NCBI GenBank assembly: GCA_014730235.1
Contig: WJIO01000421.1
Coordinates: 1-61,244, forward strand
Reading direction: 5' to 3'
From: Candidatus Poribacteria bacterium
GTDB lineage: Bacteria > Poribacteria > DTPJ01 > WJIO01
Length of the DNA: 61,244 nt
Shown: positions 1 to 61,244 of the stretch, one piece after another
Layout of the letters: each line of letters opens with the position of its first letter
Position numbering within the stretch: position 1 is the stretch's first letter
Made by a program: the position numbers and the translations under genes
The notes under the pieces: model-generated
The model's input: the letters and a program-made list of their open reading frames with translations, nothing else
Database searches by the model: none
What the model was told of the DNA's origin: nothing

Positions 1-1
1 A

Positions 2-715
2 CATTATGTGGGGCATCGTGAGTGGAATATAGTGGAGGTAGGATCAGGTGATCCTAATTCATACATACAATCTCACCTTTGCTTCAAATTACCTAATGAA
101 GTCGACCTGGAAAGTTGTGCCTTGCTGGGTGTTACAGGCGTTGGCATGAGGCATATAAGGAGAATTGATGTTAGACCTGCTCAGAAAATTATGATCGCAG
201 GTTTAGGCCCTATAGGGCAATCCGCGGCCCAGTCAGCCAGAGCTTTTGGAGCTCATGTCACAGTATCAGATCTGAATCAGCAGCGTTTAAATGTGGCGAA
301 GGAACTAGGGGCACATGTATGTATAAATATATCCGAACCTCCCGGTTATGATTTACTTAAAGCTGGTGGGCCGTATGATTACATCGTTGATGCCTGCGGG
401 GCAAAATCCTTGTTTTCTGACATTATGGAATATGGTCTTTTAGCCCATAAAGGGGTTATTGGTGCTGTAGCCGTTAGGAGTGAAACTACCTTCCATTGGG
501 GAATGCTGCATGGTACCGAGGCATCCATTGAAGTTTCATGTCATTTCAGCCTGGATGATTTAAGAGTTATAATGCACTTTCTCATGTTAGGTATAATTAG
601 ACTTGAACCACTTATATCACATAAAGTCAGCATAGAAGAAGCACCGGAAATATACTCCATAATGAGGGATAAACCCTCTAACCTTCTGGGGGTTGTTTTT
701 AACTGGAAAGAATAA
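2..715 (+). CDS. Zn-dependent alcohol dehydrogenase (MDR) family protein, 5'-truncated by window edge
   Basis: Frame is open from base 2. Rossmann motif IAGLGPIG, V.D....RL..A.ELGA and C-terminal PLISH...EEAPE.Y typical of MDR enzymes. Confidence 0.8.
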   Translation, partial: HYVGHREWNIVEVGSGDPNSYIQSHLCFKLPNEVDLESCALLGVTGVGMRHIRRIDVRPAQKIMIAGLGPIGQSAAQSARAFGAHVTVSDLNQQRLNVAKELGAHVCINISEPPGYDLLKAGGPYDYIVDACGAKSLFSDIMEYGLLAHKGVIGAVAVRSETTFHWGMLHGTEASIEVSCHFSLDDLRVIMHFLMLGIIRLEPLISHKVSIEEAPEIYSIMRDKPSNLLGVVFNWKE

Positions 716-760
716 TCTGATTTATCTTTTTATTTAACGATTTAACAATTAAATTATATA

Positions 761-860
761 GTTCTTCCGGGTTTAGTGTGGTAAATATAAGGAACTTCCT
801 TATGCTGTCATTCCTGCTTTTGCAGGAATGACAAATTTTGTAATTTACCATCATTATAAA
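761..860. mobile_element. Degenerate ISL3-like MITE copy (left arm plus GTCATTCCTGC hairpin at 807-832)
   Basis: GTTCTTCCGGGTTTAGTGTGGTAA matches the arm of the intact copies; the right end is decayed and its boundary is approximate. Confidence 0.65.
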
Positions 861-952
861 GGTATTTTCTAAATACATTTTCCATTTTTTAACGATTACA
901 TTAATATATTAACGGTTACATAAAGTCACAATAAAAACAGGTTGGAATAATA

Positions 953-2179
953 ATGTCTAAAAAATTTATACAATACGGAGCTGGTAATATAGGTCGCTCT
1001 CTAGTCGGTCAATTGTTTTCAAAAGCCGGTTATGAGGTTGTCTTTATTGATGTTGATGAAAAAATAATAGACGCGCTGAATAGGGAGAGGAAATACCTTA
1101 TTCAGGTAAAAGATGAGGTTCCCCAGGATATATGGGTTGAAAATGTCCGGGGAGTCAATGGTAATGATATTGAAGCTGTTGTTAATGAAATAGCTACAGC
1201 CGATATGATGGCAACAGCGGTGGGAACAAACGCCCTCAAATATATATACGAAGTTATAGCTAAAGGCATAAAAGAACGTAAAGAGCCTATCAACATTATC
1301 ATATGTGAAAATTTACGCCATATGTCTAAAATTGTAAGGGAAAGCCTGACACAATATCTCCCGGAAGGTTTTCCTTTCCAGGAAAGAGTCGGTCTGGTTG
1401 AAACTACCATTGGTAAAATGGTTCCCATTATGCCCAAGGAGATAAGCGAGAAAGATCCTTTGTTGGTCTGGTCGGAGGCCTATAATTTGCTTTATGCAGC
1501 CAAAGATGGTTTTATTGGTGAGATTCCCGACATAGAAGGTTTAATTGTGAAATCCAATTTTGATGCCTATGTTGATCGAAAACTCTTCATACACAATCTT
1601 GGTCATGCCATTACTGCCTATCTGGGTTATCTGGTTGATCCTGATAATATTTACATATCCACAGCCATTGAAAATGAATTTGTAAGGCATATTACTGAAG
1701 CGGCTATGTGGGAATCAGGAAGAGCATTAATAAGGGAATATCCCTTTGAATTTGACGAAGACAGCCAGCGAGAACACATAAACGATTTAATATGCAGATT
1801 TGGTAATATCCATCTGGGTGATACGATCTACCGCGTAGGTCGTGATGTACCCCGTAAAATTGGTTTCAATGAACGTCTTATAGGAGCGGCAAGGTTAGGC
1901 ATAAAAAACAACATAATGCCTAAATATACAGCTATGGGTGTAGCTGCGGCATTTTTCTTCCGGGCGGTTGATCAAAATGGCGAAATGTACGAAAATGATA
2001 AAGTTTTTGCCGAGGAACTGGAAAGACATGGTGTTAACTACATATTAAGCAATATATGCGGTCTTGATTCAAAAAAACACGGGGCGTTGATGGCCCTTAT
2101 TCGACATGCTCATAAACTGCTGATAGGCTGGGCCCGGGGAATGAGACAGGCAAAATTTGAAGATAATGAAGAAAAATAA
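953..2179 (+). CDS. mtlD: Mannitol-1-phosphate 5-dehydrogenase family
   Basis: QYGAGNIGRS, IIICENL, RKLFIHNLGHA and RVGRD..RK...NERL motifs of the mannitol dehydrogenase family. Confidence 0.75.
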   Translation: MSKKFIQYGAGNIGRSLVGQLFSKAGYEVVFIDVDEKIIDALNRERKYLIQVKDEVPQDIWVENVRGVNGNDIEAVVNEIATADMMATAVGTNALKYIYEVIAKGIKERKEPINIIICENLRHMSKIVRESLTQYLPEGFPFQERVGLVETTIGKMVPIMPKEISEKDPLLVWSEAYNLLYAAKDGFIGEIPDIEGLIVKSNFDAYVDRKLFIHNLGHAITAYLGYLVDPDNIYISTAIENEFVRHITEAAMWESGRALIREYPFEFDEDSQREHINDLICRFGNIHLGDTIYRVGRDVPRKIGFNERLIGAARLGIKNNIMPKYTAMGVAAAFFFRAVDQNGEMYENDKVFAEELERHGVNYILSNICGLDSKKHGALMALIRHAHKLLIGWARGMRQAKFEDNEEK

Positions 2180-2191
2180 CACAAAAAGAAT

Positions 2192-2220
2192 TTGACAGCC
2201 TAAATTCTTTGTGTTATTAT
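2192..2220 (+). promoter_or_regulatory. Sigma70-type promoter upstream of the LamG gene pair
   Basis: TTGACA (2192-2197), 17-nt spacer, TG-n-TATTAT extended -10 (2212-2220). Confidence 0.55.
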
Positions 2221-2345
2221 TGATTTAGATGGATTCTTCGGCGACTTCGATGAAATAAATATCCTCTTAATAAATTAAGAACATAATACCCAAAAACAAA
2301 AATATATAGAAATCTGTTTTCCCCTTATTTTCTGAATAAAATATT

Positions 2346-2442
2346 TGCTATTCCGACTTGAGTGTGGAAATGTAAAAAACATTGTCTAATTAAAACAGAT
2401 AATATCTTTTTTAATTATTACCACACCAAACCCAAAAAAATC
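2346..2442. mobile_element. Degenerate ISL3-like MITE lacking the central hairpin
   Basis: TTCCGACTTGAGTGTGG...ATTATTACCACACCAAACCC arms; flanks AAAATATT / AAAATACT (7 of 8 match) resemble a target duplication. Confidence 0.6.
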
Positions 2443-2474
2443 AAAATACTTTATTTCCAAAGGAGGTATTAAAA

Positions 2475-3251
2475 TTGAGAAAAACCATACTGATGGTTGG
2501 TCTGTTTATGTTTATTTTTATTAGTTGCCTTTATGCTTTTGATGATCCTGACCTTACTTTTTATTTCCCATTTGAGGCATTTGATGGTGATACAGCTCTG
2601 GATAAATCGGGCAAGGGTCACAATGGAACCATCAACGGCAATATAAAGATCGTTGATGGTGGCGGAAAAATAGGAAACGCCGCTGAATTTGAGCAGACCA
2701 GTTTTATTGATCTTGATGGTGCTAACTTTCCGCTGGAAGATATACCTGTGGAAGAGATGACTCTGATGGCCTGGATTAAACCGGAAAATACCGGTGGTGA
2801 TCATGCTATATTTAACGCCAGATCTGGTGATTCCACGTGGCTTATACATCCCGAAGCCAAAAGTTCCGGTCAATTTAGATGGCTGCTTCGTGCTGCTGGT
2901 GGTAACACTATCTTTGACATGAAGTTAGGTACGGTAGTCTGGGATGAATGGCAACATTATGCAGGGGTATATGACGGTGATAATGGTATTCTATACATAA
3001 ATGGTCAGAAAGAAGGCGAAATGGCTGGTGGTGCTGATATTTCCCCAGACTGGGCCCAGGGAGCACGTATTGGATATAATATTGATAATAACAGACCATT
3101 CACCGGTGTTATGGATGAGATTTCCCTGTGGAAACGAGCTTTGACACTGGATGAAATTACCGCAATTATGAATAATGGCCTTGAGGACTTCATGGCTGTT
3201 AATCCTGCTGAAAGTCTTTCTACCACATGGGGAAAGATTAAGAGCTTTTAG
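2475..3251 (+). CDS. Secreted LamG/concanavalin A-like domain protein with C-terminal TWGxIK tail
   Basis: AGGAGG RBS and TTG start, signal peptide, W.H.A.VYDG...LY.NG and F.G.MDE LamG motifs; ends AVNPAESLSTTWGKIKSF. Confidence 0.85.
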   Translation: MRKTILMVGLFMFIFISCLYAFDDPDLTFYFPFEAFDGDTALDKSGKGHNGTINGNIKIVDGGGKIGNAAEFEQTSFIDLDGANFPLEDIPVEEMTLMAWIKPENTGGDHAIFNARSGDSTWLIHPEAKSSGQFRWLLRAAGGNTIFDMKLGTVVWDEWQHYAGVYDGDNGILYINGQKEGEMAGGADISPDWAQGARIGYNIDNNRPFTGVMDEISLWKRALTLDEITAIMNNGLEDFMAVNPAESLSTTWGKIKSF

Positions 3252-3362
3252 TTTTATGTTACCGTATGAATAACTTAATTTATTGTGTATATCTTGAGCT
3301 TCAATAACCAGATTTTCTAATTTCAACTAAAATAATTAACATTTCTTGGAGGGAGAAAAATA

Positions 3363-4133
3363 ATGAAGTATACAATTTTAGCCTCAATTATTGCTCTGGT
3401 CATGGTTGCTAGTGTATCAGCCGATCCAGACCTGGTTCTCTATTTCTCATTTGACAATTTTGGTGACGTTGTACCTGATGAATCCGGCAAAGGTAATGAC
3501 GGAATGATTATGGGTTCAGTCGTTATGGATGCTGATGGCAACCGTGGTGGTGCAGCCAGTTTCGCGGATGAAGGTTATATTGACCTTGAGGGGGCAAATT
3601 TCCCTGCCTCTGATATTCCTGTTGAAGCTATGACTTTATGCGCTTGGGCCAAAGTTGAAGATACTGGTGGACACCACGCAATATTCAACGCCAGAGCCAA
3701 TGACGAAACATGGGTAATCCATCCTGAACTTCGTAGTGATGGAGGTTTCCGTTGGTTGCTTCGCGCCGCTGGTGGTAACACCATATTTGACATCCGCGCC
3801 GGTTCATGGACTCCGGGTGAATGGGTTCACTTCGGTGGAGTATACAGTTCCACTGATAGCATGGCCACCCTTTATGTAAATGGTGTGGAAGCTGGCACAG
3901 AAGATGCCCGTATACCTAACGCTCAGATTGTCAGTGATTGGGGTATGGGTGCAAGAGTAGGTAAAAATATTGATGATGCCAGACCATTCACCGGTCTTAT
4001 GGATGACCTGTGCATATACAAGCGGGCCCTTACCGTTGATGAGATCGCTGAAGTTATGGCCGGCGGTCCACCCAGCGCAGCTCCTGTTTCTCCGGAAAGC
4101 AGTCTTGCTGTTACCTGGGGCAGCATTAAATAA
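3363..4133 (+). CDS. Secreted LamG domain protein, tandem paralog of 2475-3251
   Basis: Shares IFNAR..D.TW.IHPE and FRWLLRAAGGNTIFD with the upstream gene; ends APVSPESSLAVTWGSIK. Confidence 0.85.
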   Translation: MKYTILASIIALVMVASVSADPDLVLYFSFDNFGDVVPDESGKGNDGMIMGSVVMDADGNRGGAASFADEGYIDLEGANFPASDIPVEAMTLCAWAKVEDTGGHHAIFNARANDETWVIHPELRSDGGFRWLLRAAGGNTIFDIRAGSWTPGEWVHFGGVYSSTDSMATLYVNGVEAGTEDARIPNAQIVSDWGMGARVGKNIDDARPFTGLMDDLCIYKRALTVDEIAEVMAGGPPSAAPVSPESSLAVTWGSIK

Positions 4134-4160
4134 ATCTTATTTCAATATATAGTCTTGATT

Positions 4161-4203
4161 AACCGTCAGTTCTGAGTTAAAATGAACTGGCGGTTTTTAT
4201 TTT
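4161..4203 (+). terminator. Rho-independent terminator after the LamG pair
   Basis: AACCGTCAGTTC ... GAACTGGCGGTT stem followed by a T-rich tract. Confidence 0.6.
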
Positions 4204-4205
4204 AG

Positions 4206-4325
4206 TAACCGTTAAAAAATGAGATTCTTTCGGGTTCAGTGTGGTAAATATAAGAAACTTCTTTATGCTGTCATTCCTGCTTTCGCAGGAATGACAACCA
4301 GGTGATATTCATTTTTTAACGGTTA
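4206..4325. mobile_element. Small element with perfect 17-bp inverted ends enclosing a partial ISL3-like MITE (4223-4295)
   Basis: TAACCGTTAAAAAATGA (4206-4222) and its exact reverse complement (4309-4325); internal GTCATTCCTGC hairpin at 4270-4295. Confidence 0.6.
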
Positions 4326-4358
4326 TTTCTAATGTTAAAATAATAGAAGGGAATAATC

Positions 4359-5339
4359 ATGACTCTTAAAGCAGGATTTATCGGTACAGGTGGTATATCG
4401 GCAAAACACCTCAATGCAATGAAGGCCATGAAAGATAAAGTTGAAATCAAGGCACTCTGTGATGTCAGTGAAGATGCAGCCAGAGCCAGGGCTCAGGAAT
4501 ACGGTGGAAATGTATATACGGATTATAAGAAAATGCTGGACGAAGATCTGGATATTGCGTTTATCTGTGTTCCTCCCGATTCCCATGGTGATATAGAGGT
4601 TCAATGCGCAGAAAAAGGTTTGCATATGCTTGTGGAAAAGCCTGTCAACCTTTATCTTGAAGATGCAATTAAAGCCAATGAAGCCATAAAAAAAGCCGGA
4701 GTTATTACCAGTGTAGGTTACCTTGCAGGTTATAATAACGTAGATTTAGCTGTTAAAAAATTCCTGGATGGTAAAACAATAGGTATGATCGTATCAGAGC
4801 GCTGGGGTGGAGTACCTGGTGATGAAAATCACTGGTGGCGCGTAATGGATCGCTCCGGTGGTATGCTTCACGAACAGGCTACACACCAGCTAAACACCAT
4901 GAGATATTACGCTGGTGATGTGGTGGAAGTATACAAAAGAGATGCTCTCCGAATCAACAAGGAACTACCAAATCATACAGTTCCCGATTGCGAAATAGTT
5001 ACCCTGTATTTCAAAAGCGGCGCAATTGGTTATATTACTACTACATGCACCATGATAAACGGCGGGGGATGGGGAAGAATGGATATTATCGTTGAAGGCC
5101 ACATGAGAATACAACCGGGCAGAAACGATTTAAAGGTTATACCTGATGGTGCTGCTGATATTGTGGTAAGTGATGAACCAGTATTGGACCTTGATCAATC
5201 ATTTATTGAAGCTATAATTATCGGTGACAGATCCCTTGTAATTGATAACTACGAAAATGGTCTTAAAACAGCAGCTATTACCCTGGCGGCTAATGAATCA
5301 GCTAGAATAAATAAACCGGTATCAGTATATCAGCCTTAG
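4359..5339 (+). CDS. Gfo/Idh/MocA family oxidoreductase
   Basis: GFIGTGGIS, D...ICVPPDSH, G.HMLVEKP motifs. Confidence 0.9.
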   Translation: MTLKAGFIGTGGISAKHLNAMKAMKDKVEIKALCDVSEDAARARAQEYGGNVYTDYKKMLDEDLDIAFICVPPDSHGDIEVQCAEKGLHMLVEKPVNLYLEDAIKANEAIKKAGVITSVGYLAGYNNVDLAVKKFLDGKTIGMIVSERWGGVPGDENHWWRVMDRSGGMLHEQATHQLNTMRYYAGDVVEVYKRDALRINKELPNHTVPDCEIVTLYFKSGAIGYITTTCTMINGGGWGRMDIIVEGHMRIQPGRNDLKVIPDGAADIVVSDEPVLDLDQSFIEAIIIGDRSLVIDNYENGLKTAAITLAANESARINKPVSVYQP

Positions 5340-5387
5340 TGGCTCAAATGACATTTTAATTTAATACATAAAAGGGCTTTTTGTTTA

Positions 5388-5416
5388 TTGACATAGAATG
5401 GCTAAATATGTATAAT
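5388..5416 (+). promoter_or_regulatory. Consensus sigma70 promoter upstream of the ECF sigma gene
   Basis: Perfect TTGACA (5388-5393), 17-nt spacer, TATAAT (5411-5416). Confidence 0.75.
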
Positions 5417-5572
5417 AAGGTTAAATATTTAGGTATTCTAATCAATTGTTCTGCATTGTCAATTGTTGTCATCTAAACACATTTGTTCTTTGCAGAAGAT
5501 GTAGTTGCTATTTAACAGAAATGATTATAGGATTATCATGAAATATTATTACGAAGGGAAATGTTAATGTAA

Positions 5573-6118
5573 ATGGAGAAACTTAGAAAGGAATTTGAAG
5601 ATACAGCTTTAGAGCATATGGGAGCTATATATAGCGCAGCCTTGCGAATGTCTAAAGATAAATCTGAAGCTGAGGATCTGGTTCAGGATACATATTTAAG
5701 AGCTTATCGTTTTTTTGATAGATTTGAACCGGGCACTTCGATTAAAGCCTGGTTATTTAGAATACTTAAAAATACATATATAAATAATTTTAAAAAAAGA
5801 TCAAAAACTCCTGAACACATAGATTTTGATCGGCTTAGATTATCCGAAGAGGAACCAACAAGCTCTCATAATCCGGAGGAGGAAGTGTTATATAGCACCT
5901 TTGGTGATGAGCTTATGCGCTCAATAGAAGCTTTACCGGAAGAATTCCAAAAAGTTATAATGCTGTCTGATGTCTACGGATATTCATATAAGGAAACGGC
6001 CAAAGAGCTTGGTCGTCCAATAGGAACTGTTATGTCAAGATTGCATCGAGGACGAAAATTATTAAGAATTAGCCTTTATGAACAGGCTAAAGAATTGGGG
6101 TATGCAATCGAAGGCTAA
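5573..6118 (+). CDS. ECF RNA polymerase sigma factor (SigR/SigH-like)
   Basis: EAEDLVQDTYLRAYRFF..F.PGTSIKAWLFRILKNTYIN (region 2) and SYKE.A..LGRPIGTVMSRLHRGR (region 4). Confidence 0.9.
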   Translation: MEKLRKEFEDTALEHMGAIYSAALRMSKDKSEAEDLVQDTYLRAYRFFDRFEPGTSIKAWLFRILKNTYINNFKKRSKTPEHIDFDRLRLSEEEPTSSHNPEEEVLYSTFGDELMRSIEALPEEFQKVIMLSDVYGYSYKETAKELGRPIGTVMSRLHRGRKLLRISLYEQAKELGYAIEG

Positions 6119-6141
6119 TTATACTGAACTAAAAAATGAAA

Positions 6142-6177
6142 TAAAGACCGGATTCCTGATCAGGTTTCCGGTCTTTA
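6142..6177. terminator. Hairpin between the sigma gene and iscS
   Basis: TAAAGACCGGA ... TCCGGTCTTTA inverted repeat with internal CCTGATCAGG palindrome. Confidence 0.5.
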
Positions 6178-6190
6178 GTATTTATAGGAG

Positions 6191-7378
6191 ATGAATATGG
6201 AAAGAATTTATATGGATCATAACGCTACAACTCCTGTTCACCCGGAAGTTCTTGCTACTATTTTACCTTATTACAATGAAAAATTCGGAAATGCCTCAAG
6301 TGTTCATACTTTTGGACGAGAGGCAAGAGCTGATATGGAGGAAGCCAGGGAAAAAATTGCTGATTTTATTGGTGCCCAGCCCAGGGAAATCATATTCACC
6401 AGTGGAGGAACTGAATCGGATAATATGGCCATACTGGGTGCTGTATCTAAAAATGTTAAAAAAGGCAAGCATATTATAACCTCATCCATTGAACATCATG
6501 CAGTATTAAACACATGTAAATATCTGGAAAATAAAGGCCACGAGGTTACATACCTGAATGTAGATAAATATGGCGTGATTAATCTTGATCAACTCAGAGA
6601 TTCCATAAAAGATGATACTGTTTTAATTACCATAATGCATGCAAATAATGAAAATGGTACTATCGAACCTATAGAAGAAATAGTTAAAATCGCCGCAGAA
6701 AAAGGTGTGTTGGTACATTCGGATGCAGTCCAGACGTTAGGAAAAGTGCCTATCAATCTCAAAGAGCTGGGTGTTGACCTTATGACCTTTTCAGCTCATA
6801 AAATTTACGGTCCAAAGGGCATTGGTATACTCTATATCCGGCGAGGAACCCGGATAGACCCTTTAATCCGGGGGGGACATCATGAAAGGAATTTGAGGGG
6901 TGGAACTGAAAATGTTCCAGCTATTGTTGGTTTTGCAAAAGCCCTGGAAGTTGCCAATTCTGATATGGATGAAGAGCAAAGCCGCCTGTGGAAATTAACA
7001 GAAAAGCTTAAAAACGGCTTGCTGGATCAGATTGATGACTTGTTTATAAATAGTCATCCGGAAAACCGGGTACCCGGCACAATGAATATTTCTTTTGACT
7101 ATCTTGAAGGTGAGTCTATAATCCTAAGCCTTGATATGAAAGGTGTGGGAGTTTCTACGGGTTCAGCATGCACATCCGGAACTCTGGAACCATCCCATGT
7201 ATTATCAGCCCTGGGTTTACCAATAGCTGCTGCTCAGGGGGCTATAAGATTTTCACTGGGTAGATCCAACACTGAGGAACATGTGGATTACATACTGCAG
7301 GAATTACCTCCTATAATTAAAAGGCTAAGGGATATGTCACCCTTATATGCCGATAAGATGAAGAATAAGTCCTGTTGA
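6191..7378 (+). CDS. iscS: Cysteine desulfurase, NifS/IscS group I
   Basis: YMDHNATTP, GNASSVH, PLP-lysine SAHKIYGPKG, catalytic STGSACTSG. Confidence 0.92.
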   Translation: MNMERIYMDHNATTPVHPEVLATILPYYNEKFGNASSVHTFGREARADMEEAREKIADFIGAQPREIIFTSGGTESDNMAILGAVSKNVKKGKHIITSSIEHHAVLNTCKYLENKGHEVTYLNVDKYGVINLDQLRDSIKDDTVLITIMHANNENGTIEPIEEIVKIAAEKGVLVHSDAVQTLGKVPINLKELGVDLMTFSAHKIYGPKGIGILYIRRGTRIDPLIRGGHHERNLRGGTENVPAIVGFAKALEVANSDMDEEQSRLWKLTEKLKNGLLDQIDDLFINSHPENRVPGTMNISFDYLEGESIILSLDMKGVGVSTGSACTSGTLEPSHVLSALGLPIAAAQGAIRFSLGRSNTEEHVDYILQELPPIIKRLRDMSPLYADKMKNKSC

Positions 7379-7407
7379 TTTGTGTTTATATTTGCTATAT
7401 TTATAAT

Positions 7408-7435
7408 TATAGGGCACGCGCTGGCGTGCCCTATA
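7408..7435. terminator. Bidirectional hairpin between convergent genes (REP-like)
   Basis: TATAGGGCACGC-GCTG-GCGTGCCCTATA, 12-bp perfect stem with AT-rich flanks. Confidence 0.65.
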
Positions 7436-7439
7436 TTCT

Positions 7440-9356
7440 TTATTTTGCTATGGTGATCTTTTTTGTGGCGGCAAATTCGCCAGCTTTCAAGGTATAGAAA
7501 TAAACGCCGCTTGCCACACGCTCTCCTGTCTCGTTTGTGCCATCCCAACGTGCAGCTTTGTCTTTTGTTACATAAACGCCGGGTTCCTGACTTCCTAGTT
7601 TTATGGTCTTTATCAACTGGCCGTTTACGCTGTGTATATCTATAGATACTTCACCAGCCTGGGGTAGCTGATATGGTATCCAAACTTCCGGGTTTGCTGG
7701 ATTTGGGTAGCTGTCCAGAGCAGCGAATTCCAGGGTTGTTTTGGTTTGCGCTGCCGGAGCTGCTTTTGAGCCATGGGCAGGAATCAGATCAGGTGGGTCT
7801 TCCATGAATATCCTGAAATAGGGCCTACCCAGCCATACTTCTGTTCCACCGTCGCTATCTGTACCAAATTCCAGGTCACCCTGTGTAAAGGGATTACCTG
7901 TAGTAATAAAAAGCCCTACAGGTGATGAAACCATAGTACGAGCGCCGTAATTCAGAGGATTGCCAAATCCTGTTTGTGTTACCTGATACCATTTCCATCC
8001 GTTCCAGCTTTTCCACAGGTCAAAACCACCCTGGTTAGCCCATATAGAGGGCATCAGGTAATTTTCTAAAAGCTCTATAATGACCGGGGGCAATTCACCT
8101 ATATCTATAAGCTGTTGTAAAGCCGCTATATCCATAGGTAGATATACACTGGTTGAGTCAAGAACAGCGACATAAAGCCAACCTTCATGCTCTTCCATAG
8201 CCCATACATAACCGGCAAACAGGTTACCAAAACCGCCCTCTTTACCGCTTATGGGCCATTTTCTTCCCTGGTCTGTATCTACCTTGTCGCCGCAAACTAC
8301 CTGCCAGTAGCCGTTAGGCCATATCCTGGTGACACCCGGATATGTTCCCGGCGCGGGATTACCTTCGCCCACATACATTTTTCCCTTGAACGGTTGTAGA
8401 GTCATACCTAAAGGAATTTGCTGTCCTCGACCTGCGCCTCCTGTTATAATAGGTTCCCATTGATAAGGACGAACGCCGGTGGTTTTAGCTCTCCAGACTT
8501 CATATCCGTTAAAGTTAAATGTTCCCACATAAAGGTAATTTCTCAAAACAGCCATATCAAAAATACCAACGTTATCAAGATTACCAAAAGCAACCTCGCT
8601 GGCAGGTCTGAAAGTAATTGTATCACCTGCTACAGTACCCTCAAAGATTACCGGCACACCGCCTTCTGCAGATGCTGTATATAATTTGCCGTTATGGGAA
8701 ACCAAAGCCCTGTAAGAGCTTATATATCCACCAGGATCAGGGATTACGTCCCAATCAAATATAATTTCCATAGGTGTAAAGGTAATTCCGTCAGTTGTCC
8801 TGAGGATTCGCGCCGCCAGCCCGATTTCTGTAAAACCCCCAAAACCCAGAGGTGAGTTACCAATATAAAGCGCACCATCATGAACCACCATATCCCGATA
8901 GCCATGATCCAATGGCAGAGCAAACACTTCGGGATTATCGGGTGGATTTATAAATGGTGGGCCAATTTCCAGGTCTATAGTTTCTGACTTATAGGCCAGA
9001 CGCCACTGTTTGGTTGATGGTGTATATTCCCATACTTCAGCTCGCAGGTCTAATGCCAGGAGTTCCTGGAAAGTCTCTGGTATGATAACCTTGTTGTTCC
9101 CTCCCGGAGACTGACCCTGGCTGATAGCTCCGGATAATTCAAATATGTGCCTGCAAGTTCCTACATAAAACTTACCATTGAACCATGCACTCGACCAACC
9201 ATAACTATTCCCCGAATCGCCAATGCCATTGCCGGCAATCCTTTTAAAATCGCTAAAATACAGGGATCGGGAATAAACTTGAGAATAAGTTATAACGGTA
9301 AATAATAAGGTTAATAATAAAATTTTTAAAATACTTTTTGAAGATACCTTTTTCAT
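7440..9356 (-). CDS. Secreted putative beta-propeller protein with C-terminal FlgD-Ig / T9SS type A-like sorting domain
   Basis: Signal peptide, repeated G.LYVGT-like blades, C-terminal SYPNPANPEVWIPYQL..WDGTNETGERVASGVYFYTL.AG.FAATKKITI.K. Confidence 0.75.
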   Translation of the reverse strand: MKKVSSKSILKILLLTLLFTVITYSQVYSRSLYFSDFKRIAGNGIGDSGNSYGWSSAWFNGKFYVGTCRHIFELSGAISQGQSPGGNNKVIIPETFQELLALDLRAEVWEYTPSTKQWRLAYKSETIDLEIGPPFINPPDNPEVFALPLDHGYRDMVVHDGALYIGNSPLGFGGFTEIGLAARILRTTDGITFTPMEIIFDWDVIPDPGGYISSYRALVSHNGKLYTASAEGGVPVIFEGTVAGDTITFRPASEVAFGNLDNVGIFDMAVLRNYLYVGTFNFNGYEVWRAKTTGVRPYQWEPIITGGAGRGQQIPLGMTLQPFKGKMYVGEGNPAPGTYPGVTRIWPNGYWQVVCGDKVDTDQGRKWPISGKEGGFGNLFAGYVWAMEEHEGWLYVAVLDSTSVYLPMDIAALQQLIDIGELPPVIIELLENYLMPSIWANQGGFDLWKSWNGWKWYQVTQTGFGNPLNYGARTMVSSPVGLFITTGNPFTQGDLEFGTDSDGGTEVWLGRPYFRIFMEDPPDLIPAHGSKAAPAAQTKTTLEFAALDSYPNPANPEVWIPYQLPQAGEVSIDIHSVNGQLIKTIKLGSQEPGVYVTKDKAARWDGTNETGERVASGVYFYTLKAGEFAATKKITIAK

Positions 9357-9517
9357 TTTTATATACCCCTCTTTATCTTCTTTAAAAATAATACCCTCTA
9401 AGCCCTAATAAATAATTAATCATACATCCCCAGATTTAATTATCACCCCTTCCCTTGCTTATTTAGATATAATTCCACTTCTTTTCCCCTCCCGGAATAA
9501 TTCAATGAAATTAAAAT

Positions 9518-9560
9518 TATAGTTAAAAGGGGTGTGTATTACACACCCCTTTTAACTATA
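9518..9560. terminator. Perfect 21-bp palindrome between the tandem propeller genes
   Basis: TATAGTTAAAAGGGGTGTGTA-T-TACACACCCCTTTTAACTATA. Confidence 0.6.
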
Positions 9561-9575
9561 TTTATTTTGCAAAAT

Positions 9576-11468
9576 CTACTTTGCTATGGTAATTTTCTTT
9601 GTAGCGGCAAATTCGCCAGCTTTTAGAGTATAGAAGTAGATTCCGCTGGTTACTCGCTCTCCTGCCAGGTTTGTGCCGTCCCAGTAGGCAGCTTTGTCTT
9701 TAGTCATGTAAACGCCGGGTTCCTGGTTTCCCAACTGTATAGTCTTTATCAACTGGCCGTTTACACTGTGGATATCAATTGATACTTCAGCGTTATAGGG
9801 AAGCTGATAGGGTATCCAAACTTCCGGGTTTGCAGGATTAGGATAGCTTTCCAGAGCAGCGAATTCCAGAGTTGTTTTGGTTTGTGCTGTCGGAGCTGCT
9901 TTTGAACCATTGGTGGGAATCAGATCAGGCGGATTTTCCAGTAAAATTCTGAAATATGGTCTACCCAGCCACACTTCTGTTCCGCCTTCATAACCCATGT
10001 TATAGGCTGTATCACCCTGGGTAAAGGCGTTGGCGGTACACAGGAAAAGTCCTTCAGGTGATGATGTAAAGGAGCGAACACCATAGTTTAATGGATTGCC
10101 AAAACCTGTCTGGGAAATCTGGTACCACTTTCTGCCGTTCCAGCTTTTCCAAAGGTCAAAACCACCCTGGTTGGCTCTAATGGACGGTATGGTGTAATCT
10201 TGTAATAATGATCCAAGAATAGGTGGAAAGTCCGGTATATCTGAAAAGTCTATATAAGGTAGGAATGAACTGGTTACGTCATAAGTACCGGCATAAAGCC
10301 AGCCATCATGCTCTATCATGCGCCAGACATATCCTGTAAAAATGTTATCGAAGCCGCCCTTCATGCCGCTGATTGGCCATTTCCAGCCCACTCTATCTCC
10401 GCAGACTATCTGCCAGTAGCCATTGGGCCATATTCTTATTAAGCTGGGATAAGTTCCGGGAATTGGCATAGGCATACCTGTGCCTACATACATCTTGTTT
10501 TTGAATTCATACATACTCAGCACTGCACCGGCCATCTCTCCGCCGCCAGCGCCGTTTTCTATTATCCTTGTCCAGTTATATGGACGACCACCACTAACGT
10601 CAGACCTGTAGACTTCATAACCGTTGTAATTCATGGTACCGGCGTATATACAGCCTCTCATTTTTGCCAGGTCAAATATACCGGTGTTATCCGGGTTGCC
10701 AAAAGCGGGAAAACTTGCTGGTCTGAAAGTGGCCGTATCACCTTCTATAGTGACTTCAAAGACTATAGGTGTGCCACCTTCTGCTGGTGCTGTATAGAAT
10801 TTGCCGTTCAACGGAACCAGAGACCTGTAAGAGCTTATGAAACCTGCAGGTTTAGGCATTACATCCCAGTCAAAGACAATATTCATAGGTGTGAAGTTTA
10901 CGCCATCGGTGGTCTTGAGTATTCGGGGAGTAAGACCATACATGGATAACATTCCAAAACCTACAGGTACAGTCGTAATATAGAGCGCTCCATCATGAAC
11001 CAGCATTGCCCGATAACCATTATCCTTTGGGATCATGACTTGTGTTGGTGGAGTTGCAAAAGGAGGCCCAATAACAACAGGTTCTGGCGTAGTTTTAAAT
11101 GCAAGTCTCCACTGTTTTGTATTGGGTGTATACTCCCAAATTTCCCCGGCCAGGTCCAGTGATATTAGCTCTTCAAAAGATTCCGGCACATCTACGTTTG
11201 GAGCAGGCATTCCCATAAGGGACATCATTTCCAACACATAGCGTTCTGTCCCCACATAGAGCTTACCTTTAAACCATGCGCTGGACCATCCGTAGCTGTT
11301 GCCGGGATCGCCGAAACCGTTTTCGCTGATTTTTGTAAAATCACCTCTATACAGAGACCTGGCATAAGTTAGTTGGTTGGTTGACAATAAAAACAGAACA
11401 ACGAGGGCAAATGTCAACAACAATCCCATGCGATTTTTCCATATTTTTCGCAATTTCTTCTCCTCCAT
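9576..11468 (-). CDS. Tandem paralog: secreted beta-propeller protein with FlgD-Ig CTD
   Basis: Colinear with 7440-9356 (NSYGWSSAWF.GK.YVGT, GGFDLWKSWNG.KWYQ) with a near-identical C-terminal domain. Confidence 0.75.
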   Translation of the reverse strand: MEEKKLRKIWKNRMGLLLTFALVVLFLLSTNQLTYARSLYRGDFTKISENGFGDPGNSYGWSSAWFKGKLYVGTERYVLEMMSLMGMPAPNVDVPESFEELISLDLAGEIWEYTPNTKQWRLAFKTTPEPVVIGPPFATPPTQVMIPKDNGYRAMLVHDGALYITTVPVGFGMLSMYGLTPRILKTTDGVNFTPMNIVFDWDVMPKPAGFISSYRSLVPLNGKFYTAPAEGGTPIVFEVTIEGDTATFRPASFPAFGNPDNTGIFDLAKMRGCIYAGTMNYNGYEVYRSDVSGGRPYNWTRIIENGAGGGEMAGAVLSMYEFKNKMYVGTGMPMPIPGTYPSLIRIWPNGYWQIVCGDRVGWKWPISGMKGGFDNIFTGYVWRMIEHDGWLYAGTYDVTSSFLPYIDFSDIPDFPPILGSLLQDYTIPSIRANQGGFDLWKSWNGRKWYQISQTGFGNPLNYGVRSFTSSPEGLFLCTANAFTQGDTAYNMGYEGGTEVWLGRPYFRILLENPPDLIPTNGSKAAPTAQTKTTLEFAALESYPNPANPEVWIPYQLPYNAEVSIDIHSVNGQLIKTIQLGNQEPGVYMTKDKAAYWDGTNLAGERVTSGIYFYTLKAGEFAATKKITIAK

Positions 11469-11470
11469 AA

Positions 11471-11974
11471 TTATTGCTTAATTGATTTCATAGCTTGAGC
11501 AATATAAGCTATATGACTCATCTCCTCTTTGATAACCTGTTCCACTTCCTCCTTTCCGAGATTTTCGGGAACCATTTCTTTCATTCCAAGATAAAAAGCA
11601 ACGGAATCTTTTTCCACAGTCATTGCAGTCTGAAGAATATCCTCCATAGTTTCTTTACCGGTAAAATTTTTGGATGGATCTTCTTTGGTGTTGAATATAT
11701 GACCATCAGCTATAGCGTTTAGGTATAAGGCTGTTAAATTATCTCTGTCAAAATTAGGATCTACTACAGGAGTTTCATTTTGTTGAACTGCTTTTGCATG
11801 CATGTCAGCAAAAATTTGCCTGTGTTTTTTTTCCATATTGGCCAGAAGCTCCAGTAGTTTACGGCTTTCGGAATCTTTTGTTAATTCAGCAGCCCGGGTG
11901 TAAAATTTTTCACCGTTGATTTCTATACGTTCTGCTATTTCATATATCTCATCAGCATTGAATTTTATGCTCAT
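11471..11974 (-). CDS. Rubrerythrin/erythrin-like ferritin-fold diiron protein without rubredoxin domain
   Basis: Two E...ExxH-type half sites (AERIE..GEKFY...MEKKH; AMTVEKDS..FY...EEMSH). Confidence 0.8.
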   Translation of the reverse strand: MSIKFNADEIYEIAERIEINGEKFYTRAAELTKDSESRKLLELLANMEKKHRQIFADMHAKAVQQNETPVVDPNFDRDNLTALYLNAIADGHIFNTKEDPSKNFTGKETMEDILQTAMTVEKDSVAFYLGMKEMVPENLGKEEVEQVIKEEMSHIAYIAQAMKSIKQ

Positions 11975-12000
11975 GTTTTATAAATTTACCCCTATAAAAA

Positions 12001-12035
12001 CAATGACAGTTCTGGTTAAACCAGAACTGTCATTG
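12001..12035. repeat. Perfect 17-bp palindrome with CAATGAC...GTCATTG ends (possible terminator or REP)
   Basis: CAATGACAGTTCTGGTT-A-AACCAGAACTGTCATTG. Confidence 0.6.
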
Positions 12036-12049
12036 TTAATCAAATTTAG

Positions 12050-12538
12050 CTATTCACGCTTGCCTAACTGTACGTCCAGCATAATCATGCCGTTGCCGGA
12101 ATCACCAATGCGTTCCAACCATTCGACAATTTTAGATACGCTGGCTTCTTCTTCCACCTGTTCGGTAACAAACCACTGGAGCATAATACCCGCAGGTTTG
12201 TCGTCTTCTTCAGCAGCCAGGTCAACCAGATCGTTGATTCTTCCAGTTATATATTTTTCATGCTCGTAAGCGGCTTTGAAGGCATCCAGAGCCGAATCCC
12301 AATCAGACTGAGGCTGTTCAATAGCTTTTAACATGACCCTTCCGCCTCGTTCAACTATATGACCATATATTTTCATGGCATGGCCCATTTCCTCTTTTGC
12401 CTGGGCCTCCATCCACTTTGCCATACCTTCCCAACCACCGGCATGGAAACATGTGGCCATGGAAAGATAGATATAATACGAAAAGAGTTCGGCATTAATC
12501 TGATCGTTAAGAGCATCCTGCATTTTTTGTCCTATCAT
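12050..12538 (-). CDS. ftnA: Non-heme ferritin
   Basis: LNDQINAEL.S.Y.YLSMA, EEMGHA.K, WFVTEQVEEE ferroxidase motifs. Confidence 0.9.
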   Translation of the reverse strand: MIGQKMQDALNDQINAELFSYYIYLSMATCFHAGGWEGMAKWMEAQAKEEMGHAMKIYGHIVERGGRVMLKAIEQPQSDWDSALDAFKAAYEHEKYITGRINDLVDLAAEEDDKPAGIMLQWFVTEQVEEEASVSKIVEWLERIGDSGNGMIMLDVQLGKRE

Positions 12539-12562
12539 AATTTTCCTCCTGATTTTTATTTC

Positions 12563-13159
12563 TTATGTTTTTATGGGTTCTGAGAATTTTTTTACAGCCT
12601 CTGAACCCAGTTCAAACGCTTCTTTCAGGGCATCACTGTTTTCCAGTATGGCCCCTTTTTTATCAACTCTTCGATAGAAAAGTCCTCCTTCGTAGCTCAT
12701 ATCCAGAGCATCAAAGAAGTATTTTGCGGTTAATTCAACACCGGTAAAAAGATTGCTTCCTCTGGTCGCCCCTACGGCGATCAGATAGCCTTTACCGCTG
12801 TCGTAGTGTTTTCTTTCTTCTTTTGTCTTTTCCAGCATACGCTTTGCCCACATAGCCTGACATCGGTCAATCAGCAGTTTGACCTGTGCGCTCATATCGT
12901 AAAAGAATATGGGAGAAGCAAGAATTATTATATCCGCAGCCTGAATTTTCGGGTATATTTCCTGCATAGGGTCTTTGACAACACATTTACCGGTTTTATC
13001 ACATCCGCCGCATTCCCTGCATCCGGAGATATCCAGTTTTCGGGCATATACAGCTTCCACTTCAGCACCGGCGGCTTTTGCACCTTCTAAAGCCTTATCC
13101 AGAAGTATATCGGTATTTCCTCCTTTACGAGGACTTCCATAAATTCCTAATAATTTCAT
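12563..13159 (-). CDS. Iron-sulfur flavoprotein / NADPH-dependent FMN reductase family
   Basis: GSPRKGGNT FMN loop; compact CxxCxxCx5C motif (CRECGGCDKTGKC); ASPIFF. Confidence 0.85.
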   Translation of the reverse strand: MKLLGIYGSPRKGGNTDILLDKALEGAKAAGAEVEAVYARKLDISGCRECGGCDKTGKCVVKDPMQEIYPKIQAADIIILASPIFFYDMSAQVKLLIDRCQAMWAKRMLEKTKEERKHYDSGKGYLIAVGATRGSNLFTGVELTAKYFFDALDMSYEGGLFYRRVDKKGAILENSDALKEAFELGSEAVKKFSEPIKT

Positions 13160-13170
13160 AAGATTTTTTT

Positions 13171-13287
13171 GGTTCTTCCGGGTTCAGTGTGGTAATAATT
13201 GAAAATTCTCTTAGCTTGTCATTCCTGCTTTCGCAGGAAACAGCATAAAAAGTTTCTTATCTTTACCACACTAAACCCAGAAGAACC
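13171..13287. mobile_element. Intact ISL3-like MITE (117 bp)
   Basis: 25-bp terminal inverted repeats GGTTCTTCCGGGTTCAGTGTGGTAA (23 of 25 match), flanked by GATTTTTTT on both sides; internal GTCATTCCTGC remnant. Confidence 0.85.
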
Positions 13288-13339
13288 GATTTTTTTGCTA
13301 TAGGGCATATATGATATGCCCCATATAAATATTACTGTG

Positions 13340-13915
13340 TTACATTTTGTCGTTGAAGAACAGATAATCGCTGTCTTTCGCGCCTTTATGGCAGGCTATA
13401 CAGCCAGCATCCATACCTTTTGCGACTCTACCGGCCATGGCCATACCTTTTGGGTTCTTATCAAGAGAACCGTCAGCCAGGTATTTGGCCCAGAACCAGT
13501 CGTTGTTGTCAGGATCATAACCTTTCTTTTGCTGGAGCATAATGGTAACTGCCGCAAGGTATTTCTGAGGGTCTTTTGCCACGTCTTCCATGGAAAGCTT
13601 ATTACCTGATTTATCTTTGCCCATGTAGTTATCTTTTATTATGATGTGATATGGTGTTTCATTAACGGTGACTACACCATAAAACATTTTCAGATAAGCT
13701 CCATGAGGTGACTGACCGAGATATACATCGGTCTTGAAAGGCCAATCGGTATAACCTTTCATGGCTTTCCAGAGCTTTTTAGCAAATTCCACATCATCTT
13801 CAGTACCAAAAGGCATAGTCATTTTTTCTTCACCAACTACATACTGGGGTACTACTGCAAGAGAAAGGGCCAGAACCAGTATAAAGGCTGATAAGGATAC
13901 GATAAGAGACTTCAT
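13340..13915 (-). CDS. Periplasmic cytochrome P460 / cytochrome c'-beta family protein
   Basis: Signal peptide, G.SPHG, IIIKDNY, NDWFWAKY and a single C-terminal CxxCH (CIACH). Confidence 0.75.
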   Translation of the reverse strand: MKSLIVSLSAFILVLALSLAVVPQYVVGEEKMTMPFGTEDDVEFAKKLWKAMKGYTDWPFKTDVYLGQSPHGAYLKMFYGVVTVNETPYHIIIKDNYMGKDKSGNKLSMEDVAKDPQKYLAAVTIMLQQKKGYDPDNNDWFWAKYLADGSLDKNPKGMAMAGRVAKGMDAGCIACHKGAKDSDYLFFNDKM

Positions 13916-13948
13916 TTTTTACCTCCGGAATTAGTGGTTTGTGTATGA

Positions 13949-15244
13949 TTATCTTAGAGCAAAGACCTCATAATGGATTTTGCTCTTTTCCGCACCGAGG
14001 GACAGAAGATGATTTTCCACCGATGTCATCATAGGCGGTGGACCGCACAGGAAGAACTGAGTATCCTGAAAATCTTCTACATATTTTCGGATTATATCGG
14101 CATCAACATAGCCTTTTTCTCCATGCCAATCTTCCTGTTCCGACATCACATGAACTACTTTTAAAGATGAAATCTCTGATTCTATCTTCTGTAACTCTTC
14201 TCTGAAAACAATATCCTGATCAGTTTTATTTCCCCAAATTAGAGTAACACGCCTCTCTATACCTTTTTCATGAATATACCTAAGCATGCTCATAAAAGGG
14301 GTTATACCTATACCACCGGCGATAAAAATCAGGTTTTGCGCGTCATGGTTTAAAAAGCTAAAAACGCCGTAAGGTGCATCTATATAGGCTTTATCTGACA
14401 CTTCTGTGTCTTTTATTGTGGAGGTAAAATCACCCACAGATTTAACGCTAATGGAAAGCCGATCCATTGTGGGACTTGCTGAAATAGTAAAAGGATGGGA
14501 TTCCGAAGTCTTGCCGTTCCTTATTAGATTGATAATCATAAATTGCCCGGGTTTGTAGTTGGGTTTATCGCCATCAAAGTAGAGACTCCATGTATCATGG
14601 CTTTCCTGAACTACATCGGAAACTTTGTAGGGGTTTCTTACCACCCTTATCCTGTTAAATATCCTGTATATTGGCACAGTTAGATAAATACCCGCCAGCG
14701 CCAGCCAGTATATCTTCAAGGGAGTCCAACCATACTGAAAATCAGTACCCAGAAAAAAGCTGTGCAAAAAAACCAAAGGGAATATTACATAGCCAACCCT
14801 GTGTATATTTTTCCATGTTTCATATTTTATGCTGATCCTGCTGTATAAAATAGCCGCTCCGGCGGTGACAATCATTATAGAAAGAGCAACTATACCCACG
14901 ATTTTCCAGGGTGGAAAACCCGGTATGTAACCTTGTATAAAAGGACCAACGTAAAGCAAGGCCGGGTGTATAAGGATCAATATAAGTCCTATTATACCGG
15001 TTTTACGGTGTAACGCAAGAAGCTTATCCATCCCCATTCCCCGCTCTATAAACCTCAATCTGGAACTCATAATATATTGAAAAAGCAGAAATATGAACCC
15101 AACCAAAGCCAACATTCGCGCTGCTTCTGTCATTATGGAAATATAATAAGGTTCATAAAGCCGGGGGATCATGTCTTGAACCCAGAAGATCAAAGGAAAT
15201 ATTATAAATAAACCCATTATAATCAGCAGAACTGACCGCTTCAT
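13949..15244 (-). CDS. Ferric-reductase-like transmembrane (heme b) domain fused to an FNR-type FAD/NAD(P) domain
   Basis: About six hydrophobic helices with four conserved His (LHRK, IHP, IHRV, LHS); HPFTIS, FIAGGIGITPF, FLCGPPPM, C-terminal E.F. Confidence 0.85.
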   Translation of the reverse strand: MKRSVLLIIMGLFIIFPLIFWVQDMIPRLYEPYYISIMTEAARMLALVGFIFLLFQYIMSSRLRFIERGMGMDKLLALHRKTGIIGLILILIHPALLYVGPFIQGYIPGFPPWKIVGIVALSIMIVTAGAAILYSRISIKYETWKNIHRVGYVIFPLVFLHSFFLGTDFQYGWTPLKIYWLALAGIYLTVPIYRIFNRIRVVRNPYKVSDVVQESHDTWSLYFDGDKPNYKPGQFMIINLIRNGKTSESHPFTISASPTMDRLSISVKSVGDFTSTIKDTEVSDKAYIDAPYGVFSFLNHDAQNLIFIAGGIGITPFMSMLRYIHEKGIERRVTLIWGNKTDQDIVFREELQKIESEISSLKVVHVMSEQEDWHGEKGYVDADIIRKYVEDFQDTQFFLCGPPPMMTSVENHLLSLGAEKSKIHYEVFALR

Positions 15245-15924
15245 TTCCCATCACCAACTTTAATTTTCTCATTGTTGCTCAGAGATGTAACATAAGTTGT
15301 AAGAGCAACCATCTCTTCGCTGTCCAGCTTTAGGGATTTTCCTTCCATAATCATTGATATACACATGTTATTCATCATGGACAAAGTAATAACGCGTTTT
15401 GCCGATTCTTTGAACTTGGGGAATGTAGCCGCTGCACCTTTTAGGGTGGGTATTTTCATATCCATCATCTGTCCACCGGTGGTTTCACCGTTGGGATGAC
15501 AGCTATTACAGCTTGTTCCAGTTGTTCCCAGTTTGGTATCGTTGAATAGGGCTTTACCTTTTGCAATAACTTCAGCTATGGGATCATTAATACCTTCGGG
15601 TTTGGATTTTGGGTCACCGGGATGAGTGTTAGCAGCAAATTCCTTGTCATTGGTGTACCCGTCTTTATCGGAATCCAGCTTGGCCAGTTCGTCAACGTAC
15701 CTATCCCCGGATTTCATGGCAATATTGCGCCAGTCTTCACCAAAATCATTACGTTTTCCGCCGCCTTTGGGATTTTCATGACATGTGCCGCATCCAAAAC
15801 TTTCACCCTTATCCGGGAGTCTACCCAATCGGAAAGGTCTACCTGAAACAACAGAAATTAAAGTCAGGGTAAAAACAATACACGTAGTGATTGCGATAAT
15901 ATACTTTTTTGATTTACTTTTCAT
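15241..15924 (-). CDS. Periplasmic diheme c-type cytochrome (N-terminal CxxCH plus DxDxDG domain; C-terminal TsdA/SoxA-like domain)
   Basis: Signal peptide, CGTCH and CNSCH, DSDKDG motif, TL..MNN.C...M.G..L..DSEEM.AL..Y segment; ATGA overlap with the next gene. Confidence 0.75.
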   Translation of the reverse strand: MKSKSKKYIIAITTCIVFTLTLISVVSGRPFRLGRLPDKGESFGCGTCHENPKGGGKRNDFGEDWRNIAMKSGDRYVDELAKLDSDKDGYTNDKEFAANTHPGDPKSKPEGINDPIAEVIAKGKALFNDTKLGTTGTSCNSCHPNGETTGGQMMDMKIPTLKGAAATFPKFKESAKRVITLSMMNNMCISMIMEGKSLKLDSEEMVALTTYVTSLSNNEKIKVGDGK

Positions 15925-15938
15925 AAGTTCACTCCTAT

Positions 15939-18500
15939 TTACTTTGTTATAAAATGATAAATATCCCTTCCTTCGGACAGAATTTGGAATATAACGGCTG
16001 ATGTTATAGTTGCTGATGTAACGGCGTCAGTCTTTGCATCAAAATCAAAGGGTTGCAGTATTGATCGACCAATAACATTATTCCGCATTTTTTGCACGTC
16101 TTCCTCACTCCAGACTTTGTTTCCATACTTTGTAAGGTGTATCGGTTCAAAGGCTATGACCTTACCTTTTTCATCAAAGGCATAGATAAATTGTATCGCA
16201 TGACATATGTCACAGACCGATTCTTTGTTAGCGACAACAATGTAATATCTTTTATTATCGCTTATTGTCTGATAGACTTTATTTTCATCTTGTGTAGGAA
16301 CGGATTCTTTCTCTACGATTATTCCCTCATCTTTCGTTATGCTGACAAAAACTTCTTTAACTTTGTTATACAAAGCCTTTCCTGTTAGTTTAAATTCCGT
16401 ATATTCAACAAAATCCTGGGATTTAATCCTATCCTGTTCCTGCTGTACTATTTCATCCTTGTATTCCAATACCCGTTTGATTTCACCCAGATAAGATTCA
16501 TACGATCTTATCAGACCCACATGGGCCTCTACCGCCACCAGATTTCCATTTATATTTCGTCTGAGAGTTACGGTGTATGGGGTTCTAATAGAGTTAGCCA
16601 GAGCTTTATATGTTGAAAAATCCGGGTCGGGCATTATTGGATAAGGTACATTACGTTTTTCCTTGAAATCATCCACTTCGTTCTGATTGTTGCCTACACC
16701 TACGCCTATTATTTTTATGCGGTTTACCAGTTCTGAATCATTTTGTATAGCTGAAAAAAGCTGATTAAATATAGGAGCCTGCATCTGGCAACTGGGACAG
16801 TATACGTTCATAAACTCAAGTATAACTATATCTGCCTTTGCTTTATTTAATACAGGTCTAGCTCCTTCTTCAAGCCCCAAATAGTTTTTTTCCTCATCGT
16901 TTAACTGAGAAATATCAATAGATGCAAAACCCTCCAATTTACCTTCCTCTACAGGCATACTGATACTGGTACTTTTTTCTACCAATTCGGGAAAAGTTTC
17001 TGCATTTCCAGTACCCTCGGATATTGAAGCAAACATATCCTGCAAATTGCTGTTAAGATTCCACCAACCGTTCTTAAAAGAGGTATAATCCGGCGCTCCG
17101 GTCATGGCTGAAGCGTAGCGAATGGAATTGGTATAAAACAACCACTGGCGCATCCATTTATGTTCTATGGATTCATCGAAGGGGTTGCTGTTATCAGCCA
17201 GCTTTGCATCCCAGGCTTTTTGCATGAGTTCGGTGGAAGTTTTAATCATCAGGTCAGTTTCTGCGATAGTCTTATACATCTTTCCAAAATGGGCTGTTAC
17301 CCATGTAGAACCGTGACAGGATTTGCAGATATTTTCCATTTCTCTCTGGCGCTTGGTCTGTTCTTCCTCGTCCAGCAAAAATTCCGATGCAAACTCACCG
17401 TCAAAAGTTACCGGAAGAGGTAAGCCATCTTTATTTTTAATCTCATAGGTTTTCCCGCTTTTGGGTTGAGGATGGGAATATATAAGGCCGAAAATTCTTA
17501 CCCATAATCTTTCCCCAAAGTCATGAGTTCTTTCGGCTATGGTTCTGCCCTCAGAAGTTACGACCATGCTGTTATGACAGACAGAACAGGTAGGCGCGCT
17601 GAAATGTTTGCCCAGTTCCCAGGGAACCTGATCCCACTGCCATTCATCATGCTTGGAGTTGTATATATTGCCGTGTTTGCTTTCGTTATAAACGTTCCAG
17701 GCCGGAACATCCGGTTCCAGGTGACACTGAGAACAGGTGTGAGGTTTTCTGGCAATTTCTATGGAAAAACTGTGGCGAGGGTGACATGCGGTACATGCCC
17801 CACGAGTTCCATCCGGATTTATCCTTCCCACACCTTGATTCGGCCAGTTGCTGAATACCGGCAGTTTCATTTCACCCACATCAGTATAGACTTCCTTCAT
17901 CCAATCCACCCGGACTTCAGTTCCATGGCAGGAGTAACAGGTCTCCTGTTTTGTGGAGTCGCTGGCCGGAAGACGGTGCATCATATCATTGTTAAATTCC
18001 CTTAAGCCTGTAGTTGTTTCCACAAGGCTGTGAAATACAGGATTTTCCCGCAGGTTATCCAGGGCATGGGCTTTTTTGCTACCCGTAAACTGATCCACCT
18101 CTGTCGGATGGCATATCTTACAGTCACCGGGGGAAACAATTACATTTATGGGAACGCCGGCATGCTCAAAGTTATCAGTATGATCCTGAGGGTTGAGGCC
18201 ATGACATTCATAACATCCAACGGCTACGGATTTAAGTTCGTCAGGTACGCTTTCGGCTGAGAACCTGCGTTGATTTTCCGGAAGGTTCATGGCCTGCTCC
18301 GGGGTCATTCTGGCATGCCTGCTGTTTCGCCAGTCCTCTATTATGCCCGGAGAATAGTTTATATGGCACTCTATACAAATTTCTGTATCTTCGCTGAGGG
18401 GTGGACTCGTCACGGATTCTTCCGATTGGGCATATACCAGGACTGTAATTATTACTAGGGATAAAAATGCCGCTAATGTTACTATCCGTGATGTTTGCAT
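15939..18500 (-). CDS. Octaheme hydroxylamine oxidoreductase-family cytochrome fused to a TlpA/redoxin domain and an FMN-binding domain
   Basis: Eight CxxCH motifs with WPNQGVGRINPDG, RHSFS...AR.P..C and ESKHG; then FMNVYCPSCQ thioredoxin motif; then a ninth CxxCH (CDICH) and DAVTSAT. Confidence 0.85.
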   Translation of the reverse strand: MQTSRIVTLAAFLSLVIITVLVYAQSEESVTSPPLSEDTEICIECHINYSPGIIEDWRNSRHARMTPEQAMNLPENQRRFSAESVPDELKSVAVGCYECHGLNPQDHTDNFEHAGVPINVIVSPGDCKICHPTEVDQFTGSKKAHALDNLRENPVFHSLVETTTGLREFNNDMMHRLPASDSTKQETCYSCHGTEVRVDWMKEVYTDVGEMKLPVFSNWPNQGVGRINPDGTRGACTACHPRHSFSIEIARKPHTCSQCHLEPDVPAWNVYNESKHGNIYNSKHDEWQWDQVPWELGKHFSAPTCSVCHNSMVVTSEGRTIAERTHDFGERLWVRIFGLIYSHPQPKSGKTYEIKNKDGLPLPVTFDGEFASEFLLDEEEQTKRQREMENICKSCHGSTWVTAHFGKMYKTIAETDLMIKTSTELMQKAWDAKLADNSNPFDESIEHKWMRQWLFYTNSIRYASAMTGAPDYTSFKNGWWNLNSNLQDMFASISEGTGNAETFPELVEKSTSISMPVEEGKLEGFASIDISQLNDEEKNYLGLEEGARPVLNKAKADIVILEFMNVYCPSCQMQAPIFNQLFSAIQNDSELVNRIKIIGVGVGNNQNEVDDFKEKRNVPYPIMPDPDFSTYKALANSIRTPYTVTLRRNINGNLVAVEAHVGLIRSYESYLGEIKRVLEYKDEIVQQEQDRIKSQDFVEYTEFKLTGKALYNKVKEVFVSITKDEGIIVEKESVPTQDENKVYQTISDNKRYYIVVANKESVCDICHAIQFIYAFDEKGKVIAFEPIHLTKYGNKVWSEEDVQKMRNNVIGRSILQPFDFDAKTDAVTSATITSAVIFQILSEGRDIYHFITK

Positions 18501-18715
18501 ACTATTAACCTTTCAATACTTGGGGATTCTTACTTTATGTATGTAAACGGCATGTGATAAAAGATTCAAAAGAGCACACTAACACTGTTTAAAGCCCTTG
18601 ATGAATTATCTTTGGACATATTGTCTCATATATTTAACATATTTTCAATATTAATTTTCCAAGCTTCGGATATCAGATGCTTATTTTTTTTTGGGGATCT
18701 TAATTTGAAAAATTT

Positions 18716-18879
18716 GGCTCTTCCGACTTGAGTGGGATAAAGATAAGAAACTTCTTTATGGTGTCATTCCTGCGGAAGCAGGAATCTAGTCTTTATGCGC
18801 ATCTACTGTATTCCTACTTCTGCAGGAATGACAAGCTGAGAGCATTTTCAATTATTACCACACTAAACCCGGAAGAATC
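18716..18879. mobile_element. ISL3-like MITE with long GTCATTCCTGCGGAAGCAGGAATC...GCAGGAATGAC core
   Basis: GGCTCTTCCG left end, CCGGAAGAATC right end, 8-bp direct repeat AAAAATTT on both flanks. Confidence 0.8.
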
Positions 18880-18886
18880 AAAAATT

Positions 18887-19681
18887 TTAATTCAGCATCT
18901 TGATCCTTGCCCATGCAATACCAAGCTTATCTTTTGGTGTAACAGCCAGCCCGTCGGCCTGGAAATTTTGCTGTACTTCTGCCTGAGTAAGGGCTTTTTC
19001 GTAGATGCGCACCTCGTCTATATATCCCTGTATAGTATCAGTGTTTTTGCCGTCTGCCCGATCTCCGATACCAAAGAATAAATTTCCACCTACAAAGTTA
19101 CTGGAAAGAGAGTAAGTTTTTACAGCTACACCGTTTTCGTAGTATTTCACAGTCTTACCATCCCATGTTCCTACCAGGTGCAGCCAATCCTCCAGGGGTA
19201 TATCCTCCTGTATCATATCATCTTCAGCCGCACAGCTTTCCCCATCTGCTCTAAGGAAAAAGCCATGCTGATCATCGTCATCATCGTAATAAAGACTGGC
19301 CACGTTTAGATTACCTGCGTCGGTATCATCCAGGGATAAAATACGGTTCCAACTATCGTCAAGGGCATTTATAAAGACCCAGCATTCCAGGGTTATCTGC
19401 TGATAATCTCTGTTAATTACCTCAGAATTAATCAGGATACAATCGGCATCACCATCGAGAAGCAGACATTCACCTATTTTACCTGGGGCCAGCTCCGGAT
19501 CACCTTTGATCTCTCCATGACTCTCGCCAAAAACATCCTGGACAATATTATCGGCTATAGTAGCTTCATCCATAGGCCAGTAAGCCAGCAAACCATTAGT
19601 GACAGCACCAGCCCTGACTAATTGTGGATAGAATAAGATTATTAAACATGATAGAGAAAAACTTACTAAAAAACCTTTCAT
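18887..19681 (-). CDS. Secreted LamG domain protein with C-terminal W.RIK tail
   Basis: Signal-like MKGFLVSF... (start taken downstream of the ORF-track start), WLHLVGTWDG...YYENG, QGYIDEVRIY; ends AVTPKDKLGIAWARIKMLN. Confidence 0.8.
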   Translation of the reverse strand: MKGFLVSFSLSCLIILFYPQLVRAGAVTNGLLAYWPMDEATIADNIVQDVFGESHGEIKGDPELAPGKIGECLLLDGDADCILINSEVINRDYQQITLECWVFINALDDSWNRILSLDDTDAGNLNVASLYYDDDDDQHGFFLRADGESCAAEDDMIQEDIPLEDWLHLVGTWDGKTVKYYENGVAVKTYSLSSNFVGGNLFFGIGDRADGKNTDTIQGYIDEVRIYEKALTQAEVQQNFQADGLAVTPKDKLGIAWARIKMLN

Positions 19682-19713
19682 AATTTCAATTTCCTCCTTT
19701 GTAAATTCATGAT

Positions 19714-20790
19714 TTAACCAATTCCATAACCGCATTTTCTCATACATTCTATCACTTTTTCAACAGGCACAGCATGTGCTGTATTACCATCGCGTCCGAC
19801 CATCTTATTGGCCCGAAACAGGGAATTTATTATAGCCTCTTCAATGGATTCGATACATGCTCTGAAAAAACTGGTGATGTTTTTCCATACCAGGGACATA
19901 TCATGAGAAGCACCCTGGAATAGTGGAACGGTGGAAAAAGCCAGAGCAATGTCGCCGCTTCCGTGAGTGGCCATCCCACCGGTTCGGGCCAAGCCAAAGC
20001 TGGCCCTTCTGGCAATGCGTCTCAGACCTACAGGATTAAACGGTGCATCGGTGGCAATTACCATAATTATCGATCCCTTTGATTCTTTTTCAGACTTCTG
20101 CTGGATCATCCTTCCCACAGGTACTCCGTCAATACACAGATCCCCGGTACCTCCCATATTATTCAGGGCCAATGCCCCCAGGACGTAGGTCTCTCCGCCG
20201 CAGTCAACCAGCCTGGATGCCATACCGATACCGGATTTATAACCAAAACTGCGCATTCCTGTACCTGCGCCAATACATCCTTCACTCAGGTCTTTTGAGG
20301 CATTTTCCAAAGCGTTAAAGACATGTTCCCGGTCAACATGCATGCCCCATATATCGCTTAGATTGCTGTCGTTACACTCCATAACAACAGGATTGACGGA
20401 TAATATGCGATGGTCTATTTGCATCATCCATTCCACCAGATGTTGACTGACTTTTCCTACATTCAGGGTATTGGTAAGCAATACAGGTGTTTCTATCTCC
20501 CCCAGTTCATCAATTTGCATCAATCCTACAGATTTTCCAAAGCCGTTTATAACATCAACGGCAGCCGGGAGTTTATTTCTATGGGGTGACATATCCTTAT
20601 CCGGTATTATAGCTGTTACGCCGGTTCTCACAGGGCCTTTGCCCCTGACAAGTTCCCCTGCACCCCAGACTAATGTTGAATGTCCAATTTTTACATCGGC
20701 TACATCACATATAGTGTTGGTTTCCCCGATAGGCATTATGCCAATTTTTATCCCTAGTTCTCTGGCTCTTGGTCGTTCAGATGTTTGCAT
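19714..20790 (-). CDS. dmpA: P1/S58 family peptidase (DmpA-like L-aminopeptidase/D-esterase)
   Basis: N.I.DV..VKIGH.T, TGVTAI, NGFGKS.GL.Q..ELG..ETP.LLTNT, GSIIMVIATDAP, GSGDIALAFST. Confidence 0.85.
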   Translation of the reverse strand: MQTSERPRARELGIKIGIMPIGETNTICDVADVKIGHSTLVWGAGELVRGKGPVRTGVTAIIPDKDMSPHRNKLPAAVDVINGFGKSVGLMQIDELGEIETPVLLTNTLNVGKVSQHLVEWMMQIDHRILSVNPVVMECNDSNLSDIWGMHVDREHVFNALENASKDLSEGCIGAGTGMRSFGYKSGIGMASRLVDCGGETYVLGALALNNMGGTGDLCIDGVPVGRMIQQKSEKESKGSIIMVIATDAPFNPVGLRRIARRASFGLARTGGMATHGSGDIALAFSTVPLFQGASHDMSLVWKNITSFFRACIESIEEAIINSLFRANKMVGRDGNTAHAVPVEKVIECMRKCGYGIG

Positions 20791-20803
20791 CCGGATTTTT
20801 CTC

Positions 20804-22309
20804 CTATAACTTCTTTACTTCTACTCTTTTAACTGTCAAATCTCCTCCAATAACGGCGAAGCGGAAGTCTGCGCCGTTATTGCGGTTTACAAACCGGCCG
20901 TCGGTAACTTTAAATTTCGCTTTCTTCCATTCTTCAGTTTCACCAACAGAAACATCTCCACCGGCTTTAAAAGCACCTTCCCTGACTGAACCCTCGGGAT
21001 CTGTGCTATCATACTGCAACACGATCCTTTCACAGCCGGCATCCAGGTATGTCAGTTCTATTTCCACAGGGATTTCCTGATCAAATAAAAAGCTGTCGTC
21101 TATTTTTACATACAGATAGCGACCACCGTATGGGTTAGAGCGAGTATGCACGGCGGGTATATCATCAATTTTAATTTGCTCTATCAACCCATCTCCTGAA
21201 ATTGGTATACTTAAACCGTTTTCACCTTCCACGCTGTCCCAGTATACATGATCAGCTTCACTGTAAGGCCCGTCAGGGGTTAGCTGTATATCTTCCTTGA
21301 ACATACCGGCATATTTAGCCGTCATCTCTATATATTTACGTCCATATTCTACTGTATGGCATATATCCGTTCCCTCATGGAGTTCATTCCATGTCTCCAC
21401 CATCACCATATTAGCCCTTCGTTTGGGACTTTGAGCCAGCAGCATTTCCCAGGCCCGGGCGTAGAACTGACCACCTTCCCTGTCCACTACCAGGGGTTTA
21501 CGGCCGGGAACGGCGTGATGATCATATCCCGGTCCCAGGGCTACAACGTCATTCCATCGAGGGCCTAAAGCTCCACCCCAGGCGTAGGTAGCATCGGCAT
21601 CCCCCTGCCAGGATATTTCCTTTACTATGTAAGGGCGACAGGCGAAGTCCTTCTCAAATTCACTGTAGACATAATTCAGGGCGGCTGGATCCTGCTTTGC
21701 GGCAAAGGCGGCGGAATACAGGAATATAACAGGACTTTCATCAACCATAGCCCACATACGAGGCGGTATGAGCGAATAATAATCCCGAATGGTGTTATAC
21801 AACCATTCCTTGCCCTCTGGCGTGGTAAGATCTACATGGATTTGCTGTGGGTTGTGACTCAGGGTGCTGGTGTCATAAAAAAGCCCTACTCTAGGAGGTG
21901 ACTCATCAGCTTTATCCAATTCATCCCAGGCCTCCACCAGCTTTGGCAGGCCTTCAAAACTCCATGATTCATAGCCCGGAACGCCCCAGTAAACCGGAGC
22001 GATAAAATCAATCCTTGCGGCTTTTACGTCCTGTAACTCCCGTTTCCACCAGTCTGATGAATCATAGCTGTAATCCTCTGTATTAGCAGGATGGTCTACC
22101 AGTGCATCGCTGCCATCTGGATTGATAAAATGCTCCTTTGTATGTATATTATACCAGTAAAAGAAATATGTTCCCACTAAAGGTTCATTAATGCCGTAAC
22201 TATCAGCTCTGGATAAATCTTCTTTTGTAAGGTTAATGTATTGGCCGGGGGGTGATGGAAAAGCTGCTAAGCATGAAACACAACATGTTACTGCCAGGTA
22301 AATAAGCAT
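20804..22309 (-). CDS. Secreted DUF5010-like glycoside hydrolase-type protein with C-terminal CBM-like domain
   Basis: AGGAGG RBS before ATG 22309; TYFFYWY, WWKREL.D...A.ID, PGYD and VETWNELHEGT motifs of GH99/GH71-like TIM barrels. Confidence 0.65.
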   Translation of the reverse strand: MLIYLAVTCCVSCLAAFPSPPGQYINLTKEDLSRADSYGINEPLVGTYFFYWYNIHTKEHFINPDGSDALVDHPANTEDYSYDSSDWWKRELQDVKAARIDFIAPVYWGVPGYESWSFEGLPKLVEAWDELDKADESPPRVGLFYDTSTLSHNPQQIHVDLTTPEGKEWLYNTIRDYYSLIPPRMWAMVDESPVIFLYSAAFAAKQDPAALNYVYSEFEKDFACRPYIVKEISWQGDADATYAWGGALGPRWNDVVALGPGYDHHAVPGRKPLVVDREGGQFYARAWEMLLAQSPKRRANMVMVETWNELHEGTDICHTVEYGRKYIEMTAKYAGMFKEDIQLTPDGPYSEADHVYWDSVEGENGLSIPISGDGLIEQIKIDDIPAVHTRSNPYGGRYLYVKIDDSFLFDQEIPVEIELTYLDAGCERIVLQYDSTDPEGSVREGAFKAGGDVSVGETEEWKKAKFKVTDGRFVNRNNGADFRFAVIGGDLTVKRVEVKKL

Positions 22310-22400
22310 AATAACCTCCTGGAATTCGGATTTTAATTTCAAATTATATATCTGTCCTATCATATTTTACATCTTTAATCTTTCTATGTCTACACATTTT

Positions 22401-22698
22401 CCAAGCATAAATTTTACATCCCTGTGTTATTGCGAAGAACGGAGTAACAAATAAATTTTTTAGTCTATATCAGAAGTTTTGGTTCATCCAGTTTGAGTGT
22501 GGAAGTATAAAAAACATTGTCCAATTAAGAAAAAACATCCTCCATTTGTCATTCCTGCGGAAGCAGGAATCCAGAAGTATCAGCACAAATACTGGGTTCC
22601 CGATTCCGCAGGAATGACAAGCTGAGAAAATTTTCAAATTATTACCATACTCAAACCAGAAGAGCCAAAGTTTTCACGGACATAAATTTTATACTTGG
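22401..22698. mobile_element. Composite small element (CCAAGCATAAA...TTTATACTTGG) containing a nested ISL3-like MITE (22481-22666)
   Basis: Outer inverted ends and a perfect 8-bp flanking repeat CACATTTT; colinear second copy at 29201-29493. Confidence 0.8.
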
Positions 22699-22829
22699 CA
22701 CATTTTAACTATTTTATTTATGGGAAAAAGATGTTAAAATGTTATTAGGACTGATATTTCTCAAAATTAACTAAAACCAGATGTTGCAGTGCTTAAAGAG
22801 ACACTAGCAAATGAAAATGCTATCAGGCT

Positions 22830-22876
22830 GTCATTCCTGCTTCAAGCTTTTTCAAAAAGCTTGAAGCAGGAATGAC
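22830..22876. repeat. Stand-alone perfect 23-bp GTCATTCCTGC hairpin
   Basis: GTCATTCCTGCTTCAAGCTTTTT-C-AAAAAGCTTGAAGCAGGAATGAC. Confidence 0.75.
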
Positions 22877-23114
22877 ATAGAACTATATTTTTGGAGCATT
22901 TTCATCCGTTTCTTGATGCTGAATTCTTATAAACATTGGTTTTAGAGATTTTTTAGAATTCTCAGTTATAAGGATTTTACATTTTTAACGATTACAGAAA
23001 CGACAGACAAAGTAGTTTTCTCTTGTTTAATTTGCGATCTTTCTCCATTACCACATTTAACCTGAAAAAAACTCTCTTTTTTATTACGATTTATTACGAA
23101 AGGAATTATAGTAA

Positions 23115-24521
23115 ATGAAGGATAAGAGACCAAATATCTTATTTATAATGTCCGATGACCACGCGTCCCATGCCATGAGTTGCTATGGAAGCAGGATAAA
23201 CGAAACGCCGAATCTGGATAGAATCAGCGAAGACGGTGTAAGATTTGACAACTGTTTCTGCACAAACTCCATTTGCACACCCAGCAGAGCCACAATTCTC
23301 ACTGGTACATATAACCACATCAACAATGTAACAACTCTGGCCAGCAGGATGGATAACCAGCTTCAAACTTTCCCAAAACTGTTAAGACAAAGCGGATACC
23401 AGACGGCCATCGTGGGTAAATGGCATCTGGGGCAGGGGCCGGAGCATGAGCCAACAGGGTTTGATTTCTGGCGGGTTCTTCCGGGTCAGGGACTTTACCA
23501 TAATCCTATAATGATTGATAAGGACGGAAAACGGGAGCACAAGGGATATGTTACCGACGTTATAACGGACATGAGTCTGAACTGGCTTAAAGAGCGGGAT
23601 AAAAGCAAGCCTTTCTGCCTGCTGTGTCATCATAAAGCCCCGCATCGTCACTGGGAACCGGATGAAAAACACGCCCACATGTATGACGACATAGACATTC
23701 CGGAGCCTCCTACTTTTAACGACGATTACAGCAACCGGGCATCTGCCGCCGAAGCTGCTGCCATGCGCGTTGATCGAGATATGAACGAAAGAGACCTCAA
23801 AATGCCAGTGCCCGAAGGCTTGACCAAAGAGCAGGAAAAAAGCTGGAAATACCAGAGATACATAAAAGACTATCTACGGGTTGTAGCCTCAATTGACGAT
23901 AACGTGGGTCGTCTGCTGGATTATCTGGACGAAGAGGACTTAACTGAGGATACACTTGTGATATACACATCGGATCAGGGCTTTTTCCTGGGTGATCACG
24001 GCTGGTATGACAAGAGGTTTATGTATGAAGAATCCCTTAGAATGCCCTTTATAGTACGCTATCCCAGGGAGATAGAACCGGGAACTATAAACAAGGATAT
24101 GGTTCTTAACCTTGATTTTGCTCCGCTGTTTCTTGATCTTGCCGAAGTTGATATTCCCGATGATATGCAGGGAAGAAGCTTCAGGAAGATATTACAGGGA
24201 GATACCCCTGACAATTGGCGTACATCAATGTATTACCGATACTGGATGCATAAAGCCCATCACAACGTATATGCCCATTACGGAATCCGAACGATGGATT
24301 ACAAGCTGATATATTACTACTCCGACGCCCTGAGTCAACCTGGTGCTGTGGATGAAACCTACGAACCGGAATGGGAGCTTTTTGATCTGAATAAAGACCC
24401 GTATGAATTAAACAGTGTTTACGACGATCCGGCCTATGCCCATATAGTTAAAGAACTGAAAGACGAAATGCACCAGCTTCAGTCAGATGTGGGCGATGAA
24501 AGATATGAAAAAGACAAGTAA
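23115..24521 (+). CDS. Formylglycine-dependent sulfatase (Cys-type)
   Basis: PNILFIMSDDH, CTPSRATILTG, GKWHLG, YTSDQG..LGDHG..DKR..YEES. Confidence 0.92.
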   Translation: MKDKRPNILFIMSDDHASHAMSCYGSRINETPNLDRISEDGVRFDNCFCTNSICTPSRATILTGTYNHINNVTTLASRMDNQLQTFPKLLRQSGYQTAIVGKWHLGQGPEHEPTGFDFWRVLPGQGLYHNPIMIDKDGKREHKGYVTDVITDMSLNWLKERDKSKPFCLLCHHKAPHRHWEPDEKHAHMYDDIDIPEPPTFNDDYSNRASAAEAAAMRVDRDMNERDLKMPVPEGLTKEQEKSWKYQRYIKDYLRVVASIDDNVGRLLDYLDEEDLTEDTLVIYTSDQGFFLGDHGWYDKRFMYEESLRMPFIVRYPREIEPGTINKDMVLNLDFAPLFLDLAEVDIPDDMQGRSFRKILQGDTPDNWRTSMYYRYWMHKAHHNVYAHYGIRTMDYKLIYYYSDALSQPGAVDETYEPEWELFDLNKDPYELNSVYDDPAYAHIVKELKDEMHQLQSDVGDERYEKDK

Positions 24522-24522
24522 T

Positions 24523-25245
24523 ATGTATGAAGAGAGAAAATACAGAGGTTGGGTAAAACACAGAGACCTGGTTCCCTTCAATGTTATGGTGGAGGAAACG
24601 GACTTGATGATACTATGTGATACAGATTTATCTGTAAAAGCAACTGAATTCATCAAAAAACACAGGAAGCAGATCAAAGATTATATCTTTCATCACAAAG
24701 GCTTTGCTGAATCCCTGAAACCTTTGAAGATTTCCCATAATGCACCTCAGATAGTTAAGGACATGGCAAAAGCTTCATCTTCTGCTGATGTTGGCCCTAT
24801 GGCATCCGTAGCCGGGGTTATGGCCGAGTATGTGGGTAAGGATTTGCTAAATCTAAGCAGTCAGGTTATCGTGGAAAATGGCGGGGATATTTTTATCAAG
24901 AGCGATAAAGAGCGTTTAATGGGAATATACGCGGGTAAATCCCCCTTTACCGGTAAGCTGGACATGAAGATAAAACCAGAACAGACTCCCCTGGGAATAT
25001 GCACATCATCGGGAACTGTTGGTCATTCCCTGAGCTACGGTAAAGCCGATGCGGTTATCACCATATCAAAGACGACAGCCCTGGCCGATGCTGTGGCCAC
25101 AGCCGCCGGTAACGTGGTAAAATCCGCCCATGATATACAAAAGGGAGTGGATTTTGCCAGAAATATTGATGGTATTGACGGCGTGGTGGTTATAGTGGGA
25201 GACAAAATCGGTGCCTGGGGTAACGTGGAGTTGACCGGTAAATAA
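24523..25245 (+). CDS. UPF0280 / ApbE-like family protein
   Basis: V.ETDL.I, GPMASVAG, VIVENGGDI, GICTSSGTVGHSLSYGKADAV, ADAVATA..N. Confidence 0.85.
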   Translation: MYEERKYRGWVKHRDLVPFNVMVEETDLMILCDTDLSVKATEFIKKHRKQIKDYIFHHKGFAESLKPLKISHNAPQIVKDMAKASSSADVGPMASVAGVMAEYVGKDLLNLSSQVIVENGGDIFIKSDKERLMGIYAGKSPFTGKLDMKIKPEQTPLGICTSSGTVGHSLSYGKADAVITISKTTALADAVATAAGNVVKSAHDIQKGVDFARNIDGIDGVVVIVGDKIGAWGNVELTGK

Positions 25246-25294
25246 TCATGAAAAGAGGCACTAAATGTTGGAATAATTAATACAGGAGAAAATT

Positions 25295-26539
25295 ATGATG
25301 AAATTATACATAATGGCTGTTTTTATCATGTTTAACATAGCATCGTTATGCTGGACTGATATTTATGCAGGGGTTGGAAAACGCGTTGTTACCCCTGATC
25401 CTCTGCTGCCGGTTTCCGGTGGAATCGGCCCATCCACTCCAGCCACGAGAAAATTTGGTGACCTGTGGGTTCGGGCTATGGTGTTGGAAAAAGATGACAC
25501 AAGAGTTGCTATCGTCGGGGCGGATTTTCTGGGCTTTCCCAAAGTTCTGGGAGATCAGGTGCGGAAAAAGGTGAAGGGAATTCCGCCGGAAAATATAATT
25601 ATCGGTGCAACCCATACCCACAGCGCGCCGGATATGTATGGATTCCCTGACGAAGAGGGAAATTTCTCCATTGACATGGAATATGTGGAAGGGGTATGCG
25701 AACAAATGGCCCATGCAGTAAATGAAGCTGTGGATAACCTGCAACCCGTCGTTATTAAAATAGCCACAGGAGAAGCTCAGGAAGGTATAGCCTATAATTA
25801 TTACGCTCCTGACCTGTATGATCCCCGATGCGATGTTATCCAGGCCCTTGGCCGGAACAATAAGCCTGTAGTTACTTTGGTAAATTACGCTGTCCATCCC
25901 GAAGTATTCGGTTCCCGAAGGGGTATTTGCAGTCCGGATATGATCGGCCCTTTTTATGAGTATATAGAAGAGAAAACCGGCGGTATGGCCATTTTCATGA
26001 ATGGGGCCCAGGGTGGAATGGTAACAGCGGACAACAGAAACCCGGGAACCGGCGAGGAAAACCACATATGGGAAGAATGTCAGCGGATCGGAAATTTGCT
26101 AGCCAAAGAAGCGTTAAAGATAATTAATGATGCAGAAATACAGGAAAATCCAAGGCTGGAATGTTACGCCAGAACCTTTACCTTTCCTATGGATTCAGAG
26201 CTTTTAAGAATGATACTGGAAATCTCACCCCTGGGATACGAAGCCAATCCTGACGGTTCAGCACCTACCCAGGTAAACCTGATAAATCTTGGTAACGCCC
26301 GGATATTAACCATACCCGGAGAGGCCTTACCCAATATCGGTTACTATCTAAAACGTAAAATGCATGGTGATCATAATTTTCTCTTTGGACTTACCAACGA
26401 TGCTTTTGGTTATATACTAACCAAAGTAGATTGGAACAGTTTTAAACGCTATGATTATATTTCCAAAACATGTCTGGGTGAAATGACCGGGGAAATATTT
26501 ATTGAAGAAGCCTTAAAGTTTGCTGATGAGCATCCTTAA
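25295..26539 (+). CDS. Secreted neutral/alkaline ceramidase-like amidohydrolase
   Basis: Signal peptide, IIIGATHTHSAP, NYAVHP, NGAQG and TIPGE motifs. Confidence 0.7.
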   Translation: MMKLYIMAVFIMFNIASLCWTDIYAGVGKRVVTPDPLLPVSGGIGPSTPATRKFGDLWVRAMVLEKDDTRVAIVGADFLGFPKVLGDQVRKKVKGIPPENIIIGATHTHSAPDMYGFPDEEGNFSIDMEYVEGVCEQMAHAVNEAVDNLQPVVIKIATGEAQEGIAYNYYAPDLYDPRCDVIQALGRNNKPVVTLVNYAVHPEVFGSRRGICSPDMIGPFYEYIEEKTGGMAIFMNGAQGGMVTADNRNPGTGEENHIWEECQRIGNLLAKEALKIINDAEIQENPRLECYARTFTFPMDSELLRMILEISPLGYEANPDGSAPTQVNLINLGNARILTIPGEALPNIGYYLKRKMHGDHNFLFGLTNDAFGYILTKVDWNSFKRYDYISKTCLGEMTGEIFIEEALKFADEHP

Positions 26540-26545
26540 AAAATG

Positions 26546-26664
26546 GGTTCTTCCGGTTTTAGTGGGGTTATAATTGAAAATCCTCCCAGCTTGTCATTCC
26601 TGATTTCGCAAAATGACATTATAAAAAAGTTTCTTATCTTTACCCCACTCAAGCCGGAAGAGCC
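26546..26664. mobile_element. Intact ISL3-like MITE
   Basis: GGTTCTTCCGG ... CCGGAAGAGCC ends, perfect 8-bp flanking repeat AAAAAATG, decayed GTCATTCC core. Confidence 0.85.
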
Positions 26665-26760
26665 AAAAAATGGAATAAAACTATACTTTTATTCTGTTTT
26701 AAAATCGATTCTAATCAAAAGGCTTTGAACATAAATAAAAATATAAAAACGGAGGAAAAA

Positions 26761-27429
26761 ATGGAAGAAAGCAAAGGTATGCTCTTGATTGGGGACAAAG
26801 CTCCCAGTTTTGAGGCTTCAACATCACATGGAACTATAAACTTTCCAGAGGATTACAAAGGCAAATGGGTAGTTCTGTTCTCTCATCCTGCCGACTATAC
26901 ACCAGTATGTACAACGGAATTTGTAGCTTTTGCCAAACGTAACGACCAGTTCCAGGAATTGAATACGGAGCTTGTTGGGCTTTCTATTGACCAGGTATTC
27001 TCCCATATCAAATGGGTAGAATGGATCAAAGAAAATCTTGATGTTGAAGTTCCCTTCCCAATCATTGCTGACAACACAGGCAGTATAGCCGCTAAGTTTG
27101 GTATGCTTCACGCCGAAGCATCTGGCTCTCAGACAGTCCGGGCAGTATTCGTTATTGACGACGAAGGTATAATCAGGGCGATAATCTATTATCCTTTGAA
27201 TATCGGTAGAAATATGGACGAAATAGTAAGGTTGGTAAAAGCTTTACAGACTTCCGACGAAGCGGAAGTAGCTTTACCGGCAAACTGGCCAAATAACGAA
27301 CTTATTGGTGACCATGGAATAGTGCCTCCTGCAACTTCTGAAGAAGATGCTAAAAAGCGTCTTGAGGCGGCTGAAGCCGGTGAAATGGAATGTTTTGACT
27401 GGTGGCTCTGCCATAAGAAAATAAAGTAA
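26761..27429 (+). CDS. Peroxiredoxin, Prx6-type with C-terminal CxDWWxC
   Basis: [14 protein letters not shown] peroxidatic motif, GRN..E..R, C-terminal CFDWWLC; GGAGG RBS before ATG 26761. Confidence 0.9.
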
Positions 27430-27438
27430 ATAAAATGT

Positions 27439-27470
27439 TTCAGGGACGGAACGATATTTCCGTCCCTGAA
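27439..27470. terminator. Bidirectional hairpin between convergent genes
   Basis: TTCAGGGACGGAA-CGATAT-TTCCGTCCCTGAA. Confidence 0.65.
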
Positions 27471-27512
27471 TTCATTGGCTTGATCGCTTTTGATAGCAAA
27501 AATCAAAGCAAT

Positions 27513-28052
27513 CTAAGGAATCGTGGCGTTATCATAATCCAACTTATTAATCTGATTAAAAGATTCATCAATTTCCAGTAAGATCTCTTTAGCCGATGAA
27601 ATTGGTTCGGTATTACACACCGGGATTTTATGAAACCGGTTTAATTTCATATCCTGAGAAAAAATCCTGGCCTTGTCTTCATCCAGGTTGTTTATCTCCT
27701 GTTCAATTTCACCGGCCAGAGCTATAACCTGTGATGCAAGATGGTTATAACGTCTCGCTTTTTCATACAACCTTGTGGTTGCTGCATTATGATGCCTTAG
27801 AAATTCTGAGCGTTCTATATCTTCTATCTCCCTCTGCAATTCCTTTCTGCGGTAATTTAAAGAATCTACATAATCTTCCAACTCAGTCAGTTCCTTATAT
27901 AATTCTTTTGCAGGAATTTTTCCCCTCATGGAATCATCAGCCGCATTTTCTAATATATCAATTTCTTTCTCAAGCTTATGGATTTTAGCACACGATTCTG
28001 AAATTTTTTCATTAATCCTCTTTAGCTTTGCCTGTATAATCGCTTTACTCAT
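27513..28052 (-). CDS. Hypothetical coiled-coil protein
   Basis: 179-aa ORF with upstream AGAGGGG RBS; heptad-like K/E/L-rich composition; no family recognised. Confidence 0.6.
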   Translation of the reverse strand: MSKAIIQAKLKRINEKISESCAKIHKLEKEIDILENAADDSMRGKIPAKELYKELTELEDYVDSLNYRRKELQREIEDIERSEFLRHHNAATTRLYEKARRYNHLASQVIALAGEIEQEINNLDEDKARIFSQDMKLNRFHKIPVCNTEPISSAKEILLEIDESFNQINKLDYDNATIP

Positions 28053-28245
28053 AAATATTACCCCTCTGTATATAAATAAATACGAATCGTGAAGGCACTG
28101 AGCAATGAGGAATTTTATAAGATTTTAGCTTAAGGCAATTATTATTTTTATAGAATGTGTTTGAAAGTAAAATCGCAGGTTCCTCAGACCTTTTAACAAA
28201 TTAGTCGTTATTTATGCTAATAATCGGTTGCTTGGAAAGTATATA

Positions 28246-29100
28246 TTACTGCTTTACATCACCCCATACCGTTGATAATTTACCAGCGGGTTCAACTGGT
28301 GCCAGAGTACCGAGATAACCCATAATATTTTCGTGGAGTTTAATCATAGCATCGGCAAATTCACAATCCTCCTCCACTGAACGGAAAACAGTAAATCGCC
28401 AACCGCTTATTATGATTGTTCCGTCACCAACTTCATATTCAACCAGGGGGCATACCTGACCAAACCAACCCTGGGGGTGGGGCTCCTGATAAGCCATTCC
28501 CAAAACCCTACCCTCTTGCGGCGGGCCGGCTGGATAAAAATCACACATGGCATCATGACCATAACAGTCTATATTGAAACCTTCTGCAGGATCTAACCCT
28601 AATTCATCAAAACCGGCAAAAACCGGATGTTCTTCCTCACCAGGAGCGGCTATTATACCCGATGGTGAATGGTCAACATTAGGAGCACAAAACCTTGGTT
28701 CCAGGCTTTCCAATTCCAGATCGAATACATAGTGAAAAGCTACCTGGGAAAGAAAAAGAGATCCACCGGATTCTACAAAATCCATAAAAGCGTTCATGGT
28801 TGCCTGCTCCAGAAACACAGGTGGTATGTCCTGCTGATTTGCCCTGTGCCACCATACTACCTGGAAATCCCCAAGTTCAACCGAATTCCCATTTTCATCC
28901 TCAAATTTACCCGATCCTGCTGGATGAATAAGAGTCGCGTTATAATTATCCACAGCCCAGTTATATTCAGCTTCATCCTCTGGTGGCACATCAGCCTCTG
29001 CTTCCAGAAAAGCCATGTTAATACCAGCGGCAAAGATAACCTGAGCAGAAATCAAACTAATAAAGCAAATAAGTACCGATATATAGAACTTATTCTTCAT
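28246..29100 (-). CDS. Secreted DUF4960-like protein with C-terminal TVWGDVK tail
   Basis: Signal peptide, L.DF.VVWWH and FV..GGSLFLS (glutamine amidotransferase-like fold); ends APVEPAGKLSTVWGDVKQ. Confidence 0.65.
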   Translation of the reverse strand: MKNKFYISVLICFISLISAQVIFAAGINMAFLEAEADVPPEDEAEYNWAVDNYNATLIHPAGSGKFEDENGNSVELGDFQVVWWHRANQQDIPPVFLEQATMNAFMDFVESGGSLFLSQVAFHYVFDLELESLEPRFCAPNVDHSPSGIIAAPGEEEHPVFAGFDELGLDPAEGFNIDCYGHDAMCDFYPAGPPQEGRVLGMAYQEPHPQGWFGQVCPLVEYEVGDGTIIISGWRFTVFRSVEEDCEFADAMIKLHENIMGYLGTLAPVEPAGKLSTVWGDVKQ

Positions 29101-29200
29101 TATTATACCTCCCTAAAGGTAATGATTTAGTAAATTTTACCGAAATTACAATAAGATATTAAACCAATTAATTGCAATTGTCAACTTTCATTTACTGAGC

Positions 29201-29493
29201 CCAAGCATAAATTTTACATCCCTGTGTTATTGCGAAGAACGGAGTAACAAATAAAGTTTTTAGTCTGTATCAAAATTTTTGGTTCATCCACTTTAAGTGT
29301 GGAAGTGTAAAAGACATTGTCCAATTAAGAAAAAGCATCCTCCATTTGTCATTCCTGCTTCAAGCTTTTTGAAAAAGCTTGAGCAAAAAGGAATAAGAGT
29401 TTCGCAGGAATGACAAGCTGAGAAAATTTTCAAATTATTACCATACTCAAATCGGAAGAGCCAAAGTTTTCACGGACATAAAATTTATGCTTG
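29201..29493. mobile_element. Second copy of the composite element, with nested MITE at 29281-29462
   Basis: Colinear with 22401-22698; ends CCAAGCATAAA / TTTATGCTTGG; central hairpin carries TCAAGCTTTTTGAAAAAGCTTGA. Confidence 0.8.
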
Positions 29494-29628
29494 GTGTAGG
29501 AGATAATGTATTGATCATAACCGGAGAAAATGGTATTATATTAAAATGTGATATTGAGATACCATATCCATAAAAATTAAGAAGAAAAATAAAATGATAT
29601 ATAATGTTATTAATAAGGAGTATAACAA

Positions 29629-30384
29629 TTGCGATTCAAAGACAAAACAATACTGGTTACTGGCGGAGCTATGGGCATTGGGTCGGCTACAGTAAAACGC
29701 CTTGCTCATGAAGGGGCAAACGTTATTATGGCCGATATTGACGAAGCGGCAGCCAATGAAAGAATAAAGGAGATAGGATCCAAGAGAGTATTTTACCAGT
29801 TTGTAGACCTTTCAAAGCCCGATTCTATAACAAAGATGGGTCAGGAAGTCGCCGGGAAATTCGACAGCTTAAATGGTCTGGTAAACAACGCCGGAATAGT
29901 TAATCCTACTTCCATCGCAGACACAGGCGACAAAGACTGGCATCCCCAGATGACAATAAACTTACGGGCCCCGGCTTTATGCTCAAAATCACTGCTTCCA
30001 TTGCTAAAAAAAGGTCCTGGTCACATAGTAAATGTGTCATCAGAAGGCGGATTTCGTCCCAGACCCGGTAACTGGGTATACGATGCGTCCAAAGCCGGAA
30101 TATGTGCCTTAAGCCGAACAATGGCCTGCGAGTTTATCCATTATGGCATGAGGGCAAATACAGTAGCCCCCGGATGGACAGTCACTGAAATGCACTTCAG
30201 CAAAGCTGAAGAACCGGCAAAACGCAAGGAAGAGCTTGAAAACTTGTCCTATAACGGGGCAATAATCCAGAGACTGGCCCGACCGGGGGAAATAGCTGCT
30301 GCCATCGTCTTTTTGTTAAGCGACGATGCTTCGTTTATAACAGGTACGACAATTCATGTTGATGGCGGAAGAGTGGGGAATTAA
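29629..30384 (+). CDS. Short-chain dehydrogenase/reductase
   Basis: TGGAMGIG, NNAG, VSS, YDASK catalytic YxxxK, N.VAPG, ASFITG..I.VDGG. Confidence 0.92.
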   Translation: MRFKDKTILVTGGAMGIGSATVKRLAHEGANVIMADIDEAAANERIKEIGSKRVFYQFVDLSKPDSITKMGQEVAGKFDSLNGLVNNAGIVNPTSIADTGDKDWHPQMTINLRAPALCSKSLLPLLKKGPGHIVNVSSEGGFRPRPGNWVYDASKAGICALSRTMACEFIHYGMRANTVAPGWTVTEMHFSKAEEPAKRKEELENLSYNGAIIQRLARPGEIAAAIVFLLSDDASFITGTTIHVDGGRVGN

Positions 30385-30438
30385 GTAATTGCTAAAAAAA
30401 ATGAAAGATATGTTTACTCTACTCGCTTTAATCTTGCA

Positions 30439-30717
30439 TTAATAAGACATCTTTATTCCACCCCAAACGGTTGTTATAGGTGGCACACCGGTCAGCTTTT
30501 TAACTTGGGTCGGTGTATCAATACCCACGCGCACAACCTCGTATTCAGTATCAGCCGTAGGTTCAGCCAAATCAAAGCGAGCGTTTACAGCATACAGTGA
30601 ATCTTCAAATTTTGCTATCGTCGTAGGAACCCGGAAATCTGGGTTGGTTATATACTCCATAACAACCCCCGAAGTAAGATCAGAACTTACCTGCACCACA
30701 GCGATCTGGTTCTGCTT
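30439..30717 (-). pseudogene. 5'-truncated remnant of an SMP-30/gluconolactonase-like propeller gene with TVWGGIK tail
   Basis: NQIAVVQVSSDLTSG...FRVPTTIAKF..SLYAVNARFD resembles the last blades of that family; no RBS, signal peptide or N-terminal part; abuts the upstream gene's stop. Confidence 0.6.
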
Positions 30718-30732
30718 TCAGGTAATGGAATA

Positions 30733-32655
30733 TCAGGGAAAAGGTTGATAAATAGTGGTATCCAGAGCCACGCCGATTATGCTCCATATGCTTCCTATTG
30801 TCAGATCGCCCAGGGCAAGGCCGAGAAACAGCGGAACTGAACGGCGATATAGTTTAAGGCCTCCGTATTTCAGGATGATCCACTTGGCCATGTAGCTTGC
30901 AAAGAAGCAACTCCAGAGGTTATACATGCCCCAGTCGCCAGCCATAGCATATCCCAGGGGATGAAAGGGAAACCATAGGAATCTGGTTCGCAGGAATGTG
31001 AGCGCGGATGCTATTAAAAATCCCACACCCATAAAGATAGTTCCTATACTGTTGGGTTCGGTAGGATAATATATCCAGTTTTGCAGTCGGGAGTATGTTT
31101 CATTACCAAGACCAAGGGTCCAGGGGCCGAAATATCCCGATGAAGCACCGGTTTTATAATATAGATGCAGGTAAATCCAGAAACAGGCTATCACCGTTAC
31201 AAAAGCCGATAGCACTATACCCAGGGACAACCTTCGGGAGCGATATCCCGAAAGATTAGTCATCTTCATACCCTCAAGCATGTGGGGCATAGGATGACTT
31301 CTGTAAGTCCGGTTAAAGAAGCTATACATGGCAAAGGCTGTCAGGGAATTCTTACCGATGCGCTGACTGCCAAGAGCTGTTATCATCATCTGTCGGGGGT
31401 TAAGACCACTCAGGCTGTGTACGCTGAGCCCCAACTCGGCCCGCATTCGGGTAATGAAGGTGGCGATTAGATAATACATTAAAAAAAAGATTGGGATCAT
31501 ATATATGGACATACCGATCCTGGATGAAAATACAGAGAGAATAATAAGACCAACCACAAAACCAATAACAGCTGTTCTATAGGATAAAGGTTCATCAGAA
31601 TCTTCATGAGGTACAGGTTTAAAAACCCTTATGATAACATTTTTCAAATGTTCCCGACCCATCCACAGACTGAAGATAATCACACTTACCACAGCACCAA
31701 AGGCCTGCTCGCTTTGATACGGGAAATTGGGTAGACTCCTGAAACCCACCAGTCCACCCACCATTAACTCCGCCTTGTAAAACCAGTAAAACGACCAGCA
31801 CGACAGCAGTAAATCTATAGGTATAAGAAAGCTCATACCGATAACAAAGGGATAGAAAGAAAGTCTGACACCTCCCATAAGACTCCAGGGCCTTTCAGTA
31901 AGGCCTGCCAGATTTCTGCGCTTTACTGGAATTTCCGGTATAGTTGGAACAAAATATTTCAGGCCGTTCACGACGCTTATAAAAGCCGCTATGCCAAATC
32001 CTATCCACATTAGTTTATTTCTGAAGAATTTGCTCTTTTCGGTAGTCATTTCCAGGGGAAGCCGTATCATGGGATATGTAAGCTTTTCCCGTTCTGTCCA
32101 TTGCTTTCGCAGGATACTGCAAAGACATAACATGGTAAAAACCAGAAGTGTAATAAAACCAAGCCATATTAAAACTGGTAAAACCCAGGGCTTTATATTT
32201 CGCCAGAAATAAAGGCTTGACGAACCTTTGTAGTAACCCTCCAGAGCCGTTTCGTCATTAACTACCAGATACCGAGGTAAGTTGTCCCAGATCAATTCCT
32301 TCCACTCATTTTCTGGCGTGGCAAAGTAAAAAGCATGTCCCATATTGGAAACCAGTATCTGAAGCATATCTATAGAGGCCAAACCTGAAGATACACTGAG
32401 CATTACATAAATAGTAATAAGCTCCCCCTGGTTCAATACTGTCCTCTTAAAGACTTTCTCAGAAAACAGGTTAAACAGGAAGGCAAACAGGAAGATAAAA
32501 ACTACATTGAAAAACGGAATTATCAGCGTGGGATGGGTATACCTGACGACTTCCAACTGGGCAATCCAATAGACGTTGATCGGTATAAGCAATATGCTGA
32601 GTATTATGGCTCTGAAACCTATGGTTCGTTGATTCGATGTAGAATTGCCTTTCAT
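30733..32655 (-). CDS. DUF6785/DUF6784-type polytopic membrane protein (putative OPT-like transporter)
   Basis: ELITIYVM, YFATPENEW, LRKQWTEREKLTYP, RMRAELG, HPMPH.LEG.K, PFHPLGY, FLGL.LGD motifs; many TM helices. Confidence 0.75.
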   Translation of the reverse strand: MKGNSTSNQRTIGFRAIILSILLIPINVYWIAQLEVVRYTHPTLIIPFFNVVFIFLFAFLFNLFSEKVFKRTVLNQGELITIYVMLSVSSGLASIDMLQILVSNMGHAFYFATPENEWKELIWDNLPRYLVVNDETALEGYYKGSSSLYFWRNIKPWVLPVLIWLGFITLLVFTMLCLCSILRKQWTEREKLTYPMIRLPLEMTTEKSKFFRNKLMWIGFGIAAFISVVNGLKYFVPTIPEIPVKRRNLAGLTERPWSLMGGVRLSFYPFVIGMSFLIPIDLLLSCWSFYWFYKAELMVGGLVGFRSLPNFPYQSEQAFGAVVSVIIFSLWMGREHLKNVIIRVFKPVPHEDSDEPLSYRTAVIGFVVGLIILSVFSSRIGMSIYMIPIFFLMYYLIATFITRMRAELGLSVHSLSGLNPRQMMITALGSQRIGKNSLTAFAMYSFFNRTYRSHPMPHMLEGMKMTNLSGYRSRRLSLGIVLSAFVTVIACFWIYLHLYYKTGASSGYFGPWTLGLGNETYSRLQNWIYYPTEPNSIGTIFMGVGFLIASALTFLRTRFLWFPFHPLGYAMAGDWGMYNLWSCFFASYMAKWIILKYGGLKLYRRSVPLFLGLALGDLTIGSIWSIIGVALDTTIYQPFP

Positions 32656-32763
32656 TTTTGCCTTTCTTTTAAACTAATCGCTAAAAAATGAATATAACTT
32701 TATTTGTATAATTTGTGGTTCTTCTTCATTACCACACAAAAAGCTGAAGAACCACACAAATTA

Positions 32764-34683
32764 TCAATTCCAACCAGCCCCGGATGAGGGCATGTAAACC
32801 TTAAACACAAGGCTGACTATACTCCATATACTCCTCAATGTAAAATCTCCCAGAACAAGACCCAGGAAGAAGAATGTGGCCTTACGGTGGGTTTTTATGC
32901 CGCCATATTTCAGGATTATGGACTTAATCATCCAGCTTACCATTACCGGAAACCAGAAATACACCATTCCACCCCACGCGCCGCCAGAAAGGACGTAGCC
33001 CGATGGATACAGGGGCCACCACAAAAAGCGTGTGCGCATAATATGCAAAAAGGTCACAAACAAAAATCCCCCGCCCATGAACTGCAAGGCTTTTACATCC
33101 GTTCCCTGGGGATACTGAAGCCAGGCCTGGAGAGGGTTATAGACTTCCCATCCAGCATTACCTATCCAGCCCTGAAGCCTTCCCAGCGTGCCGTAATGAT
33201 ATGTAAAATGAAGGTATGACCAGAAACTTGCTATGGCCCCAAATCCAACGGCCAGAAGTATAGCCTGAACCAGTCTTTTGTTGTTCATTCCTGTTCGTTC
33301 CGCTATCTTAAAGGCTTCTATCTGGCATGGCATAGGATGGGCCCGGTTGCACCTGTTGAAGGGGTAGATGAAAGACATGATAGTAAGATTGTTTCCAAGA
33401 AGTCGCCTTGAACCGAACATCTGAACCATAATACCCCTGGGGTTGATACCAACAACCTCGTGATAAGGAGGACCTAATTCAGCCCTTACCCGGGCTATAG
33501 CTATGGCGAAGAGTATATATATAGCAAAGAAAACTAGTATGGCCCATATAGACATACCAGCGAAACGACAGAACAGCACAAGAACCAGAAGACACACAAC
33601 AAGCATGATTGCGGCTGTCCTGTAACGCATAGGCTCTTTTGAATCGTCCATCTTCTCTAAACCTAACAGGTGCTTGCCAAAGGCCACAAGATGCCGACGG
33701 GCAAGCCATAAGGCAATTAGTGCAACACCTATCCAGGCTCCTGATGCCCTTTCGTTAAGATACAGTTGATTCCATCCTACAGCAGATGCAAACACCCTCT
33801 CAAACCTTGTAAGCCAGAAGAAGAACCAGCACGAAAAGGACAGGTTCAGTGGCATAAAGTACGTAAGCCCCACAATACCAAGATTGAAAAACAGTGTGAC
33901 ATAACCGATGGCGTTCCAGGGTTTTTCGGTGACGAACTGGTCTATCCTGTATGTATAGGGAATAGAAGGCACGGCAGGAACAAGGTCGTGTATGCCATTG
34001 AAAAACCTTATAGATCCAGCCACGGCCAGACCTATCCACATGAGCTTTGTCTTATAAAACTTTCGATCTGCTGCCATAGCCAGGGGAAGCTGGATTATGG
34101 GATAGCTGAGTTTTTCGTTTTCCGTCCATTGTTTCCGCAGGATGGAACTGATGCACAGCAGGGAAAAGTAAAGAAAGAAAATAAAAGCCGACCACACCAT
34201 AACCGGCACAAGCCATGCTTTCATGTTTTCCATTACATGAAAACCCGATTCGCCGGTAAAATAACCTGACAATACATCCATATCCGAAACTGTCATCCAT
34301 GATGGTATATACTGCCAGAATAAGCTCTGCCATTCGTTTTCCGGTGTTGCAAACCAGTAGGGCTGTGTTAATGTTGCCAGCAGCGGCGTCATGGTTGTGT
34401 GGCCCGATATAGTAGATACCATAGTAACCATGACATATATGACCAGAAGTTCAGCCGGCGACAGGGCCAGCTTGCTGGAAATCCTGCGGAGGAAAAATCC
34501 TACCGTGATCAAAAAAGTGAGGGTAAAAATAGCGTTGGAAAAGGGATTTACCAGCGTAAACATGCAGTACCACTGCTCGCTGGATATTCCCACCCAATAT
34601 GCATTTATAGGCACCAGTATAAGACCCAGGATGATGGCCCTTAAAGTTATATCATCCCGACCCGATTTTTCGCTGTAGTTCAT
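32764..34683 (-). CDS. DUF6785/DUF6784-type membrane protein, paralog 2
   Basis: Same motif series (WFATPENEWQ, QWTENEKLSYP, RVRAELG, HPMP.Q.EAFK, FFLGLVLGD). Confidence 0.75.
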   Translation of the reverse strand: MNYSEKSGRDDITLRAIILGLILVPINAYWVGISSEQWYCMFTLVNPFSNAIFTLTFLITVGFFLRRISSKLALSPAELLVIYVMVTMVSTISGHTTMTPLLATLTQPYWFATPENEWQSLFWQYIPSWMTVSDMDVLSGYFTGESGFHVMENMKAWLVPVMVWSAFIFFLYFSLLCISSILRKQWTENEKLSYPIIQLPLAMAADRKFYKTKLMWIGLAVAGSIRFFNGIHDLVPAVPSIPYTYRIDQFVTEKPWNAIGYVTLFFNLGIVGLTYFMPLNLSFSCWFFFWLTRFERVFASAVGWNQLYLNERASGAWIGVALIALWLARRHLVAFGKHLLGLEKMDDSKEPMRYRTAAIMLVVCLLVLVLFCRFAGMSIWAILVFFAIYILFAIAIARVRAELGPPYHEVVGINPRGIMVQMFGSRRLLGNNLTIMSFIYPFNRCNRAHPMPCQIEAFKIAERTGMNNKRLVQAILLAVGFGAIASFWSYLHFTYHYGTLGRLQGWIGNAGWEVYNPLQAWLQYPQGTDVKALQFMGGGFLFVTFLHIMRTRFLWWPLYPSGYVLSGGAWGGMVYFWFPVMVSWMIKSIILKYGGIKTHRKATFFFLGLVLGDFTLRSIWSIVSLVFKVYMPSSGAGWN

Positions 34684-34698
34684 ATCACTCCCTGTGTT

Positions 34699-37143
34699 TT
34701 ATTTTTTCCACCATTGGGCGTCAGCGTCATCTTCTGTAATAAAGTTGTGATACCTTCCCATCCAGTAGGCTGTCAGATAACCTGCGCCGCTTATCTCCGA
34801 ACGTATGGCCCCGTCTTCCTGGGGAATAAGGGATGTATCCGTCCATGTTTGTCCCTTATCATTGCTAATATACATCCCGGCAGGAGTTCCTATCATAACT
34901 AACTGCTCATGACGAGTGGTATGTATAGTATAAACCCTGGGTATATCCAGACCATCACTACTTACAGACCAGTTTTTGCCTGCGTCAGTGGTTACGGCAA
35001 CACCGTTTTCCAAAACTCCGTACCAAATATCCGGATTTAAAAGGTCAATCCTTATATCGCTGATTTGAAATTCTTTCATAATCTGAAATAAGCATCGCAT
35101 TTCTTTCCGGGTTATATTGGGTGATCCCTTGGAACTTGAAGCCCATTTAAAGAGGGGTTCCAGCTCGCGAACAACAGGACACCAGCTTTGACCACCGTCT
35201 TCGCTGAAACTTACCATGACACCCCTTCGTTCCATCTCCACAGCCCGGAATATCCGCCCTTTTATATGAGGATCGCTTCTTAACCACAATGGCCTGCCGC
35301 CGATGGTATCAACACTGGAAAAACCCCGTTGGCGTTTTGGTTGAGGGAGGGCTTTCCATTCCAAATCCCTTTCCCTTTTTATATGAATTCCATGTCTGGT
35401 CATGCAGTAAATAACAGCGGAAGTTTCATTTAACTCCAGAGCCAGTGTTGAAGCAGGCGGAACGCCTCCACTTATGCAGTTCCACATTGTTCCCATATCC
35501 CTTTCACCCAATTCAATGCTCTTATATACGCCGTTTTTGCCTACAGCATACAGGACATGGGTATTATCGGGATCAAATCGAAGCTCTGAAGCCGGTTTTT
35601 TGTATACAGAACTCCATTGAACCCCGCCGTCCAGAGTGCGGTATATACCATCATCTGTAGCCGCAAAAGCCAGCCAGGGATAATCCGGGGAAAACAGGAA
35701 ATCGTTTACTTTTGGCAAACCTTCCATCTTATGCCATATCTCACCCTTGGTGTTGCTATAATATGAGTAACCAGAGGTGTCTGCGGCAAACTGGACGTAA
35801 GGATCATGGGGGGAAATTTCCAGTACCGATACGATCCGGGATGTCCACCCATCAAGTTTAAAGGGGCTTCCCTTCCATTCATACTCGTTATCCGATGCTC
35901 TTTCATATACCGGCAGGGGATTTAAGGCTTCTTTTTTACCGTCGGAATCGTAAAATTCAATATCTGTTCTTATACTGTTCATTCGGGGTTGGAAAATCCT
36001 ACAGGTGGGGTGTGTCTGCAAATTCCACAAAGAGCCTTCTTTGTCCGCGTAATCTTCGCCCAATACAGCACCGTAAACAAAATTGAACCAGGCCATTTTT
36101 TCATCCTTATGAGATTCCCATGAATCTTTTATGCATTTGCGATAGAAGGCTAATAGTTCCTTGTCTTGTTCAATAATATTCAATAGGTAAAGGTCACCCA
36201 GAAGATGATCTGTATCATCATAATTCCCCCTAGAAGGCCCCATTATGCTTTCCTGATTACGTTCCAGATCTTTCAGACCAAGTTTCTCTGTCCATTCCTC
36301 GTATAATGCCTTAACTTTATCATTGCCTGTGATTAATGCAGATATTTTTAAACCTGTAAGGGCCATAACCGAACCGCCAGAAGGTCTGTCGTTACCAGCC
36401 ATACCACGCCATCCACCGATTAACTCGGTGCTTATTCTTTCGTTATCTTCCAGCATGACAACCATATTGTTATTAAGGTGGGCCCAGTTTGACATATCTG
36501 TAACAATTTCTTTTATCTTGCCTTTCTGGGCAGGATCTGCGGCGATAAAATAGTATATACCTAATCCCCTGAAAACCTGATCGTAATTATGGTGGCTGGG
36601 GCCTCCCCGATAACGTAAATGGGAGAATTCACCAACCCCCTGCTTCCATAAATCCCGGGTTCCCACTCCGGCCCGTTCTTCGTAGGATGTACCATGACCC
36701 AGAGCCACTCCCCTAGCAAGGTAACCGGGCTGACCGCTGACCAACGTCAGAACACGTATAGAGTCAATAATCTCATCGGCTCTGGCGTAGGCTTCCCGGT
36801 ATTCTGCGCTGGATTCACCATAACGATTTTGCATAAAAGCCAATCTAAAAGCCTGGGATGTGAGAAGACATCCAGTCCATGAACTGGTGTGGGCTACGTT
36901 TGAAAGTCCTGTAGTACCATGATCAAACGTCCATCCGTTAGGCAGTTCGCCGGTTTCAATGATCTGTTGCCATGCACCTTCCTGAAGTCCGGCATAGTGT
37001 TTTGGCGGGATCAACCTTACGGATGAAGGATAAGAACCAAGTATATTATGACGCTCCTGGGCGTTTTCTTCAAAAAAAATCGCTTTATAGTGAAGTGTCT
37101 TCTTCCAGCTTCCTCGGTCATGATAGGTATATAATTCATACAT
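34699..37143 (-). CDS. Hypothetical 814-aa protein: putative alpha/alpha-barrel N-terminus plus BNR/VPS10-like propeller
   Basis: C-terminal BNR-like repeats (YRTLDGG..W, SEDGGQSW, TTDAGKNW, ISNDKGQTW); N-terminal helical domain with SG.PGYLARG. Confidence 0.6.
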   Translation of the reverse strand: MYELYTYHDRGSWKKTLHYKAIFFEENAQERHNILGSYPSSVRLIPPKHYAGLQEGAWQQIIETGELPNGWTFDHGTTGLSNVAHTSSWTGCLLTSQAFRLAFMQNRYGESSAEYREAYARADEIIDSIRVLTLVSGQPGYLARGVALGHGTSYEERAGVGTRDLWKQGVGEFSHLRYRGGPSHHNYDQVFRGLGIYYFIAADPAQKGKIKEIVTDMSNWAHLNNNMVVMLEDNERISTELIGGWRGMAGNDRPSGGSVMALTGLKISALITGNDKVKALYEEWTEKLGLKDLERNQESIMGPSRGNYDDTDHLLGDLYLLNIIEQDKELLAFYRKCIKDSWESHKDEKMAWFNFVYGAVLGEDYADKEGSLWNLQTHPTCRIFQPRMNSIRTDIEFYDSDGKKEALNPLPVYERASDNEYEWKGSPFKLDGWTSRIVSVLEISPHDPYVQFAADTSGYSYYSNTKGEIWHKMEGLPKVNDFLFSPDYPWLAFAATDDGIYRTLDGGVQWSSVYKKPASELRFDPDNTHVLYAVGKNGVYKSIELGERDMGTMWNCISGGVPPASTLALELNETSAVIYCMTRHGIHIKRERDLEWKALPQPKRQRGFSSVDTIGGRPLWLRSDPHIKGRIFRAVEMERRGVMVSFSEDGGQSWCPVVRELEPLFKWASSSKGSPNITRKEMRCLFQIMKEFQISDIRIDLLNPDIWYGVLENGVAVTTDAGKNWSVSSDGLDIPRVYTIHTTRHEQLVMIGTPAGMYISNDKGQTWTDTSLIPQEDGAIRSEISGAGYLTAYWMGRYHNFITEDDADAQWWKK

Positions 37144-37164
37144 TTTTTGCTTATCTCCTGTTAT

Positions 37165-38667
37165 TTACTGCTTCATTCTTTTCAATTCCTCTTCCCACCA
37201 CTTCAGGTATTCTTCAGGTGAGGCATCCGGTTCAAGTCCCCGGGATTTCATATTTTTAGCAAATCTTGTTTCAGCTTCGTTATCCCAGTAAGCCATAATA
37301 TCTTCATCTTCCGGCACTTCTCCATGATCACCGGTTTCTTTTATCCATGAATCCAGCTTTGAACTCAGGTCTTTGAGTATTTTCTGATGCTCAGGATCAT
37401 CAGCCAGATTATTTATTTCGTGGGGATCATTTTTCAGGTCGTAAAGTTCCTCTTCCGGTCTGTTTGGGGCCGTAAATCGTGCCTGTTCCGGTTTTAGTTC
37501 TCCTCTTTCCTGCATGATCTCCATAAGGGTTAAAACAGGATAAGCCTGTTTCTTGTATGCGTTGAAGTAGGTGTAAGGTCTTTCAGGATGGAAATTGCGT
37601 ATATATTTGTATTTCTTTGCTTGCACACATCTTATCCGGTCATCGGTTTCATCACAACGATCCCGGGCGGCGATTATATATTCCCTTTCGGTAAAATCAG
37701 AACCAAGAAAATCCTGTCCTTCCATATATTCCGGCACTTCTGCACCAGCTATATTTAACCATGTAGGCGCTAAGTCTACCATGCTGATCAAATCATCCCT
37801 TACCGTACCGGGTTGAATATGCCCGGGCCAGCGGACAATAAGAGGGATGTGTATACCACCATCATAAAGGAACTGCTTACCCCTCAGCATAGCACGACCA
37901 TGATCACCCCAGAAAAATACGACTGTATTATCTGCAAGTCCTTCATCTTCAAGCCTTTGCAGAACTTTACCGATTTTTTTGTCCAGATTTTGTATTGTTT
38001 CCAGATACAAAGCCCAGTCCAGCCGGGTTATAGGGTGGTCTGGATAATAGGGCGGGATTTCCACATCATCGGGATTGATGGGGTTATCCGGGTCTTTATG
38101 AAACACCCTGTGGGCTTCGTTAAAATGCACTTCAGCAAAAAAGGGTTGGTCTGATTTACGCTGACTCCAATCTGTTCCGTCAAAGGCTTCATCGAAGGAC
38201 ATTTTAAAGTTGTAATCCAGCTTTCCCTGGTGACCATCAGTCATAACCTGGCCGTTGCAGGTAAAATAACCGGCTTCCCGCAGGTAATGGGATATATGCT
38301 TTATATTATCCGGAAGCGGATTATCCCTGTTACTCCGGTGATGATGTCCTCCAAAACTAGTCTGATACATGCCTGTTACAACTGCTGATCTGCTGGCTGA
38401 ACATACTGGAGCAGTTACAAATGCATTGGTAAATTTAACACCTTCATCGGCTAATTGATCTATATTAGGAGTTTTTACCAGCGTGTTTCCGTAGCATCCC
38501 AGATCAGGAGAAAGGTCTTCTGTATCCAGCCATAGGATATTGGGACGCTTTTCAGGTTCTTCAGCATAGGCATTCCGTATAAAAAAATCTGACAACATAC
38601 CAAAGACAATACCGGCATTAAAGGCTTTAAGAAAATTCCTACTCGCAATCATCTGCTTTCTCCCCAT
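37165..38667 (-). CDS. Formylglycine-dependent sulfatase (Cys-type) with Tat-like leader
   Basis: PNILW...EDL, PVCSASRSAVVTG, FWGDHG, RGKQFLYDGG.HIPLI; N-terminal SRNFLK leader. Confidence 0.9.
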   Translation of the reverse strand: MGRKQMIASRNFLKAFNAGIVFGMLSDFFIRNAYAEEPEKRPNILWLDTEDLSPDLGCYGNTLVKTPNIDQLADEGVKFTNAFVTAPVCSASRSAVVTGMYQTSFGGHHHRSNRDNPLPDNIKHISHYLREAGYFTCNGQVMTDGHQGKLDYNFKMSFDEAFDGTDWSQRKSDQPFFAEVHFNEAHRVFHKDPDNPINPDDVEIPPYYPDHPITRLDWALYLETIQNLDKKIGKVLQRLEDEGLADNTVVFFWGDHGRAMLRGKQFLYDGGIHIPLIVRWPGHIQPGTVRDDLISMVDLAPTWLNIAGAEVPEYMEGQDFLGSDFTEREYIIAARDRCDETDDRIRCVQAKKYKYIRNFHPERPYTYFNAYKKQAYPVLTLMEIMQERGELKPEQARFTAPNRPEEELYDLKNDPHEINNLADDPEHQKILKDLSSKLDSWIKETGDHGEVPEDEDIMAYWDNEAETRFAKNMKSRGLEPDASPEEYLKWWEEELKRMKQ

Positions 38668-38793
38668 TTTATTTGCTCATAAAATTTATTATATCATAAA
38701 AGCTTTAATCAAAAGTATACATGAATCGGCAAATAACATCAATAACGAATATTTCCAGAGAATTTTTTAATAATTAAATCTTTAAATCTCCCT

Positions 38794-38825
38794 CAATCGG
38801 GGATATGAAATCATATCCCCGATTG
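38794..38825. repeat. Perfect 14-bp palindrome CAATCGGGGATATG...CATATCCCCGATTG
   Basis: Direct inspection; shares CCCCGATT/AATCGGGG with the hairpin at 56790. Confidence 0.6.
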
Positions 38826-38916
38826 TCCTTATCTTTTACGGATGTCAGATTTCTGATAGCCAGTATCAGATATTAGTGATATTTTTCTCACCAAAACCGA
38901 TTCTTTTTTATTTTTG

Positions 38917-39097
38917 GGTTCTTCTGGCTTTATTGTTTCTATGATTGAAAATTCTCTCAGCTTATCACTTTGTGATTGCGAGGAACAGAGTGACGAAGCA
39001 ATCTCATCCATACATTACACCTTTGAGATTGCTTCGCTTTGCTCATAACATATATAGTATATTCAGAAGTCTTCACGAACACAAACTTTATGCTTGG
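38917..39097. mobile_element. Degenerate composite element: ISL3-like arm, GATTGCGAG/GAAGCAATCTC...GAGATTGCTTCG hairpin and TTTATGCTTGG end
   Basis: Left arm matches the 13171 copy; right end matches the 29493 end; the core is a different REP-like hairpin. Confidence 0.6.
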
Positions 39098-39216
39098 ATA
39101 CCATTTCATCCTCTTAAAATATATAAAATTGGCATGCAGCTTGCAAAAATAGCTTGTTGTGTTTATAAAAATCTGCTTGTATACAATATCTATATCTATA
39201 AGGAGGATTAATAATC

Positions 39217-40269
39217 ATGAGAAAGCTTTTTGTTCTCATAATTTCTATTTTGATGGCTTTAACAATACAGGCCTTTGCGTGTTTTAATCCCACCGATATT
39301 TTTGCTACAGAAGTAGTATTAAACAAACCGGGAATTAATTACGACCTGACATTAATAAAGGCGGCTGATAACGTTACATCGAAAGATGGAACTTATTCTT
39401 ACCGTTCCCATTATGACAGTCGGGTTGCTGTAATTCTGGAAGAGATCAATGAGGGGGAACCGGTAAATTTAAAGGGATTAAGCGTTAGAGTGCAGATACC
39501 CACCCGGGAAACCAGAAGAGTTAATATTGTAGCCAGTGTTGAATTTGAATTGGAAGGTTTAATTGTGGATAACCTGGATAAAGATTTGCTAACTTCCCTG
39601 GGCTACAGTATTGATGTTGATGATATGGAAATTTTCAGACCAGAGGAACCGGGTGATATTGAAGATCCTATATCTCCAATTAATAACGCCGTTTTTCTGG
39701 AAAAAGATAATATTTTAATATCTATGATGGATATTGTAGTTTCTGATAGAAATAAAGTTATAGCGAGGTTCGAAGTCATAGATCAGCGGGAAATTGGCGA
39801 ACAACAGGTCAATGAATTTGGGCATATACTTAAATCCTTTGGTGTTGATGAATCGGTTATAGGTCAGATGTCTGAGAGTATAGAAAAATATGAAAATCAG
39901 GATCTAGCCGAAGCCGTTGATTTGGATAAAGAGAGTTTTGATTTCAAATCAGCCCTTAGAACCGAATTGGATTGGCTTAACATCAATGAAATCATAAAGG
40001 GTATTGAAAGAGAAGATATTACAGCTATTGCTGATATTGCAGAAGCGGGTTATGCTGGATGGAACTCAAGAATAGTTTACGACAGCGGTAAATGGATACC
40101 CTATGTCCAGACAGATAATCCCACTGTATTCCGGTCGCAGGACTGCGGGGGTTTTGACCCTGAAATTCTACCCTGGAATAATGAATCAATTATATTGCCA
40201 GCACCTAGCAGCGTCAGTCCAGAAGCTAAAGCTGTTATGACATGGAGCAGTATTAAGAACGGTATGTAA
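39217..40269 (+). CDS. Secreted hypothetical protein with C-terminal TWSSIK tail
   Basis: GGAGG RBS, signal peptide ending AFA-C, acidic body, ends SSVSPEAKAVMTWSSIKNGM. Confidence 0.75.
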   Translation: MRKLFVLIISILMALTIQAFACFNPTDIFATEVVLNKPGINYDLTLIKAADNVTSKDGTYSYRSHYDSRVAVILEEINEGEPVNLKGLSVRVQIPTRETRRVNIVASVEFELEGLIVDNLDKDLLTSLGYSIDVDDMEIFRPEEPGDIEDPISPINNAVFLEKDNILISMMDIVVSDRNKVIARFEVIDQREIGEQQVNEFGHILKSFGVDESVIGQMSESIEKYENQDLAEAVDLDKESFDFKSALRTELDWLNINEIIKGIEREDITAIADIAEAGYAGWNSRIVYDSGKWIPYVQTDNPTVFRSQDCGGFDPEILPWNNESIILPAPSSVSPEAKAVMTWSSIKNGM

Positions 40270-40299
40270 TACCATCATCCAAATTTAGCTTTGTATAAT

Positions 40300-40341
40300 A
40301 AACATTGTAGTGACACAGCACGCTGTGTCACTACAATGTTT
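40300..40341. terminator. Perfect 20-bp palindrome (GTAG-type REP-like) between convergent genes
   Basis: AAACATTGTAGTGACACAGC-AC-GCTGTGTCACTACAATGTTT. Confidence 0.65.
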
Positions 40342-40408
40342 GATTTATCTGGTGCCTTTGGGATATAAGTCAGCGCGTATCTGACAATACAATTACATTG
40401 AATTCAAG

Positions 40409-41515
40409 TTATTTGACCAATGCCCTCTTAGCCATCTGGCGACCTGTCCGGGTTAAGTATAGCCGTCCATTTTCCTGTTCGACTATATCTCTTTGTTTTG
40501 CATGAGTCAAAACCTTTTGGGCATATTCCCTGTCCCAGCCCACATGTTCATGCAGATGATCAACTCTGTTCTCAGTAGCTGATTCTGGCAGGTTTTCATG
40601 ATTAAACAGATGAACGGCAAGAGTCCACAGGGCAAATTCCCACCTGTTACGGGCATGTCTACGAGCCAGAGCAACCATACCCCGCTCCGGTGCAAAAAGA
40701 AGCCCCAGTATAAAGAAAATGCCAGTCATTGTAGCCATACATCCGGCTATGGAAGCATCCATAAAACGGGCCAGCCAGTATCCACTTATTCCGCTAATCA
40801 CACCTATTGACACACTTAAGCCCAGCATCCACATAAGGCTGTCAGTCAACAGGTATGCGGTGGCCGGGGGTGCGATCATCAAAGCAACAACAAGTATCGA
40901 TCCTACAGCTTCAAAAGCCCCAACGGTGGTAATAGAAACCAGGGACATAAGGGTATAGTGGATAAAAACAGGAGAAAATCCCAGAGCAGCCGCTAGTCCA
41001 GAATCGAAGGTGGCCAGCTTAAGCTCCTTGTAGAAAAGAGCGATAAAGAGAATATTAACTAGAAGCACAGCGGACATAACATACAGAGCTTGAGGCCCCA
41101 GATCGTATCCTGAAATCACAATACGGTTAAAAGGTGCAAAGGCTAATTCACCTAGTAGTACCGCGTCGGTATCCAGATGTACATTACCGGCATACCGGGC
41201 AATTAATATTACCCCGATACTGAAAAGCACCGGAAAGACAAGCCCTATGGCTGCATCTTCCTTTACCAGTCTGGTTCGGTTAAGCAGTTCCACCAATACC
41301 ACAGTTATTACTCCGGTAAAAGCCGCGGCGATTATAAGAAAAGGTGATGCAATGTTCTTTGTGACAAAAAAAGCCAAGACTATTCCTACAAGTATAGCGT
41401 GACTTATGGCATCACTCATTAAAGCCATTCTGCGCAGGACAAGAAAAACCCCCGGTAAAGCACACGCAGCCGCTACAACCGATGCAATAAGCTGAATTTC
41501 TATTTCTGCATTCAT
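40409..41515 (-). CDS. troD: Mn/Zn/Fe ABC transporter permease (TroD/MntD-like) with C-terminal winged-helix extension
   Basis: GVFLVLRRMALMSDAISHA.L.G, EDAAIG, F..VG.ILV.A.MI.PPATA. Confidence 0.85.
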   Translation of the reverse strand: MNAEIEIQLIASVVAAACALPGVFLVLRRMALMSDAISHAILVGIVLAFFVTKNIASPFLIIAAAFTGVITVVLVELLNRTRLVKEDAAIGLVFPVLFSIGVILIARYAGNVHLDTDAVLLGELAFAPFNRIVISGYDLGPQALYVMSAVLLVNILFIALFYKELKLATFDSGLAAALGFSPVFIHYTLMSLVSITTVGAFEAVGSILVVALMIAPPATAYLLTDSLMWMLGLSVSIGVISGISGYWLARFMDASIAGCMATMTGIFFILGLLFAPERGMVALARRHARNRWEFALWTLAVHLFNHENLPESATENRVDHLHEHVGWDREYAQKVLTHAKQRDIVEQENGRLYLTRTGRQMAKRALVK

Positions 41516-42651
41516 ACCTTCTTAACCTCTCTATGCTCCAGAATACGGTTTATTTCTTTTACTCCTCCCTGGGTTAAAGCCCATTCATCTTCATTTATAT
41601 TTTGCACCAGTCCTCTCCGTTCAAGTTCTTCCAGGCTTCGTTCTACACCACCCTGACCCATGCTCATAGTATTAAGCACAGATGCGGGATGACCGTGAGA
41701 TAAATCCTCATGTTGTTCCGCCAGCATACCCAGATCCAACAACACAGCTTCCAGGCGCAGACGCCTGTTGTTGCGTCGCTCCCTGAACCAACGCCACAGC
41801 AATCCCCGATTTGGGGCCAGAGTCATGGATACTGCTACAACAAAACTTATACACAGTACTATAGTAGGGCCAGTGGGGAGATGTGCTGTTACACTGCTGA
41901 TAATTGCCCCACTCATACCAGCTAATGCGCCAAAAACTGCCGATAATGCCACCATCAAACCCAGCTTATCAGTCCACTGACGCGCTGACGCTGCCGGTGC
42001 AACTATCATGGCACTCATCAATACAACCCCTACAGTCTGAAGCCCCAGCACAATAGCCACCACTAGAAGTCCGGTAAGAATGAAATCCAGCTTTTTTATA
42101 GGAAAACCAAGGCTCGAACCAAACTCCGAATCAAAGCTCAGCAGCTTAAATTCCTTCCAGAATACCATCATAATGATTAATACAGCCGCTCCCAGCAAAC
42201 CCATGATAATAACATCCCGCTCCATAAGGGTTGCAGCCTGACCAAAAAGAAAATTATCCAGACCGGCTTGAGTCGCTTTAGGCATTTTCTGAATAAAAGT
42301 CAAAAGCACAAGACCAAAACCGAAAAATACCGAAAGCACTATGCCCAACGCGCTGTCATCTTTTATACGTGTCTTGTTGAGAACTGCCATGATAAACAAA
42401 GTTCCCACCCAACCTGCTGCCGCTGCTCCCAGGATAAGCACAAGTGGAGCTTTACTTCCGGTTAGAATAAAGGCGATAGCTATACCAGGCAGGGCGGCAT
42501 GGGACATGGCATCACCTAAAAGGCTTTGTTTTCGCAATACAGCATAAACACCTAAGGCCCCGCTGACAATTCCCAGTATGCCGGAACCCAGAGCGACAGT
42601 GCGCAAAGTATAGTCGAACATAAGACCTTTAAGTATTTGCATTAGATTCAT
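41512..42651 (-). CDS. troC: Mn/Zn/Fe ABC transporter permease (TroC/MntC-like) with C-terminal winged-helix extension
   Basis: [46 protein letters not shown]. Confidence 0.85.
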
Positions 42652-43445
42652 TGTTTATCACCATCTGACAAAGAATTCTTCTGCTCTTTCGATTCTCTGG
42701 AAAAAGCCACCCGACCTGCATAAGTCAGGTGCAGATTTTCGTCAGTAAATACCTCTGCTACAGGTCCACTGGCAATACTACGGACATTCAGGAGAGTTAC
42801 CCAGTCGAAATATTCAATAACCGTCTGTAAATCATGATGAACTACAGCAACAGTCCGACCATCGGAGCGCAATTGCTGTAAAAGTTCCACAATTGCCTTT
42901 TCTGTTGTAGCATCTACACCCTGAAAAGGCTCATCCATCAGGTACACTTTGGCATCCTGAACCAAAGCCCGGGCCAGGAATACCCTCTGTTGTTGGCCAC
43001 CGGAAAGCTGGCTTATCTGGCGATTGGCGAAGTCCTGCATCCTCACCTTTTCCAGGGCCTGCATGGCCAGTTCCCGATCTTCTCTGCCGGGACGGCGTAT
43101 CCATCCGATGATACCGTATCTACCCATCATTACCACATCAAGAACACTTGTAGGAAAATCCCAATCCACACTTTCCCTCTGTGGAACATAACCTACAAGG
43201 CTTCGTTGTTGTTGGTATGGCTTGCCGTATATAAGCACCTGGCCTGCCGCAGGTTTAACCAGACCAAGTATAGATTTAATCAGTGTTGTCTTACCTGCGC
43301 CGTTGGGACCTACGATAGCCATCAATACCCCCGGCGGAACATTCAGATCAATATCCCATAATACGGGTTTATCACGATAAGCAACGGTTAGATCGTCAAC
43401 TCTAATTGCTTTTATTTCTTCATTATCCATGTTTTCCTCTTCCAT
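42648..43445 (-). CDS. troB: Metal ABC transporter ATP-binding protein (TroB/MntB)
   Basis: Walker [17 protein letters not shown] signature, LMDEP, HHDL. Confidence 0.92.
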
Positions 43446-43453
43446 GAATTTTA

Positions 43454-44416
43454 TTATTCCAGCAGAGAATTCACAATGGTATCGATATTATGTTTAACCA
43501 TACCAATGTAAGTTCCTTCAGGTGTATTGGGGTTACCCATTGCGTCGGAAAATAATTCACCACCAATTTCCACATCAAAGCCCCTAGATTTAACTGCCGC
43601 CTGAACTGCCTCAATATTTCGTTGAGGTACAGATGATTCTACAAATATAGCCGGAATTTTTCGTTCGGCAATAAAACTGGCTAAACTCTGGACATCCGCG
43701 GTTCCAGCTTCTGAAGCAGTGCTTATTCCCTGCAATCCCCTTACTTCAAAACCATAAGCGCTTCCAAAATAATTAAAAGCATCATGGGCTGTAATCAAGA
43801 CCCTTTTTTCAGCAGGAACTTTTTCCGCCTGATTTTTGACATATTCATGTAATTGTTTCAGTTCGTTAATATATTTTTCGGCATTTTGCTCATAGGTTGT
43901 CTGATTTTTTGTATCCAACTGGATCAATGAGTTCTTAATAGTTTGGGCGGCAGTTATCCATAAAGATATATCAAACCATATATGGGGATCATGAGCACCT
44001 TCAAATCCTGGTGGTGATTTTAGCAGGGATGGATTTACATCCTTTGTTATCGCTACAGTTTTAATGCCTCTACCTTGCATCTGCTCAAATACCTCAGCCA
44101 TTTTTCCCTCAAGATGCAGACCGTTGTAGAATATAATATCGGCTTCAGAAAGCCGACGCATATCACCTGCACTGGCTTTATATAAATGGGGATCAACACC
44201 GGGGCCCATAAGTCCTGTTACCTGTATCAGATCACCGCCGATCATCTCTGTGGTATTGGTAATCATGCCTGTAGTAGTGACAATTTTTAATTTTCCCTGG
44301 GATTTATCGGTGGCAGCTTTTTTGTCTTCTTTTGAACAACCGTTTGTTATCAAAATAAAAACTGAAAATATAAAAATTAAAGCACAAAGTTTTGATAATG
44401 AGCTTTTTTTCATCAT
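43454..44416 (-). CDS. troA: Metal ABC transporter substrate-binding lipoprotein (TroA/MntA)
   Basis: Lipobox [41 protein letters not shown]; start taken at ATG 44416 with RBS. Confidence 0.9.
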
Positions 44417-44508
44417 ACATCCTTTCCCGGCAAATAATATCATTCTCTATCTTTGCTTGGTCATATTTTAACGACTACATAATGTAAATAACAGAAGATT
44501 AACAAGAT

Positions 44509-44538
44509 ATATATAAGTATTATATATTGTTTTGTCAA
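44509..44538 (-). promoter_or_regulatory. Candidate tro operon promoter (-35 TTGACA) overlapping an AT-rich palindrome
   Basis: TTGACA on the minus strand at 44533-44538; ATATATAA-GTA-TTATATAT at 44509-44527 covers the spacer and -10 region. Confidence 0.35.
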
Positions 44539-44647
44539 GTCCTTTTTCTCTGAATTTAACAATGCGTTAGAACTCCAAATATGATATAATTCCCTATCGA
44601 CCTTTGGTAATTTTAAAATTATCTATATACTTACATGGAGAGTAAGG

Positions 44648-46567
44648 ATGGAGCAAAGCAAATTTAATTTAGGTCAGGATAAAAGATCCGTCGGTGTTAC
44701 CTGGAGAGCATTGCTGATAGGGATAATCCTTATTCCCATAAACGTATACTGGATTATGGATTCAGGTGGACAGGGCTATCCCACAACTGTATCCCTCTAT
44801 TTCAACGTTATCTTTTGTGTATTTTTATTAATAATTCTGAACCATATTACTAGTCGTATCTTTCCCAAATTAAGCTTCAGTCAGGGAGAATTACTGGCAG
44901 TTTACGTTATGCTTTCAGTATCCTCATCCATAGCTGGACATGATATGATGAGAGTCTTATCATCAATGCCAGCCCATCCGTTCTGGTATGCAACTCCCGA
45001 AAACGAATGGCAGGAGCTTTTTCATAGATATATACCCACATGGCTTTCTGTTTCAGATAAGAATATGCTGAACGACTACTTTAAGGGTGATTCCAGTTTT
45101 TACAGTATGCAAAACCTTAAATTCTGGCTTAAACCAGTGTTGTGGTGGAGTTCCTTTGTCTTTTGCCTACTTTTCGTTATGCTTTGTGTAAATACTATAG
45201 TCCGTCGTCAATGGACAGAACAGGAAAAGCTCAGTTATCCAATTATACAGTTGCCTTTGGAAATGACAACCAGCGGTGGTATAAAGGGTTTGATGCTGAA
45301 TAAGCTTATGTGGATCGGTTTTGGTTTGGCGGCTGTTGTAGATATAATAAATGGTCTTAATTTTCTGTATCCCTCCGTTCCCAGCATTGGCGGCAAATTA
45401 TACGACCTGCGACCTTTTTTTACTACAAAACCCTGGGATGCTATCGGTTGGACTCCTGTTGCTGTGTTTCCCTTTGCCATTGGCATTGCATTTTTCATAC
45501 CCCTTGATCTTTCCTTTTCATGCTGGTTCTTCTATTTATTCTGGAAGGTTCAGCGTATTCTCGGTTCAATTCTGGGACTCAGAAGTCTGCCGCGCTTTCC
45601 ATATATTGAAGAGCAGGCTTTTGGTGCATATATGGGATTATTTGTCATAGCCATATGGGCTACCAGAAAACATCTGATGGAAGTCATTAAGAAATTCTCC
45701 GGAATAAAATCCAGGGTTGATGATACCAAAGAACCGCTTCCCTACAGGTGGGCAGTTCTTGGTTTAATAGTCGCTTTTGCTTATCTGGTTGGATTTTGCT
45801 ATGTGGCCGGCATGTCCATATGGGTAGCAGTTTTATTTTTTGTAATATATTACGCAATTTCAACGGCAATATGCCGCATGAGGGCGGAATTAGGATCACC
45901 TGTCCACGATCTGCATTTCATTGGCCCTGATCAAACACTTCCCAAAATATTTGGCACTCGCCATCTGGGCGCAGCCAATCTTACCATGTTTGCATATCTT
46001 TATTTCTTCAACAGAGCATACAGAGGACACCCTATGCCGCATCAATTGGAGGGATTCAAGCTGGCCGAAAGGACAGGCATGAATTCCCGGCGGCTTCTTA
46101 TTGCAATGGTTATATCTGTTCCACTGGCGGCTCTGGCTTCGTTCTGGGCGCACCTGGATATATCCTATCGGGTTGGCGCGCCGGCCTGGTTTGCATGGGA
46201 ACCTTTTAACCGTCTCCAGAGCTTTTTATCCGCACCACAACCGCCGGATTATGGGGCAATTGTGGCATCCAACGTAGGATTTATTACCACGATTTTGTTG
46301 ATGTTTATGCGGGTTAAATTTTTCTGGTGGCCCTTTCATCCGGCCGGTTACGCTGTATCTAGTAGCTGGTCAATGAATGTGTTCTGGTTTTCCATAATGT
46401 TAAGCTTCTTTGCTAAGTATATCATAATGAAATCAGGTGGGATCAAGACACATAGAAAAGCTATTCCCTTTTTTCTTGGGCTTATACTGGGTGAATTTAT
46501 TGTGGGAAGCGTTTGGAGCATAATTGGTGTATCCATGCACAGACCCATGTATAGATTTCTATATTAA
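44648..46567 (+). CDS. DUF6785/DUF6784-type membrane protein, paralog 3
   Basis: Same motif series (WYATPENEWQ, QWTEQEKLSYP, RMRAELG, HPMPHQLEGFK, PFHPAGY). Confidence 0.75.
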   Translation: MEQSKFNLGQDKRSVGVTWRALLIGIILIPINVYWIMDSGGQGYPTTVSLYFNVIFCVFLLIILNHITSRIFPKLSFSQGELLAVYVMLSVSSSIAGHDMMRVLSSMPAHPFWYATPENEWQELFHRYIPTWLSVSDKNMLNDYFKGDSSFYSMQNLKFWLKPVLWWSSFVFCLLFVMLCVNTIVRRQWTEQEKLSYPIIQLPLEMTTSGGIKGLMLNKLMWIGFGLAAVVDIINGLNFLYPSVPSIGGKLYDLRPFFTTKPWDAIGWTPVAVFPFAIGIAFFIPLDLSFSCWFFYLFWKVQRILGSILGLRSLPRFPYIEEQAFGAYMGLFVIAIWATRKHLMEVIKKFSGIKSRVDDTKEPLPYRWAVLGLIVAFAYLVGFCYVAGMSIWVAVLFFVIYYAISTAICRMRAELGSPVHDLHFIGPDQTLPKIFGTRHLGAANLTMFAYLYFFNRAYRGHPMPHQLEGFKLAERTGMNSRRLLIAMVISVPLAALASFWAHLDISYRVGAPAWFAWEPFNRLQSFLSAPQPPDYGAIVASNVGFITTILLMFMRVKFFWWPFHPAGYAVSSSWSMNVFWFSIMLSFFAKYIIMKSGGIKTHRKAIPFFLGLILGEFIVGSVWSIIGVSMHRPMYRFLY

Positions 46568-46660
46568 TCATGCCTGAAAATATGTAAACCCTTTTTTTCA
46601 TTATGCGTTTTAAGAAGTCGTAAGCAAAGATAATTCCCTAACTTGATCAGGAGTTGTATA

Positions 46661-49600
46661 TTGCATAGCATATCCAAAATCCGGTGCGACAAGAAATTAA
46701 AATTATTTACCCCACCGTTATTTTTGTTGTATATAATCATTTATGGATTAACGGTTTTTTGTCCATCCTTTGCCAAAGAAGCTAAAACCGAATTATCAGC
46801 AAAAAAACATGATAAATTTAATATACATCTTTTGCAAAAAGACGAAACTCTATCCCATGTAGCTCTAAGATATTACAAGGATATTTCAATGGTAGGATTG
46901 CTGGCAAGGTATAATGATATAAACGATGTGCGGCGTATACCCGAAGGCAAAGAAATTAAAGTTCCCTATGAAATTTCATATACAATCAAACCCAATGATT
47001 CATTATCGGAGATAGCCCAGAAACTTCTGGGAAGCTGGCAGAAATACAGCATAATTGCTGAATATAATAAGCTGGAAGATCCCGGATTTGTGATCGCTGG
47101 TAGAGTTTTGAGGATACCGCTGCTTAAGCCTGATACTGAACCCCCAGAACCAGAAGCACCCCCTGCTGAAGTTGTGGAAGAAGACAAGCCAGAAGAACCT
47201 GAAAGAAAGAAAGTAGAAAAAGAATATCCAGTCGTTACCGAATCAGAAAAAGAAGAGAAAACCAAAGAGATAATAGAACCTACAAAAGAAACAGAAGAAG
47301 ATGTTTCCACAGAACCGGATGTAGATATAGAAAAAGAAACTAAACCGGAAACGGTGGTTGAGCCGCAGGAACCGGTTGAGGTAGAAACTGAAACCAAAGT
47401 TATTCCGGAAATATCCGAAGAACCCCCATCCCCTGCCTCAACGGAAGAATTAAAACAGGAAAAACCCAAAGACCATACCGCACCTATAGGCCCTATGCCT
47501 CAATCCAAATTCAGACTCGTCAGGGTAAAGCCAGATGATAAGGAAGAAGAAATCATACAGGAAGAATTTGGTGTGGAGCAGGAATGGCCCCTGGCCTCCC
47601 CCTGGGCCAGAAAAAAACTACAACCATCAGAAGAGGAAATAACCGAACCGGACAGGCTGTCGGCTGTATTGGATGCACTGAAAACCTGGGATCGTCCTAT
47701 TGAGGAATTAGAGGATAGCAAAAAAGCCCGATTTGACGAAAAGGGCATAAACCTGCCTATGGATTCACTGCTTCAGGTAACAGGATATAAATCCATCACA
47801 ATCCAGTATAATAAAACCCACTATTTTGGAAAATCCGATATAAACCGATACAGCGGATATTATTCCGGTGGCTATGGTTCAGGCTTTTATGATTATGATT
47901 ACGGTTATGATTCCTATGGTTACGGTAGTAGCTACAATAGCTACAGCAGTGGTTACAGCAGTTATGGAAGCGGCTACAGTTCCTCCAGGTATGGTTATGG
48001 CTATGGTCAACGAGAAGGCCCAAATATTGAACAGGAATTTGACATTCATATTCATGGACGAGTTGGTAAGCATACTCATGTGGATGTTGATTACAATGAT
48101 ACCGGCAGATCTCAATATGGCGGAATGGGTCAGAAGGAGCAGAAAATTTCTGTGTGGTATGAGGGCGATCCGGAGGATATAATCCAAAGAGCTGCATTCG
48201 GTGACATTCGCCTTGAATTACCCAACAGTCGCTTTCTTAATATGGGCAGAACCCTCTTTGGCGCACAAATGGTGGCAAAATTGGGTGATCTTAAATTAAC
48301 TGCCTTTGGAACCAGAACCAAAGGTATCAAAGGAACCTGGACATCCAAAGGTCAGTCCAGAAGGGCCGGAGGTGGAACCGGTACCAGGATCATGGATATT
48401 AATTATATTAAAGAAAGATATTATGCCATAAATGTGGATGAAGACGGTTTTATTAATGATTCGTATTTACCAATAGAAACAGGCAGCGAGCAGATTTATA
48501 TAGACGATGGTATCGGTACAAATAACGATTCAGGTATATCAACAGCCCAGGGATATTTCGACTATCAATACCCCGGTGATGATTACAGCATTGATTACTC
48601 TACCGGACAGATAGAATTTTTAAAGAATATATCCACAGGTTTTAAAATTGTGGTAGCTTACAGATATCGGGGTGGTGATGGTGGTTCTGTGGGTAATCCG
48701 GATTCTGTATTTGTGGATGATGATGATGATGGTATAACGGATGGATTAGACGATCCTGATGATCCTGTGGGTTATGTAGTTATAAAAGATTCAGCGGCTC
48801 ATGGTTCGGAACTGCGGAATGTATACAGTCTTGGAAACAGGAATATCGGCAGACGCAACTTTGAATTAAGCATCTGGCGTGAGGGTGCAACGGATTCTTT
48901 TGAAACAGGTGATGGTAAGGTAGCATATATACGTATATTCGGCTTGGATTCGGACAACGACGGTCTGGTTGATCCTGAACTTATAGACTTTGAAAGGGGA
49001 ATACTTACTTTCCCAAATCCCAAACCCTTTATCATTGATGATCCTGCAAGTCCTTATTATCAATACAGGGATGAATTAAATAACGAGGCAATATACTCAG
49101 AAAACCCCAACTATTCCGATCAGAAATACATTATCCAGGCGGATTATTCATACCAGACACCGAGTTTTTATCTTGGAAGATTAAATATAATACCTGAAAG
49201 TGAAGAAGTAAGGGTAAACGGTCAAAGATTGAATAGAAATACAGATTATATGATGATCTATGAGGTGGGCTCAGTAGAGATATTCAGGGAACTGGATGAA
49301 TATGACGAAATTACAATTGATTATGAATATATGCCTTTTGGCGGTCAATACCAGCAGACAATAGCAGGTATATGGGCTGAATATTCGTGGAAACCGGGCA
49401 AGAAAAAGGAAGAAAAGAAAAAAACTCACACAGATATGTATAGGGAAGACGGGGCCAGTCCCTTCTCCCAGGATACAGACAGCAGTGATTCCGACTACAG
49501 TCGTTATGGAAGCTCAAGCTCAAGTTTCGGTAACTATGGGTCTTTTGGCGGCAGCTATAATAGCTATGGAAGCAGTTATGGAAGTAATTACGGTAGTTAT

Positions 49601-52600
49601 GGTGGTTATGATAGCTTTAGTTCATATAGAGGCAGAAGAGGAAGTTTTGGATCAAGCCGGAGTTATGGTTCATCCCGCAGCAGTTTTTATACACCCCGAA
49701 CTGGTGAAGGCTTGAACCTCTCTATGGGATATGTATATAATACAGGAGAAAGAACTTCCGCAATTCCCGACGTTAATTCCGCTCCAAGTCGTCTCCAGGC
49801 TTTGGTATTTGGTGGAAACTGGGGTGATAAATTCAATATGGCCAGGGTTTTTGGACTTCTTCCCTTTGTATCAATAAAAGGCGAAGTGCCTTTTACGGTT
49901 TACCTGGATGGTGAAGCTGCCTATAGCCGTAATAATCCCAACAGCGTTGGCTATGCCATGATTGACAGTATGGAAGGTGCAAAAGAGAGCGCAAAAATGC
50001 CCACCTATAAGTTCTCCTGGAAAACTGCAAGCGTGCCAATGGATACGGAATCGGATAACGATATTTCAATTGATAACAGGGCGATTTTTCATATAGAAGA
50101 ATATGACGAAGATGCCAGCTACGGCAACTATATGAAAAACCGGGAAACCTCCGCTATTGAAATTAATCCCTTATCCAGAGCAACCCAGCAGCATCTTGTT
50201 ATGGAGATCGGGTATGATTTAAACGATGCTGCATCATGGGGAGCTTTAGCCTATCCTGTTTCTAACACCGGTGCAGATTTTAGCGAATATGAATTCCTTG
50301 AAATATGGATGAAGGTTGACGGTGATGAAAATGTAAATCTGCATCTGGATTTTGGTGTTATAAGTGAAGATACGGATGATGATTTTCGTTTGGATAGCGA
50401 AGACCTGCCCAGGGATATGCTCGACAGCAACGGTGATCATAAAATAGATATACTCGATCTGGATAAAGAAGACCTGCCGGAAGAGCATAAATATAAAGGG
50501 AACGGAAGCCTTGACCTGCGTGAAGATAACGGATGGGTCTACAACGATTTTAGTGGAAATGTAATTGACACTATTGGCAGGGAAAACTCGGTTCTGGATT
50601 CTGAAGACCTGGATGGAGACGTGGTATTGGATACAAACAATTCATATTTCGGTTTTACCATACCATTAAATAATATACCCAATGACTGGATCCGCAAAAA
50701 AACCAGCAAGACAGGATGGATATTCCTGAGTATACCTCTGGAAGAGGCTCTTCCAAAAGGACGTTCACCAAGCTGGGCAGTTATTAAGCATATGCGATTA
50801 TGGTTAGAGAAAAATATTCCCGGTTCTATAAATGGTAAATTCCAATGGTATTCAATAACTGTCGCTGGTAACAGATGGGAGAAAGGCCTTGTTGTTGAAA
50901 ATGAAACAGGCAAGCTTTCAGAAGATCTCACAAATGAAATTCTGGTTGGTACAAAAAACAACCACGAATTTGAAGATTACCTGGAAGAATACAGAAAGAT
51001 AGAGGATAACGAAGATTTTGATGTCCTGCATCCATATGTGGAAAGCGCATTTGGTCTGGAAAGCGACCAGAAAGAGCAATCATTAACTCTGAATTATGAT
51101 TTACAACCGGACACAACTGGTTACACCATGCGGGAATTATCCGGGGTTCGTCGTGGCGAAGGTCAGGATTTTTCAAAACATAGAGAGATGCGTATATGGT
51201 TGCATGGTGATGGTAGCGGTTTACCTTTCTTGATCAGGATGGGAAGCAATACCGATGATTTCGGAGCAGGAAGTCCTATAACAACAAAAGATGATGACAA
51301 TAACGATCCATATAACAATTATAACTATACTTATTCGTCATATTCATCAAGGTATGGAGCAAAAGGTTATTATGAGTATATCCTTCCCCTTGATTTTAAA
51401 GGATGGAAACTAATAAAAATATCATTTGCGGATAAAGATGATGATGGACATCCGGATGAATTAACGCCTATAAACGATCCTGCCATTAACAATATCCACG
51501 AAATACTTGTGGGTATTAAAAACGAATATCAGTATCCTGTAACAGGTGAAATATGGGTTAATGAAATACATTTAACAGATCCATTTGTCAAATCCGGCTG
51601 GGCAAGACGTTTTAATTTATCCGCAGATTTAGCCAATATTTTTGATATCAGAGCTGGTTATGCAAAGCAAGACAAGAATTTTGAAAATTCCGCAGGTCAA
51701 ACAGGCAGATCAAGCATGCGTTCTTATGGCTACAGCACCAGTAGTTATGATTATAATGTTGACACCCAATTTAAACTAATCTCATGGCTGCCTATGAGTT
51801 TTGGTATAAGTCACCGGGAATCGGAAAGCAGCAGTCTTTACGGAATAATCAGTTCCTATCAAAGCGGTCTAACAAAAACCGATAACAAGACTTTCAGCAT
51901 TAGCCTTGATAAAAGCCCTATCCCTCGGTTGTCTTTTTCATACGACAAGCAGAGACAGTGGAATGAAGTCAGAGGGGTGGAATTGAGTGACCTTTATTCA
52001 TCGGATGTGGGATATTCTCTTGGCAGTGTTTTGACAATTAACCTTGATTATTCCCATGAAGTATTGACAACGGAACAGGATTCATCGGAAGATGACACCA
52101 CTCCAACAAGTTCTTATTACTATTACGGCAGAGATACCGATACAATAGTTGACCGAGGCGGCATATCCCTTAGAATATCCCCTATAAAAAGCTTTAGCCT
52201 TGATCCATCTTATGAAGTCAGAAGGGAAATGGAGCGGGAGAAAGACGAAGATGACATAGAAGGTGGATTTCTTATTTCATCCAGAGACCAAAGAATATCC
52301 CTTAGACCGACCCTGAGAAAATTCTGGGGGGTTAAACCATCAATAAACGGCAGATATGGTTTCAGTGAAGACTGGTTTGGCGGCGAAAAGGACGTATCCC
52401 TCAACACAGATCTCGGTTTTGGGTTAAACTTTACCTTTAAGGACTGGTTTAAACCCAAGAAAGGGAAAGATGAACGAGGACGGGATAGGTTAACGGAATT
52501 GGGTAAAGATATTGACCTGTTGACTGAAGAAGACCTTCGCTCCCTGAGTGAGGAAGATATACAGGAACTCCTGGATGAAAAAACTCAGCAGGAACGGGGT

Positions 52601-53536
52601 AACTGGATCGAAAAGGAAAAGGATGAAATAAAGGAAAAGCTGCGTCAGCGAAAACTCGAGGAAGAAATGGATATAGAGCCTGATGCTGAAGGTGGTAATT
52701 TTGCCTTCCGGGCCTTAAAAAGAAGTGTATCAACTTTTTCCATTAATACTGATTTAAGATACAGTATCAATGACTACCTTCGCCGTTTAGATCCCACAAT
52801 GGGATTTTCGGATATAATGAAGCTGGAAGATGAATCCGAATTCCGAACAAGGTCTACCAAAACCAGAAGGTTTACCATCAGAGCAAATATGGATCCCATG
52901 ACGTGGGCTTCTCTGGGAACCAATATGTCACTAACCAACAGGTTTACTAAATCATCAGGAACAGCATCCGATTCTGATTCATCAACCGTTGGCGGCGATA
53001 TTAAAATATTTAGCTCTCAGACATCCTTTATGCTTAAATACAATATGACCACTCAGGATTCCAGCAACCAGAGCGGTAAAATATCCGACAGCATATCCCA
53101 TAATCCATCAGTTACTGTGCGAAAAAGCTGGTCTTCAGGAATCGGCTCATCTCTGGGATTTAGAATTACCTTCCGAGATTATGAACGTGGTGGAATAGAG
53201 ACAAGGTCAAGAATTTATGCACCAAACTTTAATATAGATTACGATCTGCATGTAAAGGGTGATGTTGATCTACCATTTGTACGCAAAATAAGCCTCGATC
53301 ATAATCTGGATATGAGCAATACAGTTTCAGTAATGGTACGTCGGGAAAAGCTGGGAATAAACCGGGATGAGAAATCAGAGCAGTATGGAACTTCTCTTGA
53401 TGTTAGTTATAATCTACGACAAACACTCAGAGCAAGTATGAGATTCTCTTTGGACTATAACCATGATAGGGTGGAAAAAGATGCAGATTATATATCTGTT
53501 TCAGGGTCCCTCATGCTAAGGGGTGAGTTTAGATAA
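46661..53536 (+). CDS. Giant SprA-like outer-membrane protein (T9SS translocon-like) with two N-terminal LysM domains
   Basis: AGGAG then TTG start at 46661; signal-like N-terminus; two LysM repeats; SprA-like segments (R.LFGAQ, NIIPESEEV.VNG..L.RN.DY, DFSEYEFLEIWM, ISEDTDDD..LDSED, EIWVNEIHL..P..GWA); amphipathic beta-strand C-terminus. Confidence 0.75.
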   Translation: MHSISKIRCDKKLKLFTPPLFLLYIIIYGLTVFCPSFAKEAKTELSAKKHDKFNIHLLQKDETLSHVALRYYKDISMVGLLARYNDINDVRRIPEGKEIKVPYEISYTIKPNDSLSEIAQKLLGSWQKYSIIAEYNKLEDPGFVIAGRVLRIPLLKPDTEPPEPEAPPAEVVEEDKPEEPERKKVEKEYPVVTESEKEEKTKEIIEPTKETEEDVSTEPDVDIEKETKPETVVEPQEPVEVETETKVIPEISEEPPSPASTEELKQEKPKDHTAPIGPMPQSKFRLVRVKPDDKEEEIIQEEFGVEQEWPLASPWARKKLQPSEEEITEPDRLSAVLDALKTWDRPIEELEDSKKARFDEKGINLPMDSLLQVTGYKSITIQYNKTHYFGKSDINRYSGYYSGGYGSGFYDYDYGYDSYGYGSSYNSYSSGYSSYGSGYSSSRYGYGYGQREGPNIEQEFDIHIHGRVGKHTHVDVDYNDTGRSQYGGMGQKEQKISVWYEGDPEDIIQRAAFGDIRLELPNSRFLNMGRTLFGAQMVAKLGDLKLTAFGTRTKGIKGTWTSKGQSRRAGGGTGTRIMDINYIKERYYAINVDEDGFINDSYLPIETGSEQIYIDDGIGTNNDSGISTAQGYFDYQYPGDDYSIDYSTGQIEFLKNISTGFKIVVAYRYRGGDGGSVGNPDSVFVDDDDDGITDGLDDPDDPVGYVVIKDSAAHGSELRNVYSLGNRNIGRRNFELSIWREGATDSFETGDGKVAYIRIFGLDSDNDGLVDPELIDFERGILTFPNPKPFIIDDPASPYYQYRDELNNEAIYSENPNYSDQKYIIQADYSYQTPSFYLGRLNIIPESEEVRVNGQRLNRNTDYMMIYEVGSVEIFRELDEYDEITIDYEYMPFGGQYQQTIAGIWAEYSWKPGKKKEEKKKTHTDMYREDGASPFSQDTDSSDSDYSRYGSSSSSFGNYGSFGGSYNSYGSSYGSNYGSYGGYDSFSSYRGRRGSFGSSRSYGSSRSSFYTPRTGEGLNLSMGYVYNTGERTSAIPDVNSAPSRLQALVFGGNWGDKFNMARVFGLLPFVSIKGEVPFTVYLDGEAAYSRNNPNSVGYAMIDSMEGAKESAKMPTYKFSWKTASVPMDTESDNDISIDNRAIFHIEEYDEDASYGNYMKNRETSAIEINPLSRATQQHLVMEIGYDLNDAASWGALAYPVSNTGADFSEYEFLEIWMKVDGDENVNLHLDFGVISEDTDDDFRLDSEDLPRDMLDSNGDHKIDILDLDKEDLPEEHKYKGNGSLDLREDNGWVYNDFSGNVIDTIGRENSVLDSEDLDGDVVLDTNNSYFGFTIPLNNIPNDWIRKKTSKTGWIFLSIPLEEALPKGRSPSWAVIKHMRLWLEKNIPGSINGKFQWYSITVAGNRWEKGLVVENETGKLSEDLTNEILVGTKNNHEFEDYLEEYRKIEDNEDFDVLHPYVESAFGLESDQKEQSLTLNYDLQPDTTGYTMRELSGVRRGEGQDFSKHREMRIWLHGDGSGLPFLIRMGSNTDDFGAGSPITTKDDDNNDPYNNYNYTYSSYSSRYGAKGYYEYILPLDFKGWKLIKISFADKDDDGHPDELTPINDPAINNIHEILVGIKNEYQYPVTGEIWVNEIHLTDPFVKSGWARRFNLSADLANIFDIRAGYAKQDKNFENSAGQTGRSSMRSYGYSTSSYDYNVDTQFKLISWLPMSFGISHRESESSSLYGIISSYQSGLTKTDNKTFSISLDKSPIPRLSFSYDKQRQWNEVRGVELSDLYSSDVGYSLGSVLTINLDYSHEVLTTEQDSSEDDTTPTSSYYYYGRDTDTIVDRGGISLRISPIKSFSLDPSYEVRREMEREKDEDDIEGGFLISSRDQRISLRPTLRKFWGVKPSINGRYGFSEDWFGGEKDVSLNTDLGFGLNFTFKDWFKPKKGKDERGRDRLTELGKDIDLLTEEDLRSLSEEDIQELLDEKTQQERGNWIEKEKDEIKEKLRQRKLEEEMDIEPDAEGGNFAFRALKRSVSTFSINTDLRYSINDYLRRLDPTMGFSDIMKLEDESEFRTRSTKTRRFTIRANMDPMTWASLGTNMSLTNRFTKSSGTASDSDSSTVGGDIKIFSSQTSFMLKYNMTTQDSSNQSGKISDSISHNPSVTVRKSWSSGIGSSLGFRITFRDYERGGIETRSRIYAPNFNIDYDLHVKGDVDLPFVRKISLDHNLDMSNTVSVMVRREKLGINRDEKSEQYGTSLDVSYNLRQTLRASMRFSLDYNHDRVEKDADYISVSGSLMLRGEFR

Positions 53537-53537
53537 T

Positions 53538-54137
53538 TTACCTTATTGCACTCCAGACTGTAAAAGTATATTTTGATCTTTCAATTAAAAAAGCTGGAGT
53601 ATTTGGCCTCCCGGGGGTAATAACAGAAAAGACGACAAAATCCATCTGATTGTTATCGGTATCAAGCCCGTCAGGTCGTCTTCCGATGCTGTATCCTGAA
53701 ATATCCAGAGTCGGTTCACCTTCCCCTGCAAAATTATTATCGACAAAATCGCCATATCCCACAGCGTCGGCAATTTCATTTCCCATATACAGCAATATAT
53801 TGTCAGGCCCGTTCTGAAAATTCACTTTAGGATTTACTACATCCGCATTTTCCACAGAATTGTCCTGAGCTACAACAAAGTAACCATCATGGGGTATTTC
53901 ATATCCTGCCAGTTCTATTCGGTTATATTCCTTTCCGCTGCCTCCATTAATCCCCAGGAGATAATATTCATCCAGGTTCATTCCCGGTTGTCCGGTCAAT
54001 TCAACAAAACAACCGGTATCAACTCCCGGAGAATCATAGAGGACTTCATTTATTACCAACCGGGCGAATACATAGTCAGAATAAAATAGGAAAAATAAAA
54101 TAAAAACAATGATTAAATTTTTTCGCCCCGCACACAT
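53538..54137 (-). CDS. Secreted lamin-tail-domain protein with TVWSAIR tail
   Basis: LVINEVLYDSPGVD..FVEL, FQNGPDN..L, SIGR.PDG.DTD.N..DF, TPG.PN. Confidence 0.75.
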   Translation of the reverse strand: MCAGRKNLIIVFILFFLFYSDYVFARLVINEVLYDSPGVDTGCFVELTGQPGMNLDEYYLLGINGGSGKEYNRIELAGYEIPHDGYFVVAQDNSVENADVVNPKVNFQNGPDNILLYMGNEIADAVGYGDFVDNNFAGEGEPTLDISGYSIGRRPDGLDTDNNQMDFVVFSVITPGRPNTPAFLIERSKYTFTVWSAIR

Positions 54138-54787
54138 TGACGAAGTTTCTCCATACCTTCCCTGATAGACATATCTCTATGAAAAACACTTGACGATCCA
54201 GCCACTAAAATCTCCGCACCAGCAGCGACCATCTTTGGAGCGTTTTCAAAACTCACATTACCATCAACTTGTATTTGGACGTCTAAACCCGCCGAATCAA
54301 TTTTATTCCTTAGTTCTCTTATCTTTCTGATGGCACTGGGTATCATCTTCTGTCCTGCAAATCCCGGATCAACAGACATAATTAAAACCATAAAAACCTG
54401 TTCAAGAATATAATCCAGGGATGATAAAGGAGTAGCGGGATTAATAGCGACTCCAGCCATTGCCCCGTTTTGCTTTATCAGGTCTACTGTTCTGTGGAGA
54501 TGCTTGCAGGCTTCCGTATGTATAACAAGCAAATCACTGCCAGTCTGGATAAAGCTTTCCACGTATCTCTCAGGATCATAGACCATGAGATGGGTATCAA
54601 AAGGTACATCAGTCATATTCCTTATAGATTTCAGCATATCAGGTCCCATGGTGAAATTTGGAACAAAATGACCGTCCATGATATCAAAATGAAGATAATC
54701 CGCACCTGCGTTTTCCAGTTCCTTAACTACTTCCCCAAGTCGGAGAAAATCGGCGCACATAATCGAAGTTGATACTTTTATATCCAT
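54113..54787 (-). CDS. rpe: Ribulose-phosphate 3-epimerase
   Basis: HFDIMDGHFVPN, D.HLMV, NPATP, MSVDPGFAGQK, VDGNV, LVAGSS. Confidence 0.95.
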   Translation of the reverse strand: MDIKVSTSIMCADFLRLGEVVKELENAGADYLHFDIMDGHFVPNFTMGPDMLKSIRNMTDVPFDTHLMVYDPERYVESFIQTGSDLLVIHTEACKHLHRTVDLIKQNGAMAGVAINPATPLSSLDYILEQVFMVLIMSVDPGFAGQKMIPSAIRKIRELRNKIDSAGLDVQIQVDGNVSFENAPKMVAAGAEILVAGSSSVFHRDMSIREGMEKLRQCVRGEKI

Positions 54788-54805
54788 AATACATCCTGTT
54801 TTAAA

Positions 54806-55372
54806 TCAAATGTTTTTCTGTGAATAGAAGGATAGCAATTTGGTACCATAACTATTTTGCCTGATAAGGGTCAGATTCCCCTCGCTTTCAAGGACATCCT
54901 CTTTAACGTCATGTTCCGCTATCAATAATCCATTATCTGCCAGTATGTTGTTTTTAAATATATGATTTAGGCTTTCTTTTACCAGACCTTTGCGATACGG
55001 TGGATCAAGAAAAATGATGTCAAACTGTTTGTTCTGCTTGTTAAAAAAAGCTGTAGCCTTTGACATATTCATCTTCAATAGAGTAATACCGGGAGAGTTA
55101 GGAGATAAGCTGATTTTAGCCAGATTCTGGGAAATTGCCTTTATACAAACTGGATTAGCATCAACAAATGTAACCTCAGACGCACCTCGACTGATTGATT
55201 CAATTCCCACATTGCCGCTTCCGGCAAATATGTCCAAAAACCTGGCATCAATAACCTTATCCCTGAGTATGCTAAACAGGGATTTTTTTACACGATCTGC
55301 CGTATACCTTATATCTGCGCCTTTTACTGATGATATTCTTCTGCCTTTATATTCCCCCGCAATTATCCTCAT
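54806..55372 (-). CDS. rsmD: 16S rRNA (guanine966-N2)-methyltransferase
   Basis: MRIIAG..KGR, R.T.DRVK..LF, FLD.FAGSG..G.E..SRGA, IFLDPPY. Confidence 0.93.
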   Translation of the reverse strand: MRIIAGEYKGRRISSVKGADIRYTADRVKKSLFSILRDKVIDARFLDIFAGSGNVGIESISRGASEVTFVDANPVCIKAISQNLAKISLSPNSPGITLLKMNMSKATAFFNKQNKQFDIIFLDPPYRKGLVKESLNHIFKNNILADNGLLIAEHDVKEDVLESEGNLTLIRQNSYGTKLLSFYSQKNI

Positions 55373-55374
55373 AT

Positions 55375-55821
55375 TTAGCTGTTAAATTCGGTTGGGTAAC
55401 CGCTTTTTTCCCACTCAGGCAAGCCGCCTTTAAGAAGTTTAAGATATTTCCTGTCAAAACCCAGTTCCTCTTCCAGTAATTGCGCCGACCTGGCGCTTGT
55501 GGCTTCTGACAGTCAGCTACAATAGAGAATTATATCTTTATCCTCTGGCAGTTGATTAACTTTTTCCCGCAAACCATCGGGATAGCTCATCCACAGCGCA
55601 TCTGGTATATGGGATATATCGTAACTTTGTTTACCGCGTACATCCACTATCACAATATCAGCTTGAGAATCTATTAGCTTTTTCAACTCATGGACGGTAA
55701 TTCTCTCGTAATCAGTTGTATCGTTATTATCAACATTATCAACAGAATTAGATTTTCCACAGCCGAAAGACATCATCATAATGAAAAGTAAAACAATATT
55801 TATAATAATAAGTTTTTTCAT
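55375..55821 (-). CDS. Selenocysteine-containing rhodanese-like lipoprotein (in-frame TGA at 55513-55515)
   Basis: Lipobox SFGC, IVDVRG...Y...HIP.A, then ILYCS-TGA-LSEATSARSAQLL...LLKGGLPEWEKSGYP to TAA at 55375-55377, 2 nt before the rsmD ATG; SECIS-like hairpin downstream. Confidence 0.85.
55482..55496 (-). promoter_or_regulatory. Bacterial SECIS element apical hairpin
   Basis: GCGCC-AGGUC-GGCGC starting 16 nt after the UGA; the loop matches the AGGUC of the E. coli fdhF SECIS. Confidence 0.75.
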
Positions 55822-55822
55822 G

Positions 55823-56749
55823 TTAAATTTTTCCAATAAGGTTTAATTGATCAATAAATTTCTGGGGTATCAAACCTGATATATCTATAGGAACATCCCA
55901 GGTGACAACGCCGCCTTTAGAATTTACATCCTTAGTATAACCAACTACGAATTCATCCACAAACCGGGGTTCACCGTGTCCCCAACGTTCCCCAAGATAG
56001 CTGAGTATGTGATACTGCGTTCCGTTCAGCCACCGGTTTGGGCAGATAGGAAATATTGTCGATATTTCCCCGGCTGTATAATCTTCATATTCCGTCAGGG
56101 TTATTACAGGGGTTTTAACTCCCGGATTAAAAGCTATTATGCTTTCGGGATTTCCGACTTTCAGGGCATAGGCAAAGCTCTTAAAGTTTGGCGGATCATC
56201 ATGTCTATACATTTCATCGGAGAAATAGCACCCGTCAATCCACCATCCATGAACCTTATTTCCCCATCTTAAAGACCATTCCCTTATTATCTTTTCCCAT
56301 TTTAACTGGAACTCGGCCAGTCGTTTGCCTGTTCTCTTTGGCCCACCTGAAGGCCATTGCCCTTCATAACCCCATTCCCATCCCAGACGTTCCATAGCTA
56401 CAGGATCAGCCGCCGGTGCACCGCTGGGTAGATAGACCATAAGCCTGATACCCTCTTTGGTCAAAGCATCTGCCAGTTCCATGATGAGATCGCGCTTTGA
56501 GCATTTGCTGGGTTTTATGCCCACAAAGGAATCATAGGTATCGTTAGGGGAACAATAATGACCGGAGTTTTGCCCTATGGTTATGAAATAATATGGAGTT
56601 CCTGTTGCTTTTAGCTGTTCTACCAGTCCATCTACGTTGAAATTATCAATCTGTGAATTCCAAACTTCTGCTGTGGTTTCTTTTCCTGTCAAATAGTGAG
56701 TAAAAACACCCCATTTAGCATCTTTGAACCAGTCTGTATTTGATTTCAT
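55823..56749 (-). CDS. Alpha-L-fucosidase-like glycoside hydrolase (GH29-like)
   Basis: WFKDAKWGVFTHY, RDL..ELADAL...G.R...Y, GWWIDG; start taken at ATG 56749 downstream of the hairpin; no signal peptide. Confidence 0.7.
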   Translation of the reverse strand: MKSNTDWFKDAKWGVFTHYLTGKETTAEVWNSQIDNFNVDGLVEQLKATGTPYYFITIGQNSGHYCSPNDTYDSFVGIKPSKCSKRDLIMELADALTKEGIRLMVYLPSGAPAADPVAMERLGWEWGYEGQWPSGGPKRTGKRLAEFQLKWEKIIREWSLRWGNKVHGWWIDGCYFSDEMYRHDDPPNFKSFAYALKVGNPESIIAFNPGVKTPVITLTEYEDYTAGEISTIFPICPNRWLNGTQYHILSYLGERWGHGEPRFVDEFVVGYTKDVNSKGGVVTWDVPIDISGLIPQKFIDQLNLIGKI

Positions 56750-56789
56750 GGTTTCTTTTCTTAATTTATGGTATTTGGTGAAAAGCACA

Positions 56790-56826
56790 CAATGACCGCC
56801 CCGATTGAAAATCGGGGCGGTCATTG
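56790..56826. terminator. Perfect 17-bp palindrome with CAATGAC...GTCATTG ends after queD
   Basis: CAATGACCGCCCCGATT-GAA-AATCGGGGCGGTCATTG. Confidence 0.65.
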
Positions 56827-56833
56827 AAAATAT

Positions 56834-57205
56834 TTAACGGGCAGAATAAGCGGCAGAACTGGTGGGAGATTCCCAGACCATCACTTTGCTGATCTTTCGT
56901 GAGTCCTTGTTAAAAACCTTTGACAACTCGTCAAATATCAGCTTTGCCATATTCTCTGTGGTGGGATTAATTTCGTCAAAGGGAGGAACTTCATTAAGGA
57001 ATTGATGATCAAACCTGTTCATCAATTCTTTGGTTTCTTTTTTTAAGTCTTTGAAGTCAATAACCATCCCCAGGTCGTTAAGTTCTTCAGAAGCCACAGA
57101 AACCTTAACCACCCAGTTGTGCCCATGCAACCTTTCACACTCACCGTTATAATGTCTTAACCTGTGGGCTGATGAAAAATGTGTTTCAATAGTTACTTCG
57201 TACAT
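56834..57205 (-). CDS. queD: 6-carboxytetrahydropterin synthase / 6-pyruvoyltetrahydropterin synthase family
   Basis: FSSAHRL, CERLHGHNW, GMVIDF..LK, DH..LN, NPT.EN.A, VWESP. Confidence 0.9.
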   Translation of the reverse strand: MYEVTIETHFSSAHRLRHYNGECERLHGHNWVVKVSVASEELNDLGMVIDFKDLKKETKELMNRFDHQFLNEVPPFDEINPTTENMAKLIFDELSKVFNKDSRKISKVMVWESPTSSAAYSAR

Positions 57206-57223
57206 TTTAACTCCTGCCAGAAA

Positions 57224-58114
57224 CTACATACCGGCAGCTTCCAGAATATCAGGAACTTTGTCCTCTTTGCCTATGGCCATGATATGCACACCGTCACAGA
57301 TTTTTTCGTCTTTAATCTCCTTTATCATGCGACCGGCGATCTCAATACCCTTTCTAAGGGCATTACCTTTGCCCTTAGGCACATTTGCCATTTCGTCTAT
57401 AAGTTCGTCAGGAACGAATATGCCCGGTACGTTGGCGTTCATAAATTTGGCCATCCTTGACGACACCAGAAGAACCAGTCCGGCCAGTATTTTAACATCA
57501 AACTGTCGTGCATATTTCATGAAATCTTTGAATCTTTCCAGATCATATATGGCCTGGGTCTGGAAAAACTCAGCACCGGCTTCAACTTTCTTCTCAAACT
57601 TCATCAACTGGGGTTCGATAGGGTTAGCCTCTGGTGTGACGATAGCACCAACGCAAAATTCCACAGCACCCTCTAATTCATTGCCGCCCAGATCAAATCC
57701 GGATTCCATGGTTCGCACCATCTTTACAAGCTGGACAGAATCCAGATCAAACACGCTTTTGGCTTCCTTGTGATCACCAACTTTAATGGAGTCACCTGTG
57801 AGGCACAGGACATTCCTAACTCCGCCGTAATAGGCAGCCAGAAGGTCTGACTGAAGGGCCAAACGATTTCTATCCCGACCCGTCATCTGAAGCACTGGTT
57901 CGCCGCCCCGGCCTTTTATCATTATTGATGTGGAAACAGACGGAAAGCGCATGACCGAACTCTGGTTATCGGTTACATTGAGGGCGTGTATCCTGTCTTT
58001 TAAGAGGTCGATGTGATGCAGCATGCTTTCCAGGTTAGTTCCCTTTGGAGGCCCGATCTCTGCTGTTACAACAAATTCACCGGAATTGAGTACTTCCCTG
58101 AAGGGTTTAGGCAT
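57224..58114 (-). CDS. metF: Methylenetetrahydrofolate reductase, catalytic subunit
   Basis: TAEIGPPKG, NVTDN, Q.T.RDRNR.ALQSDLL, N.LCLTGD, KK.EAGAEFFQTQ, DGVHIM. Confidence 0.92.
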   Translation of the reverse strand: MPKPFREVLNSGEFVVTAEIGPPKGTNLESMLHHIDLLKDRIHALNVTDNQSSVMRFPSVSTSIMIKGRGGEPVLQMTGRDRNRLALQSDLLAAYYGGVRNVLCLTGDSIKVGDHKEAKSVFDLDSVQLVKMVRTMESGFDLGGNELEGAVEFCVGAIVTPEANPIEPQLMKFEKKVEAGAEFFQTQAIYDLERFKDFMKYARQFDVKILAGLVLLVSSRMAKFMNANVPGIFVPDELIDEMANVPKGKGNALRKGIEIAGRMIKEIKDEKICDGVHIMAIGKEDKVPDILEAAGM

Positions 58115-58779
58115 TATTCTGACTCCTCTCTGCTTCCAATCAAAACTTTACCTGGTTTATCAACTTTTTGATGGTTACGGGGTGGATAGTATTTTTTCAT
58201 GGAATCCAATTTCCCCAGTTCCTCAAGACGTTTATAGATAAGAGTCCACGCACAGTCTTTTTCTGGATCTTCCTCACATTTACCATCGTTTGTTCCACCA
58301 CACGGCCCGTTAAGCAATCCTTTGGCACATTTGGTAACAGGACAAATTCCGCCTGTATATGCGATTACACAGTCACCACACTGCTGGCACACTTCGGCAA
58401 ATAGACCGAATTCTCCGCCCTCTTTGCCAATAAACAGGGTATCCAGGGCCGGATATGTGGGTTTATCCGAAAAAGAAGCCACAGTCTGAGTACCAAAAGC
58501 GCAGGCCATAACCAGAATGGAATCGGCTTTTTCAATTTTATCGGCCTGATCCTTCAGGGCATCATTAGTTAAATCGTCGCATGTAGTGGGTATAACCATC
58601 CAACCTACAACTTCTTTTCCTGCTTCCTGGAGCTTTTCCTTCATCTCCAGGACTTCATACTTGCCGCCGGTATGGCACATAGTGGCACATGTCCCGCAGC
58701 CTATAATATATACTTTTTCGTCTTTTTCAAGACATTCCTGAATTTGATCAAAGCTTTTCTGCTCTGTAATAGTCTTCAT
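58114..58779 (-). CDS. metV: Methylenetetrahydrofolate reductase small Fe-S/Zn subunit (MetV)
   Basis: GC.TCA..C..GG...V, CA.G.Q, CQQCGDC......GGICPV..CAKGLLNGPCGG..DGKCE......CAW; overlaps the metF start. Confidence 0.88.
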   Translation of the reverse strand: MKTITEQKSFDQIQECLEKDEKVYIIGCGTCATMCHTGGKYEVLEMKEKLQEAGKEVVGWMVIPTTCDDLTNDALKDQADKIEKADSILVMACAFGTQTVASFSDKPTYPALDTLFIGKEGGEFGLFAEVCQQCGDCVIAYTGGICPVTKCAKGLLNGPCGGTNDGKCEEDPEKDCAWTLIYKRLEELGKLDSMKKYYPPRNHQKVDKPGKVLIGSREESE

Positions 58780-58804
58780 TAAACCACCTCATGATTAAGA
58801 GGAT

Positions 58805-60010
58805 TTAAACTTTCACTTTATCGTTTACTCGTGATTCATATTCTTCTCTGTAAAATTCCATTGTATCAACAACAGAATTTGGCGCAGCCTGTCCTAATCC
58901 ACACAGGGAAGTAAGGGCCATGGTTTCCGAAAGGTCTTCCAGGAATTCCAAATCGATTCTGGATGCTGTACCTTCGGTAAGACGTTCCAGTATTTCCAGC
59001 ATGCGCTTTGTTCCTTCGCGACATGGAAAGCACTTTCCACAGGATTCCTCTTCAAAGAATTCCGCGTTCTTTTTCACCATCTCTATGACATCCCTGGTGT
59101 TATTAAAGACCAGCACACCACCTGCGCCTAATACTGTCTCAAATGTAAGCGGTGTATCAATATTTTCAAAAGGCACGATCCTGCCGGATGCGCCGCCTAC
59201 CTGCACCATTTTCACGTTTTCAGCGCCGGCTAAATCTTCCACTAGCTCTTTCAGGGAGCTACCCATGACCATCTCATATACACCGGGTTTGTTTACATCA
59301 CCGGAGACTGAAAGAACCTTTGTACCTTTACTGCTTTCGGTTCCTATGCTGTTGAACCATTCTTTGCCTTCAGCCATTATACGGGGGATGTTCATCAAAG
59401 TTTCCACGTTGTTGACGATAGTAGGCTTTCCCCACAGGCCTTCTGATGGCGGAAAAGGTGGTCGGGGACGGGAGTCACCCCGTTTTCCTTCTATGGATTC
59501 GATCAAAGCCGTTTCTTCACCGCAGACATAAGCACCTGCACCCTCGTATATTATAATATTAACATGGTCAAGGAATCCTTTGTCCTTAGTCTGATCTATG
59601 GCGTTTTGCAGGTTTTCCAGCAGGTAATGATATTCGGCTCTCAGGTATATGAAGGCTTCTTTCGCACCAATGGCATAACTGGCAATTGCAACAGCCTCAA
59701 TCAGACTAAATGGGTCTTCTTCCAGGATCACCCGATCCTTGAAAGTGCCTACCTCGCCTTCATCTGCATTGCAGATTACATATTTTTCATCACCTTTAGC
59801 TTTGCTGGCAAAATCCCATTTTAAACCTGTGGGAAAACCAGCACCGCCGCGACCTCTCAGGTTTGAGTCTTTGATTTCCTGTATGACTTCCGACGGCGTC
59901 ATATCCATTGCCTTTTTCAATCCGGCAAAGCCACCGTTGGAAATAAAGCTTTCTATATCTTTTGGGTCAATAACCCCGCAGTTTTTTAAAACAACTCGCT
60001 TCTCTGGCAT
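58805..60010 (-). CDS. NuoF/HoxF-like NADH-binding flavoprotein subunit, short form
   Basis: LRGRGGAGFPTG.KW, CNADEGE.GTFKDR, GAGAYVCGEET.L.ES.EG, PT..NNVET, ESCGKC.PCREG, CGLG; no C-terminal ferredoxin domain. Confidence 0.9.
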   Translation of the reverse strand: MPEKRVVLKNCGVIDPKDIESFISNGGFAGLKKAMDMTPSEVIQEIKDSNLRGRGGAGFPTGLKWDFASKAKGDEKYVICNADEGEVGTFKDRVILEEDPFSLIEAVAIASYAIGAKEAFIYLRAEYHYLLENLQNAIDQTKDKGFLDHVNIIIYEGAGAYVCGEETALIESIEGKRGDSRPRPPFPPSEGLWGKPTIVNNVETLMNIPRIMAEGKEWFNSIGTESSKGTKVLSVSGDVNKPGVYEMVMGSSLKELVEDLAGAENVKMVQVGGASGRIVPFENIDTPLTFETVLGAGGVLVFNNTRDVIEMVKKNAEFFEEESCGKCFPCREGTKRMLEILERLTEGTASRIDLEFLEDLSETMALTSLCGLGQAAPNSVVDTMEFYREEYESRVNDKVKV

Positions 60011-60040
60011 TAAGATCCTCCTGATGAGCGGAGTTGAGAG

Positions 60041-60487
60041 CTACTTATATTCTTTAAGAATCTCGATAACTTTTTCTGAAGTCAGATTACCGTATATTTT
60101 ATCATTTATCATCATTGCAGGGGCTTTGTCACAAGCTCCAATACAGTTAGTCAACTGTAGAGAGAATTTATTATCTTCGGTAGTCTGACCTATACCAATA
60201 CCCAGTTCTTTCTCCACCGTTTCTACTATTACATCACAGCTTTTGAGAAAGCATGGGGTGCTTTTACATATTCTTATAACATTTTCGCCAAGAAGCCCTG
60301 TGGAAAGGAAGGAATAAAAAGTCGCTACCTCGTATACTTCATTTATGGAAACTCCTAATCCCTCTGCCACTTGAGATATGGCTTCTTCCGGGAGATACCT
60401 GCATTTTTCCTGCACGTCTTTTAATACCGACAATATGCTGGTATTGTTATTGTGCCGGTTCAGCACCTCCTCAACGACCTTTTCCAT
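60041..60487 (-). CDS. NuoE/HoxE-like [2Fe-2S] subunit
   Basis: EVATFYS, CKSTPC and C.GACD.AP.M.IND thioredoxin-like [2Fe-2S] motifs. Confidence 0.9.
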   Translation of the reverse strand: MEKVVEEVLNRHNNNTSILSVLKDVQEKCRYLPEEAISQVAEGLGVSINEVYEVATFYSFLSTGLLGENVIRICKSTPCFLKSCDVIVETVEKELGIGIGQTTEDNKFSLQLTNCIGACDKAPAMMINDKIYGNLTSEKVIEILKEYK

Positions 60488-60514
60488 TACATACCTCCTG
60501 ATGGAATATCGGGT

Positions 60515-61192
60515 TTAACCAGTTATTAAAAGGGGTTTTCCCTTCTTTTTCCCGGCGAATTGTTCTTCCTTCTTTGTAAGAGCGCCAACCGGACATACTT
60601 CCACGCAAACGTCACAGGATTTACATACATCTTCCAGCGCTTGGTCTGTATCAACGGTCACATTGGAATCAAAACCTCTTCCTACTATCCCCAGAACACC
60701 CTCTTCTTTCAACTCCCGACAAGCCCTTACACATCTACGGCACATTATGCACTTGGTCATATCCCGGACAATATATGGATTAATTTCATCAGGAACATAG
60801 TAATGCTTTTTACCTTTAGCGCGGGTCAACGTCATACCCAGATCCGCTGCGATTTTACGAAGGTCGCAAATATTGGCTTTATCACACATCAGGCAGTCAC
60901 CGGAATGATCCGCAAATACTAATTCCAGTATTGCTTTTCGGGCTTTTATTACCTTGGGGGAGTGAGTTTGAACATCCATTCCCCGGCTTATTGGAGTATG
61001 GCAAGAAGCGACCAGGGTTCTGGAACCTTTTACTTCTACTACACATATACGACATGAACCTGTTGGAGTTAAGTCTGAAAGATAACATAAGGTGGGAATT
61101 TCTATGCCGTTTTCCTCGGCCAGTTCTAATATAGTCATTCCCTCTGAACCTTTTACATAAACTCCATTCAGAGTTAGTTCTACTTCACCCAT
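60515..61192 (-). CDS. HoxU / NuoG-N-terminal-like Fe-S subunit without a catalytic domain
   Basis: IPTLC...GSCRIC.VE...LVASC ([2Fe-2S]), HSGDCLMC...NIC (His-ligated cluster), CIMCRRCVRAC and CKSCDVCVEVCP (two [4Fe-4S]). Confidence 0.88.
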   Translation of the reverse strand: MGEVELTLNGVYVKGSEGMTILELAEENGIEIPTLCYLSDLTPTGSCRICVVEVKGSRTLVASCHTPISRGMDVQTHSPKVIKARKAILELVFADHSGDCLMCDKANICDLRKIAADLGMTLTRAKGKKHYYVPDEINPYIVRDMTKCIMCRRCVRACRELKEEGVLGIVGRGFDSNVTVDTDQALEDVCKSCDVCVEVCPVGALTKKEEQFAGKKKGKPLLITG

Positions 61193-61244
61193 AAATTATA
61201 TCCTCATTTACTAGTTAGTAGTCTTGTCTAAAGCCATATGTAGG

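Follow-up and report, generated by a model that had tools for sequence, protein, structure and literature searches.

Proteins encoded in the 61 kb stretch of DNA analysed here (61,244 nucleotides from a Candidatus Poribacteria bacterium; hereafter the window) and in related loci end in a short conserved tail. Its full motif, [AS]-V-x-P-x-G-K-L-x-T-T-W-G-x-[IL]-K, is 16 residues long and is followed by 0-7 (mode 3) variable residues. On balance, I regard the tail as a genuine modular, lineage-specific C-terminal tag that would dock exported proteins on the envelope of Poribacteria-type diderms. The tail is undescribed in Pfam, NCBIfam, PDB and the literature: no Pfam or NCBIfam model matches it, a PDB profile search gave only spurious matches, to designed repeat proteins, and no description was found in the literature on the tail motif, on Poribacteria sorting and the type IX secretion system (T9SS), on short C-terminal motifs and on DUF6785. 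The first-pass annotation of this DNA had mentioned similar tails on Poribacteria proteins, and such tails are indeed present in Poribacteria-type homologs.

The window set consists of five strong copies, one copy on a gene remnant and one doubtful copy. The t1 gene (2475..3251, plus strand) encodes a signal peptide, a Laminin_G_3 body (Pfam, 94 bits; the domain stops at residue 228 of 258) and the tail AVNPAESLSTTWGKIKSF at nt 3195-3248. Its tandem paralog t2 (3363..4133, plus strand) likewise encodes a signal peptide and a Laminin_G_3 body, and its tail, PVSPESSLAVTWGSIK at nt 4083-4130, has no extension after the K. A third protein with a signal peptide and a Laminin_G_3 body, t3 (18887..19747, minus strand; the translation start is probably the internal MKGFLV…), carries AVTPKDKLGIAWARIKMLN at nt 18890-18946. 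In t4 (28246..29100, minus strand), a signal peptide and a DUF4960-like N-terminal region (a partial match to Pfam DUF4960, 41 bits) are followed by PVEPAGKLSTVWGDVKQ at nt 28249-28299, and t6 (39217..40269, plus strand) has a signal peptide, a Heavy_Cys_CGP (PF27854) body and SVSPEAKAVMTWSSIKNGM at nt 40210-40266. These five score 26-33 bits with the tail profile (33.2 bits for t1), to whose training alignment they belonged. The remnant is t5 (30439..30717, minus strand), a 92-residue stop-to-stop piece of a tail-bearing gene lacking the N-terminus and the signal peptide; it lies directly 3′ of a DUF6785 gene in a different reading frame. Its tail, …GVPPITTVWGGIKMSY at nt 30442-30498, scored 11.8 bits against 4.3 bits for the best noise, using a profile built without t5. 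Lastly, t7 (53538..54137, minus strand) encodes a signal peptide, a lamin-tail-domain (LTD) body (28.6 bits, below the Pfam cutoff) and a divergent tail, LIERSKYTFTVWSAIR at nt 53541-53588. It has the core pattern at the exact C-terminus, shares only the terminal TVWSAIR with the other tails and is not recognised by the tail profile; judged from its sequence, its membership in the set is doubtful.

All seven C-termini listed in the first-pass annotation were found in the sequence, each at its assigned stop codon, and all six intact proteins have a signal-peptide-like N-terminus, as had been claimed. The seven had also been called unrelated. This holds for the DUF4960-like, Heavy_Cys_CGP and LTD bodies, which differ, but not for t1, t2 and t3, which are all Laminin_G_3 proteins. 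Among the 48 likely proteins of the window (18,471 residues), there are 8 matches to the core W[GSA]x[IV][KR], of which 7 fall in the last 8 residues, at most 3 residues from the stop codon. Residue frequencies predict 0.011 occurrences at C-termini (Poisson probability about 3e-18), and 2000 shuffles gave a mean of 0.007 and a maximum of 2.

Is the position as strict outside the window? A tail profile (HMM), which had been suggested as a check on the first reading, was applied to related and control DNA, 1.03 Mb in all, across every six-frame segment. It gave 155 matches at 15 bits or more, all confined to the extreme C-terminus: 151 lie at most 6 residues from the stop and the remainder at most 20, with no internal match among them. 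The metagenome search pattern had imposed no stop after the motif. No score above 5.9 bits was obtained in about 300 kb of archaeal control loci, and in a profile search of 1.84 billion proteins all ten non-repeat matches end at most 3 residues from the C-terminus. Since the metagenome seed alignment was narrow and biased the seed tails towards KL[TS]TTWG, the consensus was recomputed from 80 tails outside the seed pattern; in these, conservation is 80-100% at each of V, K, L, W, G and K. The K at position +4 is invariant (K/R), and the terminal residue is variable. Such tight column conservation would argue for a specific protein reader. The tail also appears abundant, with 7 copies in the window and about 1 per 33 kb in loci chosen independently of it, which extrapolates to roughly a hundred or more tails per 4-6 Mb genome.

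As a modular element, the tail lies outside the folded domains and is not their final structural strand, the latter having been named at first as an outcome that would speak against a tag. Pfam LamG matches finish 25-30 residues upstream of the stop, and in the AlphaFold model of one carrier, t6, the tail is unpacked with a pLDDT below 50. The earlier remark that the tail has no transmembrane helix and is far shorter than a T9SS Ig-fold domain also stands: it consists of 16 residues plus 0-7, and its hydropathy is low (mean hydrophobicity about 0). At 160 degrees (beta periodicity) the hydrophobic moment reaches 0.42 and at 100 degrees (helix) 0.24, against 0.22 for shuffles in both cases; because the tails are mutually related, the z-scores of these moments are inflated. 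Conserved residues are encoded by differing synonymous codons, the nucleotide identity between copies is 31-65%, and the tails belong to no family of DNA repeats. It is thus the protein sequence that is conserved. Palindromic intergenic repeats abound in the window, in places near tail genes, and Rfam found nothing in it.

The tail is restricted to exported proteins. A signal-peptide-like start, called by a home-made heuristic, was found in 115 of 136 tail ORFs (85%) as against 114 of 382 neighbouring ORFs (30%), so that the co-occurrence with signal peptides, another check suggested early on, is strong (odds ratio 12.9, p = 3e-29). The tail ORFs without such a start are frameshifted fragments or have a Tat signal, which was found on one carrier. 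The carrier bodies fall into 26 BLAST families and include LamG, 3keto-disac_hyd, F5/8C, NPCBM, CBM4_9, CBM9, esterase, Kelch, He_PIG/cadherin, Heavy_Cys_CGP, DUF4960 and LTD types. Most are lectin-like beta-sandwiches of ~250 residues, and one carrier is a giant adhesin-like protein of 1526 residues. One carrier is a sigma-factor/Kelch fusion anchored in the inner membrane by a membrane helix, and another, in locus L082, has a lipoprotein-like signal peptide. Because the fusion is already membrane-anchored and the L082 carrier is lipoprotein-like, retention cannot be the sole role of the tag.

In just one body family, the tail is seen to take the place of a membrane anchor. The body of t6 is homologous to PF27854, but the protein ends in the tail instead of in CGP plus a membrane helix. 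The assignment of t6 as a CGP-CTERM-anchored Cys-rich protein (NCBIfam TIGR04292) was rejected, since the score of 142.5 bits is below the cutoff of 200 and the CGP-CTERM anchor is absent. About 45 homologs of t6 have the tail, while others have a membrane anchor. All 19 complete archaeal and Dehalococcoidia homologs have a hydrophobic 17-mer (hydropathy 2.1-3.5) and basic residues in the same place as the tail; for two tail-ended Poribacteria-type Heavy_Cys_CGP homologs, the maximal 17-residue hydropathy in the last 40 residues is 0.07-0.39. A tail that replaces a C-terminal membrane anchor is a classic signature of a sorting or anchoring tag. ZnuABC was considered as a conserved partner of Heavy_Cys_CGP and was dropped, as it is not conserved in 30 related loci.

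Several known systems resemble the tail in part. Sortase-type signals (LPXTG, PEP-CTERM/exosortase, GlyGly-CTERM/rhombosortase and PGF-/CGP-CTERM/archaeosortase) are also short conserved motifs on diverse signal-peptide-bearing bodies with many copies per genome, and the tail of Heavy_Cys_CGP proteins has exactly the position that CGP-CTERM or membrane anchors have in their homologs. However, in the sortase-type signals the motif must be followed by a membrane helix and a basic cluster, where the tail has only 0-7 polar residues. A sortase-type tripartite signal was therefore rejected, on the lack of a helix and of any match to an NCBIfam sorting-signal model. The amphipathic-helix anchors of E. 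coli PBP5 and PBP6 are likewise short C-terminal elements of soluble proteins exported by Sec; they lack a membrane-spanning segment and are believed to bring about membrane association. They are, however, degenerate alpha-helices binding lipid, while the tail is tightly conserved with beta periodicity, and its helical moment equals that of shuffles; a PBP5-type anchor was rejected on this ground, and the conserved sequence and beta periodicity would point instead to a protein reader. The TonB box, the OMP beta-signal read by BamA-BamD, the donor strands of type V and chaperone-usher pili and the dockerin-cohesin pair share with the tail a short terminal element that is disordered alone and is thought to dock by strand addition or modular binding. 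Nevertheless, the OMP beta-signal is a last barrel strand with an aromatic residue at its end, the TonB box and the donor strands of pili are each features of particular protein families, and dockerins are roughly 60-70 residue Ca-binding modules. None of these systems has the tail motif or stands free on dozens of unrelated soluble bodies. The OMP beta-signal in particular (G-x-x-hydrophobic-x-hydrophobic with a terminal aromatic) was excluded because the bodies are soluble beta-sandwiches, propellers and enzymes, the end is variable and position +4 is Lys. A cargo peptide for encapsulins or microcompartments does not agree with the signal-peptide-like N-termini of 85% of the carriers and the Tat signal of one.

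In the docking mechanism that I favour, a tagged protein would leave the cytoplasm via Sec, or in at least one case via Tat, with a short flexible linker joining the tail to the body. One dedicated envelope protein would bind the exported, otherwise disordered tail, which would take the form of an amphipathic beta-strand or hairpin. Once docked, the tail would hold the tagged protein on the cell envelope and so do the job of the C-terminal membrane helix in the archaeal and monoderm homologs. The cargo would be mostly small carbohydrate-binding beta-sandwich modules, together with some enzymes, propellers and one giant adhesin-like protein. Docking in the periplasm agrees better with the inner-membrane-anchored sigma-factor fusion than does a signal purely for outer-membrane export. 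On the other hand, carbohydrate-binding modules and a giant adhesin-like carrier are most sensible beyond the outer membrane, so that translocation would be needed besides docking. A bolder proposal, which I put forward only tentatively, is that the tail is the cargo mark of an unrecognised envelope-sorting or display pathway, whose dedicated receptor or enzyme would belong neither to the sortase-type membrane proteases nor to the canonical T9SS domain pathway.

The T9SS itself is represented in the window. A 2297-residue protein with an N-terminal LysM (46643..53536, plus strand; Pfam LysM and SprA_N) scores 182 bits against the SprA/Sov model TIGR04189, whose cutoff is 200, and is plausibly a homolog of the T9SS translocon. 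The first-pass annotation had named it as a candidate reader of the tail, and none of the results obtained connects the two. Two tandem paralogs at 7440-9356 and 9576-11468 (7440..11468, minus strand) match the FlgD_ig and Por_Secre_tail sorting-domain profiles, in agreement with the first-pass statement that the tail coexists with FlgD-Ig domains. In one related locus, a PorV/PorQ family gene (190 bits) lies two genes from a tail gene. Could the tail be a minimal type IX-like secretion signal, a third, peptide-sized T9SS class? Its periplasmic reader would then be the SprA-like translocon, a PorV-like shuttle or a PorU-like sortase, and the cargo would cross the outer membrane, perhaps to be cleaved and attached to the surface. 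No reader of C-terminal signals on Sec-exported diderm proteins other than the T9SS is known. Its domains (type A, TIGR04183/PF18962; type B, CHU_C) resemble the tail in their extreme C-terminal position on Sec-exported diderm proteins, in their many unrelated cargoes, lectin-like and adhesin-like ones among them, and in occurring in a genome with SprA-like and PorV-like genes. Surface display would suit the carbohydrate-binding modules and the 1526-residue carrier, and display through the outer membrane also predicts an anchor in monoderms and a tail in a diderm.

This T9SS reading is nonetheless rather unlikely. The T9SS signal is a folded 70-100 residue Ig-like domain, and the 16-20 residues of the disordered and dissimilar tail are too few for the defining sandwich. 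A folded T9SS domain was excluded by this size, by the low pLDDT and by the space of at most 25-30 residues after the body. Neither full proteins nor isolated tail peptides had any match to Por_Secre_tail, TIGR04183 or CHU_C with E up to 10, while the genuine sorting domains of the window do match those profiles. Both elements finish with a hydrophobic residue and then Lys, but the likeness to the last strands of the local T9SS domains (…T[RK]K[ILM]xIxK) is only superficial, and a truncated T9SS domain was rejected as well. The two tags coexist in the same loci on different protein sets; no body family was found with both interchangeably, and the SprA-like protein already has its own domain-type substrates in the window. 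None of the related loci examined repeats the placement of its gene beside t7. A carrier with a Tat signal and one anchored in the inner membrane also count against a type IX signal.

That the tail serves as a substrate motif in covalent attachment or processing is improbable; in such a scheme, by analogy with Braun lipoprotein or PorU-type transpeptidation, the invariant Lys might be joined to peptidoglycan or a glycolipid after trimming of the extension. The K/R at +4 with its short variable extension, always near the C-terminus, would suit such a reaction, and in tightness of conservation the motif is roughly on a par with signals read by enzymes, LPXTG for example. However, no enzyme candidate was found, and the extension ranges from 0 to 7 residues.

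The DUF6785 proteins are the most recurrent neighbour family of the tail genes (9 non-redundant copies over 6 loci, often sharing an operon with a tail gene). The window has two polytopic membrane proteins with DUF6785 and DUF6784 at 30733-32655 and 32764-34683 (30733..34683, minus strand) and a third at 44648-46567 (plus strand). Operons are shared with tail genes in L034, L071, L096 and L115; in L115, two LamG-tail genes and then a BNR gene come immediately after the DUF6785 gene. The AlphaFold model (pLDDT 89) has a Foldseek match to 7wsr (E = 2e-9, TM-score 0.64-0.69), which suggests an OPT/YSL-like transporter fold. The tail might accordingly tether periplasmic lectin-like proteins to these inner-membrane transporters for binding-protein-dependent glycan uptake, and an inner-membrane site would agree with the membrane-anchor swap and with the inner-membrane-anchored carrier. 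Such a role is distinctly improbable. The adjacency is not significant (within-locus permutation p = 0.15), tail genes lie within 10 kb in just 2 of the 6 loci centred on DUF6785, and the majority of the window tail genes are not beside a DUF6785 gene. Both families are simply abundant in these genomes, and the database holds more than 3800 DUF6785 homologs. OPT transporters are not known to depend on binding proteins. With a transporter fold that is not sortase-like, DUF6785 was demoted from reader or partner to a weak lead.

A tag for periplasmic proteolysis or quality control by a PDZ protease (Prc/CtpA or DegP), or a self-association motif, as opposed to a localisation signal, is very unlikely. 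A flexible exposed C-terminal peptide of beta-strand character would suit a PDZ groove, but PDZ domains read the last residues and the free carboxylate, and here the terminal 0-7 residues vary in length and sequence. Moreover, a degradation tag on about a hundred constitutive lectin-like proteins per genome would make little sense, and the membrane-anchor swap points to localisation. Finally, an artefact (a DNA repeat or mobile element over gene ends, a last structural strand, or chance), for which one could cite the abundance of palindromic repeats near some tail genes, is essentially refuted by the codon differences and low nucleotide identity outside any repeat family, by seven copies against 0.01 expected by chance, and by the position of the tail beyond the Pfam matches, unpacked in the AlphaFold model, and by its presence on 26 unrelated body families.

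LPXTG, PEP-CTERM, GlyGly-CTERM and the T9SS domains each led to the discovery of dedicated machinery, and C-terminal sorting signals are in daily use for predicting surface proteins. The tail is built differently, having neither a membrane helix nor a folded domain; if the bolder proposal of an unrecognised pathway is true, a peptide-sized beta-strand tag would be a new class of bacterial protein-sorting signal. A tail profile may serve as a precise handle for phylogenetic profiling towards the reader protein. Poribacteria are a dominant uncultured phylum of sponge symbionts and environmental bacteria whose surface biology is largely unknown. Since the tail labels mainly carbohydrate-binding modules in Poribacteria, its profile would define their likely envelope-associated glycan-binding proteome.

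It was found that all seven C-terminal peptides proposed in the first-pass annotation are present: t1 (2475-3251, +), t2 (3363-4133, +), t3 (18887-19747, −), t4 (28246-29100, −), t5 (30439-30717, −), t6 (39217-40269, +), and t7 (53538-54137, −; an LTD protein). The window's 48 likely proteins total 18,471 residues and contain eight copies of the core W[GSA]x[IV][KR]. In seven cases it falls within the last eight residues; the eighth copy lies inside the SprA-like protein and is not terminal. Residue frequencies predict 0.011 terminal matches (Poisson ~3e-18), and shuffling the proteins individually (2000 shuffles) gave a mean of 0.007 and a maximum of 2. When a profile built from 24 tails (alignment A3) was run against the window, t1-t4 and t6, all five in the training set, scored 26-33 bits, and t5, which was outside it, scored 11.8 bits. 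The best noise was 4.3 bits, and t7 was not recognized. Membership is strong for five, probable for t5, and doubtful for t7. The t5 sequence is a gene remnant that retains the final 92 codons of a propeller-like protein with a tail. It lacks both a start codon and a signal peptide, and a DUF6785 gene in a different frame lies 16 nt upstream of it. The sharing of a tail was borne out, but calling the seven proteins unrelated was an overstatement, since t1-t3 are all Laminin_G_3 proteins.

In total, 145 distinct tails were collected, and the 80 that do not match the locus-fetching pattern gave the consensus [AS]-V-x-P-x-G-K-L-[ATS]-T-T-W-G-x-[IL]-K. The spacing is fixed, with 80-100% conservation at each of the positions V, K, L, W, G, and K. 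This 16-residue motif is followed by a variable extension of 0-7 residues, most commonly three (94/166), in which Tyr, Arg, or Gln is weakly favored as the final residue; the linker upstream is rich in Gly, Ala, Pro, and Glu and is unconserved. The conserved residues use different synonymous codons between copies, with 31-65% nucleotide identity over 48 nt, and no tail in the window was found to be covered by a DNA repeat family. Thus, comparison of the coding sequences indicates that conservation acts on the peptide, that is, by selection at the protein level.

The window also has a family of intergenic palindromic repeats of ~90-150 nt (743-834, 2339-2455, 4206-4297, 13154-13300, and 18699-18892, with further copies at 22401-22698, 26546-26664, 29201-29494, 32713-32753, and 38917-39097). 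They consist of outer arms GGTTCTTCCGGGTTTAGTGTGGTAA and TTACCACACTAAACCCGGAAGAACC and an inner hairpin TGTCATTCCTGC-TTTC-GCAGGAATGACA. The copies at 22401-22698 and 29201-29494 are 94-95% identical. The family, which has no Rfam match and shows no specificity for tail genes, looks like a REP- or MITE-like element.

Is the tail found beyond the window? A profile search of 1.84 billion representative proteins gave 13 matches at E ≤ 1e-3; three are internal-repeat proteins, and the other ten, including t6, lie at most three residues from the C-terminus. A metagenome scan with the pattern [GSE][KS]L[TS]TTWGxI, which does not demand a stop codon, yielded 80 loci, from many different samples going by contig accession prefixes. 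In all six-frame segments of 1.03 Mb, the tail profile had 155 matches of at least 15 bits, 151 of them within six residues of a stop and the rest within 20; none is internal, and the position is strictly terminal. The best score in ~300 kb of archaeal and other control loci, fetched for another reason, was 5.9 bits. All named close homologs, a handful of names, are annotated as Candidatus Poribacteria, a candidate phylum, or just as "bacterium", which agrees with the first-pass annotation's placing of similar tails on Poribacteria proteins. It is true of the Heavy_Cys_CGP proteins with a tail and of the DUF6785 transporters, whose identity reaches 83%.

The tail is modular. BLAST grouped the 132 carriers long enough for use (114 when made non-redundant at 90%) into 26 families. 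LamG is the largest family, with 71 members; the others include 3keto-disac_hyd/DUF1080, F5/8 type C, NPCBM, CBM4_9, CBM9, GH43_C2-like, esterase, Kelch propeller, Heavy_Cys_CGP, DUF4960-like, and LTD bodies and several without a Pfam match. The median length is ~260 residues, and a typical carrier consists of a single carbohydrate-binding beta-sandwich between a signal peptide and the tail. A signal-peptide heuristic, applied alike to every ORF in loci with tail genes (an uncharged 11-residue window with at least nine hydrophobic residues near a candidate start), was positive for 115/136 tail ORFs versus 114/382 others (odds ratio 12.9, p = 3e-29), and the signal-negative tail ORFs are mostly frameshifted fragments. 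The expected co-occurrence with signal peptides was thus recovered. One of these negatives, in a related locus (L092, 1796-2866, +), has a twin-arginine signal, TRREFLRDMSLTGVGVALTPALL…AHA; thus, the tag is not confined to Sec substrates. Equal occurrence on cytoplasmic proteins was not seen. The sole carrier of cytoplasmic type seen is P0064, a metagenome protein of 156 aa with a purine-nucleoside-phosphorylase-like N-terminal half and a perfect tail (…AVDPKSKLTTTWGSIKNAR), probably a chimeric or frameshifted gene call; apart from it, the tail was found on exported proteins only.

Some carriers are more elaborate. In the L099 protein (205-2067, +), an ECF sigma factor (regions 2 and 4) is joined through one membrane helix to a Kelch propeller and then the tail, so that an inner-membrane protein bears the tail at its periplasmic end. 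In another locus, a single ORF (L118, 17348-20527, −) joins the same kind of sigma factor, ECF with regions 2 and 4, to an extracytoplasmic BNR/sortilin beta-propeller. Both fusions look like a one-component trans-membrane sigma-factor architecture. The 1526-residue protein of L082 (282-4865) has a lipoprotein-like signal, He_PIG/Big_9/cadherin repeats, LamG, and the tail. Its homolog in L053 (5762-13270, −) has >2500 residues with cadherin/He_PIG-like repeats and ends in dockerin-like repeats (DVNKDGQVDIVDL…DVDGDGTVDISDL). Thus, related adhesin-like bodies bear different C-terminal docking modules.

The strongest functional clue is that the tail, in the one family showing the swap, stands where homologs carry a C-terminal membrane anchor. 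The t6 body is PF27854 (Heavy_Cys_CGP) and scores 142 bits, under the cutoff of 200, with NCBIfam TIGR04292 ("CGP-CTERM-anchored Cys-rich protein"). Of 54 database homologs, the nearest ~45, including two named Candidatus Poribacteria, terminate with the tail; in the distant ones (Chloroflexota, Thermococcus, and others) the C-terminus is a hydrophobic helix with basic residues. Among GTDB species representatives, both bacterial homologs (Poribacteria SpSt-970 and one unclassified MAG) are tail-ended, with a maximum 17-residue hydropathy of 0.07-0.39, in contrast to 2.1-3.5 for the membrane-helix-like segment that, followed by Arg/Lys, ends 19/19 complete archaeal/Dehalococcoidia homologs. The tail has no hydrophobic segment, in line with the lack of a TM helix that the first-pass annotation noted. 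Tail and anchor occupy the same position, downstream of a conserved CGGF…LPxG motif. The PF27854 body (39217-40269, +, in the window and in loci L002-L027) is mainly archaeal (Methanophagales/ANME-1, Geoglobus, and Thermococcus). The poribacterial Heavy_Cys_CGP looks like an inter-domain acquisition in which the tail took the place of the membrane anchor. The t6 gene of the window is divergent from a neighboring ZnuABC-type transporter, and this layout is not conserved elsewhere.

The possibility that the tail is just the final structural strand of each body was not borne out. LamG Pfam matches complete their profile 25-30 residues ahead of the stop, and in the AlphaFold model of t6 (from 22 homologs; the sole carrier modelled) the body is confident (pLDDT 80-96), while residues 331-347 have pLDDT <50 and do not pack on it. 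The mean hydrophobicity of the tail is ~0. Its hydrophobic moment is maximal at beta-strand periodicity (0.42 at 160 degrees versus 0.22 for shuffles) and equals that of shuffles at helical periodicity; only this qualitative result was used, because the tails are related to one another and the z-scores are inflated. Once the carrier has been exported by Sec or Tat, a single dedicated envelope component would capture the disordered tail, which may adopt a beta-strand or hairpin on binding. Capture would hold the cargo on the cell, the tail standing in for a C-terminal membrane anchor. I lean modestly toward this envelope docking.

That the tail is instead a minimal T9SS signal is rather unlikely, even with T9SS parts nearby. 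The window encodes a SprA/Sov-like protein (46643-53536, +; 2297 residues, N-terminal LysM, Pfam SprA_N, TIGR04189 at 182 bits with a cutoff of 200) and, as the first-pass annotation had noted of sorting domains, two tandem paralogs with type A T9SS-type domains (7440-9356 and 9576-11468, −; ~630 residues each). Their sorting domains are nearly identical (83% over the domain-encoding first 300 nt of each ORF span), and neither paralog has a recognizable body domain. A gene of the PorV/PorQ family (190 bits) is present in a related locus (L032, 2072-3118, −). In 2014, a single-cell study described Poribacteria with sorting domains and without T9SS structural genes (PMC3909097); judging from these matches, Poribacteria-type genomes seem to encode structural parts, modifying that report (PMC3909097). 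The tail is nevertheless not tied to T9SS, because sorting-domain profiles do not match it and, at 16 residues plus 0-7, it lacks the length for an Ig-fold domain of that kind, because domain-bearing and tail-bearing proteins have different bodies, and because a Tat substrate and an inner-membrane-anchored carrier exist.

In logic, the tail is like T9SS sorting domains and sortase-type signals, a modular C-terminal label on exported cargo. When their defining features were tested, it belonged neither to the T9SS sorting-domain family nor to the tripartite sortase-type signals. A motif for covalent attachment or processing is unlikely. Tethering of carriers to OPT-like transporters is less probable still. 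The commonest recurring neighbor of tail genes is DUF6785+DUF6784, an uncharacterized family with three paralogs in the window (30733-32655, −; 32764-34683, −; 44648-46567, +) and >3800 homologs. Its AlphaFold model (pLDDT 89) matches 7wsr, the OPT/YSL-family transporter barley Yellow Stripe 1, in Foldseek (E = 2e-9, TM-score 0.64-0.69), and PhyH, GFO_IDH_MocA (oxidoreductase), lyase, sulfatase, and BNR genes occur in its loci; a role in nutrient import is probable. The adjacency to tail genes is not significant (p = 0.15), tails occur in only two of six DUF6785-centered loci, and the link is a weak lead only. Physically, the tail most resembles docking elements of the peptide or strand type. 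A tag for a protease or for self-association is highly improbable, and an artefact hardly credible.

No model of Pfam-A or NCBIfam 20.0 matched the tail, whether whole proteins or, at E = 10, the peptides alone were queried. Newer precomputed Pfam annotations list only the body domains, no relative was found in the PDB, and the retrieved papers contain no description of the motif. The six DUF6785-centered loci, not picked for tails, have four tail genes in 132 kb, and the window has seven in 61 kb; by extrapolation, a genome of 4-6 Mb may encode roughly a hundred or more carriers. The tail is apparently a C-terminal sorting or anchoring tag, new in architecture and sequence and not yet catalogued, by which envelope docking would replace a membrane anchor.

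Follow-up and report, generated by a model that had tools for sequence, protein, structure and literature searches.

The window, meaning the whole stretch of DNA analysed here, comprises 61,244 nt of a Candidatus Poribacteria bacterium (GCA_014730235.1, contig WJIO01000421.1, positions 1 to 61,244). Four co-oriented minus-strand genes, A, B, C and D, occupy 13340-18500, with a 14-nt gap between A and B, a 4-nt overlap (ATGA) between B and C and a 33-nt gap between C and D. This layout is exactly that of the original prediction, whose assignment of the products as an HAO fusion, a diheme cytochrome, a heme-b/FNR membrane protein and a P460/c'-beta protein is upheld by Pfam and PDB comparisons. 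The features of the region are as follows.

18620..18648, minus strand: putative sigma-70-type promoter with extended -10 upstream of A (TTGAAA-17-TGaGACAAT, consensus scan)
15939..18500, minus strand: gene A (ORF), secreted 853-aa fusion of octaheme HAO-like, thioredoxin-like and FMN-binding-like domains
17001..18413, minus strand: octaheme HAO-like domain of A, IhOCC clade, aa ~30-500, eight CxxCH motifs
16521..16868, minus strand: ResA/CcmG/TlpA-type thioredoxin domain of A, C568-P-S-C571 (Pfam AhpC-TSA, Thioredoxin)
15942..16403, minus strand: putative RnfG/NqrC-like FMN-binding domain of A, aa 700-853 (Pfam FMN_bind, Foldseek)
15241..15924, minus strand: gene B, secreted diheme cytochrome c, 227 aa, two CxxCH motifs
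15595..15843, minus strand: N-terminal Temptin_C-like monohaem domain of B (C45xxCH) with a TSP3-like Ca-binding motif
15244..15579, minus strand: C-terminal SoxA/TsdA-like haem domain of B, C139xxCH143, invariant Cys188
13949..15244, minus strand: gene C, prokaryotic NOX-type flavocytochrome b, 431 aa (Pfam Ferric_reduct, FAD_binding_8, NAD_binding_1)
13340..13915, minus strand: gene D, secreted monohaem protein, 191 aa (Pfam PF16694 Cytochrome_P460, 32.6 bits against a cut-off of 27)
13171..13287, no strand: intergenic inverted-repeat element with 46-nt arms, between D and the FMN reductase gene
12563..13159, minus strand: Isf-like FMN reductase gene (Pfam FMN_red; Isf cysteine motif CxxCxxCx5C read from sequence)
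12050..12538, minus strand: ferritin gene (Pfam Ferritin, E=1e-41; synteny conserved)
11471..11974, minus strand: rubrerythrin-like/ferritin-like di-iron protein gene (Pfam Rubrerythrin, Ferritin_2; synteny conserved)

Ribosome-binding sites (AGGAG and GGAGG) lie upstream of B and D, and the inverted-repeat element forms the 3' edge of the four-gene block. Beyond these genes, the only CxxCH-bearing ORF in the 61 kb is a sulfatase with a chance motif; the window thus holds no NapC/NrfH/c554-type partner, as had been predicted.

The product of gene C begins with a membrane part of six transmembrane helices (aa 1-200; six hydrophobic peaks) that carries two bis-His haem sites (H79-x13-H93 and H148-x12-H161), followed by a cytoplasmic FAD/NAD(P)H domain (aa 205-431; HPFTI at 250, GIGITP at 311). 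Its closest solved relative is SpNOX (8qt6, E=7e-25, aligned over aa 48-428), and all four haem-ligand histidines are invariant among 15 homologues. C clears the sequence filters of Hajjar 2017 (PMC5676040) for FAD, NADPH and a double bis-His motif, and by all published NOX sequence filters is a bona fide prokaryotic NOX homologue. The outer haem of SpNOX is exposed, and in the absence of oxygen the enzyme transfers electrons straight to cytochrome c; no physiological acceptor has been established for it (PMC5676040, PMC11564096). Relatives of C at 53-63% identity carry N-terminal fusions, either to the N-terminal domain of B (P0132, P0159, L009) or to three cytochrome c domains. In the fusion protein of L009, a signal peptide, haem domain and linker stand in place of TM1, so that the haem c faces the periplasm. 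Among relatives of C with less than about 50% identity, most lack an adjacent cytochrome. A monohaem protein resembling the N-terminal domain of B adjoins the gene for an FRD-only membrane protein in about 20 further loci.

Both domains of B are identifiable by Pfam (Temptin_C, 31.7 bits; SoxA/TsdA cytochrome domain, 62.8 bits; cut-off 27 for each). The C-terminal profile matches SoxA (1h31, E=6e-9) and TsdA (4wq7, E=4e-8), with Cys188 aligned to SoxA Cys114 and TsdA Cys96 and His143 aligned to TsdA His53, so that the second haem keeps its proximal histidine and axial cysteine. The Cys-ligated haem of B could accordingly be catalytic as in TsdA, making B-C a reductase of tetrathionate, polysulfide or persulfide, driven by NAD(P)H, to which A and D are add-ons. 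Besides the retained cysteine, this is favoured by the self-sufficiency of B-C in many lineages and by one locus (L103) in which B-C-D is followed by a gene for a CoA-disulfide-reductase/rhodanese/TusA protein. On the other side, B in the pairwise alignment has Ser, Arg and Met opposite TsdA Arg82, Arg85 and Arg92, residues that we take to be thiosulfate-binding, a difference that is no more than suggestive; no other sulfur-metabolism genes consistently adjoin, and the constant neighbours are ROS and iron genes. We regard a sulfur reductase as unlikely.

Gene A has a single N-terminal hydrophobic segment and ten full-length homologues (57-65% identity), across which all eight CxxCH motifs, the thioredoxin CxxC and a flavinylation-type motif (D825-A-V-T-S-A-T831-I-T-S) are invariant. 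The closest solved relative of its octaheme domain is the Ignicoccus octaheme cytochrome IhOCC (PDB 4qo5, E=7e-124), and HAO-only relatives of ~500 aa and ~60% identity are widespread. Foldseek places the thioredoxin domain nearest to ResA (1su9, E=1e-7), DsbE and FetE; confidence in the structure models is moderate (pLDDT 66-67). The FMN-binding domain, which contains an additional C763-x-x-C766-H767, is putative: its Pfam FMN_bind match (E=0.002, 19 bits) falls under the 22-bit curated cut-off, and RnfG (9eri_G, E=0.01, prob 1.0, TMq 0.57) is the sole outstanding Foldseek match, as the runner-up reaches only E=0.19. Split forms of a homologous Trx-FMN module lie directly 3' of apbE in L169 and L170, and flavinylation of A is probable, although neither the window nor any locus with A yielded an apbE gene.

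D is a distant cytochrome P460/c'-beta family member by sequence, its profile matching solely P460 and c'-beta chains in the PDB, and those weakly (E=0.02-0.2). This family binds NO and hydroxylamine and the IhOCC/HAO clade has been described as nitrite-reducing (PMC9250108), which together would suit a dissimilatory role for A in reducing nitrite or hydroxylamine, with the operon as a branch of electron transport that conserves energy through respiratory or ammonifying reduction of N-oxides. The window has neither a quinol dehydrogenase in its 61 kb nor any N-cycle genes outside the operon, and HAO-only orthologues of A are orphan genes or adjoin a rubrerythrin gene, the latter being next downstream of a Poribacteria orthologue. 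NAD(P)H electron export by NOX enzymes is, moreover, electrogenic in the depolarising direction, so energy conservation by the operon would be impossible, and we consider N-oxide respiration improbable.

A synteny search over 16 distinct, de-replicated B lineages, 15 of them evaluable for B-C adjacency, found that the genes co-occur elsewhere, which disposes of one refuting observation named with the original prediction, that they never do so. C directly follows B in 14 of the 15, usually with a 4-nt overlap (the window, L005/L090, L008/L097, L091, L092, L094, L096, L103). A adjoins B-C in just 6/16 lineages and D accompanies B-C in three plus one remnant (orthologues in L005/L090 and L103; 67 aa remaining in L092). 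The exact order A-B-C-D recurs in one other, independent lineage (L005/L090) at about 60% amino-acid identity, indicating that the arrangement is not due to chance. A also occurs without C (L002/L089) or without B, C and D (L001, L006), and B-C without A in at least five lineages; A may therefore have other donors and B-C other acceptors. The tight unit of the locus is B-C, and the four genes proposed as one operon, while found in the same order elsewhere, do not depend on one another as a fixed set.

The most constant neighbours are the Isf-like FMN reductase, ferritin and rubrerythrin-like genes, downstream in 10 lineages, the FMN reductase gene following B-C or A in 10/16. Loci of relatives add genes for SodN, superoxide reductase, rubrerythrin and a Fur-family regulator; in L002 the order is Fur-family regulator, rubrerythrin, desulfoferrodoxin, SodN and then A, and in L005 a SodN gene lies upstream. 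The three downstream genes, which lie outside the coordinates originally considered, shift the likely role toward oxidative-stress or iron defence, and the substrate may be an N, S or O species. An MTHFR/NuoF-like cluster and the Isf-like gene in the window suggest an oxygen-sensitive lifestyle.

This context raises the prospect that C and B form a periplasmic ferric reductase or iron-redox system, reducing Fe(III) or chelated iron so that it can be taken up or stored, with the thioredoxin and flavin domains of A acting like the proposed FetE-like/FMN-binding proteins of P19-type uptake. C is a member of the ferric-reductase domain superfamily, the most constant neighbours include ferritin and a ferritin-like protein, the L002 cluster is headed by a Fur-family regulator, the thioredoxin domain of A resembles FetE (8t4c), and MsrQ-like, FMN-binding and Trx-like proteins have been tied to iron assimilation (Meheust 2021, PMC8238504). 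Yet no FTR1/P19, VIT1, Feo or TonB type transporter adjoins at any locus, the presence of genes for SodN, superoxide reductase and rubrerythrin at L002 and L005 indicates ROS, SpNOX is a weak ferric reductase in vitro (PMC11564096), and iron reduction needs no octaheme HAO-type catalytic domain; a primary function in iron handling seems about as unlikely as one in sulfur chemistry. The SodN genes of L002 and L005, together with the superoxide made by SpNOX in vitro (PMC5676040), would also fit an enzyme C that makes superoxide for signalling or antagonism, passing no electrons to B while the cytochromes and ROS genes shield the producer. The periplasmic-face haem c fusions, B-C translational coupling in many lineages and the oxygen-sensitive lifestyle suggested by the genomic context make this very improbable.

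We favour, with a probability of roughly 0.6, a quinone-independent periplasmic module for reductive defence or repair, in which electrons pass from NAD(P)H via FAD and two haems b to B and then to A (and D). It is built on the observed domain identities, cofactor motifs, topology, synteny and fusions, and from these we infer an outward electron flow. In C, cytoplasmic NAD(P)H would hand two electrons to FAD, from which they would move singly through the inner and then the outer haem b to the periplasmic face. B would be its dedicated acceptor, the N-terminal monohaem domain docking on the outer haem and the second haem acting as a low-potential His/Cys-ligated SoxA/TsdA-type centre; the haem c fusions and the B-C translational coupling are hard to explain without direct electron transfer. 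B would then probably bridge to A, a link supported by adjacency in six lineages and by a promoter architecture (T[AG]TTGAAA[AT]-N15-TG[AG]GA[AC]AAT) also conserved 5' of A in L002, L004, L005 and L006. A would serve as a multi-cofactor reductase, its octaheme domain able to reduce small oxidants and its covalent-FMN domain able to turn the one-electron chemistry of the haems into a two-electron reduction of its CxxC and of the thioredoxin dithiols. D would be an optional extra, a haem protein that handles small ligands of the N-oxide type. Export of this kind dissipates membrane potential, which argues for defence or repair and not respiration, and the constant neighbour genes suggest the probable outputs: removal of reactive oxygen or nitrogen (possibly sulfur) species or, alternatively, repair of oxidised periplasmic thiols, either at the expense of cytoplasmic NAD(P)H. 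The core of the original prediction, that electrons from NAD(P)H cross the membrane and reach periplasmic cytochromes without quinone, holds in view of B-C adjacency, the fusions and SpNOX. The conserved operon suggests that bacterial NOX enzymes have a natural protein partner and that cytoplasmic reducing power can be exported to the periplasm quinone-free, probably for stress defence.

No published description of this gene system was found in the literature searched, in agreement with the prediction, but it is not wholly undescribed, since the thioredoxin CxxC and FMN-binding domain of A tie its logic to the already proposed 'MsrQ-like' flavinylation-associated systems, a bioinformatic class (Meheust 2021, eLife). 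Those likewise combine a PF01794 membrane cytochrome with an NAD-binding domain and are proposed to supply an FMN-binding protein outside the cytosol with electrons from NAD(P)H; a domain of this kind is present in A. Their clusters, mostly actinobacterial, include apbE, whereas none is nearby here; in A the FMN domain shares one polypeptide with a thioredoxin and an octaheme cytochrome, and the c-type cytochrome B stands between membrane protein and flavoprotein. SpNOX and the prokaryotic NOX family (Hajjar 2017; Dubach 2024; Petit-Hartlein 2024) share with C the six-TM, two-haem-b domain, the FAD/NAD(P)H domain and all signature motifs, with full-length similarity at low identity. No partner of SpNOX is known, and the enzyme is regarded as an O2 reductase, whereas C is translationally coupled to periplasmic B and has close relatives covalently fused to cytochrome c domains. 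In MsrPQ/Fre, MsrQ lacks the FNR domain present in C and serves the molybdoenzyme MsrP.

The N-terminal 500 residues of A are a close relative of the eight-haem IhOCC, and in anammox HAOr (Kustc0458) a dihaem cytochrome gene (Kustc0457) also adjoins the HAO-like gene, although B shows no detectable kinship with Kustc0457, giving no match to the 6h5l chains. Unlike IhOCC, epsilon-Hao and HAOr, A has two extra redox domains, a combination present in only about ten protein clusters, and its proposed electron source is a NOX-type protein in place of the quinol-linked or soluble anammoxosome sources of reductive HAO-like enzymes. B shares a Pfam family, the proximal His and the axial Cys with TsdA/SoxA, but its other domain is Temptin_C-like and monohaem and not a second TsdA or SoxA domain, no SoxX is present, and B lacks several of the basic residues found close to the Cys in TsdA. 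Finally, A has a CxxC thioredoxin of the ResA/CcmG type, which is fed with reducing power from the cytoplasm in the DsbD/CcdA-ResA/CcmG pathways. Here no DsbD or CcdA gene is adjacent, and the fusion of the thioredoxin to a flavin domain and haems implies a haem-flavin route and not a thiol-disulfide cascade.

The block at window positions 13340-18500 comprises four minus-strand genes whose limits and spacings, given in the original prediction, are exactly those of the ORF listing:

15939..18500, minus strand, gene A, 853 aa, octaheme HAO-like, thioredoxin and FMN-binding fusion
15241..15924, minus strand, gene B, 227 aa, diheme cytochrome c
13949..15244, minus strand, gene C, 431 aa, predicted prokaryotic NOX homologue
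13340..13915, minus strand, gene D, 191 aa, predicted distant P460/c'-beta protein

A and B are separated by 14 nt, B and C share a 4-nt ATGA overlap and C and D lie 33 nt apart, with Shine-Dalgarno sequences 5' of B and D. A lone hydrophobic segment at the N-terminus of A, of B and of D is consistent with secreted proteins. CxxCH haem motifs are found in the 61-kb window only in A, B and D, besides one chance motif in a sulfatase, and the CxxCH-bearing ORFs of the whole window therefore include no NapC/NrfH/c554-type partner.

In the membrane component, C, six hydrophobic peaks fall within residues 1-200, and two bis-His pairs, H79-x13-H93 and H148-x12-H161, are invariant in the homologue alignment and fit the NOX filter of two H-x12/14-H motifs, at least 20 residues apart, on TM3 and TM5 of a six-helix domain. 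HPFTI at 250 and GIGITP at 311 are both present in 15 of 15 aligned homologues, and C aligns with SpNOX across residues 48-428 (E=7e-25). By all sequence criteria (filters of PMC5676040), C is predicted to belong to the prokaryotic NOX family. Papers on the structure and enzymology of SpNOX describe both the acceptor and the physiological role of bacterial NOX homologues as unknown and a protein acceptor as possible; SpNOX, the outer haem of which is unusually exposed, reduces cytochrome c directly and anaerobically (PMC5676040, PMC11564096). Many of the closest relatives of C (53-63% identity) are longer proteins. One group has the Temptin_C-like N-terminal haem domain of B fused N-terminally to C (e.g. 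protein clusters P0132 and P0159), and another carries three cytochrome c domains (P0207, P0225), followed at locus L010 by the gene for a five-haem protein. In the fusion at locus L009, a signal peptide, a haem domain and a low-complexity linker into TM2 replace TM1 of C, so that the haem c domain must sit on the periplasmic face beside the outer haem b. About twenty metagenome loci (L106-L136, e.g. L122 5861-6880 and L133 3903-5723) encode a pair consisting of a monohaem Temptin_C-like cytochrome of 115-127 aa and a 200-aa ferric-reductase-domain (FRD) membrane protein lacking the FNR domain; these pairs are set among unrelated genes (FHA-GAF, MFS, SHMT) and may represent an undescribed minimal transmembrane module passing electrons from haem b to haem c. 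Taken together, the fusions, the monohaem/FRD pairs and the published reduction of cytochrome c by SpNOX indicate that B, via its N-terminal domain, is the likely physiological acceptor of C. No cytochrome adjoins the C relatives of less than 50% identity (Syntrophomonadaceae, Chloroflexota, CPR, DPANN), so this assignment applies to the clade of C and not to all bacterial NOX. A candidate ApbE/FMN-binding cluster downstream of the Syntrophomonadaceae relatives was rejected, the genes being an amidohydrolase, a butyrate-kinase-like protein and a phosphotransacylase. The locus and its relatives provide a concrete acceptor candidate for bacterial NOX, namely a dedicated periplasmic cytochrome c, translationally coupled to the NOX-like gene in many lineages and covalently fused in others, so that two or three recombinant proteins would be enough for a direct test of the acceptor question.

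B contains two haem motifs. Its N-terminal domain matches Pfam Temptin_C and carries a TSP3-like calcium motif, while the C-terminal domain is a member of the SoxA/TsdA family (PF21342, 62.8 bits); a five-sequence B profile matches SoxA at E=6e-9 and TsdA at E=4e-8. The axial cysteine ligands of TsdA (Cys96) and SoxA (Cys114) have their counterpart in the invariant Cys188 of B, and His143 aligns with TsdA His53, so the second haem is probably His/Cys ligated and of low potential. As a whole, B is neither TsdA nor SoxA; it has no second SoxA/TsdA-type haem domain, its other domain being Temptin_C-like, and there is no SoxX-like gene in the window. We also considered B as a homologue of Kustc0457, the dihaem partner of anammox HAOr, and rejected this as neither B nor its profile matches a 6h5l chain at E<=0.01.

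The N-terminal domain of A (residues ~30-500) is a member of the HAO/IhOCC octaheme cytochrome family. Eight CxxCH motifs occur in HAO order, all invariant across ten full-length homologues, and among solved structures the domain is closest to the IhOCC of Ignicoccus hospitalis (4qo5, E=7e-124), with HAO, HDH and HAOr far more distant (E=1e-9 to 4e-17). Alignment of A with the HAO of N. europaea spans only residues 232-310, short of the position of the cross-linking Tyr. The IhOCC clade is without the P460 haem (PMC9250108), and we infer from the membership of A in this clade that the cross-linking Tyr of oxidative HAO and HDH is absent from A. Orthologues of A that consist of the HAO domain only occur very widely (~60% identity), and the two examined are either orphan genes or adjoin a rubrerythrin gene, which fits a non-respiratory role. 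HAO-like genes of this clade are commonly labelled 'hydroxylamine oxidase' in metagenomes, and their context here argues against using them as nitrification markers.

The remainder of A, overlooked in the original prediction, comprises a thioredoxin and a flavin domain. The middle domain has an invariant C568-P-S-C571, and its structure model matches extracytoplasmic thiol-disulfide oxidoreductases of the ResA, DsbE, CcmG and FetE types (Foldseek E=1e-7). We identify the last 150 residues as an RnfG/NqrC-type FMN-binding domain from four lines of evidence: Pfam, a motif, Foldseek and apbE-adjoining relatives. The Pfam FMN_bind match (E=0.002, 19 bits) falls under the 22-bit cut-off and is insufficient alone. 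The domain contains an invariant D-A-V-T-S-A-T-I-T-S, including T828-S-A-T831, which fits the ApbE flavinylation motif as quoted in Meheust et al. (PMC8238504); it thus shows both features expected of an ApbE-flavinylated FMN_bind domain, a flavinylation motif of the [S/T]GA[S/T] kind and the predicted FMN_bind fold. Foldseek on a separate model of this domain placed RnfG first (9eri_G, E=0.01, probability 1.0, TMq 0.57), ahead of a runner-up at E=0.19, the models related to A being of moderate confidence (pLDDT 66-67). A sequence-profile search of the domain against the PDB returned only chance-level thioredoxin-reductase matches (E=0.3). An ApbE domain is absent from all sizeable ORFs of the window and from homologous loci L001-L006; apbE adjacency is confined to a standalone Trx-FMN module in another lineage, where a secreted protein is encoded directly after apbE (L169 4392-6552 and L170 3668-6534). 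The Trx-FMN(CxxCH) gene at these two loci, homologous to the C-terminal half of A, is apparently split by frameshifts, and small secreted proteins of 133-141 aa are encoded upstream of it.

A further C763-x-x-C766-H767 lies inside the FMN-binding-like domain (window 16200-16214) and is kept in nine of ten A homologues and in the standalone relatives; in the P0011/P0244 lineage, where the gene stands without partners, Asp takes the place of His767. This motif may bind a ninth haem or may instead be a CxxC with a redox or metal role, and the C-terminal domain may combine haem c with covalent FMN. A is a rare protein in bringing together eight haems, perhaps nine, with a thioredoxin and a predicted covalent-flavin domain, a fusion that could, outside the cytoplasm, couple haem chains carrying single electrons to the two-electron chemistry of thiols.

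The last gene of the block encodes a putative distant member of the P460/c'-beta family. D matches PF16694 at 32.6 bits (cut-off 27), has its CxxCH at residue 172 of 191, and its profile recovers only P460 and c'-beta chains from the PDB, weakly. A lysine cross-link to the haem separates P460 from c'-beta; the alignment of D with solved P460 chains is confined to the haem motif region, short of the position of this lysine.

Conservation of the gene set was assessed at loci from three sources, namely contigs with full-length A homologues, a C-profile scan of species-representative genomes and a B-profile metagenome scan, with B de-replicated at 90% identity to give 16 lineages; on these fragmentary metagenome contigs 'absent' means absent from the available flanks. 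C directly follows B in 14 of 15 evaluable lineages, usually with the same 4-nt overlap. A precedes B in six (the window, L002/L089, L004, L005/L090, L091 and L092), and no A was found in the 6-8 kb upstream in L094, L096 and L008/L097, where murB and a BNR protein are encoded instead. A occurs with B but without C in L002/L089, and without B, C and D in L001 and L006. D follows C in the window, L005/L090 and L103. A 67-aa C-terminal remnant of D after C in L092 (2798-3001) suggests that D is being lost in that lineage; a 143-aa ORF after C in L004 was rejected as D (E=0.09). Among these loci the exact A-B-C-D order recurs in one other lineage, L005/L090, at about 60% identity, and in one more with the decayed D. 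This recurrence rejects chance and shows the system to be modular rather than fixed; the original prediction is partly supported, the proposed quinone-free trans-membrane wiring to cytochromes being the likely arrangement, but the four-gene set as its unit was too rigid. L105, in which P460-like, SoxA-like and NOX-like genes occur within 8 kb with unrelated genes between them, is weak support for the association.

The most constant companions lie outside 13340-18500 and had likewise been missed. An Isf-type FMN reductase (CxxCxxCx5C), a ferritin and a rubrerythrin-like gene are found downstream in 10 lineages (window 11471-13159). SodN is upstream in L005, and the order in L002 is Fur-family regulator, rubrerythrin, desulfoferrodoxin, SodN, A, B, Isf-like, ferritin and rubrerythrin-like. 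In L103 (3804-5729) a CoA-disulfide-reductase/rhodanese/TusA fusion follows B-C-D and the rubrerythrin-like gene, a possible sign of a connection with sulfur or persulfide stress. The window and four other lineages share a promoter-like element, T[AG]TTGAAA[AT]-N15-TG[AG]GA[AC]AAT, upstream of A; comparison of nine loci revealed only this conserved promoter architecture upstream of A or B, with no clear palindrome of a Fur/PerR-type operator. Consensus scans for intrinsic terminators gave no excess over shuffled sequence and the hairpin after D runs into a stretch of A rather than T, indicating that the 3' end of the operon is not set by a canonical terminator.

An intergenic repeat with the core CGGGTTTAGTGTGGTAA is present in 9 copies (0.11 expected) at window positions 768, 2418, 4231, 13171-13287, 18737-18880, 23048 and 26554-26656. 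Copies flank the four-gene block on both sides, and some resemble a MITE or REP element in that inverted arms of 46 nt enclose an inner hairpin. A 1-Cys peroxiredoxin gene (26725-27429) lies between two copies. Elsewhere in the window, just downstream of the rubrerythrin-like gene, 7440-9356 and 9576-11468 encode two paralogues of ~630 aa that carry type IX secretion sorting domains, and a 2297-aa LysM/SprA-like protein is encoded at 46643-53536. A T9SS therefore seems to be present in the organism, together with many sulfatases and LamG proteins, as in Poribacteria-like genomes. Three paralogous ~640-aa membrane proteins with DUF6785 and DUF6784 are encoded at 30733-32655, 32764-34683 and 44648-46567, and in a Poribacteria MAG (L086) a fourth homologue is found beside the HAO-only gene. 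A cluster at 57224-61192 (MTHFR, a MetV-like DUF5981 protein, a NuoF-like flavoprotein and a 2Fe-2S/4Fe-4S protein) resembles the electron-bifurcating methylene-THF reductase clusters of anaerobes.

In the mechanism we consider most likely, C would pass electrons from NAD(P)H via FAD to its inner and then its outer haem b, from which they would reach the haem c of the N-terminal domain of B, the His/Cys haem of B, and A. Within A, the haem chain would lead to an IhOCC-type catalytic haem and, we infer, onward to the covalent FMN and the CxxC/thioredoxin pairs. Electron export via NOX-type proteins is electrogenic and depolarising, so such a path cannot conserve energy, which together with the neighbouring genes fits defence or repair and argues against respiration. 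Candidate substrates are NO, hydroxylamine or nitrite at the octaheme site of A, disulfides or sulfenic acids at its thioredoxin and sulfur species at the Cys-ligated haem of B; H2O2 or O2 are further candidates. A more far-reaching reading, to which we give about one chance in four, is that NOX homologues of the C clade are not oxidases but the entry of an unrecognised DsbD- and quinone-independent path from NAD(P)H through haem b and haem c to a covalently flavinylated (possibly haem-plus-FMN) domain, and from there to a periplasmic thioredoxin dithiol and the octaheme site, with A as a one- to two-electron converter for thiol repair and oxidant removal.

In full-text literature searches, neither a NOX-cytochrome c operon nor the fusions nor an HAO-Trx-FMN protein was found described, which is not proof of novelty. 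The locus shares its logic with the MsrQ-like flavinylation systems, proposed on bioinformatic grounds by Meheust et al., and with MsrPQ/Fre. MsrQ-like systems are recognised by a PF01794 membrane protein, often with PF00175, clustered with an FMN-binding protein, and C (PF01794 and PF00175) and A are likewise encoded in one operon. They also have apbE in the gene cluster, whereas none is near this locus. Compared with both MsrQ-like systems and MsrPQ, the locus adds a cytochrome c relay and an octaheme enzyme.

Follow-up and report, generated by a model that had tools for sequence, protein, structure and literature searches.

Two aromatic, glycine- and serine-rich tracts on opposite faces of a Poribacteria SprA-like translocon and their possible role as a soft gate

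The 7-nm pore of the type IX secretion translocon SprA is closed alternately by Plug and PorV in Bacteroidota (PMC7463736, PMC12398890). The window analysed here, a 61,244-nt stretch of a Candidatus Poribacteria genome, encodes a large SprA-like protein interrupted by low-complexity tracts, raising the question of whether these tracts are conserved parts of the translocon and what they might do at so wide a pore. The parts of the protein are as follows.

46643..53536, + strand: SprA/Sov-like type IX secretion translocon, 2297 aa, ending Phe-Arg
46643..46774, + strand: probable signal peptide (hydrophobic stretch up to an Ala, read by eye)
46829..47119, + strand: two LysM repeats, periplasmic, a probable peptidoglycan anchor (PF01476, E 9e-10 on aa 113-159; first repeat by eye)
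47120..47632, + strand: Glu/Pro/Lys-rich variable linker (identity 0.02-0.16 per block; dN/dS 0.36)
47843..48019, + strand: tract 1, the Tyr/Gly/Ser loop (L1) joining strand 1 to strand 2, predicted outer face (models, alignments, composition)
48092..48142, + strand: loop L2, joining strand 3 to strand 4, predicted outer face, short in the query
48350..49357, + strand: first folded cap insert, 336 aa, after strand 7 (model, strand table)
49391..49708, + strand: tract 2 insert, in the turn (T4) joining strand 8 to strand 9, predicted periplasmic face (models, alignments, composition), comprising a Lys-rich stem (about 49391-49474) and a Ser/Gly/Tyr/Phe tract that includes an Arg cluster (49475-49708)
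49928..51601, + strand: second folded cap insert, 558 aa, following strand 11 and containing Asp-rich loops as well as a CBM11-like sandwich (model)
51299..51373, + strand: third, short tract, rich in Asn/Tyr/Ser and lying on a loop within the second cap insert (S+Y+G 0.60; lineage-restricted)
51698..51760, + strand: echo near 51720, outer loop L7 between strands 13 and 14 (S+Y+G 0.56)
52094..52150, + strand: echo near 52115, outer loop L10 between strands 19 and 20, a short Ser/Tyr/Gly loop
52436..52738, + strand: charged helical insert (T12) between strands 24 and 25, predicted periplasmic face

We identify the gene as the SprA orthologue of Poribacteria; the genome has a single copy. The SprA-like identity proposed in the preliminary description is upheld by the score against the TIGR04189 SprA equivalog (182.3 bits, E 9e-54, below the cut-off of 200) and by the fold of both halves of the protein, which were modelled separately with modest confidence (pLDDT 61 and 69; pTM 0.42 and 0.49). 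SprA supplied the best four Foldseek matches for each half-model (E 2e-23 to 2e-14 and 4e-30 to 2e-22; next matches 1e-3 and 3e-7) and was the sole match below E 1e-13 for both. VIA comparison with SprA gave Z 11.7-12.5 and rmsd 21-30 Å over 391-474 residues, with AlgE tied; residues 18-20 of the model aligned with SprA 132-134. A sequence search against solved structures returned a weak LysM match and not SprA, which was found by the fold search. PF14349 (SprA_N) matched at 28.3 bits, above its cut-off of 27, and an Atlas search with the strand 1-4 stretch gave SprA_N clusters at 0.93-0.94, slightly under the recognition mark and a lead only. By its TIGR04189 score the protein is classed as a divergent SprA-like orthologue outside that equivalog. 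It resembles SprA of Flavobacterium johnsoniae (PDB 6H3I, 6H3J, 8GL6, 8GL8) and Sov of Porphyromonas gingivalis in the fold of both halves, the 36 strands, the two large cap inserts and the long insert between strands 24 and 25, and their systems in the single gene copy and the accompanying PorV, type A CTD proteins and C25 peptidases; it differs in its sub-cut-off TIGR04189 score and in the LysM N-terminus, which was seen solely in the query's order (PF01476 listed only for P0002-P0012 among 120 rows). The database gene call starts 6 codons downstream, giving 2291 aa. An argument from conserved gene neighbourhood or an operon was dropped, as a neighbour was shared in just 1 of 40 translocon loci (loci with short flanks).

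Both long tracts lie in frame within the 2297-aa ORF, with cores at 47849-48007 (aa 403-455) and 49490-49690 (aa 950-1016), and both read as first described: the S+Y+G fraction per 25 residues peaks at 0.96 in tract 1 and 0.88 in tract 2, whereas in 500 shuffles of the protein the maximum averaged 0.52 and never exceeded 0.72. Of the 18 [G/S]Y[G/S] triplets in the protein, 13 fall within these two tracts, which are the longest G/S/Y/F tracts of the genome (80 and 71 aa; the third longest is 38 aa) among 8136 stop-to-stop frames of at least 100 aa. Both are predicted to be unstructured (pLDDT 25-36, with low pLDDT used as a stand-in for disorder). A DNA tandem repeat or assembly artefact was ruled out: TRF reported just 4 to 5 short units over the tracts, with scores of 30-38 or less, synonymous codons are mixed within them, and the tracts occupy identical sites in 37/37 full-length orthologues, so that the absence from close orthologues that, by the preliminary description, would have told against its reading was not what we saw. 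Separate small genes on tract 1 were likewise rejected; short frames overlap it, yet it is the long frame that shows conservation and constraint.

Placing the tracts on the predicted barrel, as had been proposed, showed that both join barrel strands. The 36 strands were counted as 11 + 25 on the two half-models, with four bulged strands each taken as one, and 15 of 18 periplasmic connections in the resulting strand table are of at most 7 residues. Strand parity on the models and alignments puts L1 outside and T4 on the periplasmic side, that is, on opposite faces of the membrane. The suggested adhesive surface loop is therefore possible for tract 1 only. Large folded inserts (336 aa and 558 aa in the strand table) are present over the outer barrel end; the CBM11 assignment of the second rests on fold matches, with PF03425 under its cut-off. 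A further outer-face span, L2, missed in the preliminary description, is G/Y-rich over 24-42 aa in 33 of 38 proteins.

Both tracts are kept in 80/80 full-length close homologues, by composition rather than by sequence, the pattern that the preliminary description had proposed looking for, and occur in all eight families sampled. They are absent at both sites from more than 150 distant homologues, relative to all of which they are, as first described, inserts. The anchor-to-anchor span at L1 is 90-121 aa in tract-bearing proteins (n=85) and 36-55 aa in distant ones (n=157), and at T4 115-207 aa (n=87) and 47-58 aa (n=154), with no overlap at either site; the locus searches for homologues were seeded with two narrow alignments. 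Three Bacteroidota SprA proteins have a loop of about 13 aa at the L1 site and a 2-aa turn at the T4 site, where Poribacteria have inserts of 60-125 aa. Tract-bearing proteins form one clade (25/25, support 1.0), and the tracts arose a single time; this counts as one event, without replication.

The tracts bear the signature of purifying selection. In 16 disjoint close pairs, dN/dS was 0.08 for L1 and 0.18 for T4, as compared with 0.06-0.08 for the barrel core, 0.36 for the N-terminal linker (47120..47632, our disordered control region), 0.23 for the second control, T12, and 0.71-0.82 in a neutral simulation passed through the same aligner. The commonest substitutions were Gly-Ser, and in L1 also Phe-Tyr. 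The signal weakened when pairs of equal length were compared without gaps (pN/pS 0.099/0.356 for L1, 0.076/0.339 for T4, 0.067/0.297 for T12 and 0.107/0.262 for the N-terminal linker), a comparison in which the tracts resemble T12 and lie slightly under the linker; the margin over other floppy regions is therefore not firm. That smaller margin, together with the frequent repeat-unit indels, the single origin and the functioning of SprA in other phyla without tracts, would suit a functionless origin, in which slippage expansions are tolerated in permissive loops and selection merely removes harmful residues to keep them soluble. We regard this as quite unlikely, given the narrow length range in which the tracts persist across the 80 close homologues, a dN/dS well under the neutral simulation, DNA periodicity that is mostly gone, and like chemistry at three sites of one protein, unmatched elsewhere in the genome at such length.

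The composition of the tracts points to a different comparison from the FUS-type one first offered. Across 38 proteins, L1 spans 59-85 aa with 12-25 aromatics, a median linker of 3, a G+S fraction of 0.56 and a charged fraction of 0.09, with a single Lys among 2773 residues. The T4 insert measures 80-125 aa in 38/38, is in most families Phe/Gly/Arg-rich with few [G/S]Y[G/S] triplets (0-16 per tract, as compared with 4-15 in L1), and is more charged (0.13) and Arg-rich. At least 11 aromatics are present in 38/38 L1 loops and 30/38 T4 inserts (T4 minimum 5), spaced more evenly than in shuffles (z < -1.64) in 11/38 and 9/38, respectively. Prion-like domains are rich in Q/N. The likeness to FUS, TAF15 and hnRNP proteins stands for the [G/S]Y[G/S] repeats (13 triplets in both tracts) and the Arg/Gly cluster of tract 2; it fails in that L1 has Gln 0.002 and Asn 0.016 (T4, 0.033 and 0.041), tract 2 is mostly Phe/Gly/Arg-rich, and the Poribacteria tracts lie outside the cytoplasm, are anchored at either end to a membrane strand and have no accompanying RNA-binding domain. 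Judged by residue make-up, the tracts fit the YG domain of PEX13 better, the composition of L1 being close to its published description (PMC9795577). This comparison is one of composition, with no homology claimed and gelation only putative here: shared are Tyr/Phe with short Gly/Ser linkers, low charge, variable sequence with kept composition, a link to a translocator of folded proteins and, by models and alignments, chains on both membrane sides. The PEX13 mesh is itself the conduit and acts as oligomers of more than eight chains (PMC9795577), whereas the Poribacteria pore would carry 2-3 tracts of one chain on a rigid monomeric beta-barrel, with tract 2 Arg-rich and no known receptor in soluble form. 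FG nucleoporins are similar in setting disordered aromatic-glycine chains on a wide pore, and tract 2 has 4-8 FG pairs in most families; they differ in having many longer chains, longer spacers and transport receptors, as compared with mostly Tyr in L1 and a 7-nm pore.

We tentatively propose, as a plausible reading that falls somewhat short of probable, that the tracts, disordered and cohesive, act as a soft gate for the 7-nm pore, reaching independently the principle of the PEX13 YG domain and FG nucleoporins. In the ancestor of the phylum, L1 at the outer face and T4 at the periplasmic rim, and in most families L2 too, would have grown long disordered aromatic/Gly/Ser chains, whose evenly spaced Tyr and Phe would stick weakly to one another. 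Draped from both ends over or into the lumen, the chains would hamper the movement of periplasmic proteins and large solutes through an idle pore, and would part once a PorV-type shuttle and its cargo engage. That the tracts stay disordered once the pore is assembled, cohere, occupy the lumen and gate it is in each case inferred. Both tracts within a 6-7 nm lumen would give 92-146 mg/mL, and YG domains gelled at 4-40 mg/mL. FG and YG gels let small molecules through, so the tracts would be no tight seal like Plug. L1 might point outward, away from the lumen, and we find it rather doubtful that L1/L2 and T4 meet inside it as an aromatic mesh barring idle proteins and admitting shuttle-bound cargo, in a type IX system without a recognisable Plug or GldM motor.

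The secretion components encoded alongside bear on this proposal. The query genome has two PorV (PF19572) matches over cut-off, 33 matches to type A CTD cargo (PF18962; 28 over cut-off) and C25 peptidases; one OmpH/Skp match was also noted there. Poribacteria depart from the canonical system in giving no match over cut-off to Plug (PF17116; 0/61 genomes, Bacteroidota controls 4/5), GldM (0/61, with two weak sub-cut-off matches; controls 5/5) or GldN (0/1 genome, without a positive control), profiles that divergent forms could escape. Plug was likewise undetected in SprA-bearing lineages without tracts (0/27, 0/41 and 0/11), so its lack does not require tracts, and replacement of Plug by tracts is unsupported as a rule. 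The lack of GldM and GldN matches would also fit a possible, though on balance improbable, role of the tracts as fuzzy docking arms, with T4 receiving periplasmic partners or cargo and L1/L2 receiving PorV-type shuttles, in place of the SprE/SkpA dish and GldLM-driven extraction of the Bacteroidota machine. PorV-like matches number 5-15 per genome in 41/41 genomes (11 in the query's), fixed motifs lie in or next to the tracts (HYFG in 38/38, DLG in 34/38, GGR[SR] in 32/38 and [YF]F[NDS]P in 35/38), and the disordered finger of SprE binds PorD (PMC10994853); the bulk of each tract nevertheless has no fixed sequence, and length differs in 11 of the 16 close pairs. Modelled as a complex with one of the 11 PorV-like proteins, aa 365-919 gave a score of 0.00, which speaks neither for nor against contact.

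Cohesion might instead act between molecules, clustering translocons in the membrane or letting L1/L2, as a surface loop, adhere to matrix or host. G/S-Y-G/S and FG repeats promote self-association (PMC9534829), L1, L2 and the short echoes are all on the outer face, and in a sponge proteome in which Poribacteria are the dominant symbionts their SprA is a leading identification (bioRxiv 10.64898/2026.10.20.760564). We nonetheless hold this to be unlikely: T4, being periplasmic, would have no contact with the surface, 60-85 residues are short relative to the folded cap, and the tracts, found in all eight sampled families, predate any single habitat.

PEX5 enters the YG phase through WxxxF/Y motifs. 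By analogy, the tracts could serve as a receptor phase, taking up the phylum's numerous small secreted proteins whose C-terminus is a short Trp-bearing tail rather than a folded CTD. In the query genome, 154 ORFs end in an AVxPxGKLxxTWGxIK-like tail (control 3/4278), 143 of them with an N-terminal hydrophobic stretch (background 587/1661), and the tail profile has 52-140 matches in 6/6 Poribacteria genomes and not one in 20 others. A shortened tail is present, however, in 11/11 genomes of the Krumholzibacteriota/Latescibacterota group (2-43 matches; C-terminal in 11/11 loci checked), whose SprA loci have no tracts; a necessary co-evolution of tracts and tail was thus rejected, and we rate the receptor phase a long shot. 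Use of the SprA pore by Trp-tail proteins is a candidate link.

Many phyla with SprA have neither a detectable Plug nor a GldM motor and must close the pore and drive export by other means. In the soft-gate reading, the tracts are a conserved, proteome-unique candidate answer to closing the SprA pore without a detectable Plug or GldM. Should they prove to be a YG-type phase, we know of no earlier case in a prokaryotic translocon, and the principle would have arisen a third time, in addition to nuclear pores and peroxisomes. Full-text literature searches, seen as titles and abstract openings and covering subscription journals thinly, yielded no description of such tracts.

The shorter tract (51300-51372) and two echoes of the preliminary description fared less well: the three are not beyond chance alone. 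The echo near 52115, under the 0.52 S+Y+G threshold, varies in length among the orthologues listed. The third tract and the echo near 51720 are present, both inside the shuffle range. The third tract lies in a region of pLDDT <50 (model residues 437-469) and is S/Y/G-rich solely in the query's order and one other genome, and the echo near 51720, which shows no insert or expansion, keeps a nearly constant span of 79-83 aa across orthologues.

Both Tyr/Gly/Ser tracts, and the whole of the finding described here, fall within a single open reading frame:

46643-53536, plus strand: ORF of 2297 aa, SprA-like translocon
aa 403-455 of the ORF: tract 1, in predicted outer loop L1
aa 950-1016 of the ORF: tract 2, in predicted periplasmic turn T4

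The protein is a divergent member of the SprA-type translocons, a known kind, scoring above the cut-off of 27 on SprA_N (28.3 bits) but below that of 200 on TIGR04189, the SprA equivalog model (182.3 bits). AlphaFold2 half-models (aa 355-1118, pLDDT 61; aa 1105-2297, pLDDT 69; 38-row alignments) each returned four SprA structures as top matches in a fold search, and their strands add up to a 36-stranded barrel (11 + 25, with four bulged strands each taken as one) in which 15 of 18 periplasmic connections are of 7 residues or fewer. Model strand 1 aligned to SprA residues 132-134, in a structure alignment whose Z tied with that of a porin and whose rmsd was high because the half-barrel is distorted. 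The protein has LysM at its N-terminus; a LysM pair and a long Glu/Pro linker ahead of the barrel (46829-47632) occur in the query's order only, the N-termini in other families being 104-211 residues long, and the pair suggests that this translocon may be anchored directly to peptidoglycan.

The preliminary description had reported two long tracts, a shorter third one (about 51300-51372) and small echoes near 51720 and 52115. The long ones were borne out: the S+Y+G fraction per 25 residues peaked at 0.96 in tract 1 and 0.88 in tract 2, whereas the maxima of 500 shuffles averaged 0.52 and never went above 0.72. With 0.60 for the third tract and at most 0.56 for the echoes, the shorter ones stayed inside the shuffle range. 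For the [G/S]Y[G/S] triplet of FUS we relied on passages of PMC9534829. Only tiny tandem arrays (score 30-38, Tandem Repeats Finder) occur at the two tracts, their codons are mixed, and they are the longest two G/S/Y/F tracts among 8136 frames of the genome. L1 measures 59-85 aa, with fractions of 0.40 for Gly, 0.17 each for Tyr and Ser and 0.05 for Phe; there is one Lys and no Trp, His or Cys among 2773 L1 residues. The T4 insert measures 80-125 aa, with fractions of 0.26 for Gly, 0.14 for Ser, 0.09 each for Phe and Arg and 0.06 for Tyr. It is rich in Tyr in the query's order and in two small families and rich in Phe/Arg in the others, and its weakest form is that of one genome (G003). A further G/Y span is present in outer loop L2 of 33 of 38 proteins.

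Both termini of SprA-type barrels lie in the periplasm, and passages of PMC10994853 place the SprA N-terminus with periplasmic SkpA. In the models, strands 1 and 2 flank tract 1, strands 8 and 9 flank tract 2, and pLDDT is 25-36 in both tracts; mapping the inserts on a predicted barrel, as had been proposed, thus puts tract 1 in outer loop L1 and tract 2 in periplasmic turn T4. The corresponding sites hold a loop of ~13 residues and a turn of two in three Bacteroidota SprA, and 29 aligned distant homologues are likewise short, with T4 longer by a few residues at most. The third tract lies in a loop of the second cap insert and the echoes in outer loops L7 and L10 (models and strand table). Since passages of PMC10994853 put the PorV site near a dish tied to the SprA N-terminus, there are hints that the lateral opening may lie near strand 1.

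Absence from close orthologues, named in the preliminary description as grounds for refutation, was not what we found: among genes from 39 of 60 related genomes (37 whole, one C-terminally cut, one across two contigs), both inserts occurred in 37/37 whole orthologues and, where covered, in the partial ones. In a set of 261 database proteins, all 80 close homologues of at least 1900 aa carried at least two tracts, and the four close homologues without tracts were all fragments of <180 aa. Three of 160 distant homologues matched the tract search, one of them a fragment from the C-terminus of a close homologue, the other two 25-residue matches inside C-terminal strands. Anchor-to-anchor spans, calculated for rows with both anchors, did not overlap between close and distant homologues (L1, 90-121, n = 85, versus 36-55, n = 157; T4, 115-207, n = 87, versus 47-58, n = 154). 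The longest frames of 80 loci labelled Zixibacteria/Ignavibacteriales (57 of them at least 1800 aa long) yielded no tract, nor did those of 71 loci from Bacteroidota and the Krumholzibacteriota/Latescibacterota group (61 of them at least 1800 aa long). In a tree of 186 barrel cores (6/192 left out for gaps), the 25 sampled tract-bearing proteins formed one clade with support 1.0, which indicates that the tracts arose once. The sprA match is broken over several frames in G018, of Poribacteria (C21, 509345-511848), and G126, of Bacteroidota (C1, 1628869-1635775), by either sequencing error or a broken gene.

Across 16 disjoint close pairs, dN/dS was 0.08 for L1 and 0.18 for the aromatic part of T4, as compared with 0.06-0.08 for the barrel core, 0.23 for the T12 insert between strands 24 and 25, and 0.36 for the Glu/Pro/Lys-rich N-linker. 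Repeat alignment depresses dN, and neutral simulation through the same aligner gave 0.71-0.82. Length differed in 11 of the 16 pairs, and Gly-Ser swaps were the commonest changes. An ungapped check, less sharp with its few equal-length pairs, gave pN/pS of 0.28 (L1), 0.22 (T4), 0.23 (T12) and 0.41 (N-linker), so that constraint on the tracts is clear, but its margin over other floppy regions is not. That the tracts are tolerated expansions seems to us quite improbable.

According to passages of PMC7463736, PMC12398890 and PMC10202324, the ~7 nm SprA pore has two alternating closures, Plug on its periplasmic end and PorV on its lateral opening. An SprA orthologue occurs in 61/61 genomes of the phylum, in single copy in the query genome; one homologue, at 48%, carries the source label Candidatus Poribacteria, from which the phylum assignment is taken, and SprA expression by Poribacteria is already in print (passages of bioRxiv 10.64898/2026.10.20.760564). 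Plug was matched in 0/61 of these genomes versus 4/5 Bacteroidota controls, GldM scored above cut-off in 0/61 versus 5/5, and GldN was matched in 0/1, with no control alongside. PorV is encoded in the query genome with related barrels (11 PorV-like barrels, on contigs C164, C243, C40, C112, C83, C26 and others; 4-15 per genome in 41 genomes), as are 33 type A CTD matches and four C25 peptidases. It is rather unlikely, in our estimate, that the tracts are fuzzy docking arms for such shuttles or for cargo.

The nearest functional precedent for the tracts, by analogy, is the YG domain of PEX13. Passages of PMC9795577 describe aromatics, mostly Tyr, ~4 Gly/Ser-rich uncharged residues apart (at least 11 needed), in a variable sequence presented from both membrane sides, which gels at 4-40 mg/mL and lets in receptor-bound folded cargo. 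L1 fits this description in 38/38 proteins, whereas T4, which carries more charge, fits in only 30/38. If both chains lay wholly in the lumen (taken as a cylinder of 6-7 nm width and an assumed height of 5-7 nm), they would reach 92-146 mg/mL, and aromatics, with L2 included, 216-302 mM, as against ~50 mM FG motifs in nuclear pores (passages of PMC8311347). Because of this fit and these computed concentrations, we tentatively favour, while holding it somewhat short of probable, that the tracts would act as a soft, cohesive gate of the SprA pore; a YG-type phase in a bacterium is itself doubtful. Counting against the soft gate are the single origin, the only 2-3 chains per pore, an L1 that may point outwards, and the lack of Plug matches in tract-less SprA lineages (0/27, 0/41 and 0/11, the first two sets partly overlapping). 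A role in clustering or adhesion we judge improbable. A literature search, with subscription journals mostly outside its reach, found no published description of the tracts. Outside Bacteroidota, SprA homologues are common in the Zixibacteria-, Krumholzibacteriota- and Latescibacterota-labelled genomes (G061-G138), none with a match to PF17116 (Plug).

A short Trp-bearing tail resembling AVxPxGKLxxTWGxIK ends 154 ORFs across the genome, of median length 263 aa, and six window genes:

2475-3251: tail-ending gene
3363-4133: tail-ending gene
18887-19747: tail-ending gene
28246-29100: tail-ending gene
39217-40269: tail-ending gene
53538-54137: tail-ending gene

Among the proteins scanned, no Pfam or NCBIfam model covers the tail, which has the look of a C-terminal sorting signal with little or no earlier description. 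A shorter form, [ST]WGxIKxx[YF], ends proteins in Krumholzibacteriota/Latescibacterota-group genomes. The tracts could be a receptor phase for Trp-tailed cargo, a reading that we hold very unlikely and that is weakened by the occurrence of related tails in 11/11 genomes of a tract-less group. Elsewhere in the window, two tandem proteins (7440-9356 and 9576-11468) carry type A CTDs, scoring over the PF18962 cut-off, and have no further Pfam match; they are likely cargo. Three genes encode DUF6785/DUF6784 membrane proteins (30733-32655, 32764-34683 and 44648-46567), one of which immediately precedes the translocon gene, an adjacency seen in 1/40 related loci (short flanks). The cluster at 11471-18500 comprises a multihaem cytochrome with a thioredoxin-like domain, a SoxA/TsdA-type cytochrome, a ferric reductase, a cytochrome P460-like protein and two ferritin-like proteins.

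Follow-up and report, generated by a model that had tools for sequence, protein, structure and literature searches.

A probable selenoprotein gene of the Cys-x-Sec rhodanese type, concealed by an in-frame UGA in a Candidatus Poribacteria contig

Background

Does the TGA at codon 103 of a small rhodanese gene directly upstream of rsmD terminate that gene, or is it read as selenocysteine (Sec)? The gene lies on the minus strand of the 61,244-nucleotide stretch of Candidatus Poribacteria DNA analysed here (the window). The gene caller ends its ORF at this TGA (55513-55821, 102 aa), and the public protein database entry for the gene (P0001) is the same short form, although the TGA is the single interruption of a minus-strand frame of 148 codons (Table 1). 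A preliminary description of the locus had proposed that a selenoprotein is hidden here, the frame continuing for 45 codons past the TGA and ending 2 nt before rsmD, with a GCGCC-AGGUC-GGCGC hairpin placed 16 nt after the UGA. Its coordinates and sequence details proved correct throughout, and the hairpin was re-read at the expected place.

The local gene arrangement is consistent with a longer gene. The ATG of rsmD is found at 55372, and with read-through of the TGA the rhodanese gene is separated from its two neighbours by 1 and 2 nt, fitting into a run of minus-strand genes with gaps of 30 nt or less; without read-through, 138 nt of non-coding sequence would be left in the middle of this run.

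Table 1. Features of the predicted selenoprotein gene (window positions; hairpin and codon features are read on the minus strand)
Feature	Position	Strand	Remarks
Complete predicted selenoprotein gene	55375..55821	-	148 codons (147 sense codons and the Sec-UGA), then TAA
Start codon ATG	55821	-	
Predicted signal peptide, MKKLIIINIVLLFIMMMSFG/C	55759..55821	-	lipobox-like SFGC at 55770-55759; lipidation predicted at Cys21
Rhodanese homology domain, residues 42-139	55405..55698	-	PF00581, 57.6 bits, E 1.9e-15
Cys101 codon TGT	55519..55521	-	opens the C-S-U motif
In-frame TGA, codon 103, predicted selenocysteine	55513..55515	-	preceded by Tyr100, Cys101 and Ser102
Predicted SECIS core hairpin GCGCC-AGGUC-GGCGC	55482..55496	-	16 nt 3' of the UGA
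Parts of the hairpin	GCGCC 55496-55492; AGGUC 55491-55487; GGCGC 55486-55482	-	
Post-UGA tail, LSEATSARSAQLLEEELGFDRKYLKLLKGGLPEWEKSGYPTEFNS (LSEATS...TEFNS)	55378..55512	-	45 sense codons; includes the GG..W..GYPTE motif
Terminal stop TAA	55377-55375	-	

Results and discussion

The region downstream of the UGA completes a rhodanese domain

Translation through the UGA yields a clear member of Pfam family PF00581 (57.6 bits against a gathering cutoff of 22.2). With the tail included the match extends over positions 1-101 of the 102-position Rhodanese profile, as opposed to 1-69 for the truncated product, which agrees with the earlier suggestion that the tail completes the fold. The AF2 model of the full-length protein has a pLDDT above 95 across residues 40-148, and in this model the tail contributes a helix (107-118), a strand (127-130) and a second helix (133-139). 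Foldseek matches the model to rhodanese structures with a probability of 1.00; its best neighbours are the single-domain rhodaneses BH2092, YgaP, Alr3790 and Wolinella Sud (1qxn), and the closest single-domain matches superpose with an RMSD of 1.6-1.9 Å. The gene product, as modelled, is a protein of the rhodanese fold. In an alignment of 11 full-length database homologues (alignment A1), the tail holds invariant residues at S109, A113, L116, G132, G133 and W137, together with the motif GYPTE.

Cysteine and UGA recur at the UGA column in relatives

If the UGA encodes selenocysteine, a cysteine would be expected at this position in homologues, and this is what is found in all 11 full-length database homologues, which carry the motif YCxC. 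When genomes were scanned at one per species, 80 related loci were retrieved, and among the closest of these column 103 is TGA in 16 and TGC or TGT in 8. The TGA-type loci come from many Acidobacteriota, Pyrinomonadaceae and Terriglobia, as well as from a Desulfobacca acetoxidans MAG and a Dehalococcoidales MAG. A neighbour-joining tree places the window protein with the Sec-type clade and not with the Cys-type clade characterized by CDC.HEED.

In many Acidobacteriota (L005, L008, L010, L012-L014 and L016, at approximately 2398-3399 in each) a longer protein, of about 333 aa, carries the CxU Sec-rhodanese as its C-terminal domain, and its N-terminal half matches DedA-family membrane proteins. 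One locus nested within these DedA fusions, L006, has TGT and is therefore of the Cys form. A further locus, L072, appears truncated or frameshifted upstream.

The same truncation seen in the window gene recurs in protein databases. With the truncated product as query, exhaustive HMMER searching gave 1077 relatives, and among the best 150 cluster representatives at 50% identity, which were the ones inspected, 26 end precisely at "...YC-x" and 7 end just before the first Cys. The top-scoring proteins against this truncated query include giant proteins (P0013-P0017) of up to 2327 aa with as many as 13 rhodanese-like repeats. A scan of metagenome contigs with a single protein returned only one contig (L081), which was rejected as it encodes an unrelated SseA-like rhodanese.

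The closest relative of the window protein (P0018, on contig L082; 73% identity) shares the TGA and has an intact tail of 44 codons, and its TGA is followed by the same hairpin with the loop AGUUC. The arrangement of TGA, intact tail and hairpin is repeated on three more contigs (L084-L086). On a fourth (L087) the tail is also intact but the motif is U-S-U, with two in-frame TGAs; this site (L087:1037-1045, ENA ERZ23498652) reads F-Y-U-S-U and has the same hairpin 16 nt past the second TGA. Six further cluster representatives end before the first Cys column, and one of them, P0133, resembles a different, UxxG-type form.

The closest full-length relative (L083:67-495; P0027, ENA ERZ23498361) has neither Sec nor Cys at this column. 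Its codon there is AGA (Arg), giving YCSRPAEQ..., and only 4 weaker pairs are left of the decayed hairpin. To judge from the aligned codons, this looks like a replacement of Sec by Arg in which Cys101 was kept, and Sec would therefore seem to be dispensable in some members of the family.

A conserved hairpin follows the UGA

In the bacterial SECIS (bSECIS) model, the element has a loop of 3-9 nt on a stem of 4-16 bp; a G within the first two nucleotides of the loop is followed by G or U, the loop lies 16-37 nt past the UGA, and the folding energy is -7.5 kcal/mol or lower (PMC13188914). When these constraints were applied by hand, the window hairpin fell within all four: its loop of 5 nt is carried on a stem of 5 bp, the loop begins with A-G-G (the G at position 2 being followed by a second G), the apical loop starts 21 nt past the UGA, and the energy is -8.3 kcal/mol.

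The distribution of the hairpin follows that of the TGA codon in most relatives. A stable ungapped hairpin (-7 kcal/mol or better) is present 14-16 nt past the UGA in 14 of the 16 TGA-type genome loci, and the other two, both from Pyrinomonadales, have a variant with a one-nucleotide bulge. Among the 8 Cys-type loci, a hairpin at this register is absent or weak in 6. The exceptions are L006, which lies inside the Sec clade and retains a stable remnant (-7.1 kcal/mol), and L049, in which a hairpin occurs at another spacing.

An ungapped alignment of 16 sequences shows the stem at a constant register across phyla, with 95% of cells paired; when the register is slid, pairing falls to 26-59%. Compensatory changes are seen in two of the five pairs, G-C to C-G at pair 1 and C-G to U-A at pair 2, and since both changes at pair 2 are synonymous third-position changes, covariation at that pair goes beyond what the protein sequence would impose. 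None of 500 shuffled alignments matched the observed pairing, number of double changes or covariation score. All but one of the 16 aligned sequences have a G as the first or second loop nucleotide. Hairpins of this kind are otherwise infrequent: a comparable one follows only 24 of the 2217 TGAs in the window (1.1%), and when the tail is recoded synonymously the hairpin survives in only 1.0% of cases. The proposal that this element is a SECIS is thus strengthened by conservation with covariation as well as by agreement with the bacterial model. Relative to shuffled sequence, the SECIS region does not fold with a significantly better energy (z-scores of +0.85 and -0.16), and the support for the hairpin is therefore comparative and not energetic. 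Rfam gave no match, to SECIS and tRNA-Sec families or to any other, in the whole window at the gathering threshold, and only chance snoRNA matches in the region 55380-55600 at E values up to 10.

The hairpin had also been called fdhF-like, a comparison that holds in part. Like the SECIS of Escherichia coli fdhF, it lies within the coding sequence directly 3' of the Sec-UGA, and the two have the loop letters CAGGUC in common. The E. coli element, the sequence of which was verified in 5419 genomes before it was folded, is however a helix of about 40 nt from the UGA with GGUC at nt 22, whereas in the window a hairpin of 5 bp has its GGUC at nt 26. A bulged U is a defining feature of the fdhF SECIS. 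The window element has no conserved or supported lower helix, so that the long lower helix and the bulged U do not form part of the likeness. Nor are the loop letters themselves maintained: the closest relative has AGUUC, loops such as GGUGC and AGGAU occur in other relatives, and the conserved part is limited to N-G-[G/U].

Decoding of the UGA

The substitution pattern downstream of the UGA is that of a coding region. Compared with that of L082, the tail of the window gene shows a pN of 0.11 against a pS of 0.64 (omega about 0.08), no frameshift, and 8, 5 and 17 differences at first, second and third codon positions, respectively; the region before the UGA has a pN of 0.145 with pS saturated. 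On this sequence comparison, the tail is under purifying selection, and the excess of pS over pN indicates that it is translated in both the window and L082 lineages.

A translated tail could in principle also result from read-through of the UGA with a standard amino acid, be it through a suppressor or allo-tRNA, through recoding as Trp, Gly or Cys, or through a reassignment such as those of codes 4 and 25. This is improbable. TGA ends 7 of the 48 genes in the window, including the adjoining rsmD, and a global reassignment of UGA is therefore not indicated; a scan of the whole window found no other gene with an in-frame TGA in a real gene frame. In addition, the UGA stands where homologues have a redox Cys, the conserved hairpin at a fixed distance is the signature of SelB-dependent decoding, and the closest curated family (NF041203, see below) is annotated as a selenoprotein family.

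It is more improbable still that the gene is a pseudogene, in which a recent nonsense mutation changed TGY to TGA in a Cys-x-Cys rhodanese and left the tail to decay. Homologues of the Cys type do exist, and the machinery for Sec insertion is not visible in the window: a Pfam scan of 30 window ORFs, which took in all but about 17 shorter ones, detected no selA, selB or selD domain, and no tRNA, tRNA-Sec included, was found within the 61 kb. A recent mutation is nevertheless difficult to reconcile with the presence of the same TGA in L082 despite near-saturated synonymous divergence, with the low omega of a tail free of frameshifts, or with the recurrence of the TGA across dozens of lineages together with a conserved and covarying hairpin. 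The evidence that the tail is translated in both lineages disposes of this reading, and equally of a sequencing or assembly error (TGY to TGA) in the window contig, a most improbable event given that the TGA is found at the same codon on independent contigs from other samples (L082, L084-L087 and the 16 genome loci) and is accompanied on all of them by the SECIS-like hairpin. Just as hard to credit is a functional product of 102 residues, with no role for the downstream region other than at the RNA level or as a small ORF of its own, since this agrees with the output of gene callers (P0001) but would leave the rhodanese fold about one third incomplete (two helices and one strand are missing, and the profile is covered at 1-69 of 102), would not explain a tail that evolves as an in-frame protein, and would require a small ORF to start in a tail that has no in-frame ATG or GTG and a sole TTG 15 codons from its end.

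The gene is very probably a genuine selenoprotein gene in which UGA103 is decoded as Sec, as the preliminary description had supposed; the Cys at the corresponding column of homologues, the recurrent TGA, the selection on the tail and the conserved hairpin all point in this direction. Decoding would proceed via SelB and Sec-tRNA(Sec), with SelB recruited by the minimal hairpin within the coding sequence 16 nt past the UGA.

Export signals and cellular location

The N-terminus of the predicted protein consists of MKK, a hydrophobic run of 14 residues (LIIINIVLLFIMMM) and SFGC. This last motif matches a permissive lipobox pattern of the PROSITE PS51257 kind and does not match the strict pattern [LVI][ASTVI][GAS]C. 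L084-L087 and P0027 retain the lipobox-site Cys with G or A before it, and motifs at this site in relatives are ILSGC, AIEGC, TAAGC, IISGC and IIAAC. Canonical lipoboxes occur in L009, L011, L015 and L018-L020, and at least 14 of the 26 cluster representatives that end at YC-x have a lipobox by pattern. As the lipobox Cys recurs across relatives in this way, predicted export seems to be the rule in this family.

The 148-residue precursor would probably be exported through the Sec pathway and lipidated on Cys21, and the lipidated protein would probably be anchored in the membrane, facing the periplasm. An extracytoplasmic location had been considered less usual for a Sec enzyme. This does not hold for the present family, in which export and lipoprotein signals are the norm, and there is a precedent in MccSep, for which the status of a Sec-exported periplasmic selenoprotein has been established experimentally (PMC13510729).

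The active-site loop and possible functions

The mature protein, of about 128 residues, would be a single rhodanese domain with the active-site loop Cys101-Ser-Sec103. When aligned by hhalign with canonical rhodaneses having the loop CRSGNRS, Cys101 falls on the catalytic Cys and the loop has a two-residue insertion. The AF2 model agrees with this placement of Cys101, with a strand at 96-100, a loop at 101-106 and a helix from 107 on (DSSP assignment). The phmmer alignment with 6mxv, on the other hand, puts U103, not Cys101, at the canonical catalytic position. Cys101 and Sec103 would most likely form a pair of nucleophile and resolving residue, passing through a selenenylsulfide or a Se-S-S(-) adduct. 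Candidate substrates are sulfane sulfur, polysulfide, thiosulfate or the oxyanions of selenium or tellurium outside the cytoplasm, by analogy with Sud, PspE or ExtH.

A more specific possibility, which we put forward tentatively and consider rather unlikely as a whole, is that the window protein and those of L082 and L084-L087 make up a distinct, uncurated subfamily of LYCSU lipoproteins in which a Cys101-Sec103 selenenylsulfide forms within the two-residue-longer loop. Such proteins might act as extracytoplasmic thiol/selenol oxidoreductases or as polysulfide or selenite reductases rather than as persulfide-carrying sulfurtransferases. If this were the case, the UxU and CxR variants would represent an ongoing tuning of Cys-Sec chemistry.

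Other genes in the window

Several other genes of the window deserve mention. The gene at 15939-18500 (minus strand), in which no in-frame TGA was seen, encodes a multihaem cytochrome c of 853 aa that includes a thioredoxin-fold region similar to AhpC/TSA; it is followed by a small ORF and then by a gene for a ferric-reductase-like FAD/NAD membrane protein at 13949-15244 (minus strand); the cytochrome and ferric-reductase-like genes may constitute an extracytoplasmic redox module. At the edge of the window, the minus-strand cluster at 57224-61192 comprises metF, metV (MTHFR C-terminal domain), nuoF-like and nuoE-like genes and a gene for a 225-aa 2Fe-2S/4Fe-4S protein resembling the N-terminus of NuoG. 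The window ends 52 nt beyond this cluster, and just past the edge there may be the gene for a catalytic subunit, for example a formate dehydrogenase or hydrogenase, which could be a selenoprotein as well.

Two proteins of about 630 aa (7440-9356 and 9576-11468, both minus strand) carry FlgD_ig and Por_Secre_tail domains, the latter being a C-terminal sorting domain of the T9SS. Sulfatases are encoded at 23115-24521 and 37165-38667, and a fucosidase-like gene is found at 55823-56824. Taken together, the T9SS-sorted proteins, the sulfatases and the fucosidase-like gene suggest a polysaccharide degrader of the FCB group. Three paralogues of about 640 aa have DUF6785 and DUF6784 domains with E values down to 1e-175; two of these are adjacent (30733-32655 and 32764-34683, minus strand) and the third (44648-46567, plus strand) adjoins a ZnuABC-type transporter cluster at 40409-44443. 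The plus strand also carries a 2297-aa ORF with a TTG start (46643-53536), followed by a gene for a lamin-tail-domain protein (53538-54137).

Placement among known selenoproteins

The best NCBIfam match of the window protein is NF041203, "rhodanese_LYCAU, rhodanese-related (seleno)protein" (E 1.2e-22), to which it aligns over profile positions 15-124 of 126. Its LYCSU fits the L-Y-C-x-U motif of that family, with Sec two residues past the Cys. The score is 80.0 bits when Cys is placed at U and 73.1 bits with X, below the curated equivalog cutoff of 115, and the nearest relatives of the window protein score 79-84 bits. Because both the protein and these relatives fall below the cutoff, they seem to form a sister subfamily, LYCSU. 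The Desulfobacca locus (L011) encodes a true member of NF041203, which scores 157.4 bits, reads LYCAU and has the lipobox PLAC; the hairpin is the same there.

The Cys-x-Sec rhodanese has been reviewed as the "rhodanese form 3, CxU" selenoprotein family, and the same family is listed as "COG0607 form 2, CxU" among predicted selenoproteins (PMC9312934). The CxU rhodanese family is thus already catalogued, as a predicted selenoprotein family, both in reviews and in NCBIfam, and the window gene is a new predicted member of this catalogued type, belonging to the LYCSU subfamily.

Family, motif and SECIS type having all been catalogued, no new principle emerges from this locus. Its main value lies in the correction of a systematic mis-annotation, as gene callers stop at 102 aa and NF041203 misses the protein (80 against 115 bits), with the consequence that the whole LYCSU subfamily is systematically mis-annotated. 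Since at least 26 clusters at 50% identity share the truncation, exported Cys-x-Sec rhodanese lipoproteins appear to be a common predicted class of extracytoplasmic selenoproteins. The gene also flags its source organism as a probable user of Sec, and the comparative set of Sec, Cys, Arg and double-Sec variants, along with the SECIS covariation, should be useful for probing the function of Cys-x-Sec rhodaneses.

Comparison with known systems

The closest known system is the NF041203 family, with which the window protein shares the single rhodanese domain, the L-Y-C-x-U motif, the UGA at the same column and the C-terminal motif GYPTE. Its member at the Desulfobacca locus has the same GCGCC-N5-GGCGC hairpin 16 nt downstream as the window gene, and a lipoprotein signal peptide. 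The window protein differs from this family in reading LYCSU...EEELGF and in having a longer linker between helix and strand. The representative of NF041203 is TKB26178.1.

Other rhodanese selenoproteins likewise have Sec in or beside the active-site loop. These are form 1 (UxxS), forms 2 and 4 (UxxG) and form 5, TsoB (UxxxxU) (PMC13188914), along with the UxU form of Olavius symbionts (PMC1976440), the form also shown by L087. They differ from the window protein in motif and in the position of Sec, which in the latter is two residues past a conserved Cys.

Small exported rhodanese domains are also found in the polysulfide-sulfur transferase Sud of Wolinella, in PspE of E. coli and in the lipoprotein ExtH of Geobacter (NF040901), the last of which gives a weak N-terminal match to the window protein. 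No conserved operon partner was seen on the contigs of the relatives, nor any operon context in common with Sud, PspE or ExtH. In these three proteins a single catalytic Cys sits in a six-residue loop, whereas in the window protein Cys-x-Sec occupies a loop with two extra residues in the profile alignment. By analogy, it is plausible that Sud and ExtH are functional counterparts of the predicted selenoprotein in extracytoplasmic sulfur and selenium chemistry.
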